A stretch of 64,000 nucleotides of DNA, taken from IMG/VR virus record IMGVR_UViG_3300025030_000004, positions 32,001 through 96,000 of that record. One strand, given 5' to 3'. The position numbers and the translations under genes were made by a program. Below are positions 1-64,000 of the stretch, piece by piece. The DNA is from a virus. Positions within the stretch are counted from its first letter, which is position 1; each line of letters starts with the position of its first letter. The notes below the pieces were generated by a model. That model saw nothing but the letters and a program-made list of their open reading frames with translations. It did no database searches and had not been told where the DNA came from.

Positions 1-2
1 AT

Positions 3-200
3 CATCCAGAACACTTTCCAAATGGTATTAAAGATATGGACTTGATTGATTTAATCGAAATGATTTGTGATTGGAAAGCATCTACTATGAGACACAATGA
101 TGGAAATATCCTTACTAGTATTGATAAAAATCAAGACCGTTTTGGATATTCAAGTGATATGGCTGTTATTTTTAAGAATACTGTTAAATTGTTTGAATAA
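3..200 (+). CDS. 3' part of a DUF5662-like phage protein (truncated by window edge)
   Basis: Read manually: HPEHFPNGIKDMDLIDLIEMICDWKASTMRHNDGNI...KLFE*. Confidence 0.65.
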   Translation, partial: HPEHFPNGIKDMDLIDLIEMICDWKASTMRHNDGNILTSIDKNQDRFGYSSDMAVIFKNTVKLFE

Positions 201-317
201 AGAAAACCACCTCCCTCATACTCAGTTATGCTTTAATATGCTTCCATTTACTACCCAATATGATTTGTAAAATACACATAAAACCACTGTTTTAAGCTGT
301 TAGAAAGGAGAATTACT

Positions 318-479
318 TTGAAAAATTGTGTGGTAAGAACTTATGGCGTAGGGTATACAAATCCTACTACAAATTTAAGTGCTAAATTAAACGATGGATG
401 GATAGTAAAGAGTTGTACTCCTATTTTTGCATCAAATGGTAAGACTGAATATATTGAATATATCTTAGAGAAAGAATGA
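318..479 (+). CDS. small hypothetical protein (53 aa, not in ORF track)
   Basis: AGAAAGGAG RBS, TTG start, MKNCVVRTYG...YILEKE*. Confidence 0.7.
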   Translation: MKNCVVRTYGVGYTNPTTNLSAKLNDGWIVKSCTPIFASNGKTEYIEYILEKE

Positions 480-507
480 AAATGCTAATTGAAGGGAGGA
501 CTTAGAT

Positions 508-732
508 TTGCCTAGAGAACCAGTATTCACAGGAACAGTTAGTAAATTACCTAAACCAAAAGGTAATCGTCCTAGTGACAGAACATGTGAAAAATGCAAA
601 AACTCAACTTTGATAGTAGAAGGAAAAGATACAGTAATACCTCATCAGTTGTTAACTTGTAGATTTGGTTCTAATATATTTACAGAGTGTCAAACTGCAT
701 GTACGAATGATTATTTTGAATCAAGAAGATAA
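508..732 (+). CDS. hypothetical Cys-rich protein
   Basis: GGGAGG RBS, CxxC pairs. Confidence 0.65.
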   Translation: MPREPVFTGTVSKLPKPKGNRPSDRTCEKCKNSTLIVEGKDTVIPHQLLTCRFGSNIFTECQTACTNDYFESRR

Positions 733-755
733 AACAATTTTTATAGGAGGAGAAT

Positions 756-1199
756 ATGAACAAAATAAAACAGTGGATAAAGAATAAATTAATTGCGTTT
801 TTAGGGATAGATGAAATAGTTAATCTTTTAGATAAGCATATTGATAATAATGATAACTCCTTTAAAGACCTAAGAAGTCTAGCATATAGCTTAAATAATA
901 ATACTAGAAACGAATTAAAACGAGATGTATCTCATTGTCAAGATTCAGTAAATGTTTTACATAATACGATTGAAAATGTTGTGCATATTGGTACTGATGT
1001 CCGATATCACAATGAAAGAACTCATAGTTGGGCGGTAATATGTATCGAAGGTAATATAAATATTGTTAAGTTTGTTGATTTAGGAAATCAAGACGCAAGA
1101 AGTATATTAGAATATCTAAAACATTTTGAGGCAGGAAGACATTGTATAGACACTCCATATAAACAAATGTTTTATGATGATGGATTGTTTAAATTTTGA
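756..1199 (+). CDS. hypothetical protein
   Basis: AGGAGG RBS, 147 aa. Confidence 0.75.
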   Translation: MNKIKQWIKNKLIAFLGIDEIVNLLDKHIDNNDNSFKDLRSLAYSLNNNTRNELKRDVSHCQDSVNVLHNTIENVVHIGTDVRYHNERTHSWAVICIEGNINIVKFVDLGNQDARSILEYLKHFEAGRHCIDTPYKQMFYDDGLFKF

Positions 1200-1250
1200 T
1201 CCCCATAAAACCCAAATTTTATGGTAACTAAATAGAAAGGAGATTAAATT

Positions 1251-1490
1251 ATGAATAATCAAACAGAGAATTATGTTATATTAAAACCAATTGCCGAAAG
1301 ATTTAATTTGGTTGCAAAGGAAATTACAGACAATGATATTAAATACATAATTAAAGAAGCAATGAAGGAACAAATCAAAGGAATTTTTGATTTCAATAAA
1401 CTCAATGAAATGACAGAAGAATTTATTGATAAAAACGAAGATAAAATTAAATGTGCGATTGCCGATTGTATCTTTAATAAATTAAAGTAA
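1251..1490 (+). CDS. hypothetical protein
   Basis: AAAGGAG RBS. Confidence 0.7.
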   Translation: MNNQTENYVILKPIAERFNLVAKEITDNDIKYIIKEAMKEQIKGIFDFNKLNEMTEEFIDKNEDKIKCAIADCIFNKLK

Positions 1491-1535
1491 TTAAAATTAA
1501 GATTTTACGTGGAATTTGAAAGGAGATTAAATAAA

Positions 1536-2009
1536 ATGAAAAAATTAGAATTTGGTTACAAATGTAAAGATATCGTCACAGGTTTTGAAGGTATTTTGAA
1601 AAGTAGAGGTATGTTTATTACAGGTTGCGATAGGGTTGAACTAGTTAAAGACAGTGAAGAAAAGTGGTTTGATGCTCCAGTAGTTAAAATCTTAGATGAT
1701 GGAGTATATAATGACTTATTAGAAGCAGGATGTAATAAATTTGATGATCTTAATGAGTCGTTATATGATTATGGTGTATTAGCAAGAGATAAAATCACTG
1801 GATATGAAGGCAAAATTATTGCCAAATCAATTAGTATTACAGGAGATATTTCGTATGGATTATCCCCAAAGTTTGCAAAAGAAAGTAAAAATAATGATGC
1901 TACTTGGTTTGATGAAAGTAGGCTTGAAGTTGTAGATGATAAGAAAGATGAAATTAAAACGAATGAGAGAAGGACTGGTGGAGCAGTACCTAATTTGAGG
2001 TGTAGATAG
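1536..2009 (+). CDS. hypothetical protein made of two tandem copies of a small phage domain
   Basis: AAGGAG RBS before ATG 1536; KDIVTGFEG...WFD and RDKITGYEG...WFDE repeats. Confidence 0.75.
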   Translation: MKKLEFGYKCKDIVTGFEGILKSRGMFITGCDRVELVKDSEEKWFDAPVVKILDDGVYNDLLEAGCNKFDDLNESLYDYGVLARDKITGYEGKIIAKSISITGDISYGLSPKFAKESKNNDATWFDESRLEVVDDKKDEIKTNERRTGGAVPNLRCR

Positions 2010-2046
2010 AATGAATTGAATTGTCCGTTTTATGTTATAGAAAGGA

Positions 2047-2256
2047 GTGAAACAAATGAAAGAATCAATAGTTCTATCTGATGGTAAATATACCGTAATT
2101 CTAGATAGTGGAAATTCAAAATTCTTATTTTATGCATTGCGGTATAATGAACCATGGGAAGCAGGAACACATTTAGATAATTTACATTTAGCTATGTTTC
2201 AGAGAATTAGAGATTTAGAAGATAGAGTAATATCTCTAGTAAGCGAAATACAATAA
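2047..2256 (+). CDS. hypothetical protein
   Basis: AAAGGAG RBS. Confidence 0.7.
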   Translation: MKQMKESIVLSDGKYTVILDSGNSKFLFYALRYNEPWEAGTHLDNLHLAMFQRIRDLEDRVISLVSEIQ

Positions 2257-2290
2257 ACCATTCATTCTATACTATGAAAGGAGTTTTTAT

Positions 2291-2488
2291 ATGAAAGAAT
2301 TATTAAAAAATCAATTTCCTAAACTAGTATATGGGTTAGTTACTATAGTTGTACTCGCTTTATTTTTCGGATTAATGTTGGGAACTGTTGCCCTAGTAAT
2401 GCTCACTCATGGAACAACTAAAATTATTGTAATCGTTGTTGTAATTTTGATCCTTGCTTTGATGATCGGAAATGATAAATTAAAATAA
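2291..2488 (+). CDS. small two-TM membrane protein
   Basis: two hydrophobic stretches, AAGGAG RBS. Confidence 0.7.
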   Translation: MKELLKNQFPKLVYGLVTIVVLALFFGLMLGTVALVMLTHGTTKIIVIVVVILILALMIGNDKLK

Positions 2489-2527
2489 CCCAACCAAAAG
2501 ATACTTTTAAAGGGTAAGGAGGGCGAG

Positions 2528-2731
2528 ATGGATAAAGATTTGTTGTGGGAATATATAGATACAGGTTTATCTCCATCCGAGATAAAAAGAATGTATGAGA
2601 GTTTAGGTGTGACAGTTGACCTGATTTCAAGATTAATAATTGGGGATTATACAAGTATTAATTTGGCTGTTGAAGATGCGATATCTTTCTTGGATACCTA
2701 TGCTAGTCTTAGAATAAAAGAAATGAACTAA
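2528..2731 (+). CDS. hypothetical protein
   Basis: AAGGAGG RBS. Confidence 0.65.
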   Translation: MDKDLLWEYIDTGLSPSEIKRMYESLGVTVDLISRLIIGDYTSINLAVEDAISFLDTYASLRIKEMN

Positions 2732-2745
2732 CTGAAAATAATTAA

Positions 2746-2775
2746 TTGACATAGATATATAGGGTATGGTATAAT
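2746..2775 (+). promoter_or_regulatory. sigmaA-type promoter
   Basis: TTGACA-N18-TATAAT with TG extension. Confidence 0.75.
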
Positions 2776-2821
2776 TATTATCTAGGCAATAAACAATGAA
2801 AGGGTGAATCGAGGTGATTAG

Positions 2822-3385
2822 TTGAATTATAATAGACCACGCAATGAGACAGAAACACATTTCTTACTTAAGGAAATAAGTAAATACATACTTTTTGGTT
2901 GGGGTTACAAAATGATTGGTACGGAAGTTCATGGCATGTGGGACTTAGATATTGGTAAAAAACGCAAAGAAATTATTGACTGTGTAGGACTTAAGAAGGT
3001 ATCAGATGGTAGAGGAAAATACCATTATGATATAAAAGGAATTGAAGCAAAGGCAAGTTTAAGTGACTTTAATAATGGATTTTGTTGTGCTCCTGCTATG
3101 AGTTATGTCATAAGTACAGTAAATACTATTCCTATTAATTTGTTGCCTTCATCTATTGGTTTTATTGAAGTGGATCTTAATATTTTTGAGTTAAAGAAAT
3201 ACTCGCAAAGGATTCCTGATATGAAGGGTGTAACTTTAGTTAAGAAAGCTAAGAGAAAGATTGATTCGAGATTCAAATCAGAAGAAGCATATAGAAAATG
3301 GTGTGAACAATGTTTGGAAAGAGTGGCATATAGAAGTAGTAGTGAGCTGTTATTTTGGAGGAATTATATTGAGCTTATTGAATAG
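2822..3385 (+). CDS. PD-(D/E)XK-fold (MmcB-like) nuclease domain protein
   Basis: E...IDCVG...IEAKASLSDF motif. Confidence 0.6.
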   Translation: MNYNRPRNETETHFLLKEISKYILFGWGYKMIGTEVHGMWDLDIGKKRKEIIDCVGLKKVSDGRGKYHYDIKGIEAKASLSDFNNGFCCAPAMSYVISTVNTIPINLLPSSIGFIEVDLNIFELKKYSQRIPDMKGVTLVKKAKRKIDSRFKSEEAYRKWCEQCLERVAYRSSSELLFWRNYIELIE

Positions 3386-3414
3386 AAAATAATAATAAAT
3401 TAAGGAAGTGAAAT

Positions 3415-3774
3415 ATGAAAATAAGAATTATTAAAAATAACCCTCCAAAAAATTGCTCGAACGCTAGTGATATTAGTGAATATATTGGTCAAGTATTAGA
3501 AGCTTATGTGGATGAAAATGGAGATGTAGTTATTTCAGAAAAGTGTGGAATTATTGGAGGAATTATATTCACCGGAGAATATGAAATAATAGATGGCGTG
3601 ATGGAAAATATTGAATCCACATCACGTAAAATGATTAATGAATATAAAAGTAATCCTAAAATGGCAATTGAACAATTAGAATTCTGTGGGTATGAGTGTG
3701 AGGGTGGAGTGCTGATTAATAATGTAGCCTTTATTGCATTAAAAGAATTAATTATGGAAGGAGATGAGATTTGA
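3415..3774 (+). CDS. hypothetical protein
   Basis: ORF with RBS in co-oriented run. Confidence 0.65.
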   Translation: MKIRIIKNNPPKNCSNASDISEYIGQVLEAYVDENGDVVISEKCGIIGGIIFTGEYEIIDGVMENIESTSRKMINEYKSNPKMAIEQLEFCGYECEGGVLINNVAFIALKELIMEGDEI

Positions 3775-3955
3775 CACAATGCAGAAAATTAGATTCCTTA
3801 AAAACTTTGGATATTGGAGTAAAGATACTTATCGAGTAATTTTAGGAGAAGATGAGGAATATTATCATGTTCATGTTGATTTAAAGAGTTTAGAGACGGT
3901 CAAATTTCATAAGAGTGAGAATGGGAAATTGTTTGTTGTAGTAGAGAGGAGTTAG
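3764..3955 (+). CDS. hypothetical protein
   Basis: overlaps previous stop, RBS. Confidence 0.6.
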   Translation: MRFDTMQKIRFLKNFGYWSKDTYRVILGEDEEYYHVHVDLKSLETVKFHKSENGKLFVVVERS

Positions 3956-4061
3956 GTTGATAATATTTTTTGGAATTTAATATTAGAAAGGGGTGAGATA
4001 TTGTTTAAAATGTGTGAATTAGTTAGTAAGGTTAGTGTTAGTTGGAGGGGTGGTGGAAATA

Positions 4062-4268
4062 ATGGCTAAAGAAATTAAAGTTAAAGAAGATTCAAGTAAA
4101 ACTTGGATTATGACTTTAGGCGTAGTTTTTGAAAGCGAAGAGACAAAGGAATCAGCAATGCGAGACTTTCAATCAACTATGGATGACTATGTAGATAATT
4201 GCAGAATGATAGAAGTTATCAGTTGTAAACAAGCTAATCTTAGTTTTAAATTAGTTGAAGGCGAATAA
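4062..4268 (+). CDS. hypothetical protein
   Basis: G-rich RBS before ATG 4062. Confidence 0.6.
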   Translation: MAKEIKVKEDSSKTWIMTLGVVFESEETKESAMRDFQSTMDDYVDNCRMIEVISCKQANLSFKLVEGE

Positions 4269-4505
4269 TACTTTAAATGGAAAATTTCATTTGGTTTAGT
4301 TTGATTTGACCTTTGGGATGGTTGGGAATATACTTGGGTTACTAAATGAATCATAAATAATAAATGGGAAGGATTGATTGCTTGAAAAATTCAGGTAATT
4401 GCTGGCGACCAATAAAATTTAATAAATCACCACCTACTTCAATATATTGTTAAAAGACTATTAAAAAATAAATAAAAAATATATTGAAAGAAGGAATACA
4501 TAATA

Positions 4506-5690
4506 ATGGCGAAGAAAGAAGATAAAAAACAACTGAAAAAAGGTCAATCATTATTTCAATTAATCGGAGAAGCTAAAATTACTGACTTTACATTCAAAAT
4601 GGATGAAACCACTAAGAAATCTGATTGGGTTTGGAATCAGTTAAATCTTGGAGTGGATTGCGGTAGTGGGAATGTGGTATATGCCGATTTAATGGGTGGT
4701 TACGGTTCTGAAAGAGATAATGTTCTTTATGTACATGGCAAAAAAGAAAATGATAATAATAAATTAGTAGATGATTTTTCAAATCAATTTAAAATTGCTT
4801 GGGAAGATAGATTCGACGAAGATATTCTTGAAACTATTGGTGATCAATGCTTTATTACTATCGGGTTAGAAAAAGATAATAAAGGTAAAACACTCCCAAA
4901 AAGATTTTTATCAGCTTATGATGCTATTGAATATGTTCAAGAACATCTGAAAAATGAAATGGTCATTAATGTTAAAGGTGGTTTTAAATACACTACATAT
5001 AACGATTCTGTTCAGGTAAAAAAAGAGATTACAAGTATCTTTTTGTCAAAGGTAGATGATTCTTCTAAATATAAAGCTACATTTACTCAGTCAATTCTTC
5101 TTGATAAAGATAGTGTTGGTAAGTTGGATAAAGAAAAAGCAATTTATCCTATTTATGCAAGAGTTGTGGATTATATAAAAGAATACAATGGGAAAGAAGT
5201 AAAACAAAATATTACATTTAGAAAAACCTTTGAACTTGAAGTGGATAAAGTAAAACCAGAAAATACTAAAAAGTTTATTGATAAAGTATTAAAGGTCAAA
5301 AAAGATATCACTGAAGTAACCATTGAAGGTGATATTGTAGAGGGCCAATCTTTGATAAATATTACAGAGGCAGATATCCCAGATGATATTATGGAACTTA
5401 TTGAAATGGGAGCTTATACTATGGAAGAAGCTGTAAATAAGCTTGCTGTAGGGGGAAGCAAAGAAAAGAAAATGGTAATTCGTAAACCATCTATTAAAAT
5501 GGTTGGAGATGAAGATAATAAAAAACCTATAATTCTTAAAACAGATGGTCAGTATAAAGACGAAGATTTGATTTTTGATTTTATGATTGAAGAAGATACA
5601 CCTGAAGAGGATCAAAAAAATAGTGAAGAGAATACAGACGATGAAGAAGATACATCATGGATGGATGCATTAGACGAAGATACAGAGTAA
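4506..5690 (+). CDS. putative ssDNA-binding/replication protein heading the replication module
   Basis: beta-rich body, long acidic C-terminal tail, position upstream of ATPase/helicase/primase as in SPbeta-like phages. Confidence 0.55.
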   Translation: MAKKEDKKQLKKGQSLFQLIGEAKITDFTFKMDETTKKSDWVWNQLNLGVDCGSGNVVYADLMGGYGSERDNVLYVHGKKENDNNKLVDDFSNQFKIAWEDRFDEDILETIGDQCFITIGLEKDNKGKTLPKRFLSAYDAIEYVQEHLKNEMVINVKGGFKYTTYNDSVQVKKEITSIFLSKVDDSSKYKATFTQSILLDKDSVGKLDKEKAIYPIYARVVDYIKEYNGKEVKQNITFRKTFELEVDKVKPENTKKFIDKVLKVKKDITEVTIEGDIVEGQSLINITEADIPDDIMELIEMGAYTMEEAVNKLAVGGSKEKKMVIRKPSIKMVGDEDNKKPIILKTDGQYKDEDLIFDFMIEEDTPEEDQKNSEENTDDEEDTSWMDALDEDTE

Positions 5691-5697
5691 ATTTAAA

Positions 5698-5732
5698 TAT
5701 TTCGGAGAGGGTACTCGCCTTCTCCGAAAATA
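5698..5732 (+). terminator. stem-loop (terminator or processing site)
   Basis: TATTTCGGAGAGG...CCTTCTCCGAAAATA. Confidence 0.5.
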
Positions 5733-5756
5733 CAATACCATATAAATAATTGGAAG

Positions 5757-6905
5757 GTGGAATTTGGTTTGGCAGGGAGAAAATTTGGTAAAAAGAATAT
5801 AATTAAAGTTGATCCATTGGCCTATAATTTAGGACTAATTGGAGAAAGTGGTATTGGTAAAACTACTCTTGCAAAAGAGGTATGTGAACAACTTGTTGGT
5901 GAAGATGGATACATGATTTTTAACATAGGTAAAGAAGATGGTATTGACGCTATCGCAGGAGCTATATATGAGGATATTCCAGATTGGGAAGCTTTTGAAG
6001 AAGTTACTGATGATATTTTAGAGAATAAACTTTCAGATTATAAAGATTTAAAAGTTATTATTTATGATACATTAGATGAATTATTTGATATTGCTGAACT
6101 AGAGGTAATTCGATTACATAATAAAGAAAATCCTGAAAAACCAGTACAGTCAATTAAGGCAGCCTTTGGTGGGTATATGGCAGGAGAAGATAAGACTGCT
6201 GAGATAATCCTAACAAGAATGTGGGAACTTAAAAAAATTGGAGTAAGTATGTTTATCATTGGTCATACAAAAAAGAGAACAATGACAGACGTTGCTACTG
6301 GAATAGAGTATGATATGTTGACCACAAATATGTCACATAGATACTTTAATGCATTAAAGACAAAATTACACGTATTAGGTGTGGCATCTATCAATCGAGA
6401 GATCACACAAACTAAAACAGGAAGAAAGGTTGGTAAAGGTAAAGACAGAAAAGATGAAATTAAAGGATCAATTGAAAATGAAACAAGGATAATTACATTT
6501 AGAGATGATAATTTCAATATAGATTCAAAATCAAGATTTTCTGAAATTACTGATACAATAGTTCTAAGTCCTGATGAATTTATTAAAGCCGTAGAAGAAG
6601 CAATCAAAATTGAACATGATAAACAAGAAGGAAATAAATCTATTGAAGACACTAAAGCTGAACAGGCAGTAGAAAAAGAAAAGATTAATGAGAAAAATGC
6701 AAACGATAAAAAAGTAGAACTTAAAGCAAAAGAAGTAGAACAACTTGTAGCAATGATCACCAGTTTTGTGAAAGCTAACAAAACAAGTCCTGAGAAACTA
6801 AAACCGTTACTAACTGAGAGTAAAAGAATGGGATACGTTAATCCAACAAAAGTTGATAATTTAAAAGATGCAAATATATTGTTCGATTTAATTGATGGTA
6901 AATAA
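5757..6905 (+). CDS. AAA_24/Sak4-like P-loop ATPase
   Basis: Walker A GESGIGKTT, Walker B IIYDTLDE. Confidence 0.8.
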   Translation: MEFGLAGRKFGKKNIIKVDPLAYNLGLIGESGIGKTTLAKEVCEQLVGEDGYMIFNIGKEDGIDAIAGAIYEDIPDWEAFEEVTDDILENKLSDYKDLKVIIYDTLDELFDIAELEVIRLHNKENPEKPVQSIKAAFGGYMAGEDKTAEIILTRMWELKKIGVSMFIIGHTKKRTMTDVATGIEYDMLTTNMSHRYFNALKTKLHVLGVASINREITQTKTGRKVGKGKDRKDEIKGSIENETRIITFRDDNFNIDSKSRFSEITDTIVLSPDEFIKAVEEAIKIEHDKQEGNKSIEDTKAEQAVEKEKINEKNANDKKVELKAKEVEQLVAMITSFVKANKTSPEKLKPLLTESKRMGYVNPTKVDNLKDANILFDLIDGK

Positions 6906-7009
6906 ATAATAAATATGGGAGGGAATTAAGTTTTCCTCCCTAAGTTTTCAGATAGAGGTGATAGTGTGAGTCGAGTTGCATAAATATGTGAAAGAGGGAT
7001 AGTGGTTAT

Positions 7010-7474
7010 ATGACAGATTCAATAGATAAAAAACAAGAAAATAAAGACTGGTTAGAACTATGTAAATATGTTCATCATGAAATTTTACAATACGATTCGA
7101 ATCTAAAATTCCCAAGATATTTAGCACTGAGGTTAAGAGGATTACATAGTGGACAGTTTATGGCAAACAAAAAACAACAACCTTGTGCAAATTATGATTA
7201 TAAAATAATATTATTCACCTTTAAAATATGTAGACCTAATATATTGCAATGTTTCATGACTAATAAAACTAAATTTGTAGATGAAAAACATAGAATAAAT
7301 ACTATGATGGTTATTATTGAAAACAATATTAATGATATGGTAATACGATTAAAAAACGCCGAAACCGCAAAAGTAAAAGCAGAGAATGTAGATATGGAAA
7401 ACATTTACCATGAAGGAGCAGAGTATCAACCTAAAACGAAAAAACCGAATGGCACACTAGAAGACTTATGGTAA
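7010..7474 (+). CDS. replication-module protein (possible helicase loader)
   Basis: position directly before helicase; acidic C-terminus. Confidence 0.5.
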   Translation: MTDSIDKKQENKDWLELCKYVHHEILQYDSNLKFPRYLALRLRGLHSGQFMANKKQQPCANYDYKIILFTFKICRPNILQCFMTNKTKFVDEKHRINTMMVIIENNINDMVIRLKNAETAKVKAENVDMENIYHEGAEYQPKTKKPNGTLEDLW

Positions 7475-7482
7475 AGAGGTAG

Positions 7483-9003
7483 GTGACAACTATTACTCAA
7501 ACTAGCAAAAGTACAACAACTAAGTTGACACCATTTGAGGAGGAATTAGCTAAAACAAGTAAAAAAATTAGAGAATACAAGAAGGCTTGTGAAGCTAATA
7601 TAGTTTCGATCTTATGGAAACAACCTGATTTATATTATACATATGATAATTTAAAATTAGCAAATTTTACAGAGAATGTTTGGAAGGTCTATTACCAAAT
7701 AGGATTAGATATAGTAATAAAAGAAAAAAAACAAGTTCTTGACGATATAACTGTAGGACTATACCTAGAAAAACACTTAAAGTTAAAAGAGCAATACGAA
7801 AAATACAAAGGTTATGAAACAATTGAAAATGCAAGAGCATATGTTAAGACTGAAAATATGGATGGATATATTAATGAACTCCATAAATGGAACGCAGTCT
7901 TAGACCTATTAAAAAGAAAATTTCCTATTTTCGATAGAATTAGTGATTTTGTAGATATGACATCTGAACAAATATATGATGAATTTGAAGCAGTATTAAA
8001 CCACGTTTTTGTTAATGTCGAAGGCGATGATATTACGCATGACATTTCTGATGGGTTGGATGAATTAATTGAAGAATTAGATCAAGGGATGGCAGTAGGT
8101 TTACCATTACATAATACACCAACTTTAAATAAAGAAGTTGGTGGAAATCTTGAAGGTAATATTACTTTGGTTGGTGGGCTTAGTGGCGTGGGAAAAACTG
8201 CCCTTAGTAGGATTTTAATTCTTCCAAGTATATTAGAACACAAAGAAAAAATAGTCATTATGATAAATGAAGAAGGTAAGAAAAAGTGGCAACGCGAGTT
8301 TCTTGTTTGGGTTGCCAATAACATCTTTAAAGAAGATTTACAAAAGTATATTGTCCGAGATGGGAAGTACAAACCAGAAATTAAAGCATTGTTAAAAAAA
8401 TGTTCTGAATGGGTAAAGCAATATAAAAACACAATTATATTAAAACCATTCACTCAATACACTACAGCAAAAGCCATTAAGACAATAAAAAAGTATGCTA
8501 GTATGGGTGTAAAATACTTTATGCTAGATACATACAAAGCAGATTCCAAAGCATCAAGTAGTGAGTCTTTTTGGTTTAGTATGCAACAAAATATGGTTGA
8601 AATTAATGATGTAATTAAATCAGAAGCGAAAAATGTACATATTTGGATTACATTTCAATTAAGTAAAGGTAGTTCAAAACAAAGATATTATGATCAAGAT
8701 AATATCGGTATGGCAAAAAACATTGTAGACGTTGCATCAACCTGTCTTATGATTAGAAAAGTATTCGAAGATGAAATAGAAGGAGGTAAGCGTGAGTTAG
8801 ATGTTTACAGAAAAGAGAAAAGACAAGGGAATATTGAATCTCAAATTCCTGTGAAATTAAAGAAAGGTAAAAACTATCAGATTATATTTATCGTTAAGAA
8901 TCGTGAAGGTAGTACAAATGATTATCAAATAGTGGTGGAACATGATTTGTCAAGAAATACATATAAAGAGGTTGGTTATACAGTAGTTCCAGTAGATTTC
9001 TAA
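7483..9003 (+). CDS. DnaB-like replicative helicase
   Basis: Walker A GGLSGVGKT, FMLDTYK, TFQL, IVKNREG motifs. Confidence 0.85.
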   Translation: MTTITQTSKSTTTKLTPFEEELAKTSKKIREYKKACEANIVSILWKQPDLYYTYDNLKLANFTENVWKVYYQIGLDIVIKEKKQVLDDITVGLYLEKHLKLKEQYEKYKGYETIENARAYVKTENMDGYINELHKWNAVLDLLKRKFPIFDRISDFVDMTSEQIYDEFEAVLNHVFVNVEGDDITHDISDGLDELIEELDQGMAVGLPLHNTPTLNKEVGGNLEGNITLVGGLSGVGKTALSRILILPSILEHKEKIVIMINEEGKKKWQREFLVWVANNIFKEDLQKYIVRDGKYKPEIKALLKKCSEWVKQYKNTIILKPFTQYTTAKAIKTIKKYASMGVKYFMLDTYKADSKASSSESFWFSMQQNMVEINDVIKSEAKNVHIWITFQLSKGSSKQRYYDQDNIGMAKNIVDVASTCLMIRKVFEDEIEGGKRELDVYRKEKRQGNIESQIPVKLKKGKNYQIIFIVKNREGSTNDYQIVVEHDLSRNTYKEVGYTVVPVDF

Positions 9004-9016
9004 AGGGGATGGTGAT

Positions 9017-10090
9017 ATGACAGCAAATGAGTTAATTCAATATATTATTGATAATGATAAAATCGAAGAGATACTTGAAAGTTTAGAATGTCACCATCTC
9101 AAGGAATATGTTAAAGAATTTAGATGCGGATTGCCTTCACATTCAAGTAAGGATAATGTCTCTGTTAAGAAGGAGACTACAAAAATAAAAATCTTTCAAT
9201 CTGATAGTAATATTATTAGAGGAAATATATTTACCTTGTGCCAAACTATTAAAAACTATAGTTTCTCAGAAGCTAATAGATATATACATAATTTATTTGG
9301 ACTTGAATATAAGTTCAAATTTAACAAAAAGACTAATGCGGAATTCAAAGACCCATTAGAAATTTTTAAAAAAGTAAAAAAGAAAAGATATTCTTGTGAC
9401 ATAAGTTTGGATGTTATTAATGAAGATTGTTTGAGTGAATATATACCATACATCCACATTGAATGGGTAAGGGAAGGAATTATGCCTTGGACTTCTAAGG
9501 AATTTAACATTGGATACAGCGTAAACAGAAGAAGAATAGTAGTTCCTCATAGATATTGGAGTGGTAGCAGAAATGATTATGTAGGAGTAATCGGAAGAAC
9601 AGTCATAAAGGAATGGGAAATGCTAGACATACCCAAGTATTTCCCATTAAAAAACTTCCCTAAGACCATGAATTTATATGGTCTACAAGAGAACTACCGA
9701 ACCATACAAGAAGCAGGATATGTGGTAGTTTATGAGGCAGAGAAGAGTGTTTTAAAACGTCATAGTAGGAATGATGGCACTGGTGTTGCTGTGTGTTGTC
9801 ATGATATCTCAGAGGAGCAAGTAAAGATTCTTATTGGATTAAATGTAGATATAGTAATCTCTTTTGATAAGGGGATATCAATTGAACATATAAGAAGTAC
9901 ATGCGATCTATTTTATGGTACTAGGAATGTTTATTATATCCATGATAAATATGATTTACTAAAAGAAAAAGAATCTCCGGCAGACGCAACTAATCGAATA
10001 TATACTTATTTATTCAAATACAAAACTTTGTATGATGAAAAGGAAAGAAGGGAACATTTAAAGTGGCTAGAAAAACAGGAGAAGAGTTAG
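9017..10090 (+). CDS. DNA primase (TOPRIM)
   Basis: RIVVPHR, VIGRT, LYGL, YEAEKS, FDKG motifs; follows helicase. Confidence 0.8.
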   Translation: MTANELIQYIIDNDKIEEILESLECHHLKEYVKEFRCGLPSHSSKDNVSVKKETTKIKIFQSDSNIIRGNIFTLCQTIKNYSFSEANRYIHNLFGLEYKFKFNKKTNAEFKDPLEIFKKVKKKRYSCDISLDVINEDCLSEYIPYIHIEWVREGIMPWTSKEFNIGYSVNRRRIVVPHRYWSGSRNDYVGVIGRTVIKEWEMLDIPKYFPLKNFPKTMNLYGLQENYRTIQEAGYVVVYEAEKSVLKRHSRNDGTGVAVCCHDISEEQVKILIGLNVDIVISFDKGISIEHIRSTCDLFYGTRNVYYIHDKYDLLKEKESPADATNRIYTYLFKYKTLYDEKERREHLKWLEKQEKS

Positions 10091-11193
10091 AGAAATTAAA
10101 GAAAAAATATAACGTCCATCAATTATGGTCGTGGTCTAGATATAATTGTTATAAGAATTCCATCTTTGAATTCTATCTCAAATACATTGCAAAAATTAAA
10201 GAAGATAGAGACGATGGTATCTATGGTGTAAGTGGTAATGCGTGTCATGGTATTCTTGAAAAGTTCTACTCCAAAGAGATTGCGTATGAGGATATGTTAC
10301 AGGAGTATGAAAATTCACTATTCACATTTAATGCAGGAAAACTTAAATATGATAGAACTAATGAAGAGAAAAATAATAATATAGCAAACAAATATGAATC
10401 ATGTTTAAGACACTTCTTCCAAAATCATAATGTAATTAACAAGAAAGTTGAGATAGAAAAGTTTATTATTATAAAGATTGGTAGTTTTATATTTCAGGGA
10501 TATATTGACTTCATACATAAAGAAAATGGTTATTTTATTATTACCGACTGGAAAACATCAAGTATTTACACAGGAAAAAAGATAGATAAAGAAAAAGGTC
10601 AATTAGTTTTATATGCCGAGGCTCTAATACAATTAGGAATACCTTTAGAGAAGATTAAGATAAGATGGAACTTTCTGAAATATGTAATCGTAGAAGTACA
10701 GCAAGCAAATGGTAAGACTACAGAAAGAAATATTGCAAGAAACGAGATTGGAACTAGTTTAAAATCAAATGCTAAGATGTGGTTGAATAAGGCAAAGTTT
10801 TATTCAGAGGAAGAAGTTGAATCTTATCTAGAATTATTAGTTATGACAAATGATATAAGTAGTTTACCAGAGGATATACAGACCAAGTATAAGATTAGTG
10901 ACTGTTATGTTTATATTCCGTTTACAGAAGAAGAAATAATTAAACTTAAATCAGAAATCGTTAGTGTTATTGTAGATATTAGCAAAAAAGAATGTGAATA
11001 TATGAAAACAAAAGATGAAAATGTATGGTGGGAAGAAATTACTGACGCTGAATCATATTTCTTTGCTAATTTAAGTGGATATAGTGCTAACCTACATAAG
11101 CCATATGCTGTTTATTTAGAGAATAGAAAGTCCTCTATAAATTCAGCAAAAGATAGTAAAGAGGATGATCTGTCGTGGATGGATAATCTTTAA
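10063..11193 (+). CDS. PD-(D/E)XK (RecB-like) exonuclease
   Basis: SWSR...GNACHGILE...GYIDFI...DWKTS...QLVLYA. Confidence 0.85.
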   Translation: MARKTGEELEKLKKKYNVHQLWSWSRYNCYKNSIFEFYLKYIAKIKEDRDDGIYGVSGNACHGILEKFYSKEIAYEDMLQEYENSLFTFNAGKLKYDRTNEEKNNNIANKYESCLRHFFQNHNVINKKVEIEKFIIIKIGSFIFQGYIDFIHKENGYFIITDWKTSSIYTGKKIDKEKGQLVLYAEALIQLGIPLEKIKIRWNFLKYVIVEVQQANGKTTERNIARNEIGTSLKSNAKMWLNKAKFYSEEEVESYLELLVMTNDISSLPEDIQTKYKISDCYVYIPFTEEEIIKLKSEIVSVIVDISKKECEYMKTKDENVWWEEITDAESYFFANLSGYSANLHKPYAVYLENRKSSINSAKDSKEDDLSWMDNL

Positions 11194-11208
11194 GATTAGG
11201 AGGACTGC

Positions 11209-14200
11209 ATGGATAATTATGTCGTTTATCATTCACATGAAGATACAAGTAATTGTAATGGGTTTGCGGATTCGTGCTCCCATTACAAAGAGTATATAAA
11301 ACTTGCTAAAAAACAAGGTATGAAAGCAATAGCATTCTCAAATCATGGTGGCACGTATGATTGGATAAAGAAAAAACAGGACTGCGATAAATCAGGTATT
11401 AAATACATACACGGTATTGAATCGTATTTATGCACTAAATATGAAGCAGATGAAAGAGGTTATCATATTGGTTTATATTCAAAAAATTATGATGGTGTAC
11501 TAGAGCTAAATTTGTTAAACTCTAAATCAACATCTAAGGGGAAGCTAGAAGATAAAACAGATAGACATTTTTATTATAATCCTAGAATATCATTAGAAGA
11601 CTTAATGAATACAAGTGAGAATATTATTATTACAACAGCTTGCTTGGCATCAATATTATGGAAAAAGAAAGACGATAAAGATGATTATATCCAAAGGTTC
11701 CTAGAATGGATGTCTAAAAATAAGCATAGATGTTTTCTGGAGATCCAGTACCACAAAGATATTAATCAAATAGAATATAATAAATTATTATGGGGTTGGA
11801 GTAAGGAGTACGGTATTCCTTTAATAGCAGGTACGGACACACATTCATCTTCAGATTATAAAGCTGAATGTAGAAAGATTCTTCAAATATCAAAAGATAG
11901 CTTCTATGGAGATGAAGATGCGTTTGATTTAACATGGAAAAGTTATGGCGAATTAGTTGATTGTTTTAAAAACCAAAATGCATTGCCTGAAGAAGTATGG
12001 ATGGGTGCTATAGAAAATACAAACAAACTTGCTGATATGGTTGAAGAATTTAAACTTGATAAGTCTTTTAAATATCCCAACTTATATGGTGATAATGCTT
12101 TAGATATATGGAAAAGCACCATAGCAAAAAAATTACAACATAAGAAAAAGAATAATATCCTTGATATGACCAAGATCGATGAATATAAAACAAAAATTAA
12201 AGAAGAATTCAATGCAATGAAAAAACAGAACATGGAAAGTTTCATGATGTTTATGTCTGAATTAGTAGACTATTGCAATGAGAACGACATACCATATGGT
12301 TTTTGTCGTGGGTCTGTAGGTGGTAGCGAAATTGCTTTTATCACAGATATTACTGACGTAGATCCTATTAGATGGAATACTGTCTTTTCAAGATTTTGTA
12401 ATGCAGATAGAGTTTCACTTGCAGATATTGATATAGATTTCGCCCCAGAAGACAGAGTAAAAGTTTACGAATATATTATTAATAGATTTACACCAGAAAA
12501 AACAGCGTACATATCAGTATTCTCAACACTAAGAGACAGAGGAACAATTGATGTATTAGCAAAGGGTTTGAAGTATGAAGACCTAGATGTGGTAATGAAT
12601 ATTAAAAATGAATTTGATAAGTTATTCGATGAGTATTTTAAGATAATTCAAGAAGAGGTCAACCTAGAAGAATTAGAAGAGGTAGATGCTAAGTCTGTAG
12701 ATTTTGATCATCATGAAGTTTATTGTAATAGGATAAGAAATAATAAAGCACTAACTAGAGCAAATAATTTAAAGAAAGAATTTCAAAATCTTAAAGAAAA
12801 TAATAAAGATTTATTTTATTACTTTGACGGTTTAAAAGGAACTATTGTAGCAAAAGGTACTCATCCAGCAGGTATTATAGGTTCTCCTATTACACTTGCA
12901 GACAATTTAGGCGTTTACTACAAAGATGGCGATGAATCTCACCCAGTATCAATATGTTCTATGAAAGCAGTTGACTCAGTAAACTTCGTAAAATTTGATA
13001 TATTAGGATTAAAAACCGTTGGAATAATGAAAGACGTATACAAGTCTATTGGTTCTCATTATCTCAAAGCTCATGAAATTAATTGGAATGATAGTAAGGT
13101 ATGGGATAATATGATTACTTCTAGTGTGGGAGTCTTTCAATTCGAAGGGGATTATGCATTTTCATTACTCAAAGACTTTAAACCTCGTTTTATTAATGAC
13201 ATGTCTTTGGTAAATGCTGCACTACGTCCTTCTGGAAAATCTTATAGGGATAGGTTGATTAGAAAAGAAATCAATGTAAACCCCTCCGAGCAATTAGACG
13301 AGTTGCTTAAAGACAATTATGGATATCTAGTGTATCAAGAAGATACTATTAAATTTTTAACCGATATATGTGGGTTTAATGGTGCTACTGCTGATTCCAC
13401 TAGAAGAGCCATTGGAAAAAAATTGCATGATGAATTACAAGAACAATTACCTAAAATACTTGATGGATACTGTGCAAAATCTAAAAAACCTAGAGAAATA
13501 GCAGAGGAAGAAGCAAAACAGTTTCTTCAAATTATCGATGATTCCTCGGAATATCAATTTGGATATAATCATTCCACAGGTTACAGTATGAATGGGTATG
13601 CAGAGACTAGACTTAGAACTTATTATCCATTAGAATTTGCTACTGCTTACTTAGATAGGGCTGAAAACAAAGAGGATACAAATAGAGGTGTATCATTAGC
13701 AAATCAACTGGATGCAAAAATAAATCCTATTTCATTCGGCAAATCAATTGCAAAATATACATGCGATAAAAAAGAAAACAGTATTTATAAAGGCATTGCT
13801 TCAATTAAGTATCTAAATGAACAAGCACCAAATGAGTTATATGCTTTAGCACAACAAAAAAAATATACAGATTTCATTGATTTATTAGGGGATATAAGAA
13901 ATACATCTGTTAATTCTCGTCAACTTAAAATTCTTACAGGATTAAATTTCTTTAGAGTGTTTGGTAAAAATAAAAAATTACTCAAAATTATAGAGATATA
14001 TAACAATTTTGCTTCACGTAAACAAATTAATTTTAAGGATATTAGTAAGCTTGATATTAACGAAAAAATATTGATGAAATATAGTAATAAAATAACACAA
14101 ACACTTTATAAAGAATTAGATATGATGGGGTATATTAGAGAGATAAGCAAAGACATAGAAGATAAACCATTGTCGATCAAAGAACAAGTCGCATTTGAAA

Positions 14201-14505
14201 TGGAATTTCTTGAATATACCGAATATATAAATGAGAGTGCAGGAGATAAGTTTTATATCATCATTAAGTTTGAGACCTATAAAGATAAAACAAAACCTTA
14301 TGTAACTTTAAGACAAGTAAATAGTGGGAAAGAGATGAAGACAAAAATAAAAGATGGTAAAATATTTTCCGAGAATCCGTTCCAATTATATAATGTATTA
14401 AAAGTAAATGAATTCAGACAACAGTTTAAAACCAAAAATATAGGTGGTAAATGGCAAAAAACAAATGAGATAGAAGACATTCTATTTGATTATGAGGTGT
14501 ATTAA
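11209..14505 (+). CDS. dnaE: DNA polymerase III alpha subunit (family C)
   Basis: PHP domain (HSH, SNHG, GTDTH), RGSVGGS, ADIDIDF, HPAG, KFDILGL, FGYNHS. Confidence 0.93.
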   Translation: MDNYVVYHSHEDTSNCNGFADSCSHYKEYIKLAKKQGMKAIAFSNHGGTYDWIKKKQDCDKSGIKYIHGIESYLCTKYEADERGYHIGLYSKNYDGVLELNLLNSKSTSKGKLEDKTDRHFYYNPRISLEDLMNTSENIIITTACLASILWKKKDDKDDYIQRFLEWMSKNKHRCFLEIQYHKDINQIEYNKLLWGWSKEYGIPLIAGTDTHSSSDYKAECRKILQISKDSFYGDEDAFDLTWKSYGELVDCFKNQNALPEEVWMGAIENTNKLADMVEEFKLDKSFKYPNLYGDNALDIWKSTIAKKLQHKKKNNILDMTKIDEYKTKIKEEFNAMKKQNMESFMMFMSELVDYCNENDIPYGFCRGSVGGSEIAFITDITDVDPIRWNTVFSRFCNADRVSLADIDIDFAPEDRVKVYEYIINRFTPEKTAYISVFSTLRDRGTIDVLAKGLKYEDLDVVMNIKNEFDKLFDEYFKIIQEEVNLEELEEVDAKSVDFDHHEVYCNRIRNNKALTRANNLKKEFQNLKENNKDLFYYFDGLKGTIVAKGTHPAGIIGSPITLADNLGVYYKDGDESHPVSICSMKAVDSVNFVKFDILGLKTVGIMKDVYKSIGSHYLKAHEINWNDSKVWDNMITSSVGVFQFEGDYAFSLLKDFKPRFINDMSLVNAALRPSGKSYRDRLIRKEINVNPSEQLDELLKDNYGYLVYQEDTIKFLTDICGFNGATADSTRRAIGKKLHDELQEQLPKILDGYCAKSKKPREIAEEEAKQFLQIIDDSSEYQFGYNHSTGYSMNGYAETRLRTYYPLEFATAYLDRAENKEDTNRGVSLANQLDAKINPISFGKSIAKYTCDKKENSIYKGIASIKYLNEQAPNELYALAQQKKYTDFIDLLGDIRNTSVNSRQLKILTGLNFFRVFGKNKKLLKIIEIYNNFASRKQINFKDISKLDINEKILMKYSNKITQTLYKELDMMGYIREISKDIEDKPLSIKEQVAFEMEFLEYTEYINESAGDKFYIIIKFETYKDKTKPYVTLRQVNSGKEMKTKIKDGKIFSENPFQLYNVLKVNEFRQQFKTKNIGGKWQKTNEIEDILFDYEVY

Positions 14506-16764
14506 TTGGCGAATAAAGTATTAGTAGATTTTGAGGGAGTTGTAGTTGCTAACCCATATAATACTGAGGACTATAAAATATATGGGTTAAATGTTGACTA
14601 TTTAAAGTTCCCACATATAAAACAAAACAAGTATAGCAATGTAAGTATTGTAGGTAATCTTCCTGATCTTGAGGATGGTGTAGAATACACAGTAAATGCT
14701 GAAGAGACAAGTGGTAAAAACGGAATATCTTATAAGGTGATCAACATCAAAAGAGATAAACCTAAAACGGAAGCATCAACTAGATTATTTCTACAAAGTA
14801 TTCTAGATAGTTATAGTCATGTTGATGAGATAATGCGTGAATATCCAGACATTATTGACAGAGTTCTTAATAATCGTTTAGAAGATATTGACTTGAAGAA
14901 ATTATACAATATTGGTCAATTTCGTTTTGATGTTATTAAGCGTAAAATAATTGAGAACTTTGCACTTGCGGAACTAGTTACTGAGTTTAGAGGATTCATT
15001 GAGTTCAAAGTATTAAAAGTTCTCTATGATAAATATGGTTCAGTCGATAAGATTAAAGAAAAATTACAAGAGAACCCCTACAAATGCTTATGCGGTCTCT
15101 CACGTATTGCCTTCAAAACAGCAGATAAGATACTCCTAGCTTTTAACAAAGACTGTATAGATATGAAATTGAAAGGAGAAGTCCCACCTATTGATTTTAC
15201 ATTTGATTTGCAAACATCAAGTCAGAGGCAAAAATCAGTAATCATGTTTTTACTAGAAGAGAATGAAAACAATGGTAATACTAAGATTGATATTAAAACT
15301 CTAAGAAAACAATCTGAAGCAATAGCTAAAAAATGCATTGAACACTTTGTTGATATTGTTAAGAATGATGAACATATTCATTTTGATAAGGATTCACATA
15401 CAGTATCATTAGAAGAAACATATCAGACTGAGTTATATATTGCTAATAAGATACTAGAAGGTTTAGATGTAGAGAATGAGTGGGATATTGATACTGAGCA
15501 ATATAGAAGTAATTCTGAGGTAACACTTACTGATCAACAATATCAAGTTTTACCTATGGTGTGTGACTCTAATATTTGTATTCTAAATGGTTTTGGAGGT
15601 TCCGGCAAGAGCCAAACAACTAAATCTATTATTGATATGTTGAAAGCTAATAAGAAAACATTCCTATTATTAGCACCTACAGGTAGAGCAGCAAAAGTCC
15701 TTTCCGAATTCACAAAAGAACCTGCATCTACAATACATCGTGGATTAGCATATATGCCTCCAGACTGGGGTTATAATGAGAAATATCCATTGCCTTATGA
15801 TGTTGTGATAGCAGATGAATTTTCGATGACGGATGTTTTCTTAAATAAAAGATTATTAGAAGCAATCAATTTCAACAGAACAAAACTATTAATGATAGGA
15901 GATAGTGCTCAAATACCTTCAGTTGGAGCTGGAAATGTATTCTTTGATCTAATCAATACAAATATGATACCAATTGTTTCTCTTACACAAATATTTAGAT
16001 ATGGCGAGGGAGGTATTTTAACAGTAGCAACTAAGACTAGAAATAGCGAAAGATTCTTAGAAGACTCTCAAAAACCACAAGTATTTGGAGAAGATAAAGG
16101 GTATATGTTTATACCAATGCAACAAGAAAAAGTAATTAATAATGTGATTGCTTTATATAAAAAACTCTTATTGTCTGGAAATTCAAAAGAAGATATTATG
16201 ATTCTGTCATCATATAATATTGGAGAATATGGAACAGTTAATATAAACAAACATTTACAACCTATTTCTAATCCTAATGTAGTATCTAAAGGTATTAACA
16301 TTCAAATTGGAGAAACAAAATTTTATGAAAATGATATGGTTGTTCAAACAGTAAATAATTATAAAGCAATACGATATAAAGATGATTGGATTGATGAAGA
16401 TGATAAAACGTTTATTGCTAACGGTGAAATTGGAAGAATAGTTAAAATTGAGTATGGTAAAGTCATTATTCAATTTGATGAAGTTGTGGTTTATACCAAA
16501 AGCGATCTGATTAATGTTAAACTTTCATATTCTATTTCAACACATAAGAGTCAAGGCGGTCAAGCTAAAATAGTTATACTTATTACCCCTAAAGCGCATA
16601 CCTTTATGCTTAATAGTAATCTAATTTATGTAGGACAGACAAGAGCAAAAAGTAAAGTATTCCACTTTGGGGAAATTGAAACAGTCAATAGAGCTATTAA
16701 GAAAAAAGCAGATTTTAATAGAAAAACTTATCTAAAAGAATTACTCTTAACAAACCAAAAATAA
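14506..16764 (+). CDS. recD2: RecD2-like SF1 helicase
   Basis: GFGGSGKS, APTGRAAK, DEFSM, GDSAQIPSVGAG, HKSQG, YVGQTRAK. Confidence 0.9.
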   Translation: MANKVLVDFEGVVVANPYNTEDYKIYGLNVDYLKFPHIKQNKYSNVSIVGNLPDLEDGVEYTVNAEETSGKNGISYKVINIKRDKPKTEASTRLFLQSILDSYSHVDEIMREYPDIIDRVLNNRLEDIDLKKLYNIGQFRFDVIKRKIIENFALAELVTEFRGFIEFKVLKVLYDKYGSVDKIKEKLQENPYKCLCGLSRIAFKTADKILLAFNKDCIDMKLKGEVPPIDFTFDLQTSSQRQKSVIMFLLEENENNGNTKIDIKTLRKQSEAIAKKCIEHFVDIVKNDEHIHFDKDSHTVSLEETYQTELYIANKILEGLDVENEWDIDTEQYRSNSEVTLTDQQYQVLPMVCDSNICILNGFGGSGKSQTTKSIIDMLKANKKTFLLLAPTGRAAKVLSEFTKEPASTIHRGLAYMPPDWGYNEKYPLPYDVVIADEFSMTDVFLNKRLLEAINFNRTKLLMIGDSAQIPSVGAGNVFFDLINTNMIPIVSLTQIFRYGEGGILTVATKTRNSERFLEDSQKPQVFGEDKGYMFIPMQQEKVINNVIALYKKLLLSGNSKEDIMILSSYNIGEYGTVNINKHLQPISNPNVVSKGINIQIGETKFYENDMVVQTVNNYKAIRYKDDWIDEDDKTFIANGEIGRIVKIEYGKVIIQFDEVVVYTKSDLINVKLSYSISTHKSQGGQAKIVILITPKAHTFMLNSNLIYVGQTRAKSKVFHFGEIETVNRAIKKKADFNRKTYLKELLLTNQK

Positions 16765-16770
16765 TTAATA

Positions 16771-16799
16771 TTGACTTATAGACACATCAATGCTACAAT
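16771..16799 (+). promoter_or_regulatory. sigmaA-type promoter
   Basis: TTGACT-N17-TACAAT with TG extension. Confidence 0.65.
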
Positions 16800-16986
16800 A
16801 AATACATAGAGGTCAAATTCTCAGCAAAACATAAAATACATAAAAAGAAGGCGATTATCATGTAAATCTCACAAAAATCCCAAATTTACCTCCCTCATGC
16901 TCGTTCTAGTTTCCAAATGCTCCGTTTTCCTAGCACAAAAATCAAACCAAATAAAAGATCACTTTTATTTGGATAGAAAGGATGTG

Positions 16987-17196
16987 TTGCTTCAAGATAT
17001 GAATTGGTTTACATATTGTAGAAATAAAAAATGTTCAATAAATAATGAGTGTAAGAGGTTTACAACTGATGATAAATTACCAGATGAAAATGTGATTAAT
17101 TTTAGTCATATGTGCAATGAGAAGAATGGGTATTATCTTAGGATAGAGAAAGAAAAGAGTGAATTAGTTGTGAAGGAAGAAGGTGAAAATAAATAA
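16987..17196 (+). CDS. small Cys-rich hypothetical protein
   Basis: AGAAAGGA RBS puts the start downstream of the ORF-track start. Confidence 0.6.
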   Translation: MLQDMNWFTYCRNKKCSINNECKRFTTDDKLPDENVINFSHMCNEKNGYYLRIEKEKSELVVKEEGENK

Positions 17197-17363
17197 TGGA
17201 TTATGGTAATATGGATATTCTCGACACAGCGAGAGAGCTTAGTAGATTACTAATTAAAATCTTTAATGGCAATGTTAATAAAACAGAAGTAGAGCAGATG
17301 AGGATTTTATCAAATAATTTCAGCAAAGAATGTAGTCATATTTTATATGATTGGGGCAAATAA
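17196..17363 (+). CDS. small hypothetical protein (55 aa, not in ORF track)
   Basis: TAATG overlap; MDYGNMDILDTARELS...DWGK*. Confidence 0.6.
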   Translation: MDYGNMDILDTARELSRLLIKIFNGNVNKTEVEQMRILSNNFSKECSHILYDWGK

Positions 17364-17420
17364 AAACCCAAAAAAGAAGATTTTTATCGGATATAAACAG
17401 AAAATAATTGGAGGAATAAA

Positions 17421-19457
17421 ATGAAAGTAATTAAACGAAACAAAAAGGTAGTAGATTTTGATCAATATAAAGTTACAATCGCAATTCTATCGGCTTTAAA
17501 TGAAACAAAAGAAGGTAATTATGAAATTGCTCAAAATATTTCAGACAAAGTAAAAGAACAAATAAATAATAATACTGAAGTTGAACAAATTCAAGATATT
17601 GTTGAACAAGTATTAATGAGTGAGGGGTATTTAAAAACCGCAAAAGCATATATTCTTTATCGTGAAGAACATAAACAACAAAGAGAATTTGAAGTTAATT
17701 TAATGAAAAGTATTGCTAAATTATTAAAGGAAACAGATAGAGATAATGCTAATATAGGACACTCACCAGCATCTAAGATGTATCAAATTGGTGGAACTGC
17801 ATCAAAAGCATTTTATATAAACAAATTATTACCTAAAAATTTCTCAAAATTATACATAGATGGAGACATTCATATTCATGACTTTGACTACTATGACAAA
17901 ACTTTTAACTGTTTATCTATTCCATTAGAAAGAATGTTAAAAAATCTTCCTGAATATGAATTTGAATATGGATCTGTAAGAAGTCCAAAACGCTTATCCA
18001 GCGTTATGTCTTTAGCATCAATTATTTTACAACGCATTTCAAATGATATTTTTGGTGGTACTCTTCTTCCTAATTTAGATATTACTATTCAACATCTTGT
18101 AAATGAAGGTTATATCACTCCTCCCACTGATGAAGAGTTTAAACAATCTGCACAAAGTTTACTGTATAATCTTGCTACTATGCCTACTAGAGCTGGCAAT
18201 CAGATACCTTTTTCCTCAATTACTTTTGGTCTTGAGACTGGAGAATATGGTAGAAAATTAACTATATCATTACTTGAAGAATTTAAAAAAGGAATGGGCA
18301 GGGGCGAGACATTTATTTTTCCTAATTTAATATTCAAGTGTTTAAGTGATGTTAATTTTCAAGAAACAGATCCAAACTATGATTTATATGAATTGGCTGT
18401 GGAAGTTAGTTGTGCAAGAATGAATCCTACATTTAACTTCTTAGATTGCGATTATTATAAAATTTATGATCCTAAAGAAGTTAATCCAATGGGTTGCAGA
18501 ACACATGTTATTGGTAATATAAATGGTGACCCAATTAGTGAAGGTAGAGGAAATATTTTTCCAACTACAATTAATCTTCCAAGATTGGCGTTAAAAGCAA
18601 AAGGTATTAATTTTCAAAAAGATATCAAAGACTTTTTCAAGAAGTTAGATAAAATGCTTGAAGATGTTAAAGAACTTTCAATACACCGTTATAATATTTT
18701 AGCAAATCTTAAAGCATATGATATTCCTTATGTAATTGGAGAAGGCGTATATTATAAGAGTGAAACCCTTGAATCGAAAGATAAAATCGAGTCTTCATTA
18801 AAACAAGGGACGATAGCTATTGGTTTTATTGGAATTGCAGAAGCAGTTAAAGAATTAGTAGGAACGCATCATGGGGAATCAGAAACCGCACTTCAACTAG
18901 CAATAGAAATAAATAAGCATATTAGAGAAATGTGTGAAAAATATATGAAAGAAACTGGTCTTAATTGGAGTTGTTACGCCACACCTGCTGAATCTACTTG
19001 TGGGAAAGTTATGAAAGACAGAAAAGATTTTGGAATAATAGAAGGTGTTACTGACAGGGATTATTATACAAATAGTTATCATATTCCAGTTTATTTCCCA
19101 ATATCTATAGCACGTAAAATGACAATTGAAGGATTATTCCATACATATAATAATGGTGGTAGAATTAGTTATATTGAATTATCTGCTCCTCCTATACATA
19201 ATACTGAAGGTATAAAAGAAGTACACAAACACATGGTTAAATCTAATGTTGGTTATGCAGGAATTAATTTTCCTATTGATGAATGTAAAACTTGTGGTTA
19301 TTCTGGCATTATTAAAGAATGTTGTCCTAAATGTAAAGGTACTGAAATTAAAAAGATTCGTAGGGTTAGTGGTTATTTAGGATTTTCAGAAAGGATCAAT
19401 GCCAATAAAGGAGCAGAAATTGATGATAGATTTGCTCATAATAAGGTGAGTGAATGA
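17421..19457 (+). CDS. nrdD: anaerobic (class III) ribonucleoside-triphosphate reductase with ATP cone
   Basis: VIKR ATP-cone, IHIHDFD, MGCRT, TINLPR, ATPAES, YYTNS, CxxC-CxxC, glycyl-radical RVSGYLG. Confidence 0.95.
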   Translation: MKVIKRNKKVVDFDQYKVTIAILSALNETKEGNYEIAQNISDKVKEQINNNTEVEQIQDIVEQVLMSEGYLKTAKAYILYREEHKQQREFEVNLMKSIAKLLKETDRDNANIGHSPASKMYQIGGTASKAFYINKLLPKNFSKLYIDGDIHIHDFDYYDKTFNCLSIPLERMLKNLPEYEFEYGSVRSPKRLSSVMSLASIILQRISNDIFGGTLLPNLDITIQHLVNEGYITPPTDEEFKQSAQSLLYNLATMPTRAGNQIPFSSITFGLETGEYGRKLTISLLEEFKKGMGRGETFIFPNLIFKCLSDVNFQETDPNYDLYELAVEVSCARMNPTFNFLDCDYYKIYDPKEVNPMGCRTHVIGNINGDPISEGRGNIFPTTINLPRLALKAKGINFQKDIKDFFKKLDKMLEDVKELSIHRYNILANLKAYDIPYVIGEGVYYKSETLESKDKIESSLKQGTIAIGFIGIAEAVKELVGTHHGESETALQLAIEINKHIREMCEKYMKETGLNWSCYATPAESTCGKVMKDRKDFGIIEGVTDRDYYTNSYHIPVYFPISIARKMTIEGLFHTYNNGGRISYIELSAPPIHNTEGIKEVHKHMVKSNVGYAGINFPIDECKTCGYSGIIKECCPKCKGTEIKKIRRVSGYLGFSERINANKGAEIDDRFAHNKVSE

Positions 19458-19939
19458 TTGAAATTGCAGGAATACGCAAAGAAAGTCTTGAAGATGGGAA
19501 AGGGATAAGAACTGTCATATATTTTCAAGGATGCAAGCATAAGTGTTCAAACTGTCAAAATCCTCATACTTGGGAATGGGGTGAAGGACAATTGGTTTCT
19601 ATGCAATATTTACTCAATATTGTTAAAAACGACACATTATCAAAAGGAGTTACATTCTCTGGTGGATGTCCAATGTGTAATGCTAAATCACTTATTCCAT
19701 TGGCTAAAAAATTAAAAGAGTTAGGTTATAGTATTTGGGCGTATTGTGGTGAAACAATAGAAGACTTAAATGGTGATCAATTAGATTTACTTCAGTATAT
19801 TGACGTTCTAATAGATGGCAGATATGAAGATAAATTGAGAGATGACACTTTAGCCTTTAGAGGAAGTTCTAATCAAAGGATTATTAATGTTAAAGAAAGC
19901 ATAAGACAAAATAAGGTTATTGGATTATTAATGGGTTAA
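19454..19939 (+). CDS. nrdG: class III RNR activase (radical SAM)
   Basis: DGKGIR, CxxxCxxC, DVLIDG, FRGSSNQ. Confidence 0.95.
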   Translation: MIEIAGIRKESLEDGKGIRTVIYFQGCKHKCSNCQNPHTWEWGEGQLVSMQYLLNIVKNDTLSKGVTFSGGCPMCNAKSLIPLAKKLKELGYSIWAYCGETIEDLNGDQLDLLQYIDVLIDGRYEDKLRDDTLAFRGSSNQRIINVKESIRQNKVIGLLMG

Positions 19940-19963
19940 AAATAATAAAAGTGAGGTAAATAA

Positions 19964-20395
19964 ATGAATATTAAAATAAAATACCATTCCAAGGACATTG
20001 ATAAAATTACAAATATTGAAGGGAAATCAGATTGGTATGACCTAAGATCAGCAGAGGATGTCACGCTAAAAGCAGGAGAATTTAAACTAATCTCTCTTGG
20101 AGTGTCAATGGAATTACCTGAAGGATATGAAGCATATGTAATTCCACGTTCAAGCACATATAAAACATTTGGAATCATTCAAACAAATCATTTGGGATTA
20201 ATTGATGAAATTTATAAAGGCAACAATGATATTTGGAAATATCCTGCACTTGCAATGAGAGATACTGAAATTAAGGTTAATGACCGCATTTGTCAATTTA
20301 GGATTCAAAAGAAAATGCCTGTAGTTACATTTAATGAAGTTGATAATTTAGAGAGTGAAGATCGTGGAGGATTTGGGAGTACGGGTAGAAGATGA
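19964..20395 (+). CDS. dut: trimeric dUTPase
   Basis: [28 protein letters not shown]. Confidence 0.93.
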
Positions 20396-20680
20396 GTAAG
20401 GTTATTGATTTAACTAATAGAAATTTTGGTAAATTAACAGTCATAAAACAATTTACTGAAAGAAGTAAAAATAACTACATTCAGTGGGTGTGCATTTGCG
20501 AATGTACACCCACCATAGAAAGAGTGATTATTGGCAAATATCTATAATGATTCTTGTCCTCATTATAGTCCATATGATTATCATAAAGGAGACCAATGGT
20601 TAATGGATGTATTTGACGTTGATAAAGATGCTCCAAGGACATATGCAATGACTGATATTTTAGAGTTTATTAAAGAATAA
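20392..20680 (+). pseudogene. fused remnants: N-terminus of an HNH/AP2-type homing endonuclease plus C-terminus of another small gene
   Basis: [19 protein letters not shown]...WVCICEC stops at 20547; a different frame gives YHKGDQWLMDVFDVDKDAPRTYAMTDI...* with no start. Confidence 0.6.
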
Positions 20681-20698
20681 GGAAATGAGGTGAACTAA

Positions 20699-20797
20699 AT
20701 GTTTTGGTTAGGCGCTTTAACTGCGACTGTAATATTAATCGGCATAGTGGTTTATGCTTATAAAACTGTTAAGAAATTTATGGAAAAGTTACAGTAG
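20699..20797 (+). CDS. single-TM small protein (32 aa)
   Basis: GAGGTG RBS; MFWLGALTATVILIGIVVYAYK... Confidence 0.6.
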   Translation: MFWLGALTATVILIGIVVYAYKTVKKFMEKLQ

Positions 20798-20812
20798 AAA
20801 AGAGAAATAAAT

Positions 20813-21079
20813 ATGAAGAAAATCTATTATTACCTAAGTAAGAAATTTTATGATTGGAATTATGCTTGTAGTTGTGGATGTTGCGATGTTGACGAAGTAA
20901 CTATGGATAAAATTGATTATTTAGTATGCGAATATAAAGAAATATGTATTAATTGTGGTCGAGAGGTTGGATACTGGGCATATGGAAGTTATACCTATCC
21001 TAGAAGTAAAACAGAAGAACTGCAATATAGATGGTTATATTATAAACAAAGATTAAAGAGTAAATTTGGGTTAAATTGA
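20813..21079 (+). CDS. Cys-rich hypothetical protein
   Basis: CxxC motifs, GYWAYG. Confidence 0.65.
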   Translation: MKKIYYYLSKKFYDWNYACSCGCCDVDEVTMDKIDYLVCEYKEICINCGREVGYWAYGSYTYPRSKTEELQYRWLYYKQRLKSKFGLN

Positions 21080-21094
21080 TAGTTTCATAGGTTA

Positions 21095-21856
21095 TTGGAA
21101 GGAGGAATTTTTATTAAAACATTTATGATTCAAACTATAGATAAACAAGTTACTCACGACTTTTCATTCCACTTAATTGAAGCAATAAAATATAATAATT
21201 GGTTTCAGAATGAAAAGGTTTATGATTATTTTCTTCAAGATACTTATTATTTACCACTTTATTCTAACAATGAACCGTATAAAAAAGATGTAGAAGGGAT
21301 TATTCCAGTCGGATCTGTAGAATTTGTTTTAGAATATTTAAAGAGATATCATAATATTTCTAATATCAAACCACTTAATATTCCACAAGAACTTTTAAAA
21401 TTTGAATACTTAAAGCGATGGGTTGGCTACAATGATAGCGATACAGTTAAAAATGTTTGGCACTCTACTTTCATTAAAGACAAAGCAAAAATAAAAGGAG
21501 AAATAAGATTCCTAAATAAAAATGAATATTTTCCTAAAGGAGAATGGTTAGTTTCAGAATTTATAGATATTAACTCTGAGTGGAGAACATTTGTTTTTAA
21601 TGATGAATTAATTGGGTTGCAAAATTATTCGGGTGATTTTACTATGTTTCCTGATGTAAAATTAATAAATAAAATGATAAGAGAATACAGGGGGAAGAAT
21701 CCAGCCTATACATTGGATGTCGGAATAAATCAGAATGGAACATTCTTGATTGAAATTCATGATTTTTTCTCTTGTGGATTATATGGATTCGCAGGTTATA
21801 GAGATTTGCCAAGAATGTTTATCTCAACATGGAATAAATTACTTGCCAACAAATAA
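21095..21856 (+). CDS. ATP-grasp domain protein (DUF4343/R2K-like)
   Basis: PVGSVEFV, SEWRTFV, YTLDVG, LIEIH, CGLYG. Confidence 0.75.
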   Translation: MEGGIFIKTFMIQTIDKQVTHDFSFHLIEAIKYNNWFQNEKVYDYFLQDTYYLPLYSNNEPYKKDVEGIIPVGSVEFVLEYLKRYHNISNIKPLNIPQELLKFEYLKRWVGYNDSDTVKNVWHSTFIKDKAKIKGEIRFLNKNEYFPKGEWLVSEFIDINSEWRTFVFNDELIGLQNYSGDFTMFPDVKLINKMIREYRGKNPAYTLDVGINQNGTFLIEIHDFFSCGLYGFAGYRDLPRMFISTWNKLLANK

Positions 21857-21887
21857 TGAATTTATGTTATTAGAAAGGAGAAATAAA

Positions 21888-22421
21888 TTGAGTAAAGATA
21901 AATTACTTCAAAAAGTTAAAGAATCGTTATTATGGAAACATCAAGAATCAAAATATAATCTTGAAAGAGTAGTACCATATTATCTAATTATTAAAAATGC
22001 AAAGAATGAGATACTAGACCAGTTAATAGATGATTGTAATAAATATGATTTTTTGCTTAATTATGAACATGAAAAAGATAATTATTATACATTTGGCACT
22101 ATGACAATCCATATTAAATTCGACAAAACAGCAGACGATGATTTCTTTTGTTATAGAAACGCAAACGACTATCATTATAAAATTGACCTACTTTGGTATG
22201 AGCATGGGAGTACTGATGAATACTTACCAAGAATTATTGTTAAAAAAATAATGGAATCTGTTTTTATAGAATTCAATGATGATAGCACAGAAGAGTTTAA
22301 TAACTGGTATTCAGAACTAAGAGAACTACACAAGAAAGAAAAAAGTGAAAGGTTAAAATCTATTGAGCGACAAATAAAAGAATTAACTAAACAAAAAGAA
22401 GAACTATCTAAAAATAAATAA
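21888..22421 (+). CDS. hypothetical protein
   Basis: AGAAAGGAG RBS before TTG 21888. Confidence 0.7.
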   Translation: MSKDKLLQKVKESLLWKHQESKYNLERVVPYYLIIKNAKNEILDQLIDDCNKYDFLLNYEHEKDNYYTFGTMTIHIKFDKTADDDFFCYRNANDYHYKIDLLWYEHGSTDEYLPRIIVKKIMESVFIEFNDDSTEEFNNWYSELRELHKKEKSERLKSIERQIKELTKQKEELSKNK

Positions 22422-22462
22422 CCATTCCAAAACTTATTTCATGTTAAGAAAGGAGAAAATAA

Positions 22463-22663
22463 TTGAAAACTTTTGATGAAATATTAAAAGAAATGGATTC
22501 ATTAGAAAAGAAATCTACAAAAATATCAGAGAAAAAGTTTGCATTAATAACTGAACTACAGAAAGTATGCCCTCATGAAGATATTGTTGATTATTATGAT
22601 ACAGAGTGGCTTAGAAGTACACATGTTAGATATTGCAAGTTATGCAAAAGTGAAAATGTATAA
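22463..22663 (+). CDS. hypothetical protein
   Basis: AGAAAGGAG RBS; CPH...CxxC. Confidence 0.7.
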   Translation: MKTFDEILKEMDSLEKKSTKISEKKFALITELQKVCPHEDIVDYYDTEWLRSTHVRYCKLCKSENV

Positions 22664-22711
22664 ATACTTTCAAAGATAAATTTCATTCTACTTAAAGAAA
22701 GGAATAATTAG

Positions 22712-22936
22712 ATGAAATACACATACCTCTCAGGCAGAGAAGTTATGCCAGATGGCAATAGATCAACAAAATTAACTTGTTTCGAATGTGGTAAACCTCA
22801 ATCACATTCATATTATACTGAATGTGGTAAACATATCTGTTTCACTTGTAAATGGAAGGATGAAAATGATGATTTAAATGGTAAAAATAAAGAAGATGAT
22901 AGAGATAGTTTAGTAGTAGGTTATCTACAATACTAA
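22712..22936 (+). CDS. small zinc-finger protein
   Basis: CxxC...CxxC. Confidence 0.65.
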   Translation: MKYTYLSGREVMPDGNRSTKLTCFECGKPQSHSYYTECGKHICFTCKWKDENDDLNGKNKEDDRDSLVVGYLQY

Positions 22937-22953
22937 TAGTCAGAAAATTTATA

Positions 22954-22982
22954 TTGACTCTATCTAATGAACAAGATATAAT
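22954..22982 (+). promoter_or_regulatory. sigmaA-type promoter
   Basis: TTGACT-N17-TATAAT. Confidence 0.7.
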
Positions 22983-23036
22983 TAATTTAGTTTATATATA
23001 ATATAGTGGAGTGGTAGAGTCAAATAATTTAAGAAG

Positions 23037-23543
23037 GTGAAATGGATGGCAGGAAAATCATTATTAAATAAACAATCGTCGGCAAAACCAAGGAAACAAG
23101 ATAAATATTCAGAACTAAATGGCACAAAACAAGAATACAGATTTAAACCAACAGATAAAGCTATTTATGTCGGACTACTAGATGAGTATAGTGGATTGGA
23201 ATGTGAAATTGTCAAAAGATCAAGAAGAAAAATAACTGAATATTACACAATAAAATTTAGTAATGAAGAAATTATAAGTGATATATCTGGGAATTTTCTA
23301 ATGAATCATGAAGAATATGAATTGTTTTTAGAAAACAAAAATAAAGAAAATAATGAAGATAATCTAGATGATATATCTGAATATGAATTAGAACTTATGA
23401 AACTTGGAATAGAATCTCATAAAAATTATGTTCAATGTTTAGTACCAACATTATTCGTTAATTATGCTTGTGATAGATGTAATGAAAAAGTTAGATGTGT
23501 TTATAAAAGGAAATATCAATATGATAAGTTGAAATTGTTTTAG
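23037..23543 (+). CDS. hypothetical protein
   Basis: 168-aa ORF after promoter. Confidence 0.65.
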   Translation: MKWMAGKSLLNKQSSAKPRKQDKYSELNGTKQEYRFKPTDKAIYVGLLDEYSGLECEIVKRSRRKITEYYTIKFSNEEIISDISGNFLMNHEEYELFLENKNKENNEDNLDDISEYELELMKLGIESHKNYVQCLVPTLFVNYACDRCNEKVRCVYKRKYQYDKLKLF

Positions 23544-23562
23544 ATTAGAAAGGATGAAGTAG

Positions 23563-24177
23563 TTGATACAAAAAACACAAATAAATAAACTTGAAAATGA
23601 TTGGGTAGATGTGAAAAACAAATGTAGGAATACGATTAATAAAGACCACACTGATAATCAACCTAATAGCGAATTCAAAACTAAATTGTTAATTTCAGAG
23701 CATAGTCCTATTAGATTGATTAAAGTAAATTGGCTATGGTCTAAAATTAAATATTGGGTTAGTACACATTATGTAAGACATCATCAAGGTATTGAAAAAT
23801 GGGTGTCAACTCAAAGAAGTGATAGAACAAATGTTGATAGAGATGAAATTGGTCAAGGTGCTCCAGTTAATTTTGAAGCAGAAGCCAATGCTCAATCATT
23901 AATTAATATGGCAAAGGTAAGATTATGTTATCAGGCAAGTAAAGAAACTAGAGAGTTATTTGAGGATTTAAAAGTTACAATTAGCAAGAGTGAACCTGAA
24001 TTAGCAGATGTGTTAGTCCCTTCGTGTATATATAGAGCAGGATGTAGTGAATTTACTGAATGTGGATTTTGGAGTAAGTTTAAGGATAAATATCAAAGGG
24101 CAAATTTATTAGATATTAAAACAAGATATCAATTATATAATGGAGATTTTTATATTAAGAAACTGAAAGTGGAGTGA
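23563..24177 (+). CDS. divergent flavin-dependent thymidylate synthase-like protein
   Basis: EHSPIR, THYVRHH...STQRSDR, RLCYQAS.ETR, C-terminal CxxxxxCxExxxC; context among dNTP genes. Confidence 0.65.
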   Translation: MIQKTQINKLENDWVDVKNKCRNTINKDHTDNQPNSEFKTKLLISEHSPIRLIKVNWLWSKIKYWVSTHYVRHHQGIEKWVSTQRSDRTNVDRDEIGQGAPVNFEAEANAQSLINMAKVRLCYQASKETRELFEDLKVTISKSEPELADVLVPSCIYRAGCSEFTECGFWSKFKDKYQRANLLDIKTRYQLYNGDFYIKKLKVE

Positions 24178-24181
24178 TTGG

Positions 24182-24730
24182 ATGAATAAACTAAAAATAA
24201 TTGGATTTTCAGCAAAGGCTAGAAACGGGAAAGATTCTAGCTGTCTAATCTTAAAAAAGAAACTAGAAGAACAGGGTAAAAAAGTATTAATCTTAGCATA
24301 TGCAAACTATGTTAAATACTTAGTATCTACATATTTTGGAGGAACATATGAAAGGACTCCAGAGAATCGTACACTATGGCAAAAGTTTGGCACAGATAAA
24401 GTTAGAACAAGAAATCCTAATTACTGGGTAGATACAATTATTGATTTTGCAAAAGTATTTGGAGAAGATTATGATTATTTTCTCTTATCAGATTGCAGAT
24501 TTAAAAATGAGTATGAACGATGGGGTTATGATTTTGACGTTACAAGTGTTAGGGTTGAAAGATTAAATTTTGAAAATGATTTAACTCCAGAACAAAGACT
24601 ACATCCTTCAGAAACTTCATTAGATAATTATCATTTTGATTATTACATAAAAGCGGAAAATGGATTGGATAAATTAGAAATGGAAATTGACAAGTTTATA
24701 GAATGGATGAAGGAGAGTGAAAATAATTAA
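24182..24730 (+). CDS. deoxynucleoside monophosphate kinase
   Basis: FSAKARNGKD, QKFGTD..R, SDCRFKNE, HPSETSLD. Confidence 0.8.
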   Translation: MNKLKIIGFSAKARNGKDSSCLILKKKLEEQGKKVLILAYANYVKYLVSTYFGGTYERTPENRTLWQKFGTDKVRTRNPNYWVDTIIDFAKVFGEDYDYFLLSDCRFKNEYERWGYDFDVTSVRVERLNFENDLTPEQRLHPSETSLDNYHFDYYIKAENGLDKLEMEIDKFIEWMKESENN

Positions 24731-25298
24731 GACTAAAATCTACCTAGATATGGATAATACCCTGACTAATAGCACGAAGGGCTTCTGTGAAGCCTACAAC
24801 ATTATTTATAGATACCATAAAGGATTTAAATCTGCACAATGGGAACTCGTAAATACATGGAACTTTGAGAATCAATGTCCCAACCTAACATCACACTCAG
24901 ATGTATTAGAAATATTTGAGAGTCCAGTTTTCTTTAAACTACTTAAACTAATCAATAGTAATACATATGAAGTCGTTAGAGAATTAAATAATAAATATCA
25001 AATAATTATCGCCAGCATTGGCACTCCCAAAAATTTATCTCTTAAATCTTTATACTTGAAAGAGACTCTACCATTTATCAAAGATTACATTCTAATCAAT
25101 AATGAAGGTTGTAAAATGGATAAGGCAATTATCCAGATGAACTATCCAGACTCAATATTTATAGACGATGTAACTACTAACTTAGATTCAAGTAATGCAC
25201 AAAATAAATTCATTTTCGGACTAGAATATCCTTGGTCTGAAACTAAGAATTATAGTAGATTATGGAATTGGACAGATGTTGCAAATAAGTTGTTGTAA
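24717..25298 (+). CDS. HAD-family 5'(3')-deoxyribonucleotidase
   Basis: LDMDNTL, IFIDD motifs. Confidence 0.8.
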   Translation: MKIIKTKIYLDMDNTLTNSTKGFCEAYNIIYRYHKGFKSAQWELVNTWNFENQCPNLTSHSDVLEIFESPVFFKLLKLINSNTYEVVRELNNKYQIIIASIGTPKNLSLKSLYLKETLPFIKDYILINNEGCKMDKAIIQMNYPDSIFIDDVTTNLDSSNAQNKFIFGLEYPWSETKNYSRLWNWTDVANKLL

Positions 25299-25334
25299 AG
25301 TTAAAAATAATAAATACAAAAGGAGAAAAATAGA

Positions 25335-25817
25335 ATGATTAATTACCATATGTCAATTTGCCGAGATTGTGAAAGAGAGGCTTGTTGTAATTACCCTTGT
25401 CAAGAATATTCAGACCAAAAACGTAATCAATATAAAGCACAGGAAGCAGAAAATATAAGAAAAACAATTGAATGGCTGAATAGGGAAGAACAAAATAAGG
25501 TAAATGAAAGGTTGGGTGAAATGGATATGAATGTGTGTGATTGTGATGATAGTAATGATATTGAAAATTTTTTAGAATATAGCGTTGAGAATGTTGAGTG
25601 GTTGAGATGTATTAATGGTCAAATTCCCTACACAGAACTCATAGATAAAAATGCTCTTTTATCTTATTTGGAAGAGTGTAATGAGAGGCATTGTGATCAG
25701 AATGGTTTGTGTGAAGTTTGCAGGACACCATTAGTTGAGGCTGAAGAATCAAGAGGAGAACATTTTGGAACTAGTTGTGGAGAGGTTATGTGGCATTGTC
25801 CGAATAATTGTGTATAA
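25335..25817 (+). CDS. Cys-rich hypothetical protein
   Basis: AAAGGAG RBS; several CxxC. Confidence 0.6.
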   Translation: MINYHMSICRDCEREACCNYPCQEYSDQKRNQYKAQEAENIRKTIEWLNREEQNKVNERLGEMDMNVCDCDDSNDIENFLEYSVENVEWLRCINGQIPYTELIDKNALLSYLEECNERHCDQNGLCEVCRTPLVEAEESRGEHFGTSCGEVMWHCPNNCV

Positions 25818-25932
25818 GAAAGAATAATTAATAAGGTATAAATAATAAAATATCCAAGTCTACTGAGATAAGAGGTGGGCTTGGATAAATAAAATATAAT
25901 AAATAATATAAATCAATGGAAGGAGAAATATA

Positions 25933-26586
25933 TTGATAGAAAGAATTGGGTTAATACCGATAAAAGATTACATAAGAAATCTTGATCTTCGTAATTATGG
26001 TAGAAGCATGATTATTGAATACACTAAAGAAATTTATAATTTAGATCTTACAAACGAACTAAAAATATATGAAAAAGAAAATTGGAATCTTTGGAATGGC
26101 GATTTAAATATTTACGATAACTTTGATAAAGAAAATCCAATTGAAGAACCAGATAATTTATCTAGAAATTATTTTGAAAAACATGCAAAGAAAAAATTTA
26201 TAAAATTCATTAAACAACATGAAGAATTTCAAGAAGATAGAATATTACCTTTCTTTAAGGTGAAGGATATACACCACATATTCCCTTTAATATATGGTGG
26301 AAGTAATAAAATATCCAATCTACTATATGTTAGTAGATTTACGCACGATCTTTTACATATTAATCCATTAGAAAATATAGAAAAATATTGTTATCAGGCT
26401 TGTGATTATTTAGCATACCTTGGATGGTTTGAAGGATTTAAATATTTAAATGAAAAATATGATTTAGGAAAATATGTTGACAGTAAAAAATTATTGCGTC
26501 AAATGTATAAAGGTGCAATCGAAGAAGAAATGAGCAAGTTTTATGAATACATACAGAAAATGGAAGGACTAGGACAAACAGGTTGA
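25933..26586 (+). CDS. HNH-motif protein
   Basis: DIHHIFPLIYGGSNKISNL...HDLLH. Confidence 0.7.
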   Translation: MIERIGLIPIKDYIRNLDLRNYGRSMIIEYTKEIYNLDLTNELKIYEKENWNLWNGDLNIYDNFDKENPIEEPDNLSRNYFEKHAKKKFIKFIKQHEEFQEDRILPFFKVKDIHHIFPLIYGGSNKISNLLYVSRFTHDLLHINPLENIEKYCYQACDYLAYLGWFEGFKYLNEKYDLGKYVDSKKLLRQMYKGAIEEEMSKFYEYIQKMEGLGQTG

Positions 26587-26628
26587 TAAATAAAATAGAA
26601 AATAAAACACAAAGGGGAGGGAGTATAT

Positions 26629-26766
26629 TTGGGTTGTAATAAAAAAGATGCTTTGATCTTTTATAAAACAATGAAACATAATTCCACAGAAGAAGAAGAC
26701 AATGATTTTTTAAAATCTTTTTGTTTTGAGTGTAATCGAAAAAACCAATGTGAAAAAGTAGCTTGA
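26629..26766 (+). CDS. 45-aa protein, candidate recombination directionality factor
   Basis: GGGGAGG RBS, TTG start, MGCNKKDALIFY...FCFECNRKNQCEKVA*; faces the integrase across the attP candidate. Confidence 0.5.
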   Translation: MGCNKKDALIFYKTMKHNSTEEEDNDFLKSFCFECNRKNQCEKVA

Positions 26767-26786
26767 AAATAATCAGGCTACTTTTT
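26753..26786 (+). terminator. intrinsic (likely bidirectional) terminator
   Basis: AAAAAGTAGCTTGA-N6-TCAGGCTACTTTTT. Confidence 0.75.
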
Positions 26787-26793
26787 ATTATCA

Positions 26794-26841
26794 TTTGTCC
26801 AATTGTAAAATCGTCTCTAGTCGTGTTACCAAAAGGACAAA
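26794..26841. other. candidate attP of the serine integrase
   Basis: 23-bp imperfect inverted arms (16/23) around a central CT, ending 2 bp from the integrase stop codon. Confidence 0.7.
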
Positions 26842-26843
26842 CA

Positions 26844-28403
26844 CTATTTGTCCTTGATAATATCAAGAAAATACTTATCTAGTCCATTATTCCATTCAAT
26901 ATCTATTCCTTTATCTAAATGTATAGTTATTCTTTTTATGATTTTTCTCAATCCAACGTTATCAATGGTAGCAATATCAAAATCCTTAATAAGTTCTACG
27001 AAAGAATTATACAACTTATATATATTATTAATCTCCTTATTGATGTTTATAATCTTATTTCTAGATAATTCTAATCCTTTTAATTCTTCGTCAACTGATT
27101 TTTTAACCCTATTATATTCCTCCTTAGAAATTTCTCCATCGGCTCTCATCGCAGACAATCCATCTTTACGTTTCTCTAATTTCGTAATTGATTCCTCAAT
27201 TAAAGGAAGTTTCTTTATAAAATCTTTTCCTAAATTTGATTCAATATAAACGTCGTAATATCGTTTCATCACTAAAGGGTTAATATTTTTAACTTTTTCA
27301 ACTTGTTCTTGAATATAATCTAGTATATCTTCTTCCCTAATGTAATGATAGTCGCTACACATGCTTTTATCCCTATGTCTATTACTACATAGATAATAAA
27401 ATAAATCTGGCTTGTCTCTTCTCTGTGCTCTTTTCATAGACGCTTTACAATTTGCACAATAAAAAATATTGGATAGTAAATTCTTGGAACTATATTTCTT
27501 GTTGCTCTTTACTAACAAAGCTCTTGATTCTTTAATCTCATTTGCTCTAATAAAAAGGTCGTCACCAATAATTCTTAAATTTTCAAAATAATGCACTATT
27601 CTATCATCTTCATCAATTGTCTGAATTTTACTTGTAAATATATCTAACATCACAGATTGATAATTGACCTGCTTTCCTGTATAAATTGGATTGCTGATTA
27701 TTTTACCTATCGTTGCTTGTTGCCACATTTTGTTTTTCTTAGATGGGATACCTAATTCATTTAAAGTCAAAGCTATTTTGAATAAAGAATATCCTTGATT
27801 AACATACCAATTAAATATCTTCCGTATAACCTCAGATTCGCCTGTATTGATTTGTAGGAATGCTTTAACCCTATCATAACCGTAGGCTGGTTGACTCGTC
27901 CAGTGACCCTCTTTTTGTGCTTGTCTCATACCTACCTGAATACCTTTAGATAATGCTATTAATTCATTCTGAGCAAGAGAACCTAAAATATTAAGCATAA
28001 CCTCATCGCCATAAGTTTTAGCATAATCTCCGGTGTTTAAATTCTCTTTAAGAAAAAATACTCCTATATCTTTTTTTCTTAATTCTCTGACTGTCTCTTG
28101 GAGCGTTACAATATCACGACTGTAACGAGCTATATTACTCGTCAATATCTGAACAAAAAATCCTTTATTTGAATCAGTCATCATTTTATTAAATTCATCA
28201 CGTTTTTTTGTACTTTTACCACTAATACCCCTATCCGCATAAACCCCATCTTTCCCACATTCTTTGACTAAATAATATCCTAATTCTTCAGCCCTTTCTT
28301 TAAATATTTTTTGTTGGTTATCAAATGAATTCTTTTGATCATCAGAACGGGTTGAGACGCGAGCATAGGCCACCGCAGGTAAAAGAGTTGAATATTTAGA
28401 CAT
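26844..28403 (-). CDS. large serine recombinase (integrase)
   Basis: YARVST catalytic Ser, DRGISG, ARYSR, recombinase domain, Zn-ribbon CANC...C..., coiled coil. Confidence 0.95.
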   Translation of the reverse strand: MSKYSTLLPAVAYARVSTRSDDQKNSFDNQQKIFKERAEELGYYLVKECGKDGVYADRGISGKSTKKRDEFNKMMTDSNKGFFVQILTSNIARYSRDIVTLQETVRELRKKDIGVFFLKENLNTGDYAKTYGDEVMLNILGSLAQNELIALSKGIQVGMRQAQKEGHWTSQPAYGYDRVKAFLQINTGESEVIRKIFNWYVNQGYSLFKIALTLNELGIPSKKNKMWQQATIGKIISNPIYTGKQVNYQSVMLDIFTSKIQTIDEDDRIVHYFENLRIIGDDLFIRANEIKESRALLVKSNKKYSSKNLLSNIFYCANCKASMKRAQRRDKPDLFYYLCSNRHRDKSMCSDYHYIREEDILDYIQEQVEKVKNINPLVMKRYYDVYIESNLGKDFIKKLPLIEESITKLEKRKDGLSAMRADGEISKEEYNRVKKSVDEELKGLELSRNKIININKEINNIYKLYNSFVELIKDFDIATIDNVGLRKIIKRITIHLDKGIDIEWNNGLDKYFLDIIKDK

Positions 28404-28434
28404 TTAATTTCACCTCATAGTACAAGATGTTACT

Positions 28435-28464
28435 ATTATAGAAGGGTAAAAGGAATTTTGTCAA
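28435..28464 (-). promoter_or_regulatory. sigmaA promoter of integrase
   Basis: TTGACA-N18-TATAAT on minus strand. Confidence 0.7.
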
Positions 28465-28498
28465 ATAGTATAGTTTATAATTTATTTGTGGTAGTAAG

Positions 28499-28551
28499 TT
28501 TACAAGGCAATATCACTGTGATATATTGAATGTAATACAATTGTAATACAA
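28499..28551 (+). promoter_or_regulatory. parMR promoter with overlapping direct repeats (ParR operator / parC candidate)
   Basis: TTTACA-N17-TATATT; TGTAATACAA at 28531 and 28542. Confidence 0.55.
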
Positions 28552-28572
28552 ATTATAAAGGGAGGAATTCAC

Positions 28573-29469
28573 ATGCTATTTTGGGATTGTGGTAACTCAT
28601 ATGGGAAAGCTCTTGACTCAAAAGGAAGAGAATTATTAACTCTTTCGGTCATCGGTAAAGCACAAGACTCATTTACAGAAAAACAACTATGGCAAATTGA
28701 TGGAAATTATATCGGAGAAGATGCAATAAAACATGGTTATGCACAGGATTACTCATTGGATGAAATCAAAACACAACAATCTACATTCAAAACACTAACA
28801 AAATACATCCTATGCAATTACAAAAATGAAGACAAGGTAGTATTCTTATTTCCATTTGAATCTTATTTTTCAGAAAAGAAACAAATCATTGAAATGTTTA
28901 GTAAAAATATGGATATCATTTATAAGATAGGAAACACTACCTACACTTATAATTTTAACCCCACTTTAATCAAATCATTACCACAAGGATTTTGTGCAGG
29001 AATGGATTATTTTCTAGATGATAATGGAAAACAAAAAGAAGATATTCCAAACGTAACTCTGATTATCGACGTAGGAATGGGGACTGTGAACTATATTTAT
29101 TTACTAAAGGGTGAGGTTATAAGAGAAATGTCTCATACAACTGCTAATGGAATGCATCAGATTTATAAACGAGGACTCCAAGGTAGAAAGATTTATGAAG
29201 TAGATATGTATCATGGGTATGATTCAATAGCACATTTATATCCAGATTTAGCAACACTAATAAAAAGCGATGTAACAACTTACTACAATATCAAACAGAT
29301 TGATAGAATTTTATTTGTTGGTGGAGGAGGGACTGCCATATATTATTTCTTGCCTTGGACAAATAAAGTTTTGCACAAAGGTCAATTCTCTAATGTTAGA
29401 GGTGCAAAAAAGGTGGTGCAGAATCTATCATGGGGGAAATCAGAACATTTAGAGATGATGATGTCTTAA
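28573..29469 (+). CDS. ParM/StbA-family actin-like ATPase
   Basis: WDCGNSYGK, PQG, IIDVGMGTVN, FVGGGG actin-fold motifs. Confidence 0.88.
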   Translation: MLFWDCGNSYGKALDSKGRELLTLSVIGKAQDSFTEKQLWQIDGNYIGEDAIKHGYAQDYSLDEIKTQQSTFKTLTKYILCNYKNEDKVVFLFPFESYFSEKKQIIEMFSKNMDIIYKIGNTTYTYNFNPTLIKSLPQGFCAGMDYFLDDNGKQKEDIPNVTLIIDVGMGTVNYIYLLKGEVIREMSHTTANGMHQIYKRGLQGRKIYEVDMYHGYDSIAHLYPDLATLIKSDVTTYYNIKQIDRILFVGGGGTAIYYFLPWTNKVLHKGQFSNVRGAKKVVQNLSWGKSEHLEMMMS

Positions 29470-29666
29470 AACCCTTGCTAGATGCAATTCCTAAGAAGAA
29501 AAGAAGCAAAGTAGTTAGAAGAGCATTGTATGATTACTTTTTTAAAGGGAAAGATAAAGTGATGGTGGAGGACGAGGAATTTTATATAGAAACAGACAAA
29601 GAGATTAAAATAGATATTGGAAAGGCAGAAAAAGTAGAAGTAAATTTTGACATGTTCGATGATTAG
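29430..29666 (+). CDS. ParR-like ribbon-helix-helix adaptor
   Basis: IRTFR..., RSKVVRRALYDYF, acidic tail; overlaps parM. Confidence 0.7.
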   Translation: MGEIRTFRDDDVLKPLLDAIPKKKRSKVVRRALYDYFFKGKDKVMVEDEEFYIETDKEIKIDIGKAEKVEVNFDMFDD

Positions 29667-29783
29667 TCCTGAGAAATCAGGGCTAATTCTTTATTTTATT
29701 TACCATTAATTACAAAAAGGAAATAGGTATATTGTACAAACCATACTCAATAAGATTACATATATCAACATCTAGTAAAGGAG

Positions 29784-30029
29784 TTGAACACATTGATTAG
29801 TGACAAACTTAATAGAAGTGAATTAAGTGTTTTTGAAATTATGAAAGAAAAAGAAATCAATAATGAAGAAAGGGCTGTAAAGATTAGAACAATTTCAGAA
29901 TTATGTGGACTAAGCTATTTTAGTGTTAGAAATATTATTAAATCATTTTACGTGGCTAATATAGTCTGCAAATCAAGAAGAGATGGTAATGCTGATACTT
30001 ATTTTTTAGTTGAAAAGAAAGGGGAATAG
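29784..30029 (+). CDS. winged-helix DNA-binding protein
   Basis: IRTISELCGLSYFSVRNIIKSF. Confidence 0.65.
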   Translation: MNTLISDKLNRSELSVFEIMKEKEINNEERAVKIRTISELCGLSYFSVRNIIKSFYVANIVCKSRRDGNADTYFLVEKKGE

Positions 30030-30031
30030 TT

Positions 30032-30268
30032 ATGAACAAACCTTCAATTGGACTAAAAGAAAAGATTCAATCAGGGAAAAAGATTCATCCTAAACAATGT
30101 CCAAAATGTAAATCAAAAAATATTATTGGTCGTGGATTGGTAATTGGTTACGCTTATATAAATCTTGAAAATATAAATGTCGATGAATTAGGAGACGATT
30201 TTGAAATACTTGATGAGGAAAATTTGAGGTATAGATGTTTTAGTTGTGATCATGACTGGGATGAATAA
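30032..30268 (+). CDS. zinc-ribbon protein
   Basis: CPKC...CFSC. Confidence 0.65.
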   Translation: MNKPSIGLKEKIQSGKKIHPKQCPKCKSKNIIGRGLVIGYAYINLENINVDELGDDFEILDEENLRYRCFSCDHDWDE

Positions 30269-30298
30269 ACAAAAAAAATAGACCTCCATTTTGGAAGC

Positions 30299-30385
30299 CT
30301 ATTTGAATAAACTAGCTAATGTTAAAAATCCTGAGTAAATCATTCCACTTCCCAAAGCAACATAAAATCCAGTGACTAATGGCAT
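30299..30385 (-). CDS. 28-aa hydrophobic peptide (not in ORF track)
   Basis: TAAGGAG RBS; MPLVTGFYVALGSGMIYSGFLTLASLFK*. Confidence 0.6.
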   Translation of the reverse strand: MPLVTGFYVALGSGMIYSGFLTLASLFK

Positions 30386-30416
30386 AATCTCATCTCCTTA
30401 AACTCTCTTATGATTG

Positions 30417-30446
30417 TATTATTGCCAACAATCAAAGAAAATATTC
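30417..30446 (-). promoter_or_regulatory. sigmaF/sigmaG-like forespore promoter
   Basis: GAATA-N15-GGCAATAATA. Confidence 0.5.
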
Positions 30447-30584
30447 AAAAGAAATGAGAATGTAAAATTAAATAGACGTATGCTAAATTTGCTAGGCGTA
30501 AAGGGTTACACCTAACAATATGCTGTGAGATATCTAATTTAGAACTGTTTCATCCTATTTACTTAAAATAAGGAGTGGTAATTT

Positions 30585-30926
30585 ATGACAAATGAAAATC
30601 CTATTCTAATTCACTTTAAAAAACACGGAATCAAGTATTTACAAGGAGGATTAATAGTTGGATACATTATCCTAATTGATCCGTCTGTAGCTCTTGGCGT
30701 AGCAACTATTGAACAAACGTCAACTGAATTTTATAAGAAAGTTTTAGGATTAGGGAGAGCTGTAATTCTCATAAAAGGAGGTTTAGAAATTGTTCAACAT
30801 GCTCTAAGTGGAGACTTCCAACAAGTAAAGAAGACAATTTTAAATTATCTAGGTATGTATGCCCTTTTACTTTTGCTTCCTTATGGGTTAGATCAAATTG
30901 ATGCCTTGATAGGAGGTTTGAAGTAA
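30585..30926 (+). CDS. VirB2/TrbC pilin-like membrane protein
   Basis: leader ending VALG, two hydrophobic helices separated by SGD. Confidence 0.5.
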   Translation: MTNENPILIHFKKHGIKYLQGGLIVGYIILIDPSVALGVATIEQTSTEFYKKVLGLGRAVILIKGGLEIVQHALSGDFQQVKKTILNYLGMYALLLLLPYGLDQIDALIGGLK

Positions 30927-31169
30927 ATGTCAAATTATGCTGATTGGTTTACAACCGCTATAAAGACAGCATTAAAAGAAAGCGTTGCCGAAAGTTTTAA
31001 TTGGATTATGACAGGAATAATTTTAAATGTTGTATATGTATCCCATGCTGTTGCTTTAATTGGAGGTGGAATTTTAATTATTCTTTATGTAGGTGGTTAT
31101 AAATCTGGTCTCCAAAAATGTTCTATTCTAACAGTTGCTTATGGTATGATTAAATATTTACTGGGATGA
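30927..31169 (+). CDS. small two-TM membrane protein
   Basis: hydrophobic helices; abuts neighbours. Confidence 0.65.
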   Translation: MSNYADWFTTAIKTALKESVAESFNWIMTGIILNVVYVSHAVALIGGGILIILYVGGYKSGLQKCSILTVAYGMIKYLLG

Positions 31170-31170
31170 G

Positions 31171-33555
31171 GTGATTAGAATGAAAGGAATTAAATTAAGT
31201 AATTACTTTAAAATTATTAACCCCGAATATGTCTACCTAAGATTGACTCCAAACAATTCAATTGAGAACAAGAACACGGACAGAATCGCCAAATCAATCT
31301 CCACAATATTTAAAGGAGTGGCTAAACATCTAAAAGTGGAAGAAGGGAAACTAGTTAGACTATATCCATTTAAAAGACAATTCATGATTGGAACAAGATA
31401 TAGTTTCCAAACATCAGAAAAAGTATCTTATTTTATTTTTATTGAAAAGCAAAGCGTGGAATTCTATTTCATAATTCCCAAAAATCACCTTTCACTATTA
31501 AGAGAAAAGATTAGAGATTCTTGGGCTAATGTCACAATTAAGGAAGTCGATGAATTGCCTCAATTTAATGAAAAGGCAACTAAATATCAAATGATTTATT
31601 CTAAAGAAGATGCTCTTAGTTTGTCTGTAGATAAGCGCAGTAGCGAACTTTTAAGTGCAAACCTTAATGTTATTGATGTGTTAGAAAGTGGCGATAAGGT
31701 GGGAATATTTTATAATTTCATTCCTACTAATCAATTTTCATGGAAGGCTGAGTATAAAAATACGATTCAAAAAGTAAGAGATGGATTGCCTACAGATAGA
31801 GAAAAGGTAAGTATTAATTTCCTATTTAAATTCCTCATTACTATTGTTGTGGAGATTAGTGACTTATTAGGAGAAGTTACTTCTGGGAAGGCATCTAAAA
31901 AGAGGGGATTAACCACAGATAATATGGCACAGATGGAAAGAGTTATTGAGCGCATGAACAAGTCAGTAGTTAGTAAATCAACATATTCTAAAGCAACAGA
32001 TGTTATATTAAATACCCAAATTATTATATTATCAGAGTGTGTAGACAAACTAAGAGAAATCAACCATGCTAAAAGCCTATCTCAGAGCTTTGAAGTAATT
32101 AATGAAGAAGATGGAGGAAATTCTCTCAGAGCGAAATACTATAGCAAGAAATTTAATCCAAATGATTATTCAATTAATGGTGCAGAAATTAATAAGATTT
32201 CATCAGGAGAATGTCAAAACTTTATAGCATTAGCAGGAAGAAAGATTCTTGAGAGATATGATTTTATTGATAAAGTGAATACTCAAGAGACAAAAGTTCC
32301 TGAAGATTTAAGAACGGGGATAATGTGTGTAGGGACAAACACATATAGAGGTATCCAACAAGAAGCTTTTCTTAGTACGGACAGGGAATATCAACAGTTA
32401 GTTTTAGTCTTAATTGGCCCTACTAGAGCAGGCAAGAGTATATTGATTTCCAACCTTGCCAGAAATTCTATGGAGAATAATGAGTGTTGTATAATTTTTG
32501 ACTTCATAGAAAATTGTGAGTTATCAATGGAGATTGCTAGTGTATTGCCTAAAGACAAAGTTAAGGTTATTGAATGTGGGGATATAAGCAAATTGCAAGG
32601 GCTTGGTTACAATGAAGTTGGTATTAGTAAAGACACTTTTATTCAATATGACAATGCTAAAAAACAAACTACTCAATTACTCACATTGATTAATTCTGTT
32701 AATGCAGATGAAAAAACTCTAGCACCAAGGATGGAAAGATATCTTACAGCTTCATCATTAATCACATTTATTCAAGGTGGAAATATCAAGGACGTTTTTG
32801 ATATTTTAGTCAACCATCAAATAAGAGCCAAATTCATGCAGAAAATTCCATCAAATCAGAAAGAAAATTTATCAGAGTACATTTCTGCACTTGATGAATT
32901 AGATGAGGTAGACAAAAAGGAAGGATTTGTAATTGGGACTAAGCATTCATATATTAGTGGCATCTTAGATCGATTGCAAAAACTTAAAGCAAACACTTAC
33001 ATGGAATTAATGCTAAAAAAAGGAACGAAAGATAATATTAATTTGATTGACGAAATTCAGAAACCACAATTAATATGTCTAAGAATGCCCGAATCAATGT
33101 TTAATACAGATGCAGAAAGAGACGTTTATTGTACCTATTGGATGACGAAATTATGGTTAGCATTACAATTAAGAGCAGAAAAATTTAGAGACAAAGGAGA
33201 TAGAATTAAAGTTAACTTATTCATAGATGAACTTTATCAAGTAAATCATACTGAGGAATTCTTAACTGAGAAATTAAGTAGACTAGCAAAATTCAGACTG
33301 AAACCCATTATATCTTGCCATTATCTTAATCAAATAAAAGGAATTAGAGATGAATTAAGAAGTGCAAATGCAAGCTATATGCTTTTGTCTGGTTGTGATA
33401 AACAGAACTATAATGAATTAAAAGAAGAATTACAACCTTATGAAATGGAAGATTTATTAAAACTACCACGATACCATAGTTTGAATTTGATTAAATGTAA
33501 AGATGGATATGCAAAGTTTATTACGAAACTACCATCTCCTATAAAGGGAGTGTGA
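31171..33555 (+). CDS. HerA/FtsK-superfamily (VirB4/VirD4-like) ATPase
   Basis: Walker A GPTRAGKS, Walker B LFIDELYQ, SCHYLNQI. Confidence 0.75.
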   Translation: MIRMKGIKLSNYFKIINPEYVYLRLTPNNSIENKNTDRIAKSISTIFKGVAKHLKVEEGKLVRLYPFKRQFMIGTRYSFQTSEKVSYFIFIEKQSVEFYFIIPKNHLSLLREKIRDSWANVTIKEVDELPQFNEKATKYQMIYSKEDALSLSVDKRSSELLSANLNVIDVLESGDKVGIFYNFIPTNQFSWKAEYKNTIQKVRDGLPTDREKVSINFLFKFLITIVVEISDLLGEVTSGKASKKRGLTTDNMAQMERVIERMNKSVVSKSTYSKATDVILNTQIIILSECVDKLREINHAKSLSQSFEVINEEDGGNSLRAKYYSKKFNPNDYSINGAEINKISSGECQNFIALAGRKILERYDFIDKVNTQETKVPEDLRTGIMCVGTNTYRGIQQEAFLSTDREYQQLVLVLIGPTRAGKSILISNLARNSMENNECCIIFDFIENCELSMEIASVLPKDKVKVIECGDISKLQGLGYNEVGISKDTFIQYDNAKKQTTQLLTLINSVNADEKTLAPRMERYLTASSLITFIQGGNIKDVFDILVNHQIRAKFMQKIPSNQKENLSEYISALDELDEVDKKEGFVIGTKHSYISGILDRLQKLKANTYMELMLKKGTKDNINLIDEIQKPQLICLRMPESMFNTDAERDVYCTYWMTKLWLALQLRAEKFRDKGDRIKVNLFIDELYQVNHTEEFLTEKLSRLAKFRLKPIISCHYLNQIKGIRDELRSANASYMLLSGCDKQNYNELKEELQPYEMEDLLKLPRYHSLNLIKCKDGYAKFITKLPSPIKGV

Positions 33556-34088
33556 TTATGGATTCTTTTATTAAGGATAATAAGTTTTTGATTGTTGCGT
33601 TGGTGTTATTGGTTTATCTGACAAGTAAGAAGTATATCAGTAATTCACATGACACTTGGATTATGCCTGTAGAAGGAGTTATTACACAGGAATTTAATGT
33701 AGATGGCATAGGTCATGAACATCATGGGATTGATATTGGGTGTGAAACGACAAACATCCATGCTTCCCAAAAAGGAACTGTTTCATTTTCAGGATGGAAT
33801 GATATTTATGGTAATTGCATTATGATTTCACATGAAGAAGGAATAGCTTCACTGTATGGTCACAATAGTGAGAATTTGGTTAAAGTTGGAGATAAGATTA
33901 AGCAGGGAAGCGTGATTGCTGTAAGTGGGAATACGGGTAGAAGTTTTGGAATTCACTGTCATATGGAAATTAGAGTGAATAATATTTGTGTTAATCCTAT
34001 GGATTATTTGACAGGGGAGGTTGAGGATACGATAGGTATAAAAGAACCAGATTTTGATGCTAATTCCTATTTGCCACAAAATATCTGA
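33552..34088 (+). CDS. membrane-anchored M23 peptidase
   Basis: N-terminal TM, HHGID, YGH, GNTGRS.G.HCH.E. Confidence 0.9.
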   Translation: MIMDSFIKDNKFLIVALVLLVYLTSKKYISNSHDTWIMPVEGVITQEFNVDGIGHEHHGIDIGCETTNIHASQKGTVSFSGWNDIYGNCIMISHEEGIASLYGHNSENLVKVGDKIKQGSVIAVSGNTGRSFGIHCHMEIRVNNICVNPMDYLTGEVEDTIGIKEPDFDANSYLPQNI

Positions 34089-34177
34089 TTATTTTCGTGA
34101 TTTATTTAAAATAAATGTATGTAATATTTGGAATTAGGTTAAAATCATGTTAATATATTAAGAAAGGATGATTTCCT

Positions 34178-35563
34178 TTGAAAATGAGACTGGTAAGAAA
34201 CAGAGAAGACATGAAGGAGGATAATGATATGGGAGTACAAAAGGAATTGAATGAACAGAAAGAACTTACTGAGGAAGAAATGGCAATACTTAAAATGAGA
34301 AACTTAGAATTTACTTCATTGAGTAATATCACAGCAAAAAAGAACAATGAAACCAATCAAACAGATGAAGAATTTAATGAGAAACAAAAGTTAAAAGAAT
34401 CAAATAGATTAAAAAAGGAAGTAAAGAAAAGATTAGAGGCATTAAACAACGCTGAAGAATGGAAATTTGAGAATGTAATAGAAGTGTTCCGCAACAATGA
34501 ATTAGTAAAATACCAAACCGTCGCCAATATTGAAGTCTTGGCTACCCTTTTTGACAGAGGTGTTTTGGAATATAATGGAAATTTACAAAGAGGATATAGA
34601 AAAAACAGTAAGAATGAGTTAATAGCCGTAAGGTCTCAAAAACAAATAAATTTGATCTATGAAAGTATTTGTAAAAATAAAATGCATGGTGGTTTTATTA
34701 CTGTAAATTGGAACCCAGAAAAAGGCGATATTAATTATGATGAGAATGAACAAACGATTTCAGGTTCAATTGATCAGAAATTAGATATCCTTGACGGGCA
34801 ACATAGATTAGCTGCATTTTCGAAAATTTTAAAGGCTTATCGACGTGACCCAAACTCAGTTCCTAATCCATCTGATTATCAAATTGGACTTGTGATTGAA
34901 CTACTAGATGATGATTCTGCAAAATCGCTTTTTAGCGAATATTGTCTAAAAGGTTTAAAAATTAATAAATCAAGAGGAGAATTTTTAAACGTAGAAGATA
35001 ATACAAACAAGCTATGCAGAGAAATCATGAAAAAGTCTGATCTTAAAGTAGAGGTCATTTCAACCTCTATTAAAGCCAATTCTGAAAATATAATTACCTT
35101 TGGTGTCCTTTCTAAGAATATAAAGGACAATTTCGCTCCTCAGACCAAACTTGAAATTGAAGAACTCAGTAATTATTTAACAATGTTTGTTGATTCTTTA
35201 ATTCAGACTTTTCCTAAATTCATGGCAAGTAAAAACCTTGAAGAAAGAGCAGATTTGAGGACTCATAACCTTGCAATGGAAGCCCTTAGTTGGAATGGTT
35301 ATTTTAAATTAAGTACCAAATTGCAAGGTAAGAGTCAAGATAAAATATTAAGTATTCTTAATAAATTCAATGATAAAGTAGAATATAATGGTTGGAGTGG
35401 AAATTTCTTAGATAAGGAGAATCCAATCTTTAGAAAAATTATGAGGGAAGGATTTAAAATTATCAATACTTCATCTTCAGCAACTTGGATCAATAAGGTT
35501 TTTGTTGAGTACGTGTTGGAAGGTAAGAGTTTGAATGAAATTGGCAGAGAAGAAGTAAAATAA
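34178..35563 (+). CDS. DGQHR-domain (DndB/ParB-like) protein; true start probably 34228
   Basis: LQRG, ILDGQHRL motifs; AAGGAGG RBS before MGVQK. Confidence 0.75.
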   Translation: MKMRLVRNREDMKEDNDMGVQKELNEQKELTEEEMAILKMRNLEFTSLSNITAKKNNETNQTDEEFNEKQKLKESNRLKKEVKKRLEALNNAEEWKFENVIEVFRNNELVKYQTVANIEVLATLFDRGVLEYNGNLQRGYRKNSKNELIAVRSQKQINLIYESICKNKMHGGFITVNWNPEKGDINYDENEQTISGSIDQKLDILDGQHRLAAFSKILKAYRRDPNSVPNPSDYQIGLVIELLDDDSAKSLFSEYCLKGLKINKSRGEFLNVEDNTNKLCREIMKKSDLKVEVISTSIKANSENIITFGVLSKNIKDNFAPQTKLEIEELSNYLTMFVDSLIQTFPKFMASKNLEERADLRTHNLAMEALSWNGYFKLSTKLQGKSQDKILSILNKFNDKVEYNGWSGNFLDKENPIFRKIMREGFKIINTSSSATWINKVFVEYVLEGKSLNEIGREEVK

Positions 35564-35575
35564 AATGGTAAAAAA

Positions 35576-35609
35576 ATAGGCATATCTACAATTAAGTAGA
35601 TATGCCTAT
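35576..35609. terminator. bidirectional terminator between convergent genes
   Basis: ATAGGCATATCTAC-N6-GTAGATATGCCTAT. Confidence 0.8.
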
Positions 35610-35625
35610 AATATTATTTATAACT

Positions 35626-37128
35626 TTATAAATATATCCAAACTAATTTTGTTCCATTTTGTAATGCACCTGCTGATTTTTGCTTGTTTGTACAACATGA
35701 ATATATATTACCTACTTTGATGCTATATTTAACTCCAGCTTCTATTGCAGAGTCAAACACTTCTTCTGTAGTTATACATTTAACTTTTTTTGATCTTTCC
35801 TGATTTCTTTTAATAAACCCTACTAATCTTTTTTCTTTTTCTAATTGTGGATCATATTCGCACCAACCTAATTCAGTTCCTTGTTTTAAATATTTTCTAA
35901 TAGATTTTCTTCCTAATTTTAATATTTTTGCAATGTTTGTAACATTTTTTGTACCCTTATTCCATTCATCACATGCTAACTTAACCATGCTTTTAATTCC
36001 TGCTTCATAGCACTTCAACCAATTTATATCTTCTTCCTTAAAATTTAATAGTATAGGTAATTCACTGCTCATTATGTTATTTTTTATCCATTCCATTGTA
36101 GAATATCTACAATCAATAATAATATAATGATCTATTTTATGTTCTTTAGCTAACTGTTCTTTTTTTCTATCATTTTCTTGTGTTTCTGTTAATCTGCTCC
36201 ATTTTCTACTATTTTCTTCATAATGTTGAATTCCATGACATTCACAAATTCCATTTATATCATCTAGATAAAAATCATATCTATAATCTTTACACCATTT
36301 AAAAGTCTTTTTTGTTAATTCTGTTTGAAATATTTTATTTAATTGTTCAAATAAATTATATGTAAATTTCTGGGAGAAACTTATACCATCACTGCAACGA
36401 GAGCATCCGAACCCTTGATGGAGAAAATGAGAAATGCTTATTGGTTTTTCAAATTTACAATTAGGACATTTCATTAAAATTTTTTTATTTGAACCTGCTG
36501 ACACAGACAACGCATCTTCTTTGTTTACTAAAAATTTTACTAAATGAGGATGAGTCATTGAAATTGTATTACATTGATTGCAAGTAATACTTCCTTTATT
36601 GCCATGTGTAAAACTATTGATATTCTTTTGTTCAGATTTATGTTTAGGGTGATCTAAACATTTGAACCAATATCCTTTTTGATTTAAAGTATTAGAACTA
36701 TAACTTACATCTTGAGGTCTAATTACATTACCATATTCATCAACATTTAACTCATAATCCCATCTGGATATTATATAATCTGCTACTTCTTTTGATAAGT
36801 TTTCGTAGCACCAATCATAGAAAGATATACTGTTTTTTAATCTCGTTTTTATCATTTTTATTGTACCAAATAATTTTATAGCACATTTAAGACAATAATA
36901 TTTTCCATCATTATGTATAGACCTTTTATAATCTTTCCACCTAACATTTTTTATCTCTTCTCCACACAAATCACATTTAATATTAATCAATGACACAGAT
37001 CCTTTAGATAAATCTTCTACTTTTACTTCAAAATTATCTCCTAATTTTGTATAAATGTATTCTTTTTCTTCATACCATGCTTTGTTTCTTCCATTCCACT
37101 TAACAATTGCAGTTTTACTAATCAACAT
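35626..37128 (-). CDS. zinc-ribbon / very-short-patch-type (PD-(D/E)XK) free-standing homing endonuclease with NUMOD1-like tail
   Basis: multiple CxxC, YRYDFYL...IECHGIQHY...NDRKK, KKVKCITTEEVFDS. Confidence 0.7.
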   Translation of the reverse strand: MLISKTAIVKWNGRNKAWYEEKEYIYTKLGDNFEVKVEDLSKGSVSLINIKCDLCGEEIKNVRWKDYKRSIHNDGKYYCLKCAIKLFGTIKMIKTRLKNSISFYDWCYENLSKEVADYIISRWDYELNVDEYGNVIRPQDVSYSSNTLNQKGYWFKCLDHPKHKSEQKNINSFTHGNKGSITCNQCNTISMTHPHLVKFLVNKEDALSVSAGSNKKILMKCPNCKFEKPISISHFLHQGFGCSRCSDGISFSQKFTYNLFEQLNKIFQTELTKKTFKWCKDYRYDFYLDDINGICECHGIQHYEENSRKWSRLTETQENDRKKEQLAKEHKIDHYIIIDCRYSTMEWIKNNIMSSELPILLNFKEEDINWLKCYEAGIKSMVKLACDEWNKGTKNVTNIAKILKLGRKSIRKYLKQGTELGWCEYDPQLEKEKRLVGFIKRNQERSKKVKCITTEEVFDSAIEAGVKYSIKVGNIYSCCTNKQKSAGALQNGTKLVWIYL

Positions 37129-37140
37129 AAATCTATCCCC

Positions 37141-37246
37141 TTCCTTAATAGGTCATAAAAATAGGGAAAGACACTCAAACTCTAAGGAAAGTCCAAGTGT
37201 CTTAATTACACTCAATCAGGTATCGATCCCTAAAAGAGCAACCATA
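37141..37246 (-). ncRNA. structured leader RNA, divergent copy
   Basis: hairpin with ATCGAT loop plus long hairpin whose loop TTCCTTA is complementary to TAAGGAA at the RBS. Confidence 0.5.
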
Positions 37247-37323
37247 AAATTGTAAAAACAAAACAAAACAAAAAAAACACCTATCTCTAGATGCTTCAAA
37301 TGTGTCCGTAACGGACATAATTA

Positions 37324-39183
37324 TTAATTATCTTTTCTAACAATAATCTTAGGATAACTTCTAGCAGGACAATCAATATTATATTTCTCTTTAATGTCTT
37401 TATTAGCAGTTATCTTAACCAAACCATAACTATCCAATATTTCTTGAATACTACGTTTCCATTGAGTTTCAGAAGTATTATTAACCTTTAAATCCTTCTC
37501 TAAGACATATCCTTGTGCTTCTATGCCACTCATTATGTATGTAGCTAATATATTGCTATTATCATCAGATTTCTCAGTAGTACCTTGCTCATTTTCATAA
37601 ACATATTGAGGGAATACTCTATTAGTAAACTCCATTCCGAATGTCCTTAATAAATATTCCCTAGATAATCCCTTTAAAGATATATTATGTTCCTTTAATA
37701 CAATAGCAATTTTATTACTTTCTTCCAATGAATTAACACCATATGAGTCAATACTATAGAAGTTAGTCAATTTTTTATGCTTGTATTTAGCAGCAATATG
37801 TTTTGCTTTCTTGAGTGTATCTTCTGGTAATTTTTCATGAGGTATTTTATTCAATAAACTTAACAAAGTAAATAAAGTAACACTCTGAGATACTTTGGTT
37901 TTATCCTTTGAGTCAAATACATCCATTAAATTATTTAAAGATATAAAGAATAAAGGGTTTCCATCCACACTAAAATCTTCTTTTTTAACATTCATTTTTG
38001 CAAGATTGTTCAATGCAATAAGATTGGATTTTCTAGTTCTAATTAAAGAATATAATTGTGGATATATTTCCTTAAATTCAGCCGATAATAATAATTCAAT
38101 ATTCGTATCAAGTATTTCTATTTGTTCCTTTTGCCATTTAGTTTGTTGGAGTTCGATATTATACACTTTCTTAATAAACTCAATAGCTTTAATTCTTTTA
38201 CATTTAGCAAGTTTCTCTACTAATGATATTATTGTATATTTAGCTCCACACCCAAAACATTTATATATTTGTGTACCACTATTAGTTTCATAGATATGGG
38301 CAGAAGGAGTATCGTCTTGATGGTCTGGTAATATGCAATTTACTGTTCCATAAATATTTGTAAAATCACATAAATCAATTTTATTCATAAAATCATATAC
38401 TTCTTGTTTATTTATGCATATTATTTCCTCATCATTATCAATATTTAAAAGTGATTTCATCAAAACTATATCAAGAGATTTTATAGCTTCAATATTAGAA
38501 AAATACCCTGTAACCGTTGGGAGAGTAGCAACGTGAGCTTTCTCCATACTGATAGAAGAAGAGTTTAGTGTATTAGTATTGAGAAAGCTCAGAGTGTCCT
38601 TAGAAGTACCATTAACCTTAACTTTAATAAGAGAAGAAATTAGAGTATTTAAAACATCTTCAAATCTTACCATAATATCACCAACATTAATTCTATTTTC
38701 ATAATCACATTCAATTAAACCCTTACCTCCAAAGAATAGTCTTGTAGGATCAAATGTCACGCTGTCACTATTAGGAAATAATTCAATTAATAACTTTTGA
38801 AAATTATTTCTTATTTCAACATCAATGATTATTTCTTCGCTACAAAATACTAATCTAAATTTCTCCTTATATTCTGTATAAGAGAAAGTCTTATACCCAA
38901 ACACAGGTTTAATACCTAATTCTTTACATCTTTTTAATTCATTATTTATAGTTGTTCCTTCGTCAAAATCTAATGCAAATATCTGTTGACTTACCCAATC
39001 TTTACTTTTTGTTCCATTAAGTAATGCAGGTTTAAATGTTGCTCCATTACACAATAAATTTGCCAATTCTTCAATTTTAATTTCTGTTTGAGACATTCTT
39101 TTCTGAATTCCACCTGATTCTGCTCCACTTGGTTTCTTTGTAAATGTCTTTTTGTCTAACATACATTTAATCATTTTTACCAT
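37324..39183 (-). CDS. primase-like replication initiator (Rep) with central CHC2-type zinc finger
   Basis: FALDFD, YKTFS..KFRLVF, DPTRLFFG, C..PDH.D.TPSA...YKCFGC. Confidence 0.65.
   Translation of the reverse strand: MVKMIKCMLDKKTFTKKPSGAESGGIQKRMSQTEIKIEELANLLCNGATFKPALLNGTKSKDWVSQQIFALDFDEGTTINNELKRCKELGIKPVFGYKTFSYTEYKEKFRLVFCSEEIIIDVEIRNNFQKLLIELFPNSDSVTFDPTRLFFGGKGLIECDYENRINVGDIMVRFEDVLNTLISSLIKVKVNGTSKDTLSFLNTNTLNSSSISMEKAHVATLPTVTGYFSNIEAIKSLDIVLMKSLLNIDNDEEIICINKQEVYDFMNKIDLCDFTNIYGTVNCILPDHQDDTPSAHIYETNSGTQIYKCFGCGAKYTIISLVEKLAKCKRIKAIEFIKKVYNIELQQTKWQKEQIEILDTNIELLLSAEFKEIYPQLYSLIRTRKSNLIALNNLAKMNVKKEDFSVDGNPLFFISLNNLMDVFDSKDKTKVSQSVTLFTLLSLLNKIPHEKLPEDTLKKAKHIAAKYKHKKLTNFYSIDSYGVNSLEESNKIAIVLKEHNISLKGLSREYLLRTFGMEFTNRVFPQYVYENEQGTTEKSDDNSNILATYIMSGIEAQGYVLEKDLKVNNTSETQWKRSIQEILDSYGLVKITANKDIKEKYNIDCPARSYPKIIVRKDN
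38534..38591. repeat. intragenic 23-bp inverted repeat, candidate origin
   Basis: TGAGCTTTCTCCATACTGATAGA vs TGAGCTTTCTCAATACTAATACA (20/23), 12-nt spacer. Confidence 0.6.
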
Positions 39184-39215
39184 CTCTCTTTCTTTGTTAC
39201 TCTCTAAAAAGGTAA

Positions 39216-39277
39216 ACTAGCAAGATAGGGGAGAGTACCCTTTGATGATGATTCATGAGGTCATCACTCTTGCTAGT
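39216..39277 (-). ncRNA. structured three-way-junction leader RNA upstream of rep
   Basis: P1 ACTAGCAAGA/TCTTGCTAGT, P2 loop with TCATGA, P3 loop TACTCTC complementary to downstream GAGAGTA. Confidence 0.75.
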
Positions 39278-39347
39278 CATATTTGTGTAATATTTCAACA
39301 CAAAAAATCTCATTCTTAATAAAGAATGAGATTACTTCTATTGAAAT

Positions 39348-39600
39348 TTAACTTATGCTATTTTATATACTCCTTTAAAATTAACTAATTTATTAATGAC
39401 AGATGTTGATACTTTATACTCCTCTGCCAATTCTTTTTGCATATATTTTCCCGTGCTGAACCTCCGCACGAGCTAAAGCTCGGCAGGTTCTTATGTACTA
39501 GTATATTTTCCCTAATTTCTAATACTTGTTCAGAATTGAATTTTATTTTTGCATCAGATAACTTTTTCCGATATTCTGCTTCAATTCCTATTGAAATATT
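39348..39600 (-). pseudogene. C-terminal remnant of a GIY-YIG endonuclease, interrupted by an IS-end fragment
   Basis: KKLSDAKIKFNSEQVLEIRE...STGKYMQKELAEEYKVSTSVINKLVNFKGVYK aligns by eye with the C-terminus of 63134..63739. Confidence 0.7.
39457..39502 (-). mobile_element. IS200/IS605-type end hairpin remnant
   Basis: AAGAACCTGCCGAGCTTTAGCTCGTGCGGAGGTTCA; GC-rich insert in an AT-rich pseudogene. Confidence 0.6.
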
Positions 39601-39652
39601 ATTTATTATTTACATATCATGAAAGCAAAGTTTCACTCTAAAAGGTTTGTGA

Positions 39653-39979
39653 TTACTTCTTTAATGCATCGTTCTGTACTCCGACCAATTCTTCAACTAT
39701 TTTAACTGCATTTTCGATAATTTCCTGAGTAGGCACAATCCCAGTATCTTTTTTATATTTAGCTACAAAAGTTGTTATGAAATAGCTTAACTTTTCATTG
39801 CCTTGAATTCCCCAAGTCTTATAGTTATCTTCAATATAACTAAATAAATCAACCGATATATCAATATATTTTTTAGAGATTAGATTTTTATTAACCAATA
39901 CTCCGATTAAAATTACTAAAACTATTGCATATAATGTTAATGCAGGGGTGGAGAGGAGAACACTTACTAATAATTCCAT
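39653..39979 (-). CDS. holin (LL-H-like)
   Basis: N-terminal TM, G.EKL...IE.AV pattern; lysis cluster. Confidence 0.65.
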   Translation of the reverse strand: MELLVSVLLSTPALTLYAIVLVILIGVLVNKNLISKKYIDISVDLFSYIEDNYKTWGIQGNEKLSYFITTFVAKYKKDTGIVPTQEIIENAVKIVEELVGVQNDALKK

Positions 39980-40011
39980 TTAATTTTCCTTCTTTCATCA
40001 AAATACGTAGC

Positions 40012-40046
40012 CGGATACCCCTAGCTTTAGCTATGGGGTTATTGAC
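40012..40046 (-). mobile_element. IS200/IS605 (IscB/HEARO-type) terminal hairpin footprint
   Basis: GTCAATAACCCCATAGCTAAAGCTAGGGGTATCCG. Confidence 0.55.
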
Positions 40047-40050
40047 TTTA

Positions 40051-40395
40051 CTAGTATCCTTTCGGTATTTCATTAGTTTGACTAAAATTAGTATCCAGCT
40101 CTGTATTTTGAACAGAATTATCTTCCGCGCTCATAATTTGCGTAAATATATTCTCATTTTCTTGAGTTTGACTTTGAGCATTATAAGAATCCTTTTTAAA
40201 GTAACTCAAACCTTTCCTGAGCACAAGTAAACTACCTACCGCATATGCCAATTCATTAATTAAGGCACTTTCTACAGATTTAAATACCCACATATATAAA
40301 ATTGTGAACACAATAACCAATAATAAAAACGAAAGCAATAACTTTTCCACATCTTTTATATCAAGCCCGTCTTGATCAGACCAAAATCCCTTCAT
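40051..40395 (-). CDS. two-TM holin-like protein
   Basis: two hydrophobic helices; lysis cluster. Confidence 0.6.
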   Translation of the reverse strand: MKGFWSDQDGLDIKDVEKLLLSFLLLVIVFTILYMWVFKSVESALINELAYAVGSLLVLRKGLSYFKKDSYNAQSQTQENENIFTQIMSAEDNSVQNTELDTNFSQTNEIPKGY

Positions 40396-40414
40396 ATTAT
40401 TTACCTCCTCTCGC

Positions 40415-40824
40415 TTAAAAAATAGGAATAGTAACGGTTACACCTTTCATTGCAAAATATCCTAGAATTAATACCCCAATAATTGAACCGCTAATTTTTA
40501 ATATATTAATAATAATATCCTTTTTATTTGTCGATTTGGTTTTAGTAAGCTCAGTTGAATTATTAGAGGTATTGATTACAATTTGTGACATTGTTTGCAT
40601 CATTGAATTAGCTGTTTGCAAATAATTGTTTTCAAAACGTACCAATGTGCCTTTTACATCTTTCATTGAATCTTCCAGATTATTAAGTTTTTCTTCAAAA
40701 CTTGCACTTTTAATTTGCAAATCTATAATTTTTTTATCGTGATCATCAATTTTCTTACCATGATCATCAAGAATTATTTTTACTTCATCTTCAATTCCCA
40801 CTTCTTCCAACACCTCATCTTTCA
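40415..40824 (-). CDS. XhlA-like lysis accessory protein (coiled coil plus C-terminal TM)
   Basis: GGGAGG RBS before TTG 40824; H.K.I.DH..KI..L coiled coil, C-terminal TM. Confidence 0.6.
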
Positions 40825-40852
40825 AAGATAGCTGCCCTCCCTTTAAAATAAT

Positions 40853-40958
40853 TTGCAAATAATCTGAATCTATGGTATAATTAATTGCCAATACTATAGA
40901 CATGTTCTATAGCCAAAGGCAACAAGGGAAGCAGGGCAATGCAACCCTTGTTATTTTT
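40853..40958 (+). ncRNA. promoter plus ~72-nt two-hairpin small RNA antisense to the lysis operon
   Basis: TTGCAA-N17-TATAAT with TG; hairpin CTATAGA/TCTATAG; terminator AACAAGGG...CCCTTGTT-ATTTTT. Confidence 0.6.
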
Positions 40959-40974
40959 GACTTTGAACTATCAA

Positions 40975-42471
40975 TTACTTCACCTTACCTATATGCTTGA
41001 GCACAGAAATCAAAGTATCGTATCGATCTACCCCAGTTAAATGTAAGGTAATATTAGAGTTGAATTTTTGTCCTCCTATTTGAATCACTTCTTCATATGT
41101 TTCCAATATATCTTGTGTCATTTCACTTGCATCAATTGCTTTAATTTTAGTAAAGTCAGACAAATACATGGCTGCTCTAGCATCGGGTTCATATAGACTA
41201 AATATTATTTTCCCTTGTTTTTTAGGAACAATTTCCTTTTTAATCAACTCATATATTTGAATGATTTCCTGTCCGTAATTATTCCCCGGAACAGCCCATC
41301 TCCCATTTAAATCCTCCCAATTTGTGGCAACCCCTCTTGCAACTAAATCAAATCTAGGATCAACTTTTGCTAAATTAGATGGTAATGATTGTTTCGAAGC
41401 GTAAGCAAATAAATGTTCTAAATGTGCTAAAACACCTTCATCCTGAGAATTAAAGAATGTTCCACTTGCACCATTTCCTATTGCCCCAATTCCTGCATAA
41501 TTATTTTGATTTGATTTGACATCTCCACCGTAACGCAAATATGAAGTTTCTTTAATCATTTGAGCTACTGCGTAACCCCATTTGATTCCAAGTAATTCAC
41601 CATATTTTTTATAGAATGGAATAATGTTTGGCGCGTTAGGATTTACTTTTTTAATAAATTGATTACATTGTTCAATTGTTACAGTTTCAGTACCTAGAAT
41701 TGGAGTTTTTGGAGTAGATGGGGGCGGAACGCTTCCACCAATCACACCTAAATCAAAAATCTTACCATCTTTAACACATTCTAGAGTTACACTTTTACCT
41801 TTGAGATTTTCATTTGAGTAATTAATGCTTTTTTGTTTTCCAGTGAGGACAATTAATTGGACGTTATTTACTTTGATTCTAAATAATTCATTTTCATAGT
41901 TAGTTGAGAGAGGTGGAGTGGGGGATGGGGGAGAGGGTTGTTGTATTTGTTCGTTCCTTCGTTTGATTTCATTATTAATAGCAACAATTAATTGTTGCCA
42001 AGTTTTACCCATTCTTTGTAAATATCCATAGGGATCTGTGTGATTAACTCCTGCGTATAAAGACCTCAATCCATTATGCGACCACACATTGTCATCAACA
42101 TTCCAACCATGACGAATACAAACATCAGCAACGAGCCAAACGGTTTTATTCCAAACAATATTAAATTGATTTTTATCATTTGTTTCTGCCATCTCTATTC
42201 CTAACCATTCTCGATTCCCCTGCCAACTGCCTGTATGCCATGCTATTTCGTTTTCGGGAACGAATTGATAAATTTCATTTCCAATCCAATCTGCAATAAA
42301 ATGAACTGAAGATTGCCTATCTGCGCTGTTCCAATAATTATAATGATTAAGAGAAGTCGCTCCAATGTTGGCTGTGGAATGAATTGTAATTCCCTTTAAT
42401 TTAACAAATGGTTCTTTAGACCTATTTTTAGATATAAATTGTTGTTTAATATACATTGCATTCATCTCCAA
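40975..42471 (-). CDS. endolysin: Amidase_2 + glucosaminidase + cell-wall-binding tail
   Basis: IHSTAN, SVHF, AWHTG, IEMAE, HTDP; Pro linkers; AQMIKET, NNYAGIGA, GRWA; GVDRYDT. Confidence 0.9.
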   Translation of the reverse strand: MEMNAMYIKQQFISKNRSKEPFVKLKGITIHSTANIGATSLNHYNYWNSADRQSSVHFIADWIGNEIYQFVPENEIAWHTGSWQGNREWLGIEMAETNDKNQFNIVWNKTVWLVADVCIRHGWNVDDNVWSHNGLRSLYAGVNHTDPYGYLQRMGKTWQQLIVAINNEIKRRNEQIQQPSPPSPTPPLSTNYENELFRIKVNNVQLIVLTGKQKSINYSNENLKGKSVTLECVKDGKIFDLGVIGGSVPPPSTPKTPILGTETVTIEQCNQFIKKVNPNAPNIIPFYKKYGELLGIKWGYAVAQMIKETSYLRYGGDVKSNQNNYAGIGAIGNGASGTFFNSQDEGVLAHLEHLFAYASKQSLPSNLAKVDPRFDLVARGVATNWEDLNGRWAVPGNNYGQEIIQIYELIKKEIVPKKQGKIIFSLYEPDARAAMYLSDFTKIKAIDASEMTQDILETYEEVIQIGGQKFNSNITLHLTGVDRYDTLISVLKHIGKVK

Positions 42472-42573
42472 AAATTATTTATATTTTATGATTTTTAAGC
42501 AAAAGAAAAACACTAGATGATTTTTCCCTAGTGTCTATTTCTTGCGAAATAATTTTAAATTATTATATATTGT

Positions 42574-43563
42574 TTATTGCACAAAACATTTTTTATATGT
42601 ATGATTAACGTGATCATCTGTAACTTGACAATAAATTTGAGTGGTTTTTGGATCGCTATGCCCAAGAATATTTTGGACTGTACTTAAATCACAATTATTA
42701 TTTAGTAAAAGTGTTGCAGTTGTGCTCCGCATGACATGTGGGTGGAACTCTTTGTTTATTCCACAATTGTTTAATATTGTTTTAAATTCTCTTTGAATAC
42801 CACGTTTTGATAATCTTCTATATGGTTTTCTCTCTGTAATAAATAGAGCAGGGTCATTGTCCGTCCTAGAATTTATGTATTTTTTCATTTGAAATATTGC
42901 TTTATATCCAAAATACACATCTCTCTGTTTATCGCCTTTGCCAATTACTCTAATTTTCATATTTTGCCAATCAATATCCGTAAAACGATTAATATTATAA
43001 ATTTCTGATAACCGACACCCCGTAGCATAGAAAACTTCTATCATTGTTTTTTGGCGTGGTGTTTTACAAGACTCTCTGATCTGTTCTAATTCTTCTATTG
43101 TCAAGGCTTTAGGTAATCTCTTTTCTTTCTTTGGATTTTTTATTTTGCTAGTAGGGTCTGACAGAATTATTTCCTCATTCTTTAACCAACTTAAAAAACT
43201 TTTTAAAACAGATATTCGCCTAGACAATGAACTAGTTTTTAATTTATCCCACTTACTTAAATACATTCTAATATCATTAGTACTAATATCTTCGACTCTT
43301 TTCTGGACATGTTTTGCAAATATTGACAATTCTAATTTATAACTTTTTAATGTTAACTCACTTAACCCCTCTAATTTCTTACCTGATAAAAATAACTTAA
43401 TTTTTTCTTGTAAGTCCATACATTCATTCCTATATGGGGATATTATAGAGATATTATATTTGGTTAATATAGTATTTAGATTATGTAATTGGGACTCTGT
43501 ATTTATTAATGGAAAGTTCTCCATTATTTCTTGTTGTAATAGTTCATTGTAAATGTTTGGCAT
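42574..43563 (-). CDS. XerC/D-like tyrosine recombinase
   Basis: TGCRLSE, GKGDKQR, HPHVMR, LGHSD..TTQIY; AAAGGAG RBS before ATG 43563. Confidence 0.92.
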   Translation of the reverse strand: MPNIYNELLQQEIMENFPLINTESQLHNLNTILTKYNISIISPYRNECMDLQEKIKLFLSGKKLEGLSELTLKSYKLELSIFAKHVQKRVEDISTNDIRMYLSKWDKLKTSSLSRRISVLKSFLSWLKNEEIILSDPTSKIKNPKKEKRLPKALTIEELEQIRESCKTPRQKTMIEVFYATGCRLSEIYNINRFTDIDWQNMKIRVIGKGDKQRDVYFGYKAIFQMKKYINSRTDNDPALFITERKPYRRLSKRGIQREFKTILNNCGINKEFHPHVMRSTTATLLLNNNCDLSTVQNILGHSDPKTTQIYCQVTDDHVNHTYKKCFVQ

Positions 43564-43587
43564 AGCACTGTCTCCTTTCTCATAAAA

Positions 43588-43616
43588 AGTATACCATACT
43601 ATGCCATCAATTACAA
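43588..43616 (-). promoter_or_regulatory. sigmaA promoter of tyrosine recombinase
   Basis: TTGTAA-N17-TATACT with TG extension. Confidence 0.65.
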
Positions 43617-43642
43617 ACAAACTAAAAATAATTAATTATCAC

Positions 43643-43674
43643 TTAGTGAACTACATGCGTCTATTATGCAACAA
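43643..43674. other. candidate tyrosine-recombinase site (cassette boundary 1)
   Basis: TTAGTGAACTACA-TGCGTC-TATTATGCAACAA at GC-content step. Confidence 0.55.
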
Positions 43675-43801
43675 TTGGATTTCCGTTATCATCAAGTCCG
43701 AGCGCCAACAAGTCCTCGTGAACCGCTGCCTGATACTTCGTTGGAATTTGAACAAAAGTTCTTCTCCCGCTTATGATTAACGCAACATATAAATCTACCA
43801 C
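43664..43801 (-). CDS. CD1375-like small tail-fibre-associated protein (45 aa)
   Basis: GGAGG RBS; MVDLYVALIISGRRTFVQIPTKYQAAV... Confidence 0.75.
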   Translation of the reverse strand: MVDLYVALIISGRRTFVQIPTKYQAAVHEDLLALGLDDNGNPIVA

Positions 43802-43835
43802 ACTAATCCCTCCTGTTAATTTTTTAATTAGCCAA

Positions 43836-43937
43836 TTAAGCATTCAGCATCGCTTGCACTTCGGCACGATACTTCTCTGGTATTTGCTCGATTGTACGCC
43901 TGTTTTCCATGACTAACCGATAATACATTTCTACCAT
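43836..43937 (-). CDS. CD1375-like small protein (33 aa), paralogue
   Basis: MVEMYYRLVMENRRTIEQIPEKYRAEVQAMLNA*. Confidence 0.7.
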   Translation of the reverse strand: MVEMYYRLVMENRRTIEQIPEKYRAEVQAMLNA

Positions 43938-43938
43938 T

Positions 43939-44211
43939 TTATACCGTCCCTTTCGCAAGCATATCTTCATACATTGTGGCGAGTACATCCATCATGATAA
44001 GATTATCCTGTTTTAATGATTCGACTTGTTCCTCTAATGTTAGTGTTGGTGTAAATGGAATAGGCTCTGGAGTGATGAAGGCTCCGTTTTCTTGCATGAT
44101 TTGTCCTACTTCTCCGAAATTGGATTGGATTTCATTTTCTTGAAAAATATAATGTTCAAGTACCTGTTTAGTTTCTGTCACTTCATTGTTAATAACTTTA
44201 ATAACTCTCAT
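43939..44211 (-). CDS. tail fibre assembly/chaperone (XkdW-like)
   Basis: PTLTLEEQVESLKQDN pattern; directly after fibre gene. Confidence 0.65.
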   Translation of the reverse strand: MRVIKVINNEVTETKQVLEHYIFQENEIQSNFGEVGQIMQENGAFITPEPIPFTPTLTLEEQVESLKQDNLIMMDVLATMYEDMLAKGTV

Positions 44212-44221
44212 GTCAACCCTC

Positions 44222-45310
44222 CTAGTAGAATTCGATTAGTTGCCATTTAACGTTTAGGTTGCTAGTAGTACCGATTACAAAAGTTAAGGTCGTTCCATTG
44301 GTAATTGTTGCCCTAAGTAATACTTCTGGGAAAGACCCGGCGGTACCTGGTATTGCAGACACAAATAACAAAGATTTTAATGGGTCAACGTTACTAACAG
44401 TTACAGTTCCCGTCAACGCTAATAAGTAGCTACCAGTTTGTAAACTTTTTACATTATAAAATTCAACAACTGTCCAATTAACTGTATGCGTATCTGATGA
44501 CGTACCAGTTTTCCTTGTAATTGTTAGGGTTGTCGAATCTGTTATTACAGCAGCATAACTTGAATCGGCCGCATCTGGAGTCGTGTTACTGGTGAAGCTA
44601 TAATTTATCATTACAACCGCTTTTGTTAAGTCTACGGCTGCAAGAGTTACCACCTGTGTCGCGGTTGCCGCGAACGCAACTGATCCCCTCTGAATGCTTT
44701 TAATGTTACTATACGTTCCTGTTACTGGATTTTTAGGATCTGTCGTGTATGCAGTTTTACCTAAAACGATGTCTGCAGCGGTTGCCGTCCCTGTTAAGGC
44801 TAAAGTACCAGTAATATCACCTGCATCCGTACTCGCTGTTTTACCAGAGAGAAGGTCGGATGCTGTGGCATTTCCACTTGCCCCTTCACCCTGTAATATA
44901 AAATTTGTACCATCGTACCTCAGCGTATAAATCCCTGCGGCTTTTAGATTCGTCGCATCAGTTCCATTTGCTTTTTTAATGCCCTTTGCGCCTTTGCCAT
45001 TCCAATTTAATGTGCTTGCCCCTGTGCTATCTAAGTTGAATTTAACACTTACTGCCATTCCTGTCGTGAGTGCTGCTATCGTTGGCGTTGCTATTGCGTA
45101 AGTGTTAGCTGCGCCAGTGGTTACCCCAGCGTAGGGTACTTGTAGCGTATAATCCGCCTTTTCTACATTAAAGTTTGTTACTATTTCTTGTAAAGCACCT
45201 TCAACATCTGTGGCAGTAATTATATTTCCTGCATCTTGAATACTTACTTTATTGGCATCAGTACCGACAACTTCCCAAACAGTACCGTTCCAATACTTTT
45301 GTTTTGCCAT
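44222..45310 (-). CDS. tail fibre / receptor-binding protein
   Basis: TDVEGALQE, YDGTNFILQGEG, GNATASDLLSGKTA, two IKSIQRG/VKSLQTG repeats. Confidence 0.8.
   Translation of the reverse strand: MAKQKYWNGTVWEVVGTDANKVSIQDAGNIITATDVEGALQEIVTNFNVEKADYTLQVPYAGVTTGAANTYAIATPTIAALTTGMAVSVKFNLDSTGASTLNWNGKGAKGIKKANGTDATNLKAAGIYTLRYDGTNFILQGEGASGNATASDLLSGKTASTDAGDITGTLALTGTATAADIVLGKTAYTTDPKNPVTGTYSNIKSIQRGSVAFAATATQVVTLAAVDLTKAVVMINYSFTSNTTPDAADSSYAAVITDSTTLTITRKTGTSSDTHTVNWTVVEFYNVKSLQTGSYLLALTGTVTVSNVDPLKSLLFVSAIPGTAGSFPEVLLRATITNGTTLTFVIGTTSNLNVKWQLIEFY
45140..45171. other. candidate tyrosine-recombinase site inside the fibre gene (cassette boundary 2)
   Basis: TTGTAGCGTATAA-TCCGCC-TTTTCTACATTAA, encoding NVEK-ADYTLQ, at GC-content step. 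Confidence 0.55.
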
Positions 45311-46104
45311 TAGCTCGCCTCCCTAAATAAATCTATGGGAATTTTATATTTAAGAGATTCTGGTATCTCTTTTAATAAATAAAAGTAATATCCACCTGCT
45401 TGATTTAGTTGTTTTTTAAGACATTTACCAATAGTTGAACGATTTACTTTTAAATCACTAGCACAAATTACTTGGTTATTCCAGATACCTATGAATCCAC
45501 CATCTAAATCAAAAACAGCAAACTCCTTTAAAATTGTTCGCTGAATCATCGATTGTAACTTTTCGTCTGTAAATTCATCTTTAAATATTAATACTTTTCT
45601 TTTAACTGAGTTTTTCCCTTTAATCCCTAACAATACATTATTTACTGACGATATACATACCCCAATTTCTTCCGCAAACTTAGTCTGAGAAAAAGCACTC
45701 TTAATGAAATTGCATTCTAAATCAAACACCAGAAACTCTCTGCCTCCATGCATCATGGATAATCCATCTGCATTATCATTGGTTGTTTTATTGAATTGAC
45801 CACCTACAGTCATGTTATATCCATTAACACCATAGCAATTATAATAATCAATCCAATATAATTCTTTCTCATCGAGTTCTTCTTGATTTTCTGCTATATC
45901 AATTATTGCCCATTCAAATGCATCTTCACCATATTTACTAATTGCAAGATGGAAAGCATATTTACTTTCATTATTAGCTTGACTTATATGCTCTTTCTTT
46001 CTTCTATTTAATCCTCTAATTGTTTGCCCTATGTACCGTTTATCATTAACCGTATTTGTTGCACAATAAATAATTCCATATACATTACTTTTATTTACAT
46101 TCAA
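45310..46104 (-). CDS. GIY-YIG homing endonuclease with NUMOD1-like repeats
   Basis: GIIYC...RYIGQT..R, E..WI, GYNMTVGG. Confidence 0.88.
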   Translation of the reverse strand: MNVNKSNVYGIIYCATNTVNDKRYIGQTIRGLNRRKKEHISQANNESKYAFHLAISKYGEDAFEWAIIDIAENQEELDEKELYWIDYYNCYGVNGYNMTVGGQFNKTTNDNADGLSMMHGGREFLVFDLECNFIKSAFSQTKFAEEIGVCISSVNNVLLGIKGKNSVKRKVLIFKDEFTDEKLQSMIQRTILKEFAVFDLDGGFIGIWNNQVICASDLKVNRSTIGKCLKKQLNQAGGYYFYLLKEIPESLKYKIPIDLFREAS

Positions 46105-46135
46105 TACACATCACATCCCTTCAAAAATAAATTCA

Positions 46136-46161
46136 AAAAGAGTACATGAAAGTACTCTTTT
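46136..46161 (-). terminator. stem-loop after the long fibre gene
   Basis: AAAAGAGTAC-N6-GTACTCTTTT. Confidence 0.6.
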
Positions 46162-46190
46162 ATCCTAAAATTAATTTTAAATTGTTATTT

Positions 46191-49100
46191 TTAGTTTAGA
46201 TCAATCCAAATGTCGTTTGTAATTGGATTACTTGGAGCGACAGTCCCAACCGTAAAATCATGACCATTAATTTTTTCTGCATTGTCAACTATTCCATTTA
46301 GGTTCAGGTCATAAACTGATTTTGTCATATCTCCTGCCCCTAAGGCAGTTACAGTATTTTGCACAAAAGCAGTAGTGGCTAATTGTGTTGTATTTGTTCC
46401 CGTGGTTGCTGTTGGGGCGGTTGGAATACCAGTAAATACAGGAGAGCCTAAATCCGCTTTAAATGAATCATATGAATAAAGTCTTAACCTCCCTCCTTTA
46501 TACTCATATATGGGGTGATCGCCGATCAATCTCATTGTGGCATATGTGTCACCCATAAAACCTAAGAAAATATATACTTTCCCATTTTCTGAAGATGGTA
46601 GTGTCTGAGTTATCCATGCGGTAGAACCAGCTATCCCTGCCCCATCCAATACGAAATTACCATTGGCATTCATAGTGCCTACTAAATAAACTGGTCTATA
46701 TGCAGTAGCCCAGCCACTCGGATTATTAATCGTATAGTGAAAATTACTGTAATAATATTCGCTCCATAGATAGCCCCCTCCACCGTTGGCATTAGCGAGT
46801 AGATCTGTTGAAGTTCCGTGATATAGTATCGTGCCACCTAACTTAAATTCAGCAGATGATACAGTCTTGGTTGTAGCCGTAGTCCCTTCTAGTGTTAACG
46901 GATAGAACTTACCATCAATGCCCTCCATTACAAACTGATATCCATACATCGTTGTTCCAGCAGTAATGTTATTCTGCCAACGCATTTCATAGTCGGACGT
47001 TGAATCATAATCAGAACCCTCTGTCATGAAAGAGCCGCCATTAAGTGTTTCGGAATAAATTAACAAAAGTATAGAATTTGGTTGATAATGTGTGGTCAAT
47101 TTAGAATTTGAATACCTATAAATAGTTTTAGCACCTAATCCATTAATATCTAATGTAGTTGTTGTTGCTCCTGCAATTGGTACTTTATATAGAATAGCTA
47201 ATCCATCATAGTATGAAGTTATGACTGCTTCAGTAGCAAGCCAAGTTCCAGCTACAGTCCCAGTACCATTTATAAAATATGGCGTTACACCTACAGTTAT
47301 ATCTGCTCCAGTATGAGTATGAATAGAAGATGCTTTTCCGTCCAAAGTTGTTTGAAGATTATCAACATTTGAAATGACATGGTTATGGGAGTCATCTACT
47401 ACGGTTGCAGTTAAAGTGCCACTACCCAAATCGGTTAATGTTACACTACCAGTTAAATCCCCTCCAAGAGTAATTGTAGGATCTGGTTTGTTTGTTGCGT
47501 TATTAAAATCTAAGTAGTATGAACCCTCCTGATCATCTAGTTCGTCAGCGTTTAAGTTTGTTACTTTAGATGTTGATGTTATAGTTAGTGTATCGGTATA
47601 TGTATTTGACCAGTAATAAGAAGGATCTCCTAGAGTGTATAAACTATCTGTGTAAGGATATATATTTCCATAAACAGAAGAACCGCCTTTTGATATAAAT
47701 GTTTCTTTTAATCCCTCAGAACCATAATTTAATACTCCTATTTGTGCTATTCTAAATCCAGTTGCAGTTACCCAATCACTAAAAGTTAATCTTACTTTAT
47801 TAAATCCAGTTCCGTTGTTATGACTAAATGTTATGAAATATTCTCCTCTACCATTTCCTGTAACGGTAGCCTTATTTGTCCAATCTACTTCTCCGTTATT
47901 TGGGTTCATTACATCAACTGTAATGTTTCTTGATCTCCAAGCAGAAGCACCAAACGCAATGTATATAGTATTAGTCCATGTAAAAGTTTTGTGTAAAACT
48001 AATTCTATTGAAATTGAAGTGACACCTGTTGGATTGATTGCCCAATATGAAGGAGAACCATCAAACACATTGTTTAAATCAGTACTTTGTAATACACCAT
48101 CATAATATACTGATGCGCTACCGCCTCTTTTTAACAAAAATGCAATATCATTGTTTATGAATGGAATAATAGCTTTTCCATTTTCTGGGTGCGTGTCAAT
48201 ATATATTTGAGAATCAGTATATCCGCTACCAAAATACTCTGGATCAATATTTGTTACAGGAATAATAATATTTGATGAACCATCAAATGAAGTGGCAGTT
48301 CCAGTAGCACCACCACTCATAGCTATAGTTCTAGCGGTCGTTAATTTTGAAGCACTTAAAACATTTTTAGCTGAATCAGCAATATTGTCTGCTGATCCTA
48401 AACCAACTTGAGATTTAGTAACTGAGTGAGGATTTGATGAATTACTAGTATGAGAAGTTAATGTTGTTAGATTATCGGATATTTGTTTTTGTAATTTGCC
48501 TAAAGCACCAAGAATTGTATCAGTAGTAGTTATAATAGCATTTGTGGCTGTAGATAATCCTGTTAAAACCGTTGATAAAACTGTTGAAGCAAAATCTGAT
48601 ATTTTAGATGAAGTTGTTGTTCCTGTTAGATTACCAATATTTATATTTGACTCAACTACATCTAAAGTGGGATTTCCTGCAACTCCAGCAGGATTTGTTA
48701 TGCTTAATTTAGTAGAACCTACAGCTATATTTCTTTTTGTAAAAGTATCTGTTCCTGTTTCTACTACTAAACCTGTTGTAGTGTCTAACCCTGCAAGAGC
48801 AGTAAGGGTAGCATCACTTGTTTGTTTCCCGTTTAATTGAGTTTGAATAGCAGAAGTAACTCCACTAACATACCCTAATTCTGTTGAAGTTACTGCACTT
48901 GTAGCAACCTTACCGCTAGAATCTGAAACCAACGCTTTACTAATAGTTAAATTAGAAGAAGTTATTGAAGTTGCTCCACCTGTAATTGTATTTTGTTTGG
49001 ATGTATCAGAAGGATGAACGTGATCTGCCCTTGGAATATTACTAGAAGTCCCTACTGAAACATTTCCATCCATTTTCATATTAGTTGTGGATGTTTCAAA

Positions 49101-52100
49101 ATTTTGATTAAAAGCAGTTAGTTTTGTAATTGTAGGTTCAGCTCCAATAGAAGCAGGAGATATAGGGTCAGAACCTCCTATAGCATGTGTAGACGCATGA
49201 ATATAATCTATCACATTCATCACACTAATATAATCAACTAACACTTTATCATTTTCTTCAACTCCACCATCTAAAGTTATACTAGTGGTAGAAGTTTCAG
49301 TAAATGAAGTATTTGGTTGTCTAGTACCATTAATATACACTTGTACTCTATTAGTACCAATATTATATATACCCTGTGTAAGAGTAAATAAAGTTTGTCC
49401 TGCCGAAGCAGTAAACTCTTCAGAATGTTGAATCACAACATAATCACTACCAGTTATACCAGATAATAAATTTTGTTTTGTTATTTTTTTATATGCCAAA
49501 TTAGTAGAATCATAAATTAATATCTCATCAGTATTCACAGAAGATAATAATTCGGTTAAATTATAAAAATCATCATCAAGTGGTCTACTTACGAGAGATG
49601 TATAATTTTTTTCTGCTAAATTTGCAAGATTATGATTATGTGTAGTTGCAGATTTACTGTCTAATGCTGTCTGTAAACTATCAACATTACTAATTACATG
49701 ATTATGTGAATCATCTACAACTGCTACAGTAAGTGTTCCTGAACCTAAATCTGTAAGTGTAACACTACCTGTTGCATCTCCTGTAAGAGTAATAACTGGA
49801 TCTGGTTTGTTGGTAACATTAGTCCAATCTTGATAATATGAACCATGTTGTCCATCAAGTAAATCAGAGTCCAAACCTGATGTGGTACCGTCAACTGTTA
49901 ATAACTTTGTCAAAATTCCACTGGCAGAATCATTAATCCCGAAAGAGATATTTGAATACCATATAGTAGAACCTGCCACGTCTCTGTTGTTTAGAAATAA
50001 TAATTTTACGTATGCCGTAGCGGGGGTAAAATTATTATAATTGTCTGCATTAATCCCACCACTAACAACTCCACTAATAGTGTCGGTATAATTTGTCCAT
50101 ACTGAAGGAACAACAGAATTGACTGCGCCAATATAAATATAGGAAGATCCTGAACTACCATTACTAATCGGTGTACCTACAGGCTTAGTTACTCCACTCC
50201 AAGGCACTTTAAGAGTTATTGAATTAGTATCATAGTTAACTGCCCCATCACTCCATGTATCATACCCAGAGTAATTTCTGCTATAGGTTTCAGGTGGGTA
50301 TAAATAACCCCCTGCATTACTATAATCCCAAGTTATAAATGAGCGATTATGGGTACTTGATCCTTGAGCATTTTGCCAATTGGCAGCACTTGTTAAATAT
50401 AATACTGTGTCACCAGGTTTCAATTCTTGCGCTAACATAGTTAAAGTATTTGGGAAATACATGTAATGATAAGCGGATATAGGGTTTTTGTCCACGTCAG
50501 AACATGATATTCCTGTGTAATATTTAGCTCCAACACTGGGGTATGTTTTGGCGTAAACGCTTAGACTGTAAGACAACATTGGGTTTACGGGTATGAACTC
50601 ATCAGAATATCTTGTCGCATTGTAGGTACTATCCTTAAAAGAACCACCAGCCCCATATGCATCAGACTTGTCTAAAATAAAAGCGCTAAAATTAGTATTA
50701 TTGCCAAGTAAGGCCGTTCCGTTGGTTACTAAATTTTGCCCCCTCGATGCTACATAATCATAGATATCTGTTAATTGTTTCCCATCCAATAAATCGGAAT
50801 CTAACCCACTACCACTACCATCGACAGTTTTTATCTTAGTTAAAACATCGCTTGCGGTATAGGATGAAGAATCCAACTTGCCATTAATTGCCGTTTGTGT
50901 TGCTGTGCTGATTGGTTTATCAAGATCTGTTGTATTATCTACATTAGACAATCCAACCGCTGTTTTATCAAGCGCTTGCCAAGTTTTGTCTCCCCTCCAA
51001 TATTGAGAGGTTGTTCCTGCTGTAATTGTTGACTCTTTAGTAGAATCAGCAATCGTTACATTAGCCGTACCATCAAATGAAACTCCATTGATTGTTCTTG
51101 CTGTCGTTAATTTAGTAGCACTCAAGACACTTTTAGTAGAATCAGAAGTATTATCCGCTAAACTCAATCCTACTTGCGATTTAGTTACGCTATGGGGATT
51201 TGAACTATTAGAAGTATGATTAGTTAAAGTTGTTAGATTATCACTAATTTGTTTTTGCAATTTACCTAAAGCTGTCAAAACCGTATCGGTTGCTGTAATC
51301 ACAGCATTAGTGGTTGTCACCAATCCTGTTAAAATAGTTGCTCTAACTGTAGTGGCGAAATCTGAAATTGTAGAAGCTAACTGAGTGCCAGTGTGATTTG
51401 CTCTATCTCTATCAGTTGTGTGATAATGCCCAGAAACATCTCCGCTTAACGCACTTTGTTTGGCATTCCAAGTTGATTTCTCTGTATCGGTTACAAAACG
51501 ATTTGAGGCATCTTGGCTAATAATGGAGGGAGGATGATTGGCAGGGTGAATATACACAGTATCAGTAAATAAAGCCCCTACAGGTACGTTGGTCAAAACT
51601 TGACTATCGTCCACCTTCCCATCAAGTGCTGTTTGTAACCCATCTACATTTGATATAATGTGATTGTGAGAGTCATCATTTATAGATACATTACCGCTAA
51701 CATCTATTGTAATATCAGTGCCAGATTTAATACCTCCTAATACAATAGCCGTAGCAACAGGCAAGGAATAATTGTTAGCATTATCTTCAATTCCACTTAA
51801 TTTTGTTTGTTCGGCAGTTGTATATGAAGCAGTAGTATTGTCTAGGATTGTTTGATTTAAATGGGAATGTTTTTTAGCTACAGAATCATCAATATTGGCA
51901 GGAGTCGAAGTTGGTTTTCCTGTAATGTCAGACCAAGCAACTGATATCCCACTATTGCCATAAAAATCTTGAGTGGTATCTACGAATGCTTGAGAAAAAT
52001 CACCATTTGGTAGTTCAATATTTACGACTTCCCCGACAGTAGGGGATAGTCCTGCACGAACTTTTATATTAGAATATGTCTCGTCATTTAATACAATATC

Positions 52101-52235
52101 AACAGTACCATCAACATTTAATGTTTGTATAACTGCTTTTTTCTTTTTATTAAATTCAGCTTTATTTAATGCTGAATCAATCATTATAGACATTACATTA
52201 AACAAATCTTTAGCTTGTTTTATTTTATCTGACAA
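46191..52235 (-). CDS. long mosaic tail fibre (2014 aa) with internal duplications
   Basis: Thr/Ser/Gly-rich; [35 protein letters not shown] repeats. Confidence 0.85.
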
Positions 52236-52253
52236 TCATTTTCACCTCCTAAC

Positions 52254-53381
52254 TCAATTAATATCCCTAACTTTCCATAATCCTAAAGTCATTTTAGAAT
52301 CAAATGATAAATTATAAGATATTGATTGTATTAAATAATTACCAGAAACACCATTATTAACGTCAGTTACTTGAATTACATCATTCAAATTAGTAGAAAA
52401 GTTGGGGATCAAATTAAGCGAAACTTTTTCCTGTGCTTTAATGGCTTTGAGTAACTCATAATCACTTCTTGCTTGACACAATTCATTACTATAAAGTTCA
52501 TCTAGTTCAAAAATCTTTGGTCTTTCTCTAATCTCGTCTATACTAAATTTACTCCCTGTAGAATCTTGAGAAGTAGCCTTATATTGGAGTCCTGTAGTTT
52601 CATCATAAGCACCATAGACAACTATACTATTGCGAATATCATTCCATTTAACTTCTCTACTCGATTGAAGATATAATGCTGAAATTGTTGAATATTCGTA
52701 ACTAGTTGGCGAAGAATCGATATCTTCAATAGTTATTACCTTTTTAAATCTTAATGTGCCATTATTATCATAGAAAACTTGATAATTCCCCGCCATAGTG
52801 CATAGTTCTATGAGTATGCTGGATATTGTATCGTTTATATTTTTAGTCAAAGTATAAGGTGTAAGAGTAGTGCATTCATCTACTATGTAATTTGTTTCCC
52901 CAATAATATCTACGATTATAGATTTTACAGCTATGTCTATTTGAGTACCAACGGGTATAATATATTGATTTTTTAAAGTTCCTGATATTGTACCATCAAT
53001 CAACACATATTTATCAAGAAGTTCAAACGTTACTTCCTTCTGAGATGGGGCAGATAATAAAGAAGGATTACCTAATACGTATACTCCTTGGTTATATAAT
53101 AATTTTTGGTTATTACTATATTTATAACCACATTTTAATCTGACTTTATTATTTATCTGCATCTTATTACTTTCAAAGGGTAAATACTGTTTATTCAAAT
53201 TAGATAATGTTAAATTTACACTTCTTTTATTGTTATTGCTATCATCAAAATTGACACTACCATTTATAACGTCAATATTTACATTATCTATTACGTTTTC
53301 ATCTTGTGTTAACCAGTCAATTTCGTAGATAAAGTTTTTAATATTTGAATTAATAATATCTTGTTCAGACTGCGGAATCAT
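52254..53381 (-). CDS. baseplate/tail hub protein
   Basis: position; FYDNNGTLRF, NSIVVYG motifs. Confidence 0.7.
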   Translation of the reverse strand: MIPQSEQDIINSNIKNFIYEIDWLTQDENVIDNVNIDVINGSVNFDDSNNNKRSVNLTLSNLNKQYLPFESNKMQINNKVRLKCGYKYSNNQKLLYNQGVYVLGNPSLLSAPSQKEVTFELLDKYVLIDGTISGTLKNQYIIPVGTQIDIAVKSIIVDIIGETNYIVDECTTLTPYTLTKNINDTISSILIELCTMAGNYQVFYDNNGTLRFKKVITIEDIDSSPTSYEYSTISALYLQSSREVKWNDIRNSIVVYGAYDETTGLQYKATSQDSTGSKFSIDEIRERPKIFELDELYSNELCQARSDYELLKAIKAQEKVSLNLIPNFSTNLNDVIQVTDVNNGVSGNYLIQSISYNLSFDSKMTLGLWKVRDIN

Positions 53382-53396
53382 TTAATTCACCACCAA

Positions 53397-54161
53397 TCAA
53401 TCCACATACTTGTTAATTTCATTCCAATCGAAGCTGTATGAAGAAATATCTTCAACTAACTGTGTGTATATATTTCTTTTTGAACTATGGGTATCAACTA
53501 ACCACACATCCCCATTAGGATTTCTTAGAGTCTTCTGTTTTTGATTATTAATAAAACTTTCAAAATTATCCCTATAATTTTTACTTGTATTTAATGAAGT
53601 ATCCATTAACATCGTAGTGATAGATCCGCTTTGATATTTTTGATTACCGTAAGACACAATTGGGTATTGATTAAAGGTATCATAGGAATACCTTTGAATG
53701 TTAGTGTTAATATCTGATACTTCAAGATTTAAAAATAAGGGATATATATCTGTATCGTCAGAAATCCACCAATAATCTAATTCACAAGTTATAGTTGTTG
53801 TAAAGGCGTTGCCCTCTATATCCCCTGACATTGGACTAACTTCGTACTCATAAATTACTTGTGATTTCCCTGTATAATCTAAATAATTTAAATCTTGTGT
53901 TGAAGTATTTATTACAGTTGCCAAATCTTTTTTGTTTAAAGTCGTAATGTCTCTGCGTCTAATTTTCCAACCTGTGATTGAGAGTCCTCCAAGTGAAATA
54001 TTTCCACCTTCGAGATTATTCATGAATTTAGCAAGTAATAAAGTATTTATATCCCAGTTTGATTTTGCAGAAGATAAATCAATTGTAGTGACATTTTTTG
54101 ATACCAATATTTCATCGGCAATACAGTTTTTAAGTTGAATTAAATTCAGGTTGCTTATCAT
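53397..54161 (-). CDS. distal tail/baseplate protein
   Basis: position; YEYEVSP, LRNPNGDVWLV. Confidence 0.65.
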   Translation of the reverse strand: MISNLNLIQLKNCIADEILVSKNVTTIDLSSAKSNWDINTLLLAKFMNNLEGGNISLGGLSITGWKIRRRDITTLNKKDLATVINTSTQDLNYLDYTGKSQVIYEYEVSPMSGDIEGNAFTTTITCELDYWWISDDTDIYPLFLNLEVSDINTNIQRYSYDTFNQYPIVSYGNQKYQSGSITTMLMDTSLNTSKNYRDNFESFINNQKQKTLRNPNGDVWLVDTHSSKRNIYTQLVEDISSYSFDWNEINKYVD

Positions 54162-55420
54162 ACTATAACCTCCGCATGGAGACTTAATATATTACCAATT
54201 TGTTGTAAATACAAATAATAACTAGATCCATTTACTGAAACGTTATCTATTTCTATACCATTTTCAAACAAGTGAAATGCACCATTATAATATCTAAGTA
54301 AAATTATATCACTATTACTATTTGACATTTTTAATATTTCACTTGTATCATTTGAACTATTGCTTCCAGTATCAATCCATAATTTATCTGTAGTTGGAGC
54401 TACAATATCTAATATGGGAGTTAATACTCTTGGCACAATGGTTTGATCATCTATCCATAAGTAATTTGTAGCAGGAGTAATATTACCTGCTGATATATTT
54501 AATGACAATTCTGTTGTTTGAGCAGAATTATCAAGCCATATAATAGATGTGTCAGTTAATGGTACATTATAGGACGTGATAGAAGTAGTTTGATTGATTG
54601 TGTATACATTATTATTAACACTTTCTAACCAAAGTTTTAATGTGAAATCATTTTCTATATTAAAATCACTATCAAACCAGACTCTACCATTTGTAGTATC
54701 AATCTTTTCACCATTGATGTATGAAGTATTTTCTGAATTACCGATGATTTGAACAACATTCCATTGTAAATTGATAGCTCCTTGGTCTGATATGTTTGAT
54801 GATTGAAGATCAAGTACGGATTCGGGAACGGTATATTGGATGTTGAATTTTATTTTATTCGTACTTGCCAAAATATCATCCTGTGACTTCACTTGGCACT
54901 CTATATAATAAAAATTATTATTAAAACCAGAAAATTGATATTCTATAATAGAATTAAACGTTTCTGATGTAGTTGTGATAATGGCATTGTTACTGTCATA
55001 CATTATCATTTGCCATGATTTAATTGCTACTGATTCTAATTGGCTATATTGTGCCGTAAAAAGATATTGTGAATTGTAAATAATGTCGTTTTCTATTACG
55101 TTTGTAAAAGAAATTGAGGGAGTGGAAGAACATTTAAAAAGTATCCAATTCGAAGTAGCTGATGCGTCAACTTGATTAAATGTTTGGATCTGATATTTAT
55201 AAATAGTTCCATCAATTAATGTGTTACCAGAAATAACATGAAAAGTATTAAAAGATACTACTACATTTGTATCATAAACTAAAACATTAGTCGTATTGTT
55301 ATATATTTGAATTCTATATTTATATTGTCTATCTCCTGAGTTAATCCAACTTATTGTTATTGGAAAAGTAGCATCTAAACTAATATTATTAGGAGAGATA
55401 CCACTGGGCTTCATAATCAT
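54158..55420 (-). CDS. tail protein with Fn3/Ig-like domains
   Basis: ISW...YRIQIY...YKYQIQT pattern; follows tape measure. Confidence 0.65.
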   Translation of the reverse strand: MIMKPSGISPNNISLDATFPITISWINSGDRQYKYRIQIYNNTTNVLVYDTNVVVSFNTFHVISGNTLIDGTIYKYQIQTFNQVDASATSNWILFKCSSTPSISFTNVIENDIIYNSQYLFTAQYSQLESVAIKSWQMIMYDSNNAIITTTSETFNSIIEYQFSGFNNNFYYIECQVKSQDDILASTNKIKFNIQYTVPESVLDLQSSNISDQGAINLQWNVVQIIGNSENTSYINGEKIDTTNGRVWFDSDFNIENDFTLKLWLESVNNNVYTINQTTSITSYNVPLTDTSIIWLDNSAQTTELSLNISAGNITPATNYLWIDDQTIVPRVLTPILDIVAPTTDKLWIDTGSNSSNDTSEILKMSNSNSDIILLRYYNGAFHLFENGIEIDNVSVNGSSYYLYLQQIGNILSLHAEVIV

Positions 55421-56568
55421 TTATATCCCTCCTTAGACAAAATTAAATTCTTATTTAAAAGATAACTTTCTAAAATATTTTCAATCTTATCAAAATCACA
55501 ATACCATATTTCTAAAAAATTATATTTGTTTAATAAAGTATATTCTTTTTTGCGTCTATCATGTTCAACTTGTTTTTCAAAATCTTTTTTTGACTTATGA
55601 AGACCTTTTTTATATTTCTCGTGTTGAACCCCTTGATACTCAATTAATAGACTATGTTCTGGTAAATAAAAATCATAAGAAAGTAATCCACTACCCAATC
55701 CTAATAACCCTTTAAATTCTTTTTGCGGTTCATAACAAATACTATTATTAACCAACCATTCTTTAATTCTCTTTTCGCCTTTTGACTTATTGCATTCTGG
55801 ACAACCACGACCAGAACTTCTGCTTTTTATTGTGGAATCCCATTCGTGTTCACATTCAAAACATTTCCACCAAACTTTTCGTCTATCATATTTAACTACA
55901 TTAAATGGAGTTAAATCTCCGTTTAAACTTGGATGCCATTCTTTTGCTAATTCTGGATTCTTTGTTGCCAAACAATTAGATATCCCAATTTGTCTACTAT
56001 CACATGCTCCACAACCCATTCCTTCTATGATTCTATTCCAAGTAGCTTTAAAAGTCTCTCCACATTTAGGTTTTAAACACCTCCATTCTAATTTTTTCAT
56101 AGAAGTTTCATATTTATCACTAATTAACTCAAATGGTTTACTATTCAATTCACACCAGAGTTTGATATTTTGAATTGAAAAATCATTTGATGGATATGCT
56201 ATTGGAAAACTTCCATGTTTTCGATTGTCACTCAACATTGTCCAACTCATTGAAAATAAATACCCAAGTTTATCTTTTAAAACTAACCTTGAACAACTAT
56301 TTGTATATACATTTGACAATAATTCTAAATTTATATTATTTACTATTAGATAAAGATTAATGTTTTGTATTGTATATGGATTCGAACAATGAATATATGA
56401 AGGTGGATATCCTTGATTTAAACTATCTAAACTCACTTTATAATAATACCCTATTTTATCTGATATGGTTATTGGTGTTCTTATATTATTATATTTAGTA
56501 TCAATTAAATTATATCCTAAGTCTTCAATAATCTCTTTAACTTCTTCATATTTATATTTTTTACCCAT
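55417..56568 (-). CDS. zinc-ribbon / very-short-patch-type free-standing homing endonuclease
   Basis: AAGGAGG RBS before ATG 56568; LATKNPELAKEW, WWKC..C.HEW, SYDFYLP..LIEYQG.QH..HDRRK. Confidence 0.8.
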   Translation of the reverse strand: MGKKYKYEEVKEIIEDLGYNLIDTKYNNIRTPITISDKIGYYYKVSLDSLNQGYPPSYIHCSNPYTIQNINLYLIVNNINLELLSNVYTNSCSRLVLKDKLGYLFSMSWTMLSDNRKHGSFPIAYPSNDFSIQNIKLWCELNSKPFELISDKYETSMKKLEWRCLKPKCGETFKATWNRIIEGMGCGACDSRQIGISNCLATKNPELAKEWHPSLNGDLTPFNVVKYDRRKVWWKCFECEHEWDSTIKSRSSGRGCPECNKSKGEKRIKEWLVNNSICYEPQKEFKGLLGLGSGLLSYDFYLPEHSLLIEYQGVQHEKYKKGLHKSKKDFEKQVEHDRRKKEYTLLNKYNFLEIWYCDFDKIENILESYLLNKNLILSKEGYK

Positions 56569-56615
56569 TTTATCCTCCTTTATAATATCCTCATAAAAAA
56601 TAAACAAAACAAAAA

Positions 56616-56671
56616 GCAGGGAAGAGGAGGATTCTCTTATCGGTGAGTTAATTACTCTCACCTATCCCTAC
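56616..56671 (-). ncRNA. structured three-way-junction leader RNA
   Basis: P1 GTAGGG/CCCTGC, P2 loop with TAATTA, P3 loop AATCCTC complementary to GAGGAT at two downstream sites including the RBS. Confidence 0.75.
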
Positions 56672-56706
56672 AAAATTTTAAAAATTATTTAATTAATTAT
56701 TATTTT

Positions 56707-59700
56707 TTACTTATATTGATGAACCAAAGTAGGTAATAAATCTATGAACGAACCAGCATCTTGTGTTTCGACTTTAGCGATATTGATATTATATGTATTA
56801 ATTGGAGAAGTCGGACTATTATTAATTCTACTGAAATCTGGCACTTTAAGAAGAGAAATATTGCTTAAAATATTCTGCATATAATTTAATGGATTTGCAC
56901 CTAGCGCCATAAGATTTTTAGTTATACTTGTTGGAATAATTCCATCACCTTGGTTTAATACACGAAGTTCTGCTCCTTTTTCTCCAACTAAACTCAAACC
57001 TCCTGATGCGCTTTCCGTACCATTAGCATATCTAGGTGTTGTTCCTGCTGCTATTGCATTTCCATTTGAATCGTATTCAGTCCAACCATTTGGGCCATTG
57101 TTATAGACTATTGTGTTTCCACCAGATGAACTATTAGAACTGCTACCGGAATTTAAACTATCTGGTAAATTTGTGCTACCAGCATTTATAGCTGCTAACT
57201 GAGCATTTAGTGTAATTAATTTTTCAGCTAAAATTTTTACCGCGTTATCAACATTAGAGCCAAATTGTTCTAGCATTTTAGTTGACATATCATCAATATT
57301 TTTCCATTGCTCGTCAAAGATTTCTTTTTGCTTTTCGAAGGATTCTTCGCGTTTGTCTATTAATGATTGTTGATAGTCAATTTCAGCTTGAAGTATAGCT
57401 TTTTTATGTTTTAGATCATTATCTTCTTCCCATTCTGCATAATCTTCTTGGAGATTTTTTAGATTTTCATTTGCTTCTGCAACTTTTTGAGGGTTGGCTT
57501 GCCAAGTCCAAGTGTCACCAACGAGGATTCTTGTGTCTTTTTCCTTGGAAAGGTTGTTTAGATTTTGTTTTGCTTTCTCAATGTCGAGGAGACGTTTGGC
57601 TCTTTCTTCTTGTTCATTTTCGATATCTGCTTTCTCTTCTAGTGCATCTATCTCTTCTTGGATTCCTTTGATTTTAAGTTCTTTGCGAGTGATGTAGGAT
57701 TTTAGGGATTTTTCTTCTATGTCAAGTTCTGATTGGGCTAGTTTTTTTGTTGCTTCGATTACTTCTGTGGAGAGGGTTTTGGAAAGGTCGGAGAGAGATG
57801 TTTTGAGTTCGTTTTGACTTTGGGTGAGATCTTGGATTGCTGTGGAGTTATCAGACCAAGCTTTTTTGAGCTTAGAAAGGGAATCAAAGGTGAGTTTCAT
57901 TTGGTCTTGAGTTTCTTTAGATGAGGAATTGAATTTGGAAAGGTAGGTTAGTGTTTGTTCACCATTTTGATCAAACCAGAGGGAAGTGTCGGAAAAGCCG
58001 CTGGATTGAGAGGTTCTTGCAAATTCAGATTCTAATTTTTGTTTGGCAAGACCTAGTTGTTGGATCTGGGTGGATTGGTTCGATAGCAAAGATGTCGTTA
58101 ATTCAAGTTCTTTTTGATAATTTTTTTGAGATTTTGCTTGAGAGAGGTCTGTTTCTATTGATTTTGATTTTGTGGCTGTTAGATTAGATTCGACTTGAAT
58201 CAATCTAATCGTGGCATCGGTGAGAGATTCGTAGGATGGATCGTTTTTGGATGAAGATTTGGATGAGGAACCTGATGTATTTCCTGAAACCCCACCATTT
58301 AAATTTGGGATATCAGGAGTGTCTATACTAGTCCCACCTAAACTATTTAATTGCTCTAATAATTTACTAATTTTATTGCTTTTTTGTTGATCATAAAAAG
58401 ACTCAATTTGATTTTTAATTTCGTCATAAGCTTTAGCGTTATCAGGAGTTGGATTAAGTTTATAACGAGCATAAATTAGTTTTTTTTCGATCCATAATCC
58501 ATTTTCTTGAAGTTTACCAAGAATACCATAAGCTTGCACTGCACTATCTATTTGTTTAATTTGAGTTATTATATTTCTTCTTAGATTATCTGTTTGTTGA
58601 GAAACTAATTTTGACGAATTTTCATATGCAATTTTTTCAGCATTTTGTTTTTCTTGTAAAGCTTGAATAACTATATTTGAAGCATCTTGACTAAAACCTG
58701 CTGCTTTAAGTCTATTCAATGCTTCTTGACCTATAATGTTTCCCAATTCTTGTTCTGAATTAATAATAGAAGCATTTATATCTATTTTTTTACTATCCGT
58801 ATCAGCTAATTCAGAAGAACTCTTTTCTAACTCATTCCTAGTATCTATTAATTGTTTAGTCCTTTTAATATCTTCTTCATATTGAGAAGCTAATGCTTTA
58901 TGAGTTTCTGCTTCCTTTTGAATAGATTTAATTCGCTCTTCTTCAATTTCATTTAATTCTTCGTAATCACTTTTCATATTTCCCAACATTGGTAATAAAA
59001 TATCATATGCAGAAACCAATGTTAATACGGCAACAGCAATAAAACCAAAAGGATTTGATAAAAACGCAACTTTTAAAGCATTCATACTTAAAGTCAATCC
59101 ATTTGTGGCAACTCCAGTAGAAATCATACCTGCTCTAAATCCTTGAGCAGCAATAATTGACGTTCTAAACCAATTAGTAAGATTTGTACCATTAAATATT
59201 AATATTGCAGTTGTAACGGCAATTATTATAGTTCTTAAATTACCAAAGGTATCAATAAGATATGATAATGAATTAAGTCCACCTTTAATAAAATCAGTAC
59301 TGATAGAGGACTGCCAAAAAGTCTCCCAACTAACTCTCAATCTATCCAAGGAGGCTGCACTCGATTCTTGATAGATTGCAAATTTTTCTTCTGCTGTTCC
59401 AGCAGCATTCAATGCATTTTCATAATTTTTTAAAGAATCTTGATAATTATTTAATAAAGTTATTCCCCTATTTCTTTGAAAAGTTCCGAACATAGTGGTA
59501 GCTATATATGCTTTCTCATTTTTGGAAAGACTGCCAAATTTCTCTCCGACAGTATCCATTATTATTGCGAAATCCAAGAGTTGACCTTGAGAATCCGTTG
59601 CTTTAATACCAACGTCTGAGAGAGCTTTTACTACATCATTTATTTTCGTCTCATCTTCTGAATTAAATCCAGTCTTTTTTATACTTTCATATCGGCTGAT

Positions 59701-61086
59701 AACACTATTTAAAGATCGCCCAATAGTCGAGGCAGACTCCCGTGTGATACTGGAAATTGTTGCCAGCCATGAAGCGCTTTTTTCGAGGGAAATATTGCTA
59801 TTCTCACTTGCCGATGCCACCCGTTGTAGAGCTTCTCCAATTTCATTGGCCCCAGAGGCGGTGGTATCACCAAGTAAAGCGAACACATCAATAATTTTTG
59901 TAACACTTTCTCCAGTAGCATTAGCTGTGGCAGTAATGATTTTATTACTATCTTTTAAAGAGATTGAACTTATTTTGGCATATTGTACAATTGCTTTCAT
60001 TCGATCTTCTACTTGATTATTATCTAGTCCTTGTCTAAATAAATCAGCAGCAGTAGACGTTAGTTCTCTTGTAGTAACCGACATTTCTTTTGCTAATTTA
60101 TTATAAGATACAGCTAAAGATTCTACTTCTTCTTGTGTTTGACCAGTTACAATTCTTACCTGATTTAAATTATTTTCAAGTTCATAAATATATTTAAAAC
60201 CACTAGAAATTTGTCGAATCGTCCCGAAAATCGCCGTTCCAATAATACTCCACTGAAGCATTTTGACAGCCGAAGAACCAAAGGACTGTGCAGAATCATG
60301 TGTATGACGGGCAAGGTTAGCCATTGCTGGATTTAAACTTACCACTCGACGTTCTAATTCAGTCATAGAATTAATATTTCTATTGGAATTTGTAAATAAT
60401 TGAGCGAGTGCAGAATTACTAGCAGTTATCCTGTTTGTATCTAAATTTCTAAAATTGTTAAAAGTATTGCCAATTGCTTCAGAAGTTCCGACTGTTGAAA
60501 CCCTGCTAACTCTATCAAGTTGTGTATAGTATTCTCTAAGAGCCGAATTCGATGCATTTATCCTATTTGGTGTCAACAAAAGACTATTATTTATAGCGTC
60601 AGATGTCCGTACTGTTGATACTCTACTAATTCTATCCATATTGGCATAATATTCTCTAAGAGCAGAATTACTAGCAGTTATCCTGTTTGGGTCTACAACT
60701 CCTATACCCAAAGATTGATTAAAATTATTAAACATCTGTTTATTATAAGCATTCTTTAATGCTTGTGTTTCCATTAAACTAGCATTATATAATTTATTAT
60801 TCTCTGTTAATTTTAACTGTGACACAACCATTTTGTCAGTTTCAGCGTTTAATTTTTGAACAATTTTGACTTGATTACCATAAGAGTCAGTTGCTCCAAG
60901 TATATGTTTTTGTAACTGTTGCATTCCGTTTTCGAGAATTTTAATATCTTTGACAGAAGTAGCAGTATCTAATTTCAATTGTAATGGAGCTAATTGCTTT
61001 GATAATGATTGTATTTGCTGATTAATTGCTTGCCCACTTTGAATGGCGTTCAATTTTGCCTGTATAATAATTGAAAGATTATCCAA
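56707..61086 (-). CDS. tail tape measure protein
   Basis: 1459-aa helical protein, TP901-type core (VRIVTG, IGEALQR, IGRSLNS), YANGT..GEKGAEL C-terminus. Confidence 0.9.
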   Translation of the reverse strand: MDNLSIIIQAKLNAIQSGQAINQQIQSLSKQLAPLQLKLDTATSVKDIKILENGMQQLQKHILGATDSYGNQVKIVQKLNAETDKMVVSQLKLTENNKLYNASLMETQALKNAYNKQMFNNFNQSLGIGVVDPNRITASNSALREYYANMDRISRVSTVRTSDAINNSLLLTPNRINASNSALREYYTQLDRVSRVSTVGTSEAIGNTFNNFRNLDTNRITASNSALAQLFTNSNRNINSMTELERRVVSLNPAMANLARHTHDSAQSFGSSAVKMLQWSIIGTAIFGTIRQISSGFKYIYELENNLNQVRIVTGQTQEEVESLAVSYNKLAKEMSVTTRELTSTAADLFRQGLDNNQVEDRMKAIVQYAKISSISLKDSNKIITATANATGESVTKIIDVFALLGDTTASGANEIGEALQRVASASENSNISLEKSASWLATISSITRESASTIGRSLNSVISRYESIKKTGFNSEDETKINDVVKALSDVGIKATDSQGQLLDFAIIMDTVGEKFGSLSKNEKAYIATTMFGTFQRNRGITLLNNYQDSLKNYENALNAAGTAEEKFAIYQESSAASLDRLRVSWETFWQSSISTDFIKGGLNSLSYLIDTFGNLRTIIIAVTTAILIFNGTNLTNWFRTSIIAAQGFRAGMISTGVATNGLTLSMNALKVAFLSNPFGFIAVAVLTLVSAYDILLPMLGNMKSDYEELNEIEEERIKSIQKEAETHKALASQYEEDIKRTKQLIDTRNELEKSSSELADTDSKKIDINASIINSEQELGNIIGQEALNRLKAAGFSQDASNIVIQALQEKQNAEKIAYENSSKLVSQQTDNLRRNIITQIKQIDSAVQAYGILGKLQENGLWIEKKLIYARYKLNPTPDNAKAYDEIKNQIESFYDQQKSNKISKLLEQLNSLGGTSIDTPDIPNLNGGVSGNTSGSSSKSSSKNDPSYESLTDATIRLIQVESNLTATKSKSIETDLSQAKSQKNYQKELELTTSLLSNQSTQIQQLGLAKQKLESEFARTSQSSGFSDTSLWFDQNGEQTLTYLSKFNSSSKETQDQMKLTFDSLSKLKKAWSDNSTAIQDLTQSQNELKTSLSDLSKTLSTEVIEATKKLAQSELDIEEKSLKSYITRKELKIKGIQEEIDALEEKADIENEQEERAKRLLDIEKAKQNLNNLSKEKDTRILVGDTWTWQANPQKVAEANENLKNLQEDYAEWEEDNDLKHKKAILQAEIDYQQSLIDKREESFEKQKEIFDEQWKNIDDMSTKMLEQFGSNVDNAVKILAEKLITLNAQLAAINAGSTNLPDSLNSGSSSNSSSGGNTIVYNNGPNGWTEYDSNGNAIAAGTTPRYANGTESASGGLSLVGEKGAELRVLNQGDGIIPTSITKNLMALGANPLNYMQNILSNISLLKVPDFSRINNSPTSPINTYNINIAKVETQDAGSFIDLLPTLVHQYK

Positions 61087-61184
61087 AGAATGTTACCTCC
61101 TTCTCTTCGTGTTTCAATTAAAAAGAGAAGGGATAACCCTCTCTTAAAATGACAAATATATGTATTTATTTTCAATTTAATAAC

Positions 61185-61214
61185 TTGCATATTAATAAAC
61201 AATTAGACTATAAT
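61185..61214 (+). promoter_or_regulatory. sigmaA promoter of counter-oriented moron
   Basis: TTGCAT-N18-TATAAT. Confidence 0.6.
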
Positions 61215-61233
61215 GTAAATGAGGTGATGAAAT

Positions 61234-61791
61234 ATGAACGCTCTATCAATAGTATTTATTATTATTTTAGCAACTATTGTTAGTCTAATTTTAGTTATGA
61301 TTCTTAGCAGTAAAGATAATAAAAGTCAAATGGAAGAATATTACCAAAATTTAAAGGAAAGAAATGTAATATGCGAATATGGAATTATTCATATTACAGG
61401 TCATCCATATTTAAAAACTAATGATTTAATAAAATTCCAAATAAAAACAAACCGTACGTTTTATTTCTTTAAAGAAAACATAGATACTGGTGATGAAATA
61501 CCATTATCACAAATTATTAGATATGAAATTAAAACAGAAACAGAAATTCATAAAGATGTGACTTTAACTAGATTATTAACTTTGGGCATATTCGCCTTCG
61601 GGGTAAAGAAAACAACAAAAATAGAAGATCAATTCTTTATACTATCATATAAACAAAATGAAATTGAAATAACTTGTATATTTAAACAAAGTTATAAACA
61701 TCAAAATCTTCATGAAATTGTTAGTACATTGAATAGAATGAGAATTGAAAGTAACAAATCTATTAATAATCAAGTAAAAGAGTGTACTTAA
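61234..61791 (+). CDS. membrane-anchored moron protein, opposite to the tail operon
   Basis: N-terminal TM; KDVTLTRLLTLGIFAFGVKK; own promoter and terminator. Confidence 0.75.
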   Translation: MNALSIVFIIILATIVSLILVMILSSKDNKSQMEEYYQNLKERNVICEYGIIHITGHPYLKTNDLIKFQIKTNRTFYFFKENIDTGDEIPLSQIIRYEIKTETEIHKDVTLTRLLTLGIFAFGVKKTTKIEDQFFILSYKQNEIEITCIFKQSYKHQNLHEIVSTLNRMRIESNKSINNQVKECT

Positions 61792-61806
61792 TTTGTACAC
61801 TCTTTT
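61776..61806. terminator. bidirectional terminator
   Basis: AAAAGAGTGTAC-N7-GTACACTCTTTT. Confidence 0.75.
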
Positions 61807-61819
61807 CTAATGTATTTGT

Positions 61820-62296
61820 TTAAATTATATATCCATAATTACTTAATAATTCTCTCATTCTTTTCTTTATATAATCAGTGTCATTTAACCAATCTCTTGT
61901 TACACCAACGGGACGCACACCCTCATAATTAAACAACGGAGAATTATTACCATATTCAATATAATAAGGGATTGCAGCACTAACATCTTCTCCATAGACA
62001 CTTTCATGTTGTCCCCACTCACCGTTATTAGAAGGATGGGGCAATATTAAATCACTTGCAAAATATATCTCAACTTGATATCCGCTTCCAACTTTTTTTG
62101 CTTTAGAATACTGGATGGAGTTAATATACTCCATAGTTCTTGCATATTGAGTTGGAGTATAACTTCTGCCATACCAAAGTTTTTCAACATTTTCGCGGAG
62201 AATACTTTTAACTTCTTCGCCTATTTTATTAAGATTAATTGGTATATTTAATTCAATATATTTTAATAATGAATTCAAATCTTTGAATTCTGCCAT
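61820..62296 (-). CDS. tail-module protein (gp10-like)
   Basis: position; Y.RT..Y..SI, YIEYG motifs. Confidence 0.55.
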   Translation of the reverse strand: MAEFKDLNSLLKYIELNIPINLNKIGEEVKSILRENVEKLWYGRSYTPTQYARTMEYINSIQYSKAKKVGSGYQVEIYFASDLILPHPSNNGEWGQHESVYGEDVSAAIPYYIEYGNNSPLFNYEGVRPVGVTRDWLNDTDYIKKRMRELLSNYGYII

Positions 62297-62865
62297 TATT
62301 TTAACCCATTATTAAATCTTATTGTTTCTGCAACAAATTTTAAATTATCAGGATTAATTTTATTAATCATCTTTGGTAAATCCTTAAGGAGTTTAGTTAG
62401 TTCTTTATTATTAGGAAATTTATCAATAAGTTTATTTAAATTTTTACTTATAATTGTGCTGATTCCATTATCAACGATCATGATCTGATTAATTTCTTTT
62501 TCAATTATTTCATCAATAAAATTTAATTCATCTAAAGGAATATTATTCAAAACATATTTTAAGATACCTTTTTCAGAAATAAAATCATAAACTTCAAACA
62601 TATTCATATCACTATCATTTAAATTTGTATAATTTATAAAAATGTTATAATCTCTAGCAATTTTGAGTAACGAAAAATCTATTTTTATTAGATCATTAGG
62701 AACTTCAGTTTCGTCAGAAACCATTGTAGCAATTTTAATGATATTAGCTATCATTTTCTTTTTAAACCCAAATGGGAAATATGATTTAACCTCTATAATA
62801 TTAGGATATTCTGTGTTAAAATTATTTATTAGTTCGACCACATTAATTATTTTTTGTTCTGCCAT
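62296..62865 (-). CDS. putative tail assembly chaperone
   Basis: position upstream of tape measure. Confidence 0.5.
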   Translation of the reverse strand: MAEQKIINVVELINNFNTEYPNIIEVKSYFPFGFKKKMIANIIKIATMVSDETEVPNDLIKIDFSLLKIARDYNIFINYTNLNDSDMNMFEVYDFISEKGILKYVLNNIPLDELNFIDEIIEKEINQIMIVDNGISTIISKNLNKLIDKFPNNKELTKLLKDLPKMINKINPDNLKFVAETIRFNNGLK

Positions 62866-62900
62866 TATTATTTCCTTCTTTCATTTCGTTATTCCTTGAT

Positions 62901-62984
62901 TTATTTTTTACCAGAAGATTCAAACTCTCCAACTGGCTTCTCTTTCCCACAAATCTTACAAACTTTAGTCTTGATTTCTTCCAT
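62901..62984 (-). pseudogene. 27-aa N-terminal stub of an HNH-type endonuclease
   Basis: MEEIKTKVCKICGKEKPVGEFESSGKK*. Confidence 0.6.
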
Positions 62985-63036
62985 CCACAACCATCTCGCT
63001 TTCTATTATTTATTTACTCGCCTTAAAATATTAAAA

Positions 63037-63100
63037 ACTAGCAAGAAGATGTGCGAGTTACATCTAATAACAGATGATCAGTCTGCTGTCTCTTGCTAGT
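63037..63100 (-). ncRNA. structured three-way-junction leader RNA
   Basis: P1 ACTAGCAAGA/TCTTGCTAGT, P2 loop with TGATCA, P3 loop AACTCGC complementary to downstream GCGAGT and GCGAG. Confidence 0.75.
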
Positions 63101-63133
63101 AAAATTTGTATTTAAATAATATATTATTATATA

Positions 63134-63739
63134 TTATTTATATGTTCCCTTGAAATTCACAACGTTCCAAATGGTTACTTGTGAAACCAAATATTTTTCT
63201 GATAATTGTGTTAGAGTAACTATCCCTGTATTGTATTTATTCCTAATTTCTGCTATTTGATTGGTGTCGAATTTTTTCTTTGCTATACTAATATTTTCTT
63301 TGTGTTCTATACTATGTAGTTTGCCTTTCTGTGCATTGCTCATATTTACTCTAACATTTTCTGATCGAGGTCCAGTCATTTTAAGCCTAGTTTCATCAGA
63401 TAAATGTATTCCAGATGTGGTTCCTCCACCAAAACAGATATTATAATAATTATTATCGTTAACCGCATTATGTAAATTAATTAATTCTATTTCTAGATCA
63501 TTTAACTCTTCCTTTGAATAAGCTATTGCAATTATTTCTCTATAAAAGTTTTCTTTCCCGTATTTATTTACTGCTCGTTTTAATAATTTCCCACTGCCAA
63601 TATATTTCTTCCATCGTTCCCTAAACATTTTTTGTCCAATGTATTTCTTTCCATTAATCATATTTGTTGTAATATAAATAAAACCATATGGATCTAAAAT
63701 TTTTACCTCATCAACTTTTTTTACCCTAACATTTTCCAT
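63134..63739 (-). CDS. GIY-YIG homing endonuclease with NUMOD3 and HTH tail
   Basis: GFIYITTN..NGKKYIGQ, YIGSG, YYNICFGG, HLSDETRLKM. Confidence 0.9.
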   Translation of the reverse strand: MENVRVKKVDEVKILDPYGFIYITTNMINGKKYIGQKMFRERWKKYIGSGKLLKRAVNKYGKENFYREIIAIAYSKEELNDLEIELINLHNAVNDNNYYNICFGGGTTSGIHLSDETRLKMTGPRSENVRVNMSNAQKGKLHSIEHKENISIAKKKFDTNQIAEIRNKYNTGIVTLTQLSEKYLVSQVTIWNVVNFKGTYK

Positions 63740-63790
63740 TATAAAATCATCTCTCTTTCTTATTAGCTCTCATTTTTGGGCATATAAAAT

Positions 63791-63852
63791 ACTAGTAGGA
63801 TAGGGGAGAGCACCCTTTAATGATGGGTAATTAATCCATCACTCCTACTAGT
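63791..63852 (-). ncRNA. structured three-way-junction leader RNA
   Basis: P1 ACTAGTAGGA/TCCTACTAGT, P2 loop with TAATTA, P3 loop TGCTCTC complementary to downstream GAGAGC. Confidence 0.78.
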
Positions 63853-64000
63853 AAAACTTTCAATATTAAATTGGATATAAAACTGTGGATGCGACAGGGT
63901 GTGTTTTGCCACCCACCTATAATTCAAACAAAAGAACCCACCTAAAATAGTGGATTCTTTCCCTTAAATATGCTATAATTTACTTGCACATAATTCTAAT

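Follow-up and report, generated by a model that had tools for sequence, protein, structure and literature searches.

What is a small folded element doing ahead of several unrelated genes of one phage? Four copies (A, B, C and D) are present on the minus strand of an uncultured 167-kb phage, within the stretch of 64,000 nt that was analysed (the window); positions are given in Table 1. A, B and D share the same P1/P2/P3 three-way junction by minimum free energy, with z-scores of -2.9 to -4.3. The lowest-energy fold of C is another one; the covariance models still align C to the same junction. The strands of the junction are 0-3, 3-4 and 0-4 nt long, and the 5' flanks are variable (GUUUU or ACACAAA). 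A covariance model built from A and D alone recovered C (E 6e-9) as well as B (E 0.002); run with filters off, it found nothing beyond the copies in the whole window. The positions that the earlier note had assigned to these four copies are confirmed, and the stem alignments bear out its statement that the stem differences between copies are compensatory.

Table 1. Leader copies, loop targets and downstream genes (T1, T2: first and second complement of the P3 loop L)
Feature	Position	Strand	Remarks
Leader A	39216..39277	-	three-way junction; 90.5 bits
A, P1	within 39216..39277	-	ACUAGCAAGA/UCUUGCUAGU
A, P2 loop	39252-39260	-	with UCAUGA
A, P3 loop L	39231-39237	-	UACUCUC
A-T1	39198..39204	-	GAGAGUA, 7-nt complement of L; -8.9 kcal/mol
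A-T2	39184..39188	-	GAGAG inside AAGAAAGAGAGAUGG, ribosome-binding region
AUGs after A-T2	39181-39183; 39172-39174	-	in-frame; main
Gene after A	37324..39174	-	616 aa; DnaG-type CHC2 zinc ribbon; PHROG 25531; primase-like lead
Leader B	56616..56671	-	B-type subfamily; model R3, 55.4 bits, E 4.5e-14
B, P2 loop	56648-56656	-	with UAAUUA
B, P3 loop L	56627-56633	-	AAUCCUC
B-T1	56587..56592	-	GAGGAU, complement of L
B-T2	56572..56577	-	GAGGAU within Shine-Dalgarno GGAGGAU; 3 nt 5' of AUG 56566-56568
Gene after B	55417..56568	-	383-aa DUF4379 treble-clef protein; PHROG 559 HNH / PHROG 9084 homing endonuclease
Leader C	63037..63100	-	35 bits with R1; 69 bits with R2
C, P2 loop	63075-63081	-	with UGAUCA
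C, P3 loop L	63053-63059	-	AACUCGC
C-T1	63016..63021	-	GCGAGU
C-T2	62995..62999	-	GCGAG in AGAAAGCGAGAUGG
Gene after C	62901..62984	-	27-codon remnant, zinc-ribbon HNH-type homing-endonuclease gene
Leader D	63791..63852	-	92.6 bits
D, P2 loop	63827-63835	-	with UAAUUA
D, P3 loop L	63806-63812	-	UGCUCUC
D-T1	63766..63771	-	GAGAGC
D-T2	63751..63755	-	GAGAG in AAGAAAGAGAGAUGA
Gene after D	63134..63739	-	201-aa GIY-YIG (SegE-like) homing endonuclease
Claimed copy E	37168..37240	-	upstream of 500-aa gene
Gene after E	35626-37128		500-aa DUF4379 / PHROG 559

About 60 further distinct members were found in uncultured-phage contigs. They form two subtypes that detect each other, the ACTAG type and the B-type, the latter with the layout GGGA-UA-P2-GAUA-P3-UCCC. 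In alignment A5 (19 sequences) 99.2% of cells are paired, a level reached by 0 of 500 shuffles, and 9 of 21 pairs have changed on both sides. Pairing is 95-98% in alignment A6 (50 distinct sequences) and 97.8% in the B-type alignment A10, with six pairs changed on both sides; sliding the partner columns lowers it to 32-66% in all three. Two P2 pairs are G-U on the gene-sense strand in 35/50 and 14/50 sequences. Since such pairs would be C-A mismatches on the opposite strand, the fold belongs to the gene-sense strand, and all members lie 23-72 nt 5' of an open reading frame on that same strand.

A fifth copy, E, had been claimed as well. It was matched by none of the covariance models R1, R2 and R3 (E limits 10, 1 and 1), its fold differs from the A-D junction, and it has a single 7-nt complement between loop and ribosome-binding site (UUCCUUA/UAAGGAA); it is not a detectable member of the family. 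A closing stem like that of the B-type (UAGGGA/UCCCUA) is kept, and E may be a degenerate B-type relative.

The loop of arm P3, L, is 7-10 nt long and has two targets. T1 lies 9-34 nt past the junction; T2 lies 0-13 nt 5' of the start codon, where it either overlaps the Shine-Dalgarno sequence or stands in its place. The two downstream complements proposed for each of A-D, the second beside the start codon, are present, and the covariation, at both the proximal site and the initiation region, extends to all the family members that were examined. Complementarity of L to T2 is found in all members; it is imperfect in the GC-rich L282 group, a B-type variant that fits the T1/T2 scheme poorly. Around 13 different loop sequences occur, each with two matching targets. 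In the ACTAG type (n=50), which has three loop alleles only, the variable loop position is paired with T1 in 100% of sequences (UA 25, GC 23, AU 2) and pairs identically with T2; a second L:T1 pair also covaries (AU 32, GC 6, GU 6). The B-type loops are unrelated (CCCACG, CCUCGUAA, UACUCCUAAU, ACUCACG, GCUGAACA, GACUCC and others), and each has a T1 and a T2. Every leader holds two complements of its own loop allele, and complements of other alleles are absent from all leaders except for incidental overlaps with neighbouring sequence. The sequences are kin and P3, T1 and T2 are adjacent, so that the triple covariation may in part be block inheritance. The AUG at D-T2 starts a mini-ORF of three codons, and the stop of this mini-ORF and the main start overlap (UAAUG).

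In the loop of P2 a self-complementary 4-6-mer always occupies the same place, with the layout NN-palindrome-N, and nine palindromes were seen: UAAUUA, UCAUGA, UGAUCA, UAGCUA, UCGCGA, UUAUAA, GGCC, GUAC and GAUC. Complementarity holds throughout at the inner four positions, where double changes occur, and none of 500 shuffles matches this; the outer pair is complementary in 36/50. As reported before for A-D (TCATGA, TAATTA, TGATCA and TAATTA), self-complementarity is kept while the sequence changes. The axis of the palindrome is offset from that of the stem, and the palindrome is therefore no extension of the hairpin. This pattern strongly suggests kissing dimerisation through the P2 loop.

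Palindromes are also typical of protein-binding DNA sites, and a module common to unrelated genes, with defined boundaries, could be a DNA-level element: a recombination or insertion hotspot, an operator or target of the nuclease, or a single-stranded-DNA structure, the RNA features being by-products. Such an element is highly improbable here, as the G-U pairs are confined to one strand, compensatory changes occur in three stems, the loop-target complementarity follows the start codon, and the palindromes conserve self-complementarity instead of sequence, for which no single DNA-binding protein accounts.

Most genes behind the leader encode homing endonucleases, which belong to at least five unrelated families, GIY-YIG and several HNH or homing-endonuclease PHROG families among them; a primase-like protein and others also occur. 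In the phage itself, the gene after B has the tape-measure gene on one side and a tail gene on the other, and the stub after C, which resembles the N-terminus of PHROG-1271 HNH proteins, is directly followed by gene 62296-62865. The earlier gene labels hold for D (GIY-YIG), for B and the gene after E (DUF4379/HNH-type) and for the stub after C (HNH). The label Rep for the 616-aa protein after A is not supported: a DnaG-type zinc ribbon is all that was found, and some of its feature-level neighbours carry RepB_primase. The edges of the module lie about 17 nt 5' of P1 and within the first four codons, and a start MENV is common to GIY-YIG and HNH genes.

The leader matches no family of Rfam 15, whose models include hammerhead, twister, pistol and xrRNA, and the earlier note did not recognise it as a named one. 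The scan of the window with Rfam 15 at gathering thresholds gave no match, and scans by E-value, which covered the leader regions and loci in three relatives, gave none on the elements, save a chance-level snoRNA on L335 (17.2 bits, E 2.9). Int-alpA (RF02996, gathering threshold 35.8 bits) had no match at E up to 10 anywhere in the genome (166,652 bp) and was also absent from the E-value scans of the leaders. A hammerhead ribozyme (core CUGANGA / GAAA / H17) was considered and rejected: the B-type CUGAUAAGA has A at the essential G8, and the GAAA strand is absent. No description of the leader was found in the literature.

Masking of the ribosome-binding site is an established control of T-even homing endonucleases (PMC2988022). 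Hairpin leaders of I-TevI, I-TevII, I-TevIII, segB and Aeh1 mobE sequester the site in the stem of a simple hairpin, and a late promoter inside the structure relieves the block (PMC2988022). The likeness is that a cis-acting RNA 5' of a phage homing-endonuclease gene, across unrelated nuclease families, pairs with the ribosome-binding site. In the present leaders, which have no sequence homology to those of the T-even phages, the site pairs instead at a linear position with the loop of a three-way junction (pseudoknot type), and there is a second "parking" site and a conserved self-complementary loop.

The P2 loop itself recalls the dimerisation initiation site (DIS) of HIV-1, a 9-nt loop in which a 6-nt palindrome has 2 nt before it and 1 nt after it, and in which this palindrome varies and stays self-complementary. 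The layout is the same, with a central self-complementary hexamer that is unable to pair within the loop. However, the bases flanking it in P2 are not conserved purines, some members have a 4-nt palindrome only, and the HIV-1 site belongs to a packaged RNA genome whereas the leader, for which a dimer is predicted, belongs to DNA-phage mRNA.

We read the leader as a modular 5' RNA that acts in cis to control how translation of the following gene is initiated, this gene being in most cases a free-standing homing endonuclease, at a probability of roughly 0.6; translational control, the function first suggested, is the best reading of the features described above. With L on T2 the ribosome landing site would be masked, with L on T1, usually the nearer and stronger partner, it would be free, and the balance of the two would give a low level of translation. 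Pairing of L with T1 is at least as stable as that with T2 in 10 of 12 cases, and T2 is unpaired in the minimum-free-energy folds of most leaders. With T1 as the preferred partner, leaders would be "on" by default, and none of the features described here would turn them "off". In the ACTAG type L:T2 is short, at 5 bp and about -6 kcal/mol, and may repress weakly; in L358 T1 and T2 are 2 nt apart, and parking on T1 might itself impede ribosomes. A leader can probably kiss a second leader, or a fragment of one, through the P2 loop, which may shift the balance between L, T1 and T2 or create an RNase III site. The sequences show the fold, its strand, the complementarity of L to both targets, the self-complementary P2 loop and the association with these genes; we infer transcription of the region, repression of translation by the pairing, the dimers and the control of the balance. 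Limiting the amount of enzyme is the most likely role, and the leader may do so through RNA-RNA pairing. Concentration sensing, a switch set by kissing, and palindromes acting as orthogonal addresses, all suggested earlier, would be further conjectures; the addresses are not strictly orthogonal, since L005 and L013, which lie on the same contig, have both of them in common.

Leaders or fragments might also recognise each other by their own addresses, meeting through P2; the free P3 loop of the partner would then mask in trans the site where the ribosome lands, with the cis loop parked on T1. This form of the idea is possible, on balance doubtful. If true, it would amount to copy-number or dose sensing for homing-endonuclease mRNAs, with two address codes, the palindrome and the loop/target pair, each able to evolve independently of the other.

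A separate trans regulator is unlikely. In that case a stable short RNA consisting of the junction would be released, either through processing or because transcription terminates at the U-rich tract past P1, and would dock on a full-length leader by the P2 palindrome, its L masking T2 with the L of the mRNA on T1; the nuclease gene would thereby come under feedback that depends on product or dose. Palindrome, T1 and T2 would all have a role, and a palindromic loop is the sole way for two identical loops to pair. The U-rich tract follows P1 in most members and is strong in the B-type (B: UUUUUGUUUUGUUU), where P3 and P1 form a continuous, terminator-like 3' strand before it, but it is missing in some members (L066:7300, L053), and the junctions were not flagged by a terminator scan that models simple hairpins only. 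A kissing helix would be stacked on either side by a stem of 6-9 bp and would then look like known RNase III substrates, which also speaks for this regulator. Against it, as against the main reading, the scan for sigma-70-type promoters located none adjoining the leaders; the phage's own promoter types may differ, and A/T-rich TATA-like hexamers occur 5' of T1.

Class 1 flavivirus xrRNAs are small three-way junctions in which the loop of the third arm pairs just 3' of the closing stem and which block exonucleases. The covariation of L with T1 gives the leader the same topology, with downstream pairing by the loop of P3, the arm that adjoins the 3' strand of P1, so that the junction with its L:T1 pseudoknot might stabilise the mRNA against 5'-to-3' decay by RNase J1, or serve RNase III or RNase Y as a processing site, with the purine-rich T2 as a STAB-SD-like ribosome anchor. 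The ACTAG-type T2 (AAGAAAG-N-GAGAUGAU) has long complementarity to what we take to be the usual Bacillota 16S 3' tail, the covarying N being bulged. This is improbable, since the match of T2 to L and the palindromic P2 loop are left without explanation, and the T1 linker of 9-34 nt is far longer than in exonuclease-resistant RNAs. The leader also differs in having a second target at the ribosome-binding site and in its 5' end: neither a 5' pseudoknot nor conserved core nucleotides were found, the 5' flanks have no consistent partner in the P2-P3 junction strand, and the Rfam scans gave no xrRNA match.

Homing endonucleases need low-level, well-timed expression, and to our knowledge its control outside T4-like phages is mostly unknown. 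The leader is compact (about 60 nt plus 50 nt), portable across at least five unrelated nuclease families and present as two diverged subtypes, and its specificity is written in base pairs, between L and its two targets. If it works as proposed, it would be a natural module for translational repression that can be re-programmed and, as far as we know, the first DIS-like self-complementary kissing loop conserved in DNA-phage mRNAs. It would also be a practical marker to annotate free-standing homing-endonuclease cassettes in viromes.

Direct reading of the window located the quoted leader sequences on the minus strand (copies A-D; see the table). The common three-way junction (arms P1, P2 and P3) described for them is the minimum free energy fold of A, B and D, but copy C alone folds otherwise and is aligned to the junction by the covariance models. 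With filters off, a whole-window search with R1, a covariance model built from A and D only, recovered C (E 6e-9) and B (E 0.002) and matched nothing else besides A and D. No extra leader copy was found in the remainder of the genome with default filters. The fifth copy claimed in the earlier note was not confirmed: it is unmatched by R1 and by two further models (R2, R3), and prefers a different fold. It keeps a closing stem like that of copy B and one 7-nt loop/RBS complement, within chance at such length, and is treated as at most a degenerate relative. Leader C is intact, and the homing-endonuclease gene behind it has decayed to 27 codons; this leader now stands before a 189-aa gene.

Positions of features in the window
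Feature	Position	Strand	Remark
Leader A	39216-39277	minus	
Leader B	56616-56671	minus	
Leader C	63037-63100	minus	
Leader D	63791-63852	minus	
Claimed fifth copy (E)	37168-37240		
T2 mini-ORF or in-frame start, examples	63750-63737, 39183-39172		also in relatives
Decayed nuclease gene	62901-62984		behind leader C
189-aa gene	62296-62865		
Palindromic hairpin	39283-39301	minus	between terminator and leader A
Intrinsic terminator	39306-39333		upstream of hairpin
Serine and tyrosine integrases	26844-28403 and 42574-43620		
Internal repeats of 2014-aa ORF	48325-48608 / 51091-51374		284 nt, 75% identity
Repeats of tape-measure gene	60372-60695		72-111 nt

The window covers bases 32001-96000 of a virus record that is complete (166,652 bp, direct terminal repeats, 30% GC) and was assembled from a groundwater metagenome. 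The four sequencing runs listed for this stretch are all DNA, come from a single groundwater study and may represent the source sample. The DnaE-type polymerase is 58% identical to the polymerases of Clostridioides phages LIBA6276 and LIBA2945. Further genes include NrdD, two integrases, an endolysin and a tail module. A serine and a tyrosine integrase occur together in one 167-kb phage that has terminal repeats and also a complete replisome (DnaE, DnaB-like helicase, exonuclease V-like protein, NrdD). Two genes contain internal repeats, as listed in the table.

A search with the closing-stem pattern yielded 18 true relatives in IMG/VR and about 26 additional distinct relatives in metagenome contigs, all referred to here as ACTAG-type. 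The pattern also matched L088 (JBAZHE010000034.1, 6.5 kb), a contig from a MAG that is labelled Patescibacteria. It carries a typical ACTAG-type leader upstream of a 404-aa-type gene, and probably represents phage DNA that was binned with this MAG, not host evidence. The junction pattern of copy B (GGGAUAGG ... GAUAAGA ... UCCC) led to a second, more diverse subfamily, the B-type. The subtypes detect each other: R1 gives B 18.7 bits, and R3, built from two B-type sequences, gives B 55.4 bits and ACTAG-type members 18-24 bits. Genomes carry 1-4 leader copies. Weak model matches at L016:1001, L006:6342, L031:5057, L081 and L082 were not accepted as members because they lack the two loop targets described below, and a first structural descriptor scan was over-permissive on 30% GC DNA. 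The B-type junction also takes a 67% GC form, at L282:1491-1553 (identical copies in L356, L357, L359 and L362); its P2 is long and branched with a loop that has no palindrome, and its matches to the two targets are imperfect and may fall within the predicted ORF. This variant is an outlier that may have a different working mode.

The leaders had not been recognized as a named family, and indeed they have no match in Rfam 15 at gathering thresholds or with E up to 5-10. The int-alpA model RF02996 gave zero matches across the phage genome, and a BLAST comparison of the leaders and their flanks with deposited phages gave nothing above chance. R2 and R3 detected no members in five deposited records (C. 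difficile phage LIBA6276, Bacillus phages PBC2, FADO and Goe21, and one faecal contig); a Goe21 match of 16.5 bits (E 0.03) was judged to be chance. No equivalent leader was found described in the literature; a catalogue of 10,006 IMG/VR candidate RNAs (PMC10690425) could contain the motif.

Some of the aligned sequences are related to each other, and two of the alignments (A5 and A10) were fitted to the model, so that the following figures overstate independence: 99.2% of cells are paired in 19 sequences (A5; both-side changes at 9 of 21 pairs), 95-98% in 50 distinct sequences (16-17 pairs) and 97.8% in nine B-type sequences (A10; 6 pairs). The variety of pair types is unaffected by this caveat. 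For each leader alignment 0 of 500 shuffles attained the observed pairing, and shifting the partner by 1-3 columns lowered it to 32-66%. At contig locus L066:3517 the entire P1 is swapped for a different 10-bp helix. On the gene-sense strand G-U pairs are frequent and non-pairs nearly absent, which identifies it as the folding strand. A hammerhead-like reading of the B-type junction was rejected, as the required core is missing.

The P3 loop (L) has two downstream complements, a proximal "parking" site (T1) and one at the translation start (T2). The proposed covariation of loop and targets is borne out in 50 of 50 ACTAG-type leaders, where the variable loop base (CUC-N-C) pairs with T1 (G-N-GAGUA) and T2 (AAGAAAG-N-GAGAUG) in three alleles (L/target U/A, G/C, A/U). 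Another L:T1 pair covaries as A-U, G-C and G-U. Among B-type members the loops show no sequence relationship (AAUCCUC, ACUCCUA, CCCACG, CCUCGUAA, UACUCCUAAU, ACUCACG, GCUGAACA, GACUCC), and each is matched by two downstream complements of its own, 5-9 nt long, of which the second lies 0-13 nt ahead of the start codon; this settles the complementarity of L to both sites. Some members have a T2 that does not resemble a Shine-Dalgarno sequence at all (GUUCAG, GUGAGU, CGUGG), and therefore pairing to the initiation region is conserved, not anti-SD mimicry. L:T1 is at least as stable as L:T2 in 10 of 12 cases, and T1 lies nearer to L. Only 2 nt separate T1 and T2 in contig L358, a spacing that disfavours a dimer bound bivalently to both sites simultaneously.

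In ACTAG-type leaders T2 always ends in AUG or UUG, which opens a mini-ORF of 2-9 codons or shares the reading frame of the gene. These start codons hint at translational coupling; they are lacking in B-type leaders and so are not family-wide. The mini-ORFs (MIL-stop, MY-stop, MD-stop and others) often terminate right at the main start codon, as UAAUG. A reading as upstream ORF with ribosome bypass (GAG-UAA ... GAG-AUG) was rejected, since a terminator and not an ORF lies upstream of the leaders and the pattern is missing in the B-type.

The P2 loop was likewise confirmed to be self-complementary while its sequence varies. With the palindrome scored as three "pairs" in 50 sequences, the inner two are complementary in 50/50, double changes included, while the outer U-A is kept in 36/50. 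The loop usually has 9 nt (2 nt, a 6-nt palindrome, 1 nt). Cores across both subtypes are UAAUUA, UCAUGA, UGAUCA, UAGCUA, UCGCGA, UUAUAA, GGCC, GUAC and GAUC, and the gene for a 654-aa protein is preceded by UAAUUA, UAGCUA or UCGCGA. Such cores would be too different for recognition by any single DNA-binding protein. The palindrome bases cannot pair inside their own loop because they are adjacent, and the palindrome does not extend the hairpin because the symmetry axes of palindrome and stem are offset. Quasi-palindrome correction as the origin was rejected on account of these offset axes. The simplest reading of these sequences is that the palindromes would pair between two copies of the loop.

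The genes behind the leaders had been described as unrelated nuclease families. This stands for GIY-YIG proteins (SegE-like or PHROG 314) and several HNH/DUF4379 groups, namely zinc-ribbon proteins of PHROG 1271 (HNH), DUF4379 proteins (PHROG 559 / 9084), HNH proteins of PHROG 953 and PHROG 59, and an HNH_repeat protein. Genes with no nuclease assignment occur as well: a 612-619-aa DnaG-zinc-ribbon protein (PHROG 25531), and the 654-aa and 404-aa proteins, which have no assigned function. The first four codons, MENV, are common to GIY-YIG and HNH genes, so that the exchangeable module begins about 17 nt upstream of P1 and reaches into the ORF start. Synteny gave no cassette boundary at copy B, where the adjoining tail protein has no close relatives.

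Upstream of leader A lies a small palindromic hairpin (GUGUUGAAAUAUUACAC type, UUGUGU...ACACAA), its single occurrence in this genome. It is also found upstream of the leaders of L011, L018, L023, L029, L053, L056, L057 and L066:7300, mainly ahead of non-nuclease genes (PHROG 25531, 654-aa and 404-aa proteins), and might serve as promoter, operator or additional RNA arm. Scans for sigma-70-type promoters next to the leaders were negative. The U-rich tracts that follow P1 would suit either partial termination or processing. Candidates for what selects between L:T1 and L:T2 are kissing dimerization, a junction that is released and acts in trans, a protein, or simply a fixed low-expression equilibrium. 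The best-supported reading is that L would pair alternatively with T1 or T2 and thereby control translation initiation in cis, which fits the established logic of the T-even homing endonucleases (PMC2988022).

Follow-up and report, generated by a model that had tools for sequence, protein, structure and literature searches.

In the T-even phages, exchange at the distal fibre locus takes place between conserved motifs, and fibre genes are shared among P2, Mu, P1, and lambda. Variation of fibre or adhesin genes involves serine invertases in the Mu G (Gin) and P1 C (Cin) systems and a tyrosine recombinase, Rci, in the R64 shufflon. Tyrosine recombinases require identical overlap regions, as established for lambda Int, Cre, and Xer. 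In integrons, the integrase gene is located upstream of, and divergent from, a promoterless cassette array fed by Pc, and the cassettes end in attC sites that form single-strand hairpins.

In Bacillus and Clostridia prophages, the tail-fibre and lysis region of the PBSX type encodes XkdV, XkdW, and XkdX/CD1375, followed by XhlA, a holin, and an amidase. The Tyroviruses are Bacillus phages of 160–170 kb that carry three tyrosine recombinases; one of them, gp50, has no known function and is encoded within the structural module (PMC9703825).

Here, we describe a tail-fibre locus in a window of 64,000 nucleotides (the whole stretch of DNA that was analysed) from a phage genome of 166,652 bp with direct terminal repeats (DTRs). 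This genome encodes three tyrosine recombinases (PF00589), a large serine recombinase, and an ALP/ParM actin-like partition protein. The original prediction was that the locus holds an integron-like fibre cassette driven by the adjacent recombinase, which, if true, would represent a new route of host switching in phages. We consider it probable that the locus is an ordinary PBSX-type mosaic tail-fibre module, with a fibre tip exchanged at the edges of a conserved domain, and that the recombinase is a separate element.

Organization of the Locus

The genes and elements of the locus are the following:

46191..52235, minus strand: tail or fibre protein of 2014 aa, upstream of the locus (open reading frame list; many viral contigs match its repeated fibre motifs)
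46136-46161: terminator-like hairpin after the 2014-aa gene (terminator scan)
45310..46104, minus strand: free-standing GIY-YIG homing endonuclease (PF01541, 37.6 bits; phrog_7168; TIGR01453, 68 bits)
44222-45310, minus strand: fibre gene, 362 residues (open reading frame list)
45161..45310, minus strand: N-terminal module of the fibre, residues 1-50 (backbone-like composition, GC3 0.18)
44805..45160, minus strand: conserved fibre domain from ADYTLQVPY, residues 51 to ~169 (DNA and amino-acid likeness to other loci)
44222..44804, minus strand: variable distal fibre tip, residues ~170-362 (alignable only to L002, ~50%, and L005, ~42%)
43939..44211, minus strand: gene for a 90-aa protein, in the XkdW position (44% identical to the 89-aa gene 3' of the fibre in L002)
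43836-43988, minus strand: CD1375-family (XkdX-like) small gene 1 (NF040910, 49.6 bits, cut-off 22.5; phrog_1382)
43664-43843, minus strand: CD1375-family (XkdX-like) small gene 2, 59 aa (NF040910, 36 bits, cut-off 22.5; phrog_1382)
43588..43616, minus strand: recombinase promoter with an extended -10 (TTGTAA-17-TATACT and an upstream TG; promoter scan)
43558..43606, minus strand: leader hairpin, pairing the -10 region with the recombinase start codon
42574..43563, minus strand: Xer/XerA-like tyrosine recombinase, 329 aa from the ATG at 43563 (profile matches)
42501..42534, minus strand: terminator-like hairpin and T-run after the recombinase gene (read from the sequence)
40975..42471, minus strand: endolysin with amidase_2 and glucosaminidase-like domains (profile matches)
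40415-40903: XhlA-like gene, after the endolysin (weak, 19.6 bits, below the Pfam cut-off)

The gene order is that of a PBSX-type fibre module, as indicated by the NF040910 matches of both small genes, the amidase, the weak XhlA match, and synteny with L002 (compared loci are designated by L numbers). In L002, the tip is followed by the 89-aa gene, a CD1375 gene, and then directly by XhlA and the amidase, with no recombinase. The CD1375 gene is single in L002 and present in two copies here; the tandem genes are a duplication, as shown by an internal direct repeat (43719-43750 and 43855-43886). Upstream, the stop codon of the GIY-YIG gene overlaps the fibre start codon (TAATG). The GIY-YIG gene has a backbone-like GC content of 0.30, and no group I intron was found around it in an Rfam search.

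A GC-richer block had been claimed at this locus, and the step is indeed present (0.41 versus 0.29), from ~43657 to 45160-45320. A two-breakpoint likelihood fit placed the breaks at 43657 (interval 43629-43704) and 45323 (interval 45137-45349), with intervals of 2 log units; the GC content across the three resulting segments is 0.29, 0.41, and 0.29. The block contains fibre residues 51-362, the 90-aa gene, and the two CD1375-family genes. The predicted 3' part of the fibre gene and two CD1375-like genes were in place, but the predicted "chaperone" had no family match in profile searches: this is the 90-aa protein, which may be an assembly factor, judging by its gene position. Within the fibre gene, GC3 is 0.18 in codons 1-50 and 0.33 in codons 51-362. 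The nearest relatives of the cassette (L002-L007) have a GC content of 38-47%, and these compositions support an origin of the cassette in a GC-richer lineage. The recombinase gene (GC 0.29, GC3 0.23) is backbone-like, unlike the cassette.

Mosaic Structure of the Fibre Gene

The N-terminal module of the fibre is common only to L038 (65% amino-acid identity over residues 1-48; DNA likeness over 45201-45310), where it is followed by a different tip. The ADYTLQVPY domain has a DNA identity of 70-82% to ~30 loci, confined to 44805-45159, and an amino-acid identity of 60-87%. The ends of DNA likeness cluster at 45154-45159 on one side and at 44805-44814 on the other; in more than 10 other phage loci, likeness stops at 45154-45159, the exact start of this domain. 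Altogether, 36 loci carry the conserved domain (residues 51 to ~169), joined at the ADYTLQ junction to unrelated N-termini of 20-500 residues. The proposal of a constant N-terminus of ~50 aa fused to a replaceable distal part is supported by these loci, together with the different tip of L038.

Among amino-acid-identical pairs, codon identity was 0.61 in the first six codons of the domain and 0.8-0.92 near its distal end, with a median of 0.43. This raised codon identity at both ends of the domain fits DNA-level homology at the points of exchange. The domain belongs to no Pfam family, and a structure search found no solved structural relative of the fibre. Among phage GenBank records, megablast of 40900-47500 gave no match, and in sensitive blastn of the block and a search with the fibre protein the sole match was to Geobacillus phage phiOH2, over 180 nt of the fibre. 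No relative of the phage with at least 90% identity was found; the lysin and the C-terminal part of the 2014-aa protein, used as queries, gave distant or motif-level matches only. These data precisely map the three parts of the fibre, of which the middle domain would act as a handle for exchange in dozens of phages of Firmicutes.

The neighboring endonuclease suggests another source for the N-terminal junction. The seg genes of T4 are known for co-conversion of flanking DNA, and the GIY-YIG endonuclease could have made or spread the junction in a similar way, through repair of a break from a co-infecting genome and co-conversion of the flanks. Its gene abuts the fibre gene, with overlapping stop and start codons, and GIY-YIG genes are frequent in related contigs, where they adjoin the recombinase in L071 and L064. 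However, both the endonuclease gene and fibre codons 1-50 are backbone-like, the foreign block begins ~150 nt further on, and the ADYTLQ junction is present in many loci in which no endonuclease was seen. We regard this explanation as unlikely.

The Proposed Recombination Sites

Two 13-6-13 sites had been proposed to bound the block:

43643..43674: site 1, in the final codons of the 59-aa gene, its stop codon, and the first bases of the recombinase unit; a true module junction
45140..45171: site 2, in the codons for FNVEK/ADYTLQ; a true domain junction

They were interpreted as attL/attR-type hybrids formed when a circle was captured by the adjacent recombinase, with excision or capture switching the host range. 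Both strings are present at these coordinates, and both lie exactly on real junctions. Site 2 is in frame at NVEK/ADYTLQ, where DNA likeness ends (45154-45159); the junction between the cassette and the recombinase unit is at ~43652-43664, and at site 1 the likeness to L070 and L071 begins at a TCACTAA motif (~43652). The arm counts are also as proposed (9/13 for the inner arms, 8/13 for the outer), the recombinase is intact and adjacent, and alternative tips exist behind one N-terminal module. In addition, two natural pairs of loci (L137/L145 and L077/L080) show cassette swaps directly upstream of homologous recombinases, the sole replaced segment lying directly upstream of the recombinase unit. 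With homology breakpoints on the sites and a GC step at the block, the integron-like reading passes the tests of refutation that were proposed along with it.

However, it fails on others. When 400 pairs of 200-nt regions spaced by 1.5 kb were drawn at random from the window, 77% held a 13-6-13 pair scoring at least 17/26, which places the matching of the arms at the level of chance. Within the sites, the arms match each other at 7/13 and 6/13, and the cores (TGCGTC versus TCCGCC) match at 4/6, though an identical overlap is needed; with chance-level arms and unequal cores, the hybrid pattern is not supported. The inner arm of site 2, which is found in 36 loci, is conserved because it encodes DYTLQ. 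Among the ADYTLQ-junction loci with enough downstream sequence, the recombinase is present in 2 of 23 and absent from the other 21, and L002 has the cassette without a recombinase. The breakpoints in L137/L145 and L077/L080 have no motif in common with the proposed sites.

Nor do other attributes of integrons appear. No attC-like fold was detected at either boundary, on either strand (single-stranded DNA fold z = 0.0 to +1.7). Against the integron-integrase profiles TIGR02249 and NF011946, the recombinase scored 113.6 bits (cut-off 265) and 65.2 bits (cut-off 435), respectively. The layout also departs from that of an integron: the recombinase is downstream of the block and co-oriented with it, and the block begins inside the fibre open reading frame. 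Site 1 is not a demonstrable recombination site, and excision or capture of a circle by the adjacent recombinase is, in our assessment, highly improbable.

Contigs from four public groundwater runs, which probably derive from the source samples, contain the stretch in the same arrangement, with no joint of cassette excision or inversion; since contigs cannot show rare forms, this finding weighs neither for nor against such events. A candidate joint from 42445 to 43432 in these contigs was discarded: its sides are only 23 nt long, and it belongs to another, more deeply covered organism.

It was also considered that the recombinase might flip a segment between 18-bp inverted repeats, as in Mu G or the R64 shufflon. 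An 18-nt inverted repeat (15/18; 42437-42454 and 43659-43676) flanks the recombinase unit, another pair (14/18; 44185-44202 and 45167-45184) flanks the tip, and the recombinase gene is opposite to its neighbors in L062/L068, L069, and L064. Yet null tests of the two pairs gave p ~0.06 and 0.29, respectively, and none of eight relatives has comparable repeats. Moreover, the plus strand contains no alternative fibre segment, i.e., no fibre-like open reading frame, and the contigs, which are a weak test, contain no strand-changing joint. Such a switch can hardly be credited at this locus. A direct repeat (25/30; 42547-42576 and 46169-46198), with one copy just past the recombinase stop codon and the other just past that of the 2014-aa gene, was likewise rejected; it is AT-rich and of low complexity, and it shares first place among 276 intergenic pairs without being an outlier.

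The Recombinase Unit

As had been predicted, the recombinase is an intact XerC/D-like protein with its own promoter. It contains Phage_integrase (PF00589, 123 bits) and SAM-like (PF02899, 44 bits) domains and exceeds the cut-off of NF040815 (234.6 bits; cut-off 220). Residues R184, K209, H276, R279, H302, and Y311 are invariant in 14 homologues, and their assignment as catalytic follows the usual spacing rather than a structure. The promoter at 43588-43616 is kept in relatives, with the core GGCATAGTATGRTAT present in L027, L050, L059, L070, and L071, and a hairpin follows the recombinase stop codon in every relative examined. Searches for a cognate core site (inverted arms with a 6-8 bp overlap) yielded none that was above chance or conserved among relatives.

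This highly conserved XerA/XerD-like family, with identities of 53-75%, is distributed across phages of spore-forming Firmicutes. Its genes are found beside unrelated fibres in both siphoviruses and myoviruses, inside tail modules, or in a replication module, and in either orientation; in ~17 of 22 distinct loci, they immediately follow the fibre gene or the last gene of the tail. L070 and L071 share 87% nucleotide identity only from -106 to the recombinase stop, with completely different flanks, and this comparison indicates that the recombinase moves as a promoter-plus-gene unit.

Conceivably, this mobile unit serves to promote exchange of the adjacent fibre-tip cassette among co-resident phages and prophages. 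The recombinase would act at one site, the 5' edge of its own unit (~43652), and crossovers between co-resident phages or prophages sharing the unit would bring the whole upstream part, with the fibre tip, into new combinations with the whole downstream part. Int promotes comparable att x att crosses between lambda genomes. The position of the family after the fibre or last tail gene agrees with this scheme, as does the sharp 5' boundary of the unit (~ -106) common to the window locus, L070, and L071; in addition, likeness within several closely related pairs breaks off 98-390 nt ahead of the recombinase start. If true, this would constitute a dedicated device for host-range reassortment, with a target site yet to be recognised.

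Several results argue against it. In seven close loci, no conserved inverted-arm site was found at the edges of the unit, and an 11-mer search of their flanks recovered nothing but the promoter. The distances of the breakpoints vary (-98, -224, -329, and -392), and L137/L145 and L077/L080 regain likeness farther upstream, so that these are two-breakpoint replacements and not single crossovers. Finally, the leader hairpin suggests shielding of the recombinase gene from late read-through transcription. Both the single-site mechanism and the wider role for the family in fibre-tip exchange appear improbable.

The leader hairpin has a dG of -26.8 kcal/mol (z ~ -5 to -6). Analogous hairpins are present in co-oriented relatives and absent in opposite-oriented ones, and across ~85 loci only co-oriented ones have strong start-sequestering hairpins (z <= -5, with the AUG fully paired). 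Many co-oriented loci have no such hairpin, however, and start-codon calls are uncertain, so that the association with co-orientation is only suggestive.

Proposed Origin of the Locus

The evidence points to modular exchange at the edges of conserved domains, which makes the locus itself an ordinary one: a fibre, a small gene in the XkdW position, CD1375/XkdX-like genes, and then lysis genes. The module boundaries, the composition, the occurrence in other loci, and the chance-level score of the proposed sites are observed directly, whereas the manner of recombination and the role of the recombinase are inferred. The three fibre parts would have different histories: residues 1-50 are of backbone type, residues 51 to ~169 are widely shared, and residues ~170-362 are variable. 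A GC-richer phage or prophage of Firmicutes was probably the source of residues 51-362 and of the three small genes downstream. The likely process is general recombination, either homologous or illegitimate, in which only products with the crossover at a domain or gene edge survive, and the DNA encoding the two ends of the shared domain would provide the homology.

The recombinase would then be a self-contained unit comprising a promoter, a hairpin that sequesters the start codon, the gene, and a terminator. Its most likely target is the whole phage genome rather than the fibre gene, for example to resolve multimers as Xer does or to assist integration, in a plasmid or prophage state. Several observations count against a purely mosaic origin: the frequent location of the recombinase family after the fibre or last tail gene, the coincidence of both proposed sites with real junctions, and the negative outcome of the searches for a target site of the recombinase and for a close relative that would show the ancestral locus. 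The swaps in L137/L145 and L077/L080 also make a functional link between the recombinase and fibre exchange possible.

Comparison with Known Systems

As in Mu G, P1 C, and the R64 shufflon, a recombinase gene adjoins a fibre or adhesin gene at its 3' end; unlike these systems, the locus has neither alternative 3' segments in inverted orientation nor inverted repeats that are significant or conserved. Integrons resemble the locus in that a tyrosine recombinase adjoins a block of foreign genes, but here the recombinase has no IntI signature, there is no folded attC, the recombinase is downstream and co-oriented, and the "cassette" starts inside a gene.

The phage has several features in common with the Tyroviruses, namely a similar genome size, terminal repeats, three tyrosine recombinases, partition-type genes, and one recombinase among the late genes. 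The best Tyrovirus match to the recombinase is Thrax1 gp50, at ~30% identity, in a sequence comparison that covers the recombinase only. The gene described here is located between fibre and lysis genes, whereas gp50 lies between neck and tape-measure genes, and no perfect 11-6-11 site follows the recombinase stop codon, unlike in gp50. The recurrence of a conserved recombinase unit at the border of tail and lysis genes, in either orientation, presents the same puzzle as that raised in the literature on Tyrovirus gp50.

The closest correspondence in gene order is with the PBSX-type region: the fibre, a gene of ~90 aa, and CD1375-family genes are followed by XhlA-like and amidase genes, and L002 represents the uninterrupted form. 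The locus differs from that region in the recombinase unit inserted between fibre and lysis genes, in the duplication of CD1375, and in belonging to a 166-kb phage and not to a defective prophage. With respect to known fibre mosaicism, the handle differs in being a Firmicute-phage domain that starts from ADYTLQVPY and has no Pfam family or solved structure. As in known mosaic fibres, a constant proximal part is joined in frame, at conserved motifs, to a replaceable distal part that travels with downstream helper genes, and the base composition is foreign.

Genomic Setting and the GC-Richer Block

The IMG/VR virus record (166,652 bp, direct terminal repeats, ~31% GC, with bases 32001-96000 forming the window) was assembled out of groundwater metagenomes. 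The genes around the fibre are all encoded on the minus strand:

46191-52235, minus, 2014-aa tail protein
45310-46104, minus, GIY-YIG homing endonuclease
44222-45310, minus, 362-aa fibre
43939-44211, minus, 90-aa gene
43836-43988 and 43664-43843, minus, two CD1375-family genes
42574-43563, minus, tyrosine recombinase
40975-42471, minus, endolysin
40415-40903, minus, XhlA-like gene

A two-breakpoint likelihood fit delimits a GC-richer block with edges at 43657 (interval 43629-43704) and 45323 (interval 45137-45349), and the GC of the successive segments across both breaks is 0.29, 0.41, and 0.29. Codons 1-50 of the fibre gene have a GC3 of 0.18 and codons 51-362 one of 0.33, a rise that puts the right-hand edge of the block near residue 50. 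The GC step noticed in the original prediction is real.

Several other features were observed in this region. The CD1375-family gene is tandemly duplicated (43664-43988; repeat copies at 43719-43750 and 43855-43886), and a related cassette from another phage locus, L002, has it in one copy only. The GIY-YIG stop codon overlaps the fibre start codon (TAATG, 45308-45312), and the C-terminus of the 2014-aa protein (46191-46260) together with the fibre start MAKQKYWNGTVW resembles a single fibre motif; no group I intron was detected. A 30-nt AT-rich direct repeat (25/30 matches; 42547-42576 and 46169-46198) lies just past the stop codons of the recombinase and the 2014-aa gene and brackets the entire block, from endonuclease through recombinase; it ties for top among intergenic pairs, yet is no outlier. 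Elsewhere, two paralogues bearing a DUF4379 treble-clef zinc-finger domain are located in separate phage modules (35626-37128 and 55417-56661), and homologues flank the lysin in related contigs (L053, L054).

A Modular Fibre

The fibre is related to 48 IMG/VR loci, approximately 30 of which match it at the DNA level only over 44805-45159 (70-82% identity). At least 10 loci lose the match at 45154-45159, where a conserved protein domain (ADYTLQVPYAG...) begins; in 36 loci, this domain is preceded by unrelated N-terminal parts of 20 to ~500 residues. Locus L038 shares only fibre residues 1-48 (65%) and carries a different tip thereafter. L002 (47% GC) has counterparts of residues 53-361, of the 89/90-aa gene, and of a CD1375 gene; XhlA and an amidase come straight after this cassette, without a recombinase. 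Unrelated N-termini on one side and another tip on the other bear out the proposal of an N-terminus joined to a replaceable tip. Taken with the domain limits, the L038 and L002 comparisons identify the fibre as a three-part protein, and the foreign block as a PBSX-type distal module out of a GC-richer lineage.

Synonymous codon identity is raised at both ends of the domain (44805-44930 and 45140-45160), most strongly distally: amino-acid-identical pairs among the fibre homologues have a median of 0.43, compared with 0.61 across the opening six codons of the domain and 0.8-0.92 close to its distal end. Such values are suggestive of DNA-level homology at exchange points, and the pattern fits a process in which general recombination would use both domain-end stretches as homology. 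Codon bias or recent shared ancestry could instead have produced the same codon identities.

The Proposed Recombination Sites

The original prediction bounded the cassette by two arm-core-arm (13-6-13) sites, at 43643-43674 and 45140-45171. Both 32-nt strings are present, and the arm counts were correct (inner 9/13, outer 8/13). The two arms of any one site, however, agree at just 7/13 and 6/13 positions, and the cores are unequal (TGCGTC vs TCCGCC). As a null, 400 pairs of 200-nt regions separated by 1.5 kb were drawn at random from the same window; the real pair's score of 17/26 was equalled or exceeded by a 13-6-13 pair in 77% of them, so the sites are no more than chance would give. As ssDNA, neither boundary has a fold that outdoes shuffled sequence, so there is nothing attC-like here, and the inner arm of the second site is plain coding sequence of DYTLQ. 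Identity does break at both positions, as had been anticipated. At the second site, the DNA match to other loci stops inside the core. The first likewise marks a genuine junction: the final cassette gene ends at 43664, and likeness of the recombinase unit to loci L070 and L071 starts at a TCACTAA motif (~43652). The initial observation is partly confirmed: the GC step, the strings, the arm counts, and the intact recombinase hold, and the sites are not above chance.

A Self-Contained Recombinase Unit

The recombinase retains its catalytic domain, a SAM-like domain, and the invariant R-K-H-R-H-Y positions. It scores above the NF040815 cut-off and far below integron-integrase models, and its base composition is that of the backbone. 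More than 1400 homologues were found at an E-value of 1e-20 or better; the best 120 of these are 53-75% identical, and the organisms named among those 120 are mostly spore-forming Firmicutes.

Gene context was examined in ~22 distinct loci. In ~17, the recombinase lies between the last tail/fibre gene and the lysis genes (e.g., Clostridium phage phiCp-D, Terrisporobacter phage TPELB_ph1, and Rummeliibacillus and Anoxybacillus prophages); the fibres of these loci are unrelated, and the carriers include siphoviruses as well as myoviruses. It is inside the tail module in three loci and the replication module in one, and in the remaining locus (L095) its neighbors gave no informative match. The gene opposes the direction of its neighbors in L062/L068, L069, and L064. 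L070 and L071 are alike (87% nucleotide identity) solely over the gene and the 106 nt preceding its start codon (4892-5979 in both), and their flanks are wholly different (tail/lysin in one, GIY-YIG/baseplate in the other), so the recombinase unit is a separately mobile promoter-plus-gene module. In seven close loci, no conserved inverted-arm site was found at the edges of this unit.

The sequence across the recombinase start codon recurs, inverted, in the extended -10 region of the promoter. In the window, an RNA hairpin is predicted at 43558-43606 (dG -26.8 kcal/mol, z ~ -5 to -6). The promoter and leader hairpin region is located as follows:

Window 43558-43616, minus, promoter and leader hairpin region
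L059 4463-4517, the same region in a related locus
L050 7930-8005, the same region in a related locus
L017 9268-9330, the same region in a related locus

Across these loci, the predicted AUG-hiding hairpin has z from -5 to -8, and in L059 the arms form a perfect 16-mer. Analogous hairpins of differing sequence occur in co-oriented loci (L070, L071, L077, L140, L107, L017, L051, L052), and the hairpin is absent in three close relatives whose recombinase runs against its neighbors; over all loci, the association with orientation is only suggestive. The leader may act by fold-back inhibition: a transcript reading through from the fibre genes would include the two arms and mask the start codon, one initiated at the recombinase's own promoter would leave it exposed, and the enzyme would be kept out of the late program.

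Does the Recombinase Exchange Fibre Cassettes?

The recombinase is present in just two (L017 and L027) of the 23 ADYTLQ-domain loci with at least 3 kb of downstream sequence. Together with the chance-level sites, the lack of an attC fold, and the low integron-integrase scores, this leaves the integron-like, recombinase-driven mechanism without support. The best explanation, and probably the correct one, is ordinary fibre mosaicism adjoining an unrelated, self-contained recombinase unit.

That the recombinase family nevertheless exchanges adjacent fibre cassettes is improbable, even though the predicted architecture recurs in two natural pairs in which the swapped segment immediately precedes the recombinase unit. 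L137 and L145, two prophages of one bacterial genome, are 96-100% identical outside the fibre-tip cassette; the replaced segment is ~1.9 kb (2810-4713 in L137 vs 2916-4713 in L145), and its left break falls ~115 residues into the fibre, its right break just past the final cassette gene. Between L077 and L080, the differing segment is 4027-4584. However, the breakpoints of the two pairs have no motif common to each other or to the window sites, and fibre tips behave likewise in phages that lack a recombinase altogether. No conserved long inverted repeats were found in the fibre regions of eight relatives. Contigs of what are probably the source samples have the reference arrangement, although contigs cannot show rare excision or inversion products. 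Possible cassette exchange by this family is the sole part of the proposal that merits further work.

Comparison with Tyroviruses

The whole record encodes three tyrosine recombinases, a large serine recombinase, and an actin-like partition protein (ALP/ParM). The set is located as follows:

Whole record (G000) 74613-75104, 98950-99465, and 160090-160572, tyrosine/serine recombinase and ALP/ParM set
Window 26844-28403 and 28573-29469, tyrosine/serine recombinase and ALP/ParM set

Tyroviruses are phages of 160-170 kb with terminal repeats and three tyrosine recombinases, one of which, gp50, is encoded within the structural module and has an unknown function (PMC9703825). These Bacillus phages and the present phage have the same unusual set of three tyrosine recombinases, a large serine recombinase, and ALP/ParM, and the best Tyrovirus match to the window recombinase is gp50 of Thrax1, at ~30% identity.
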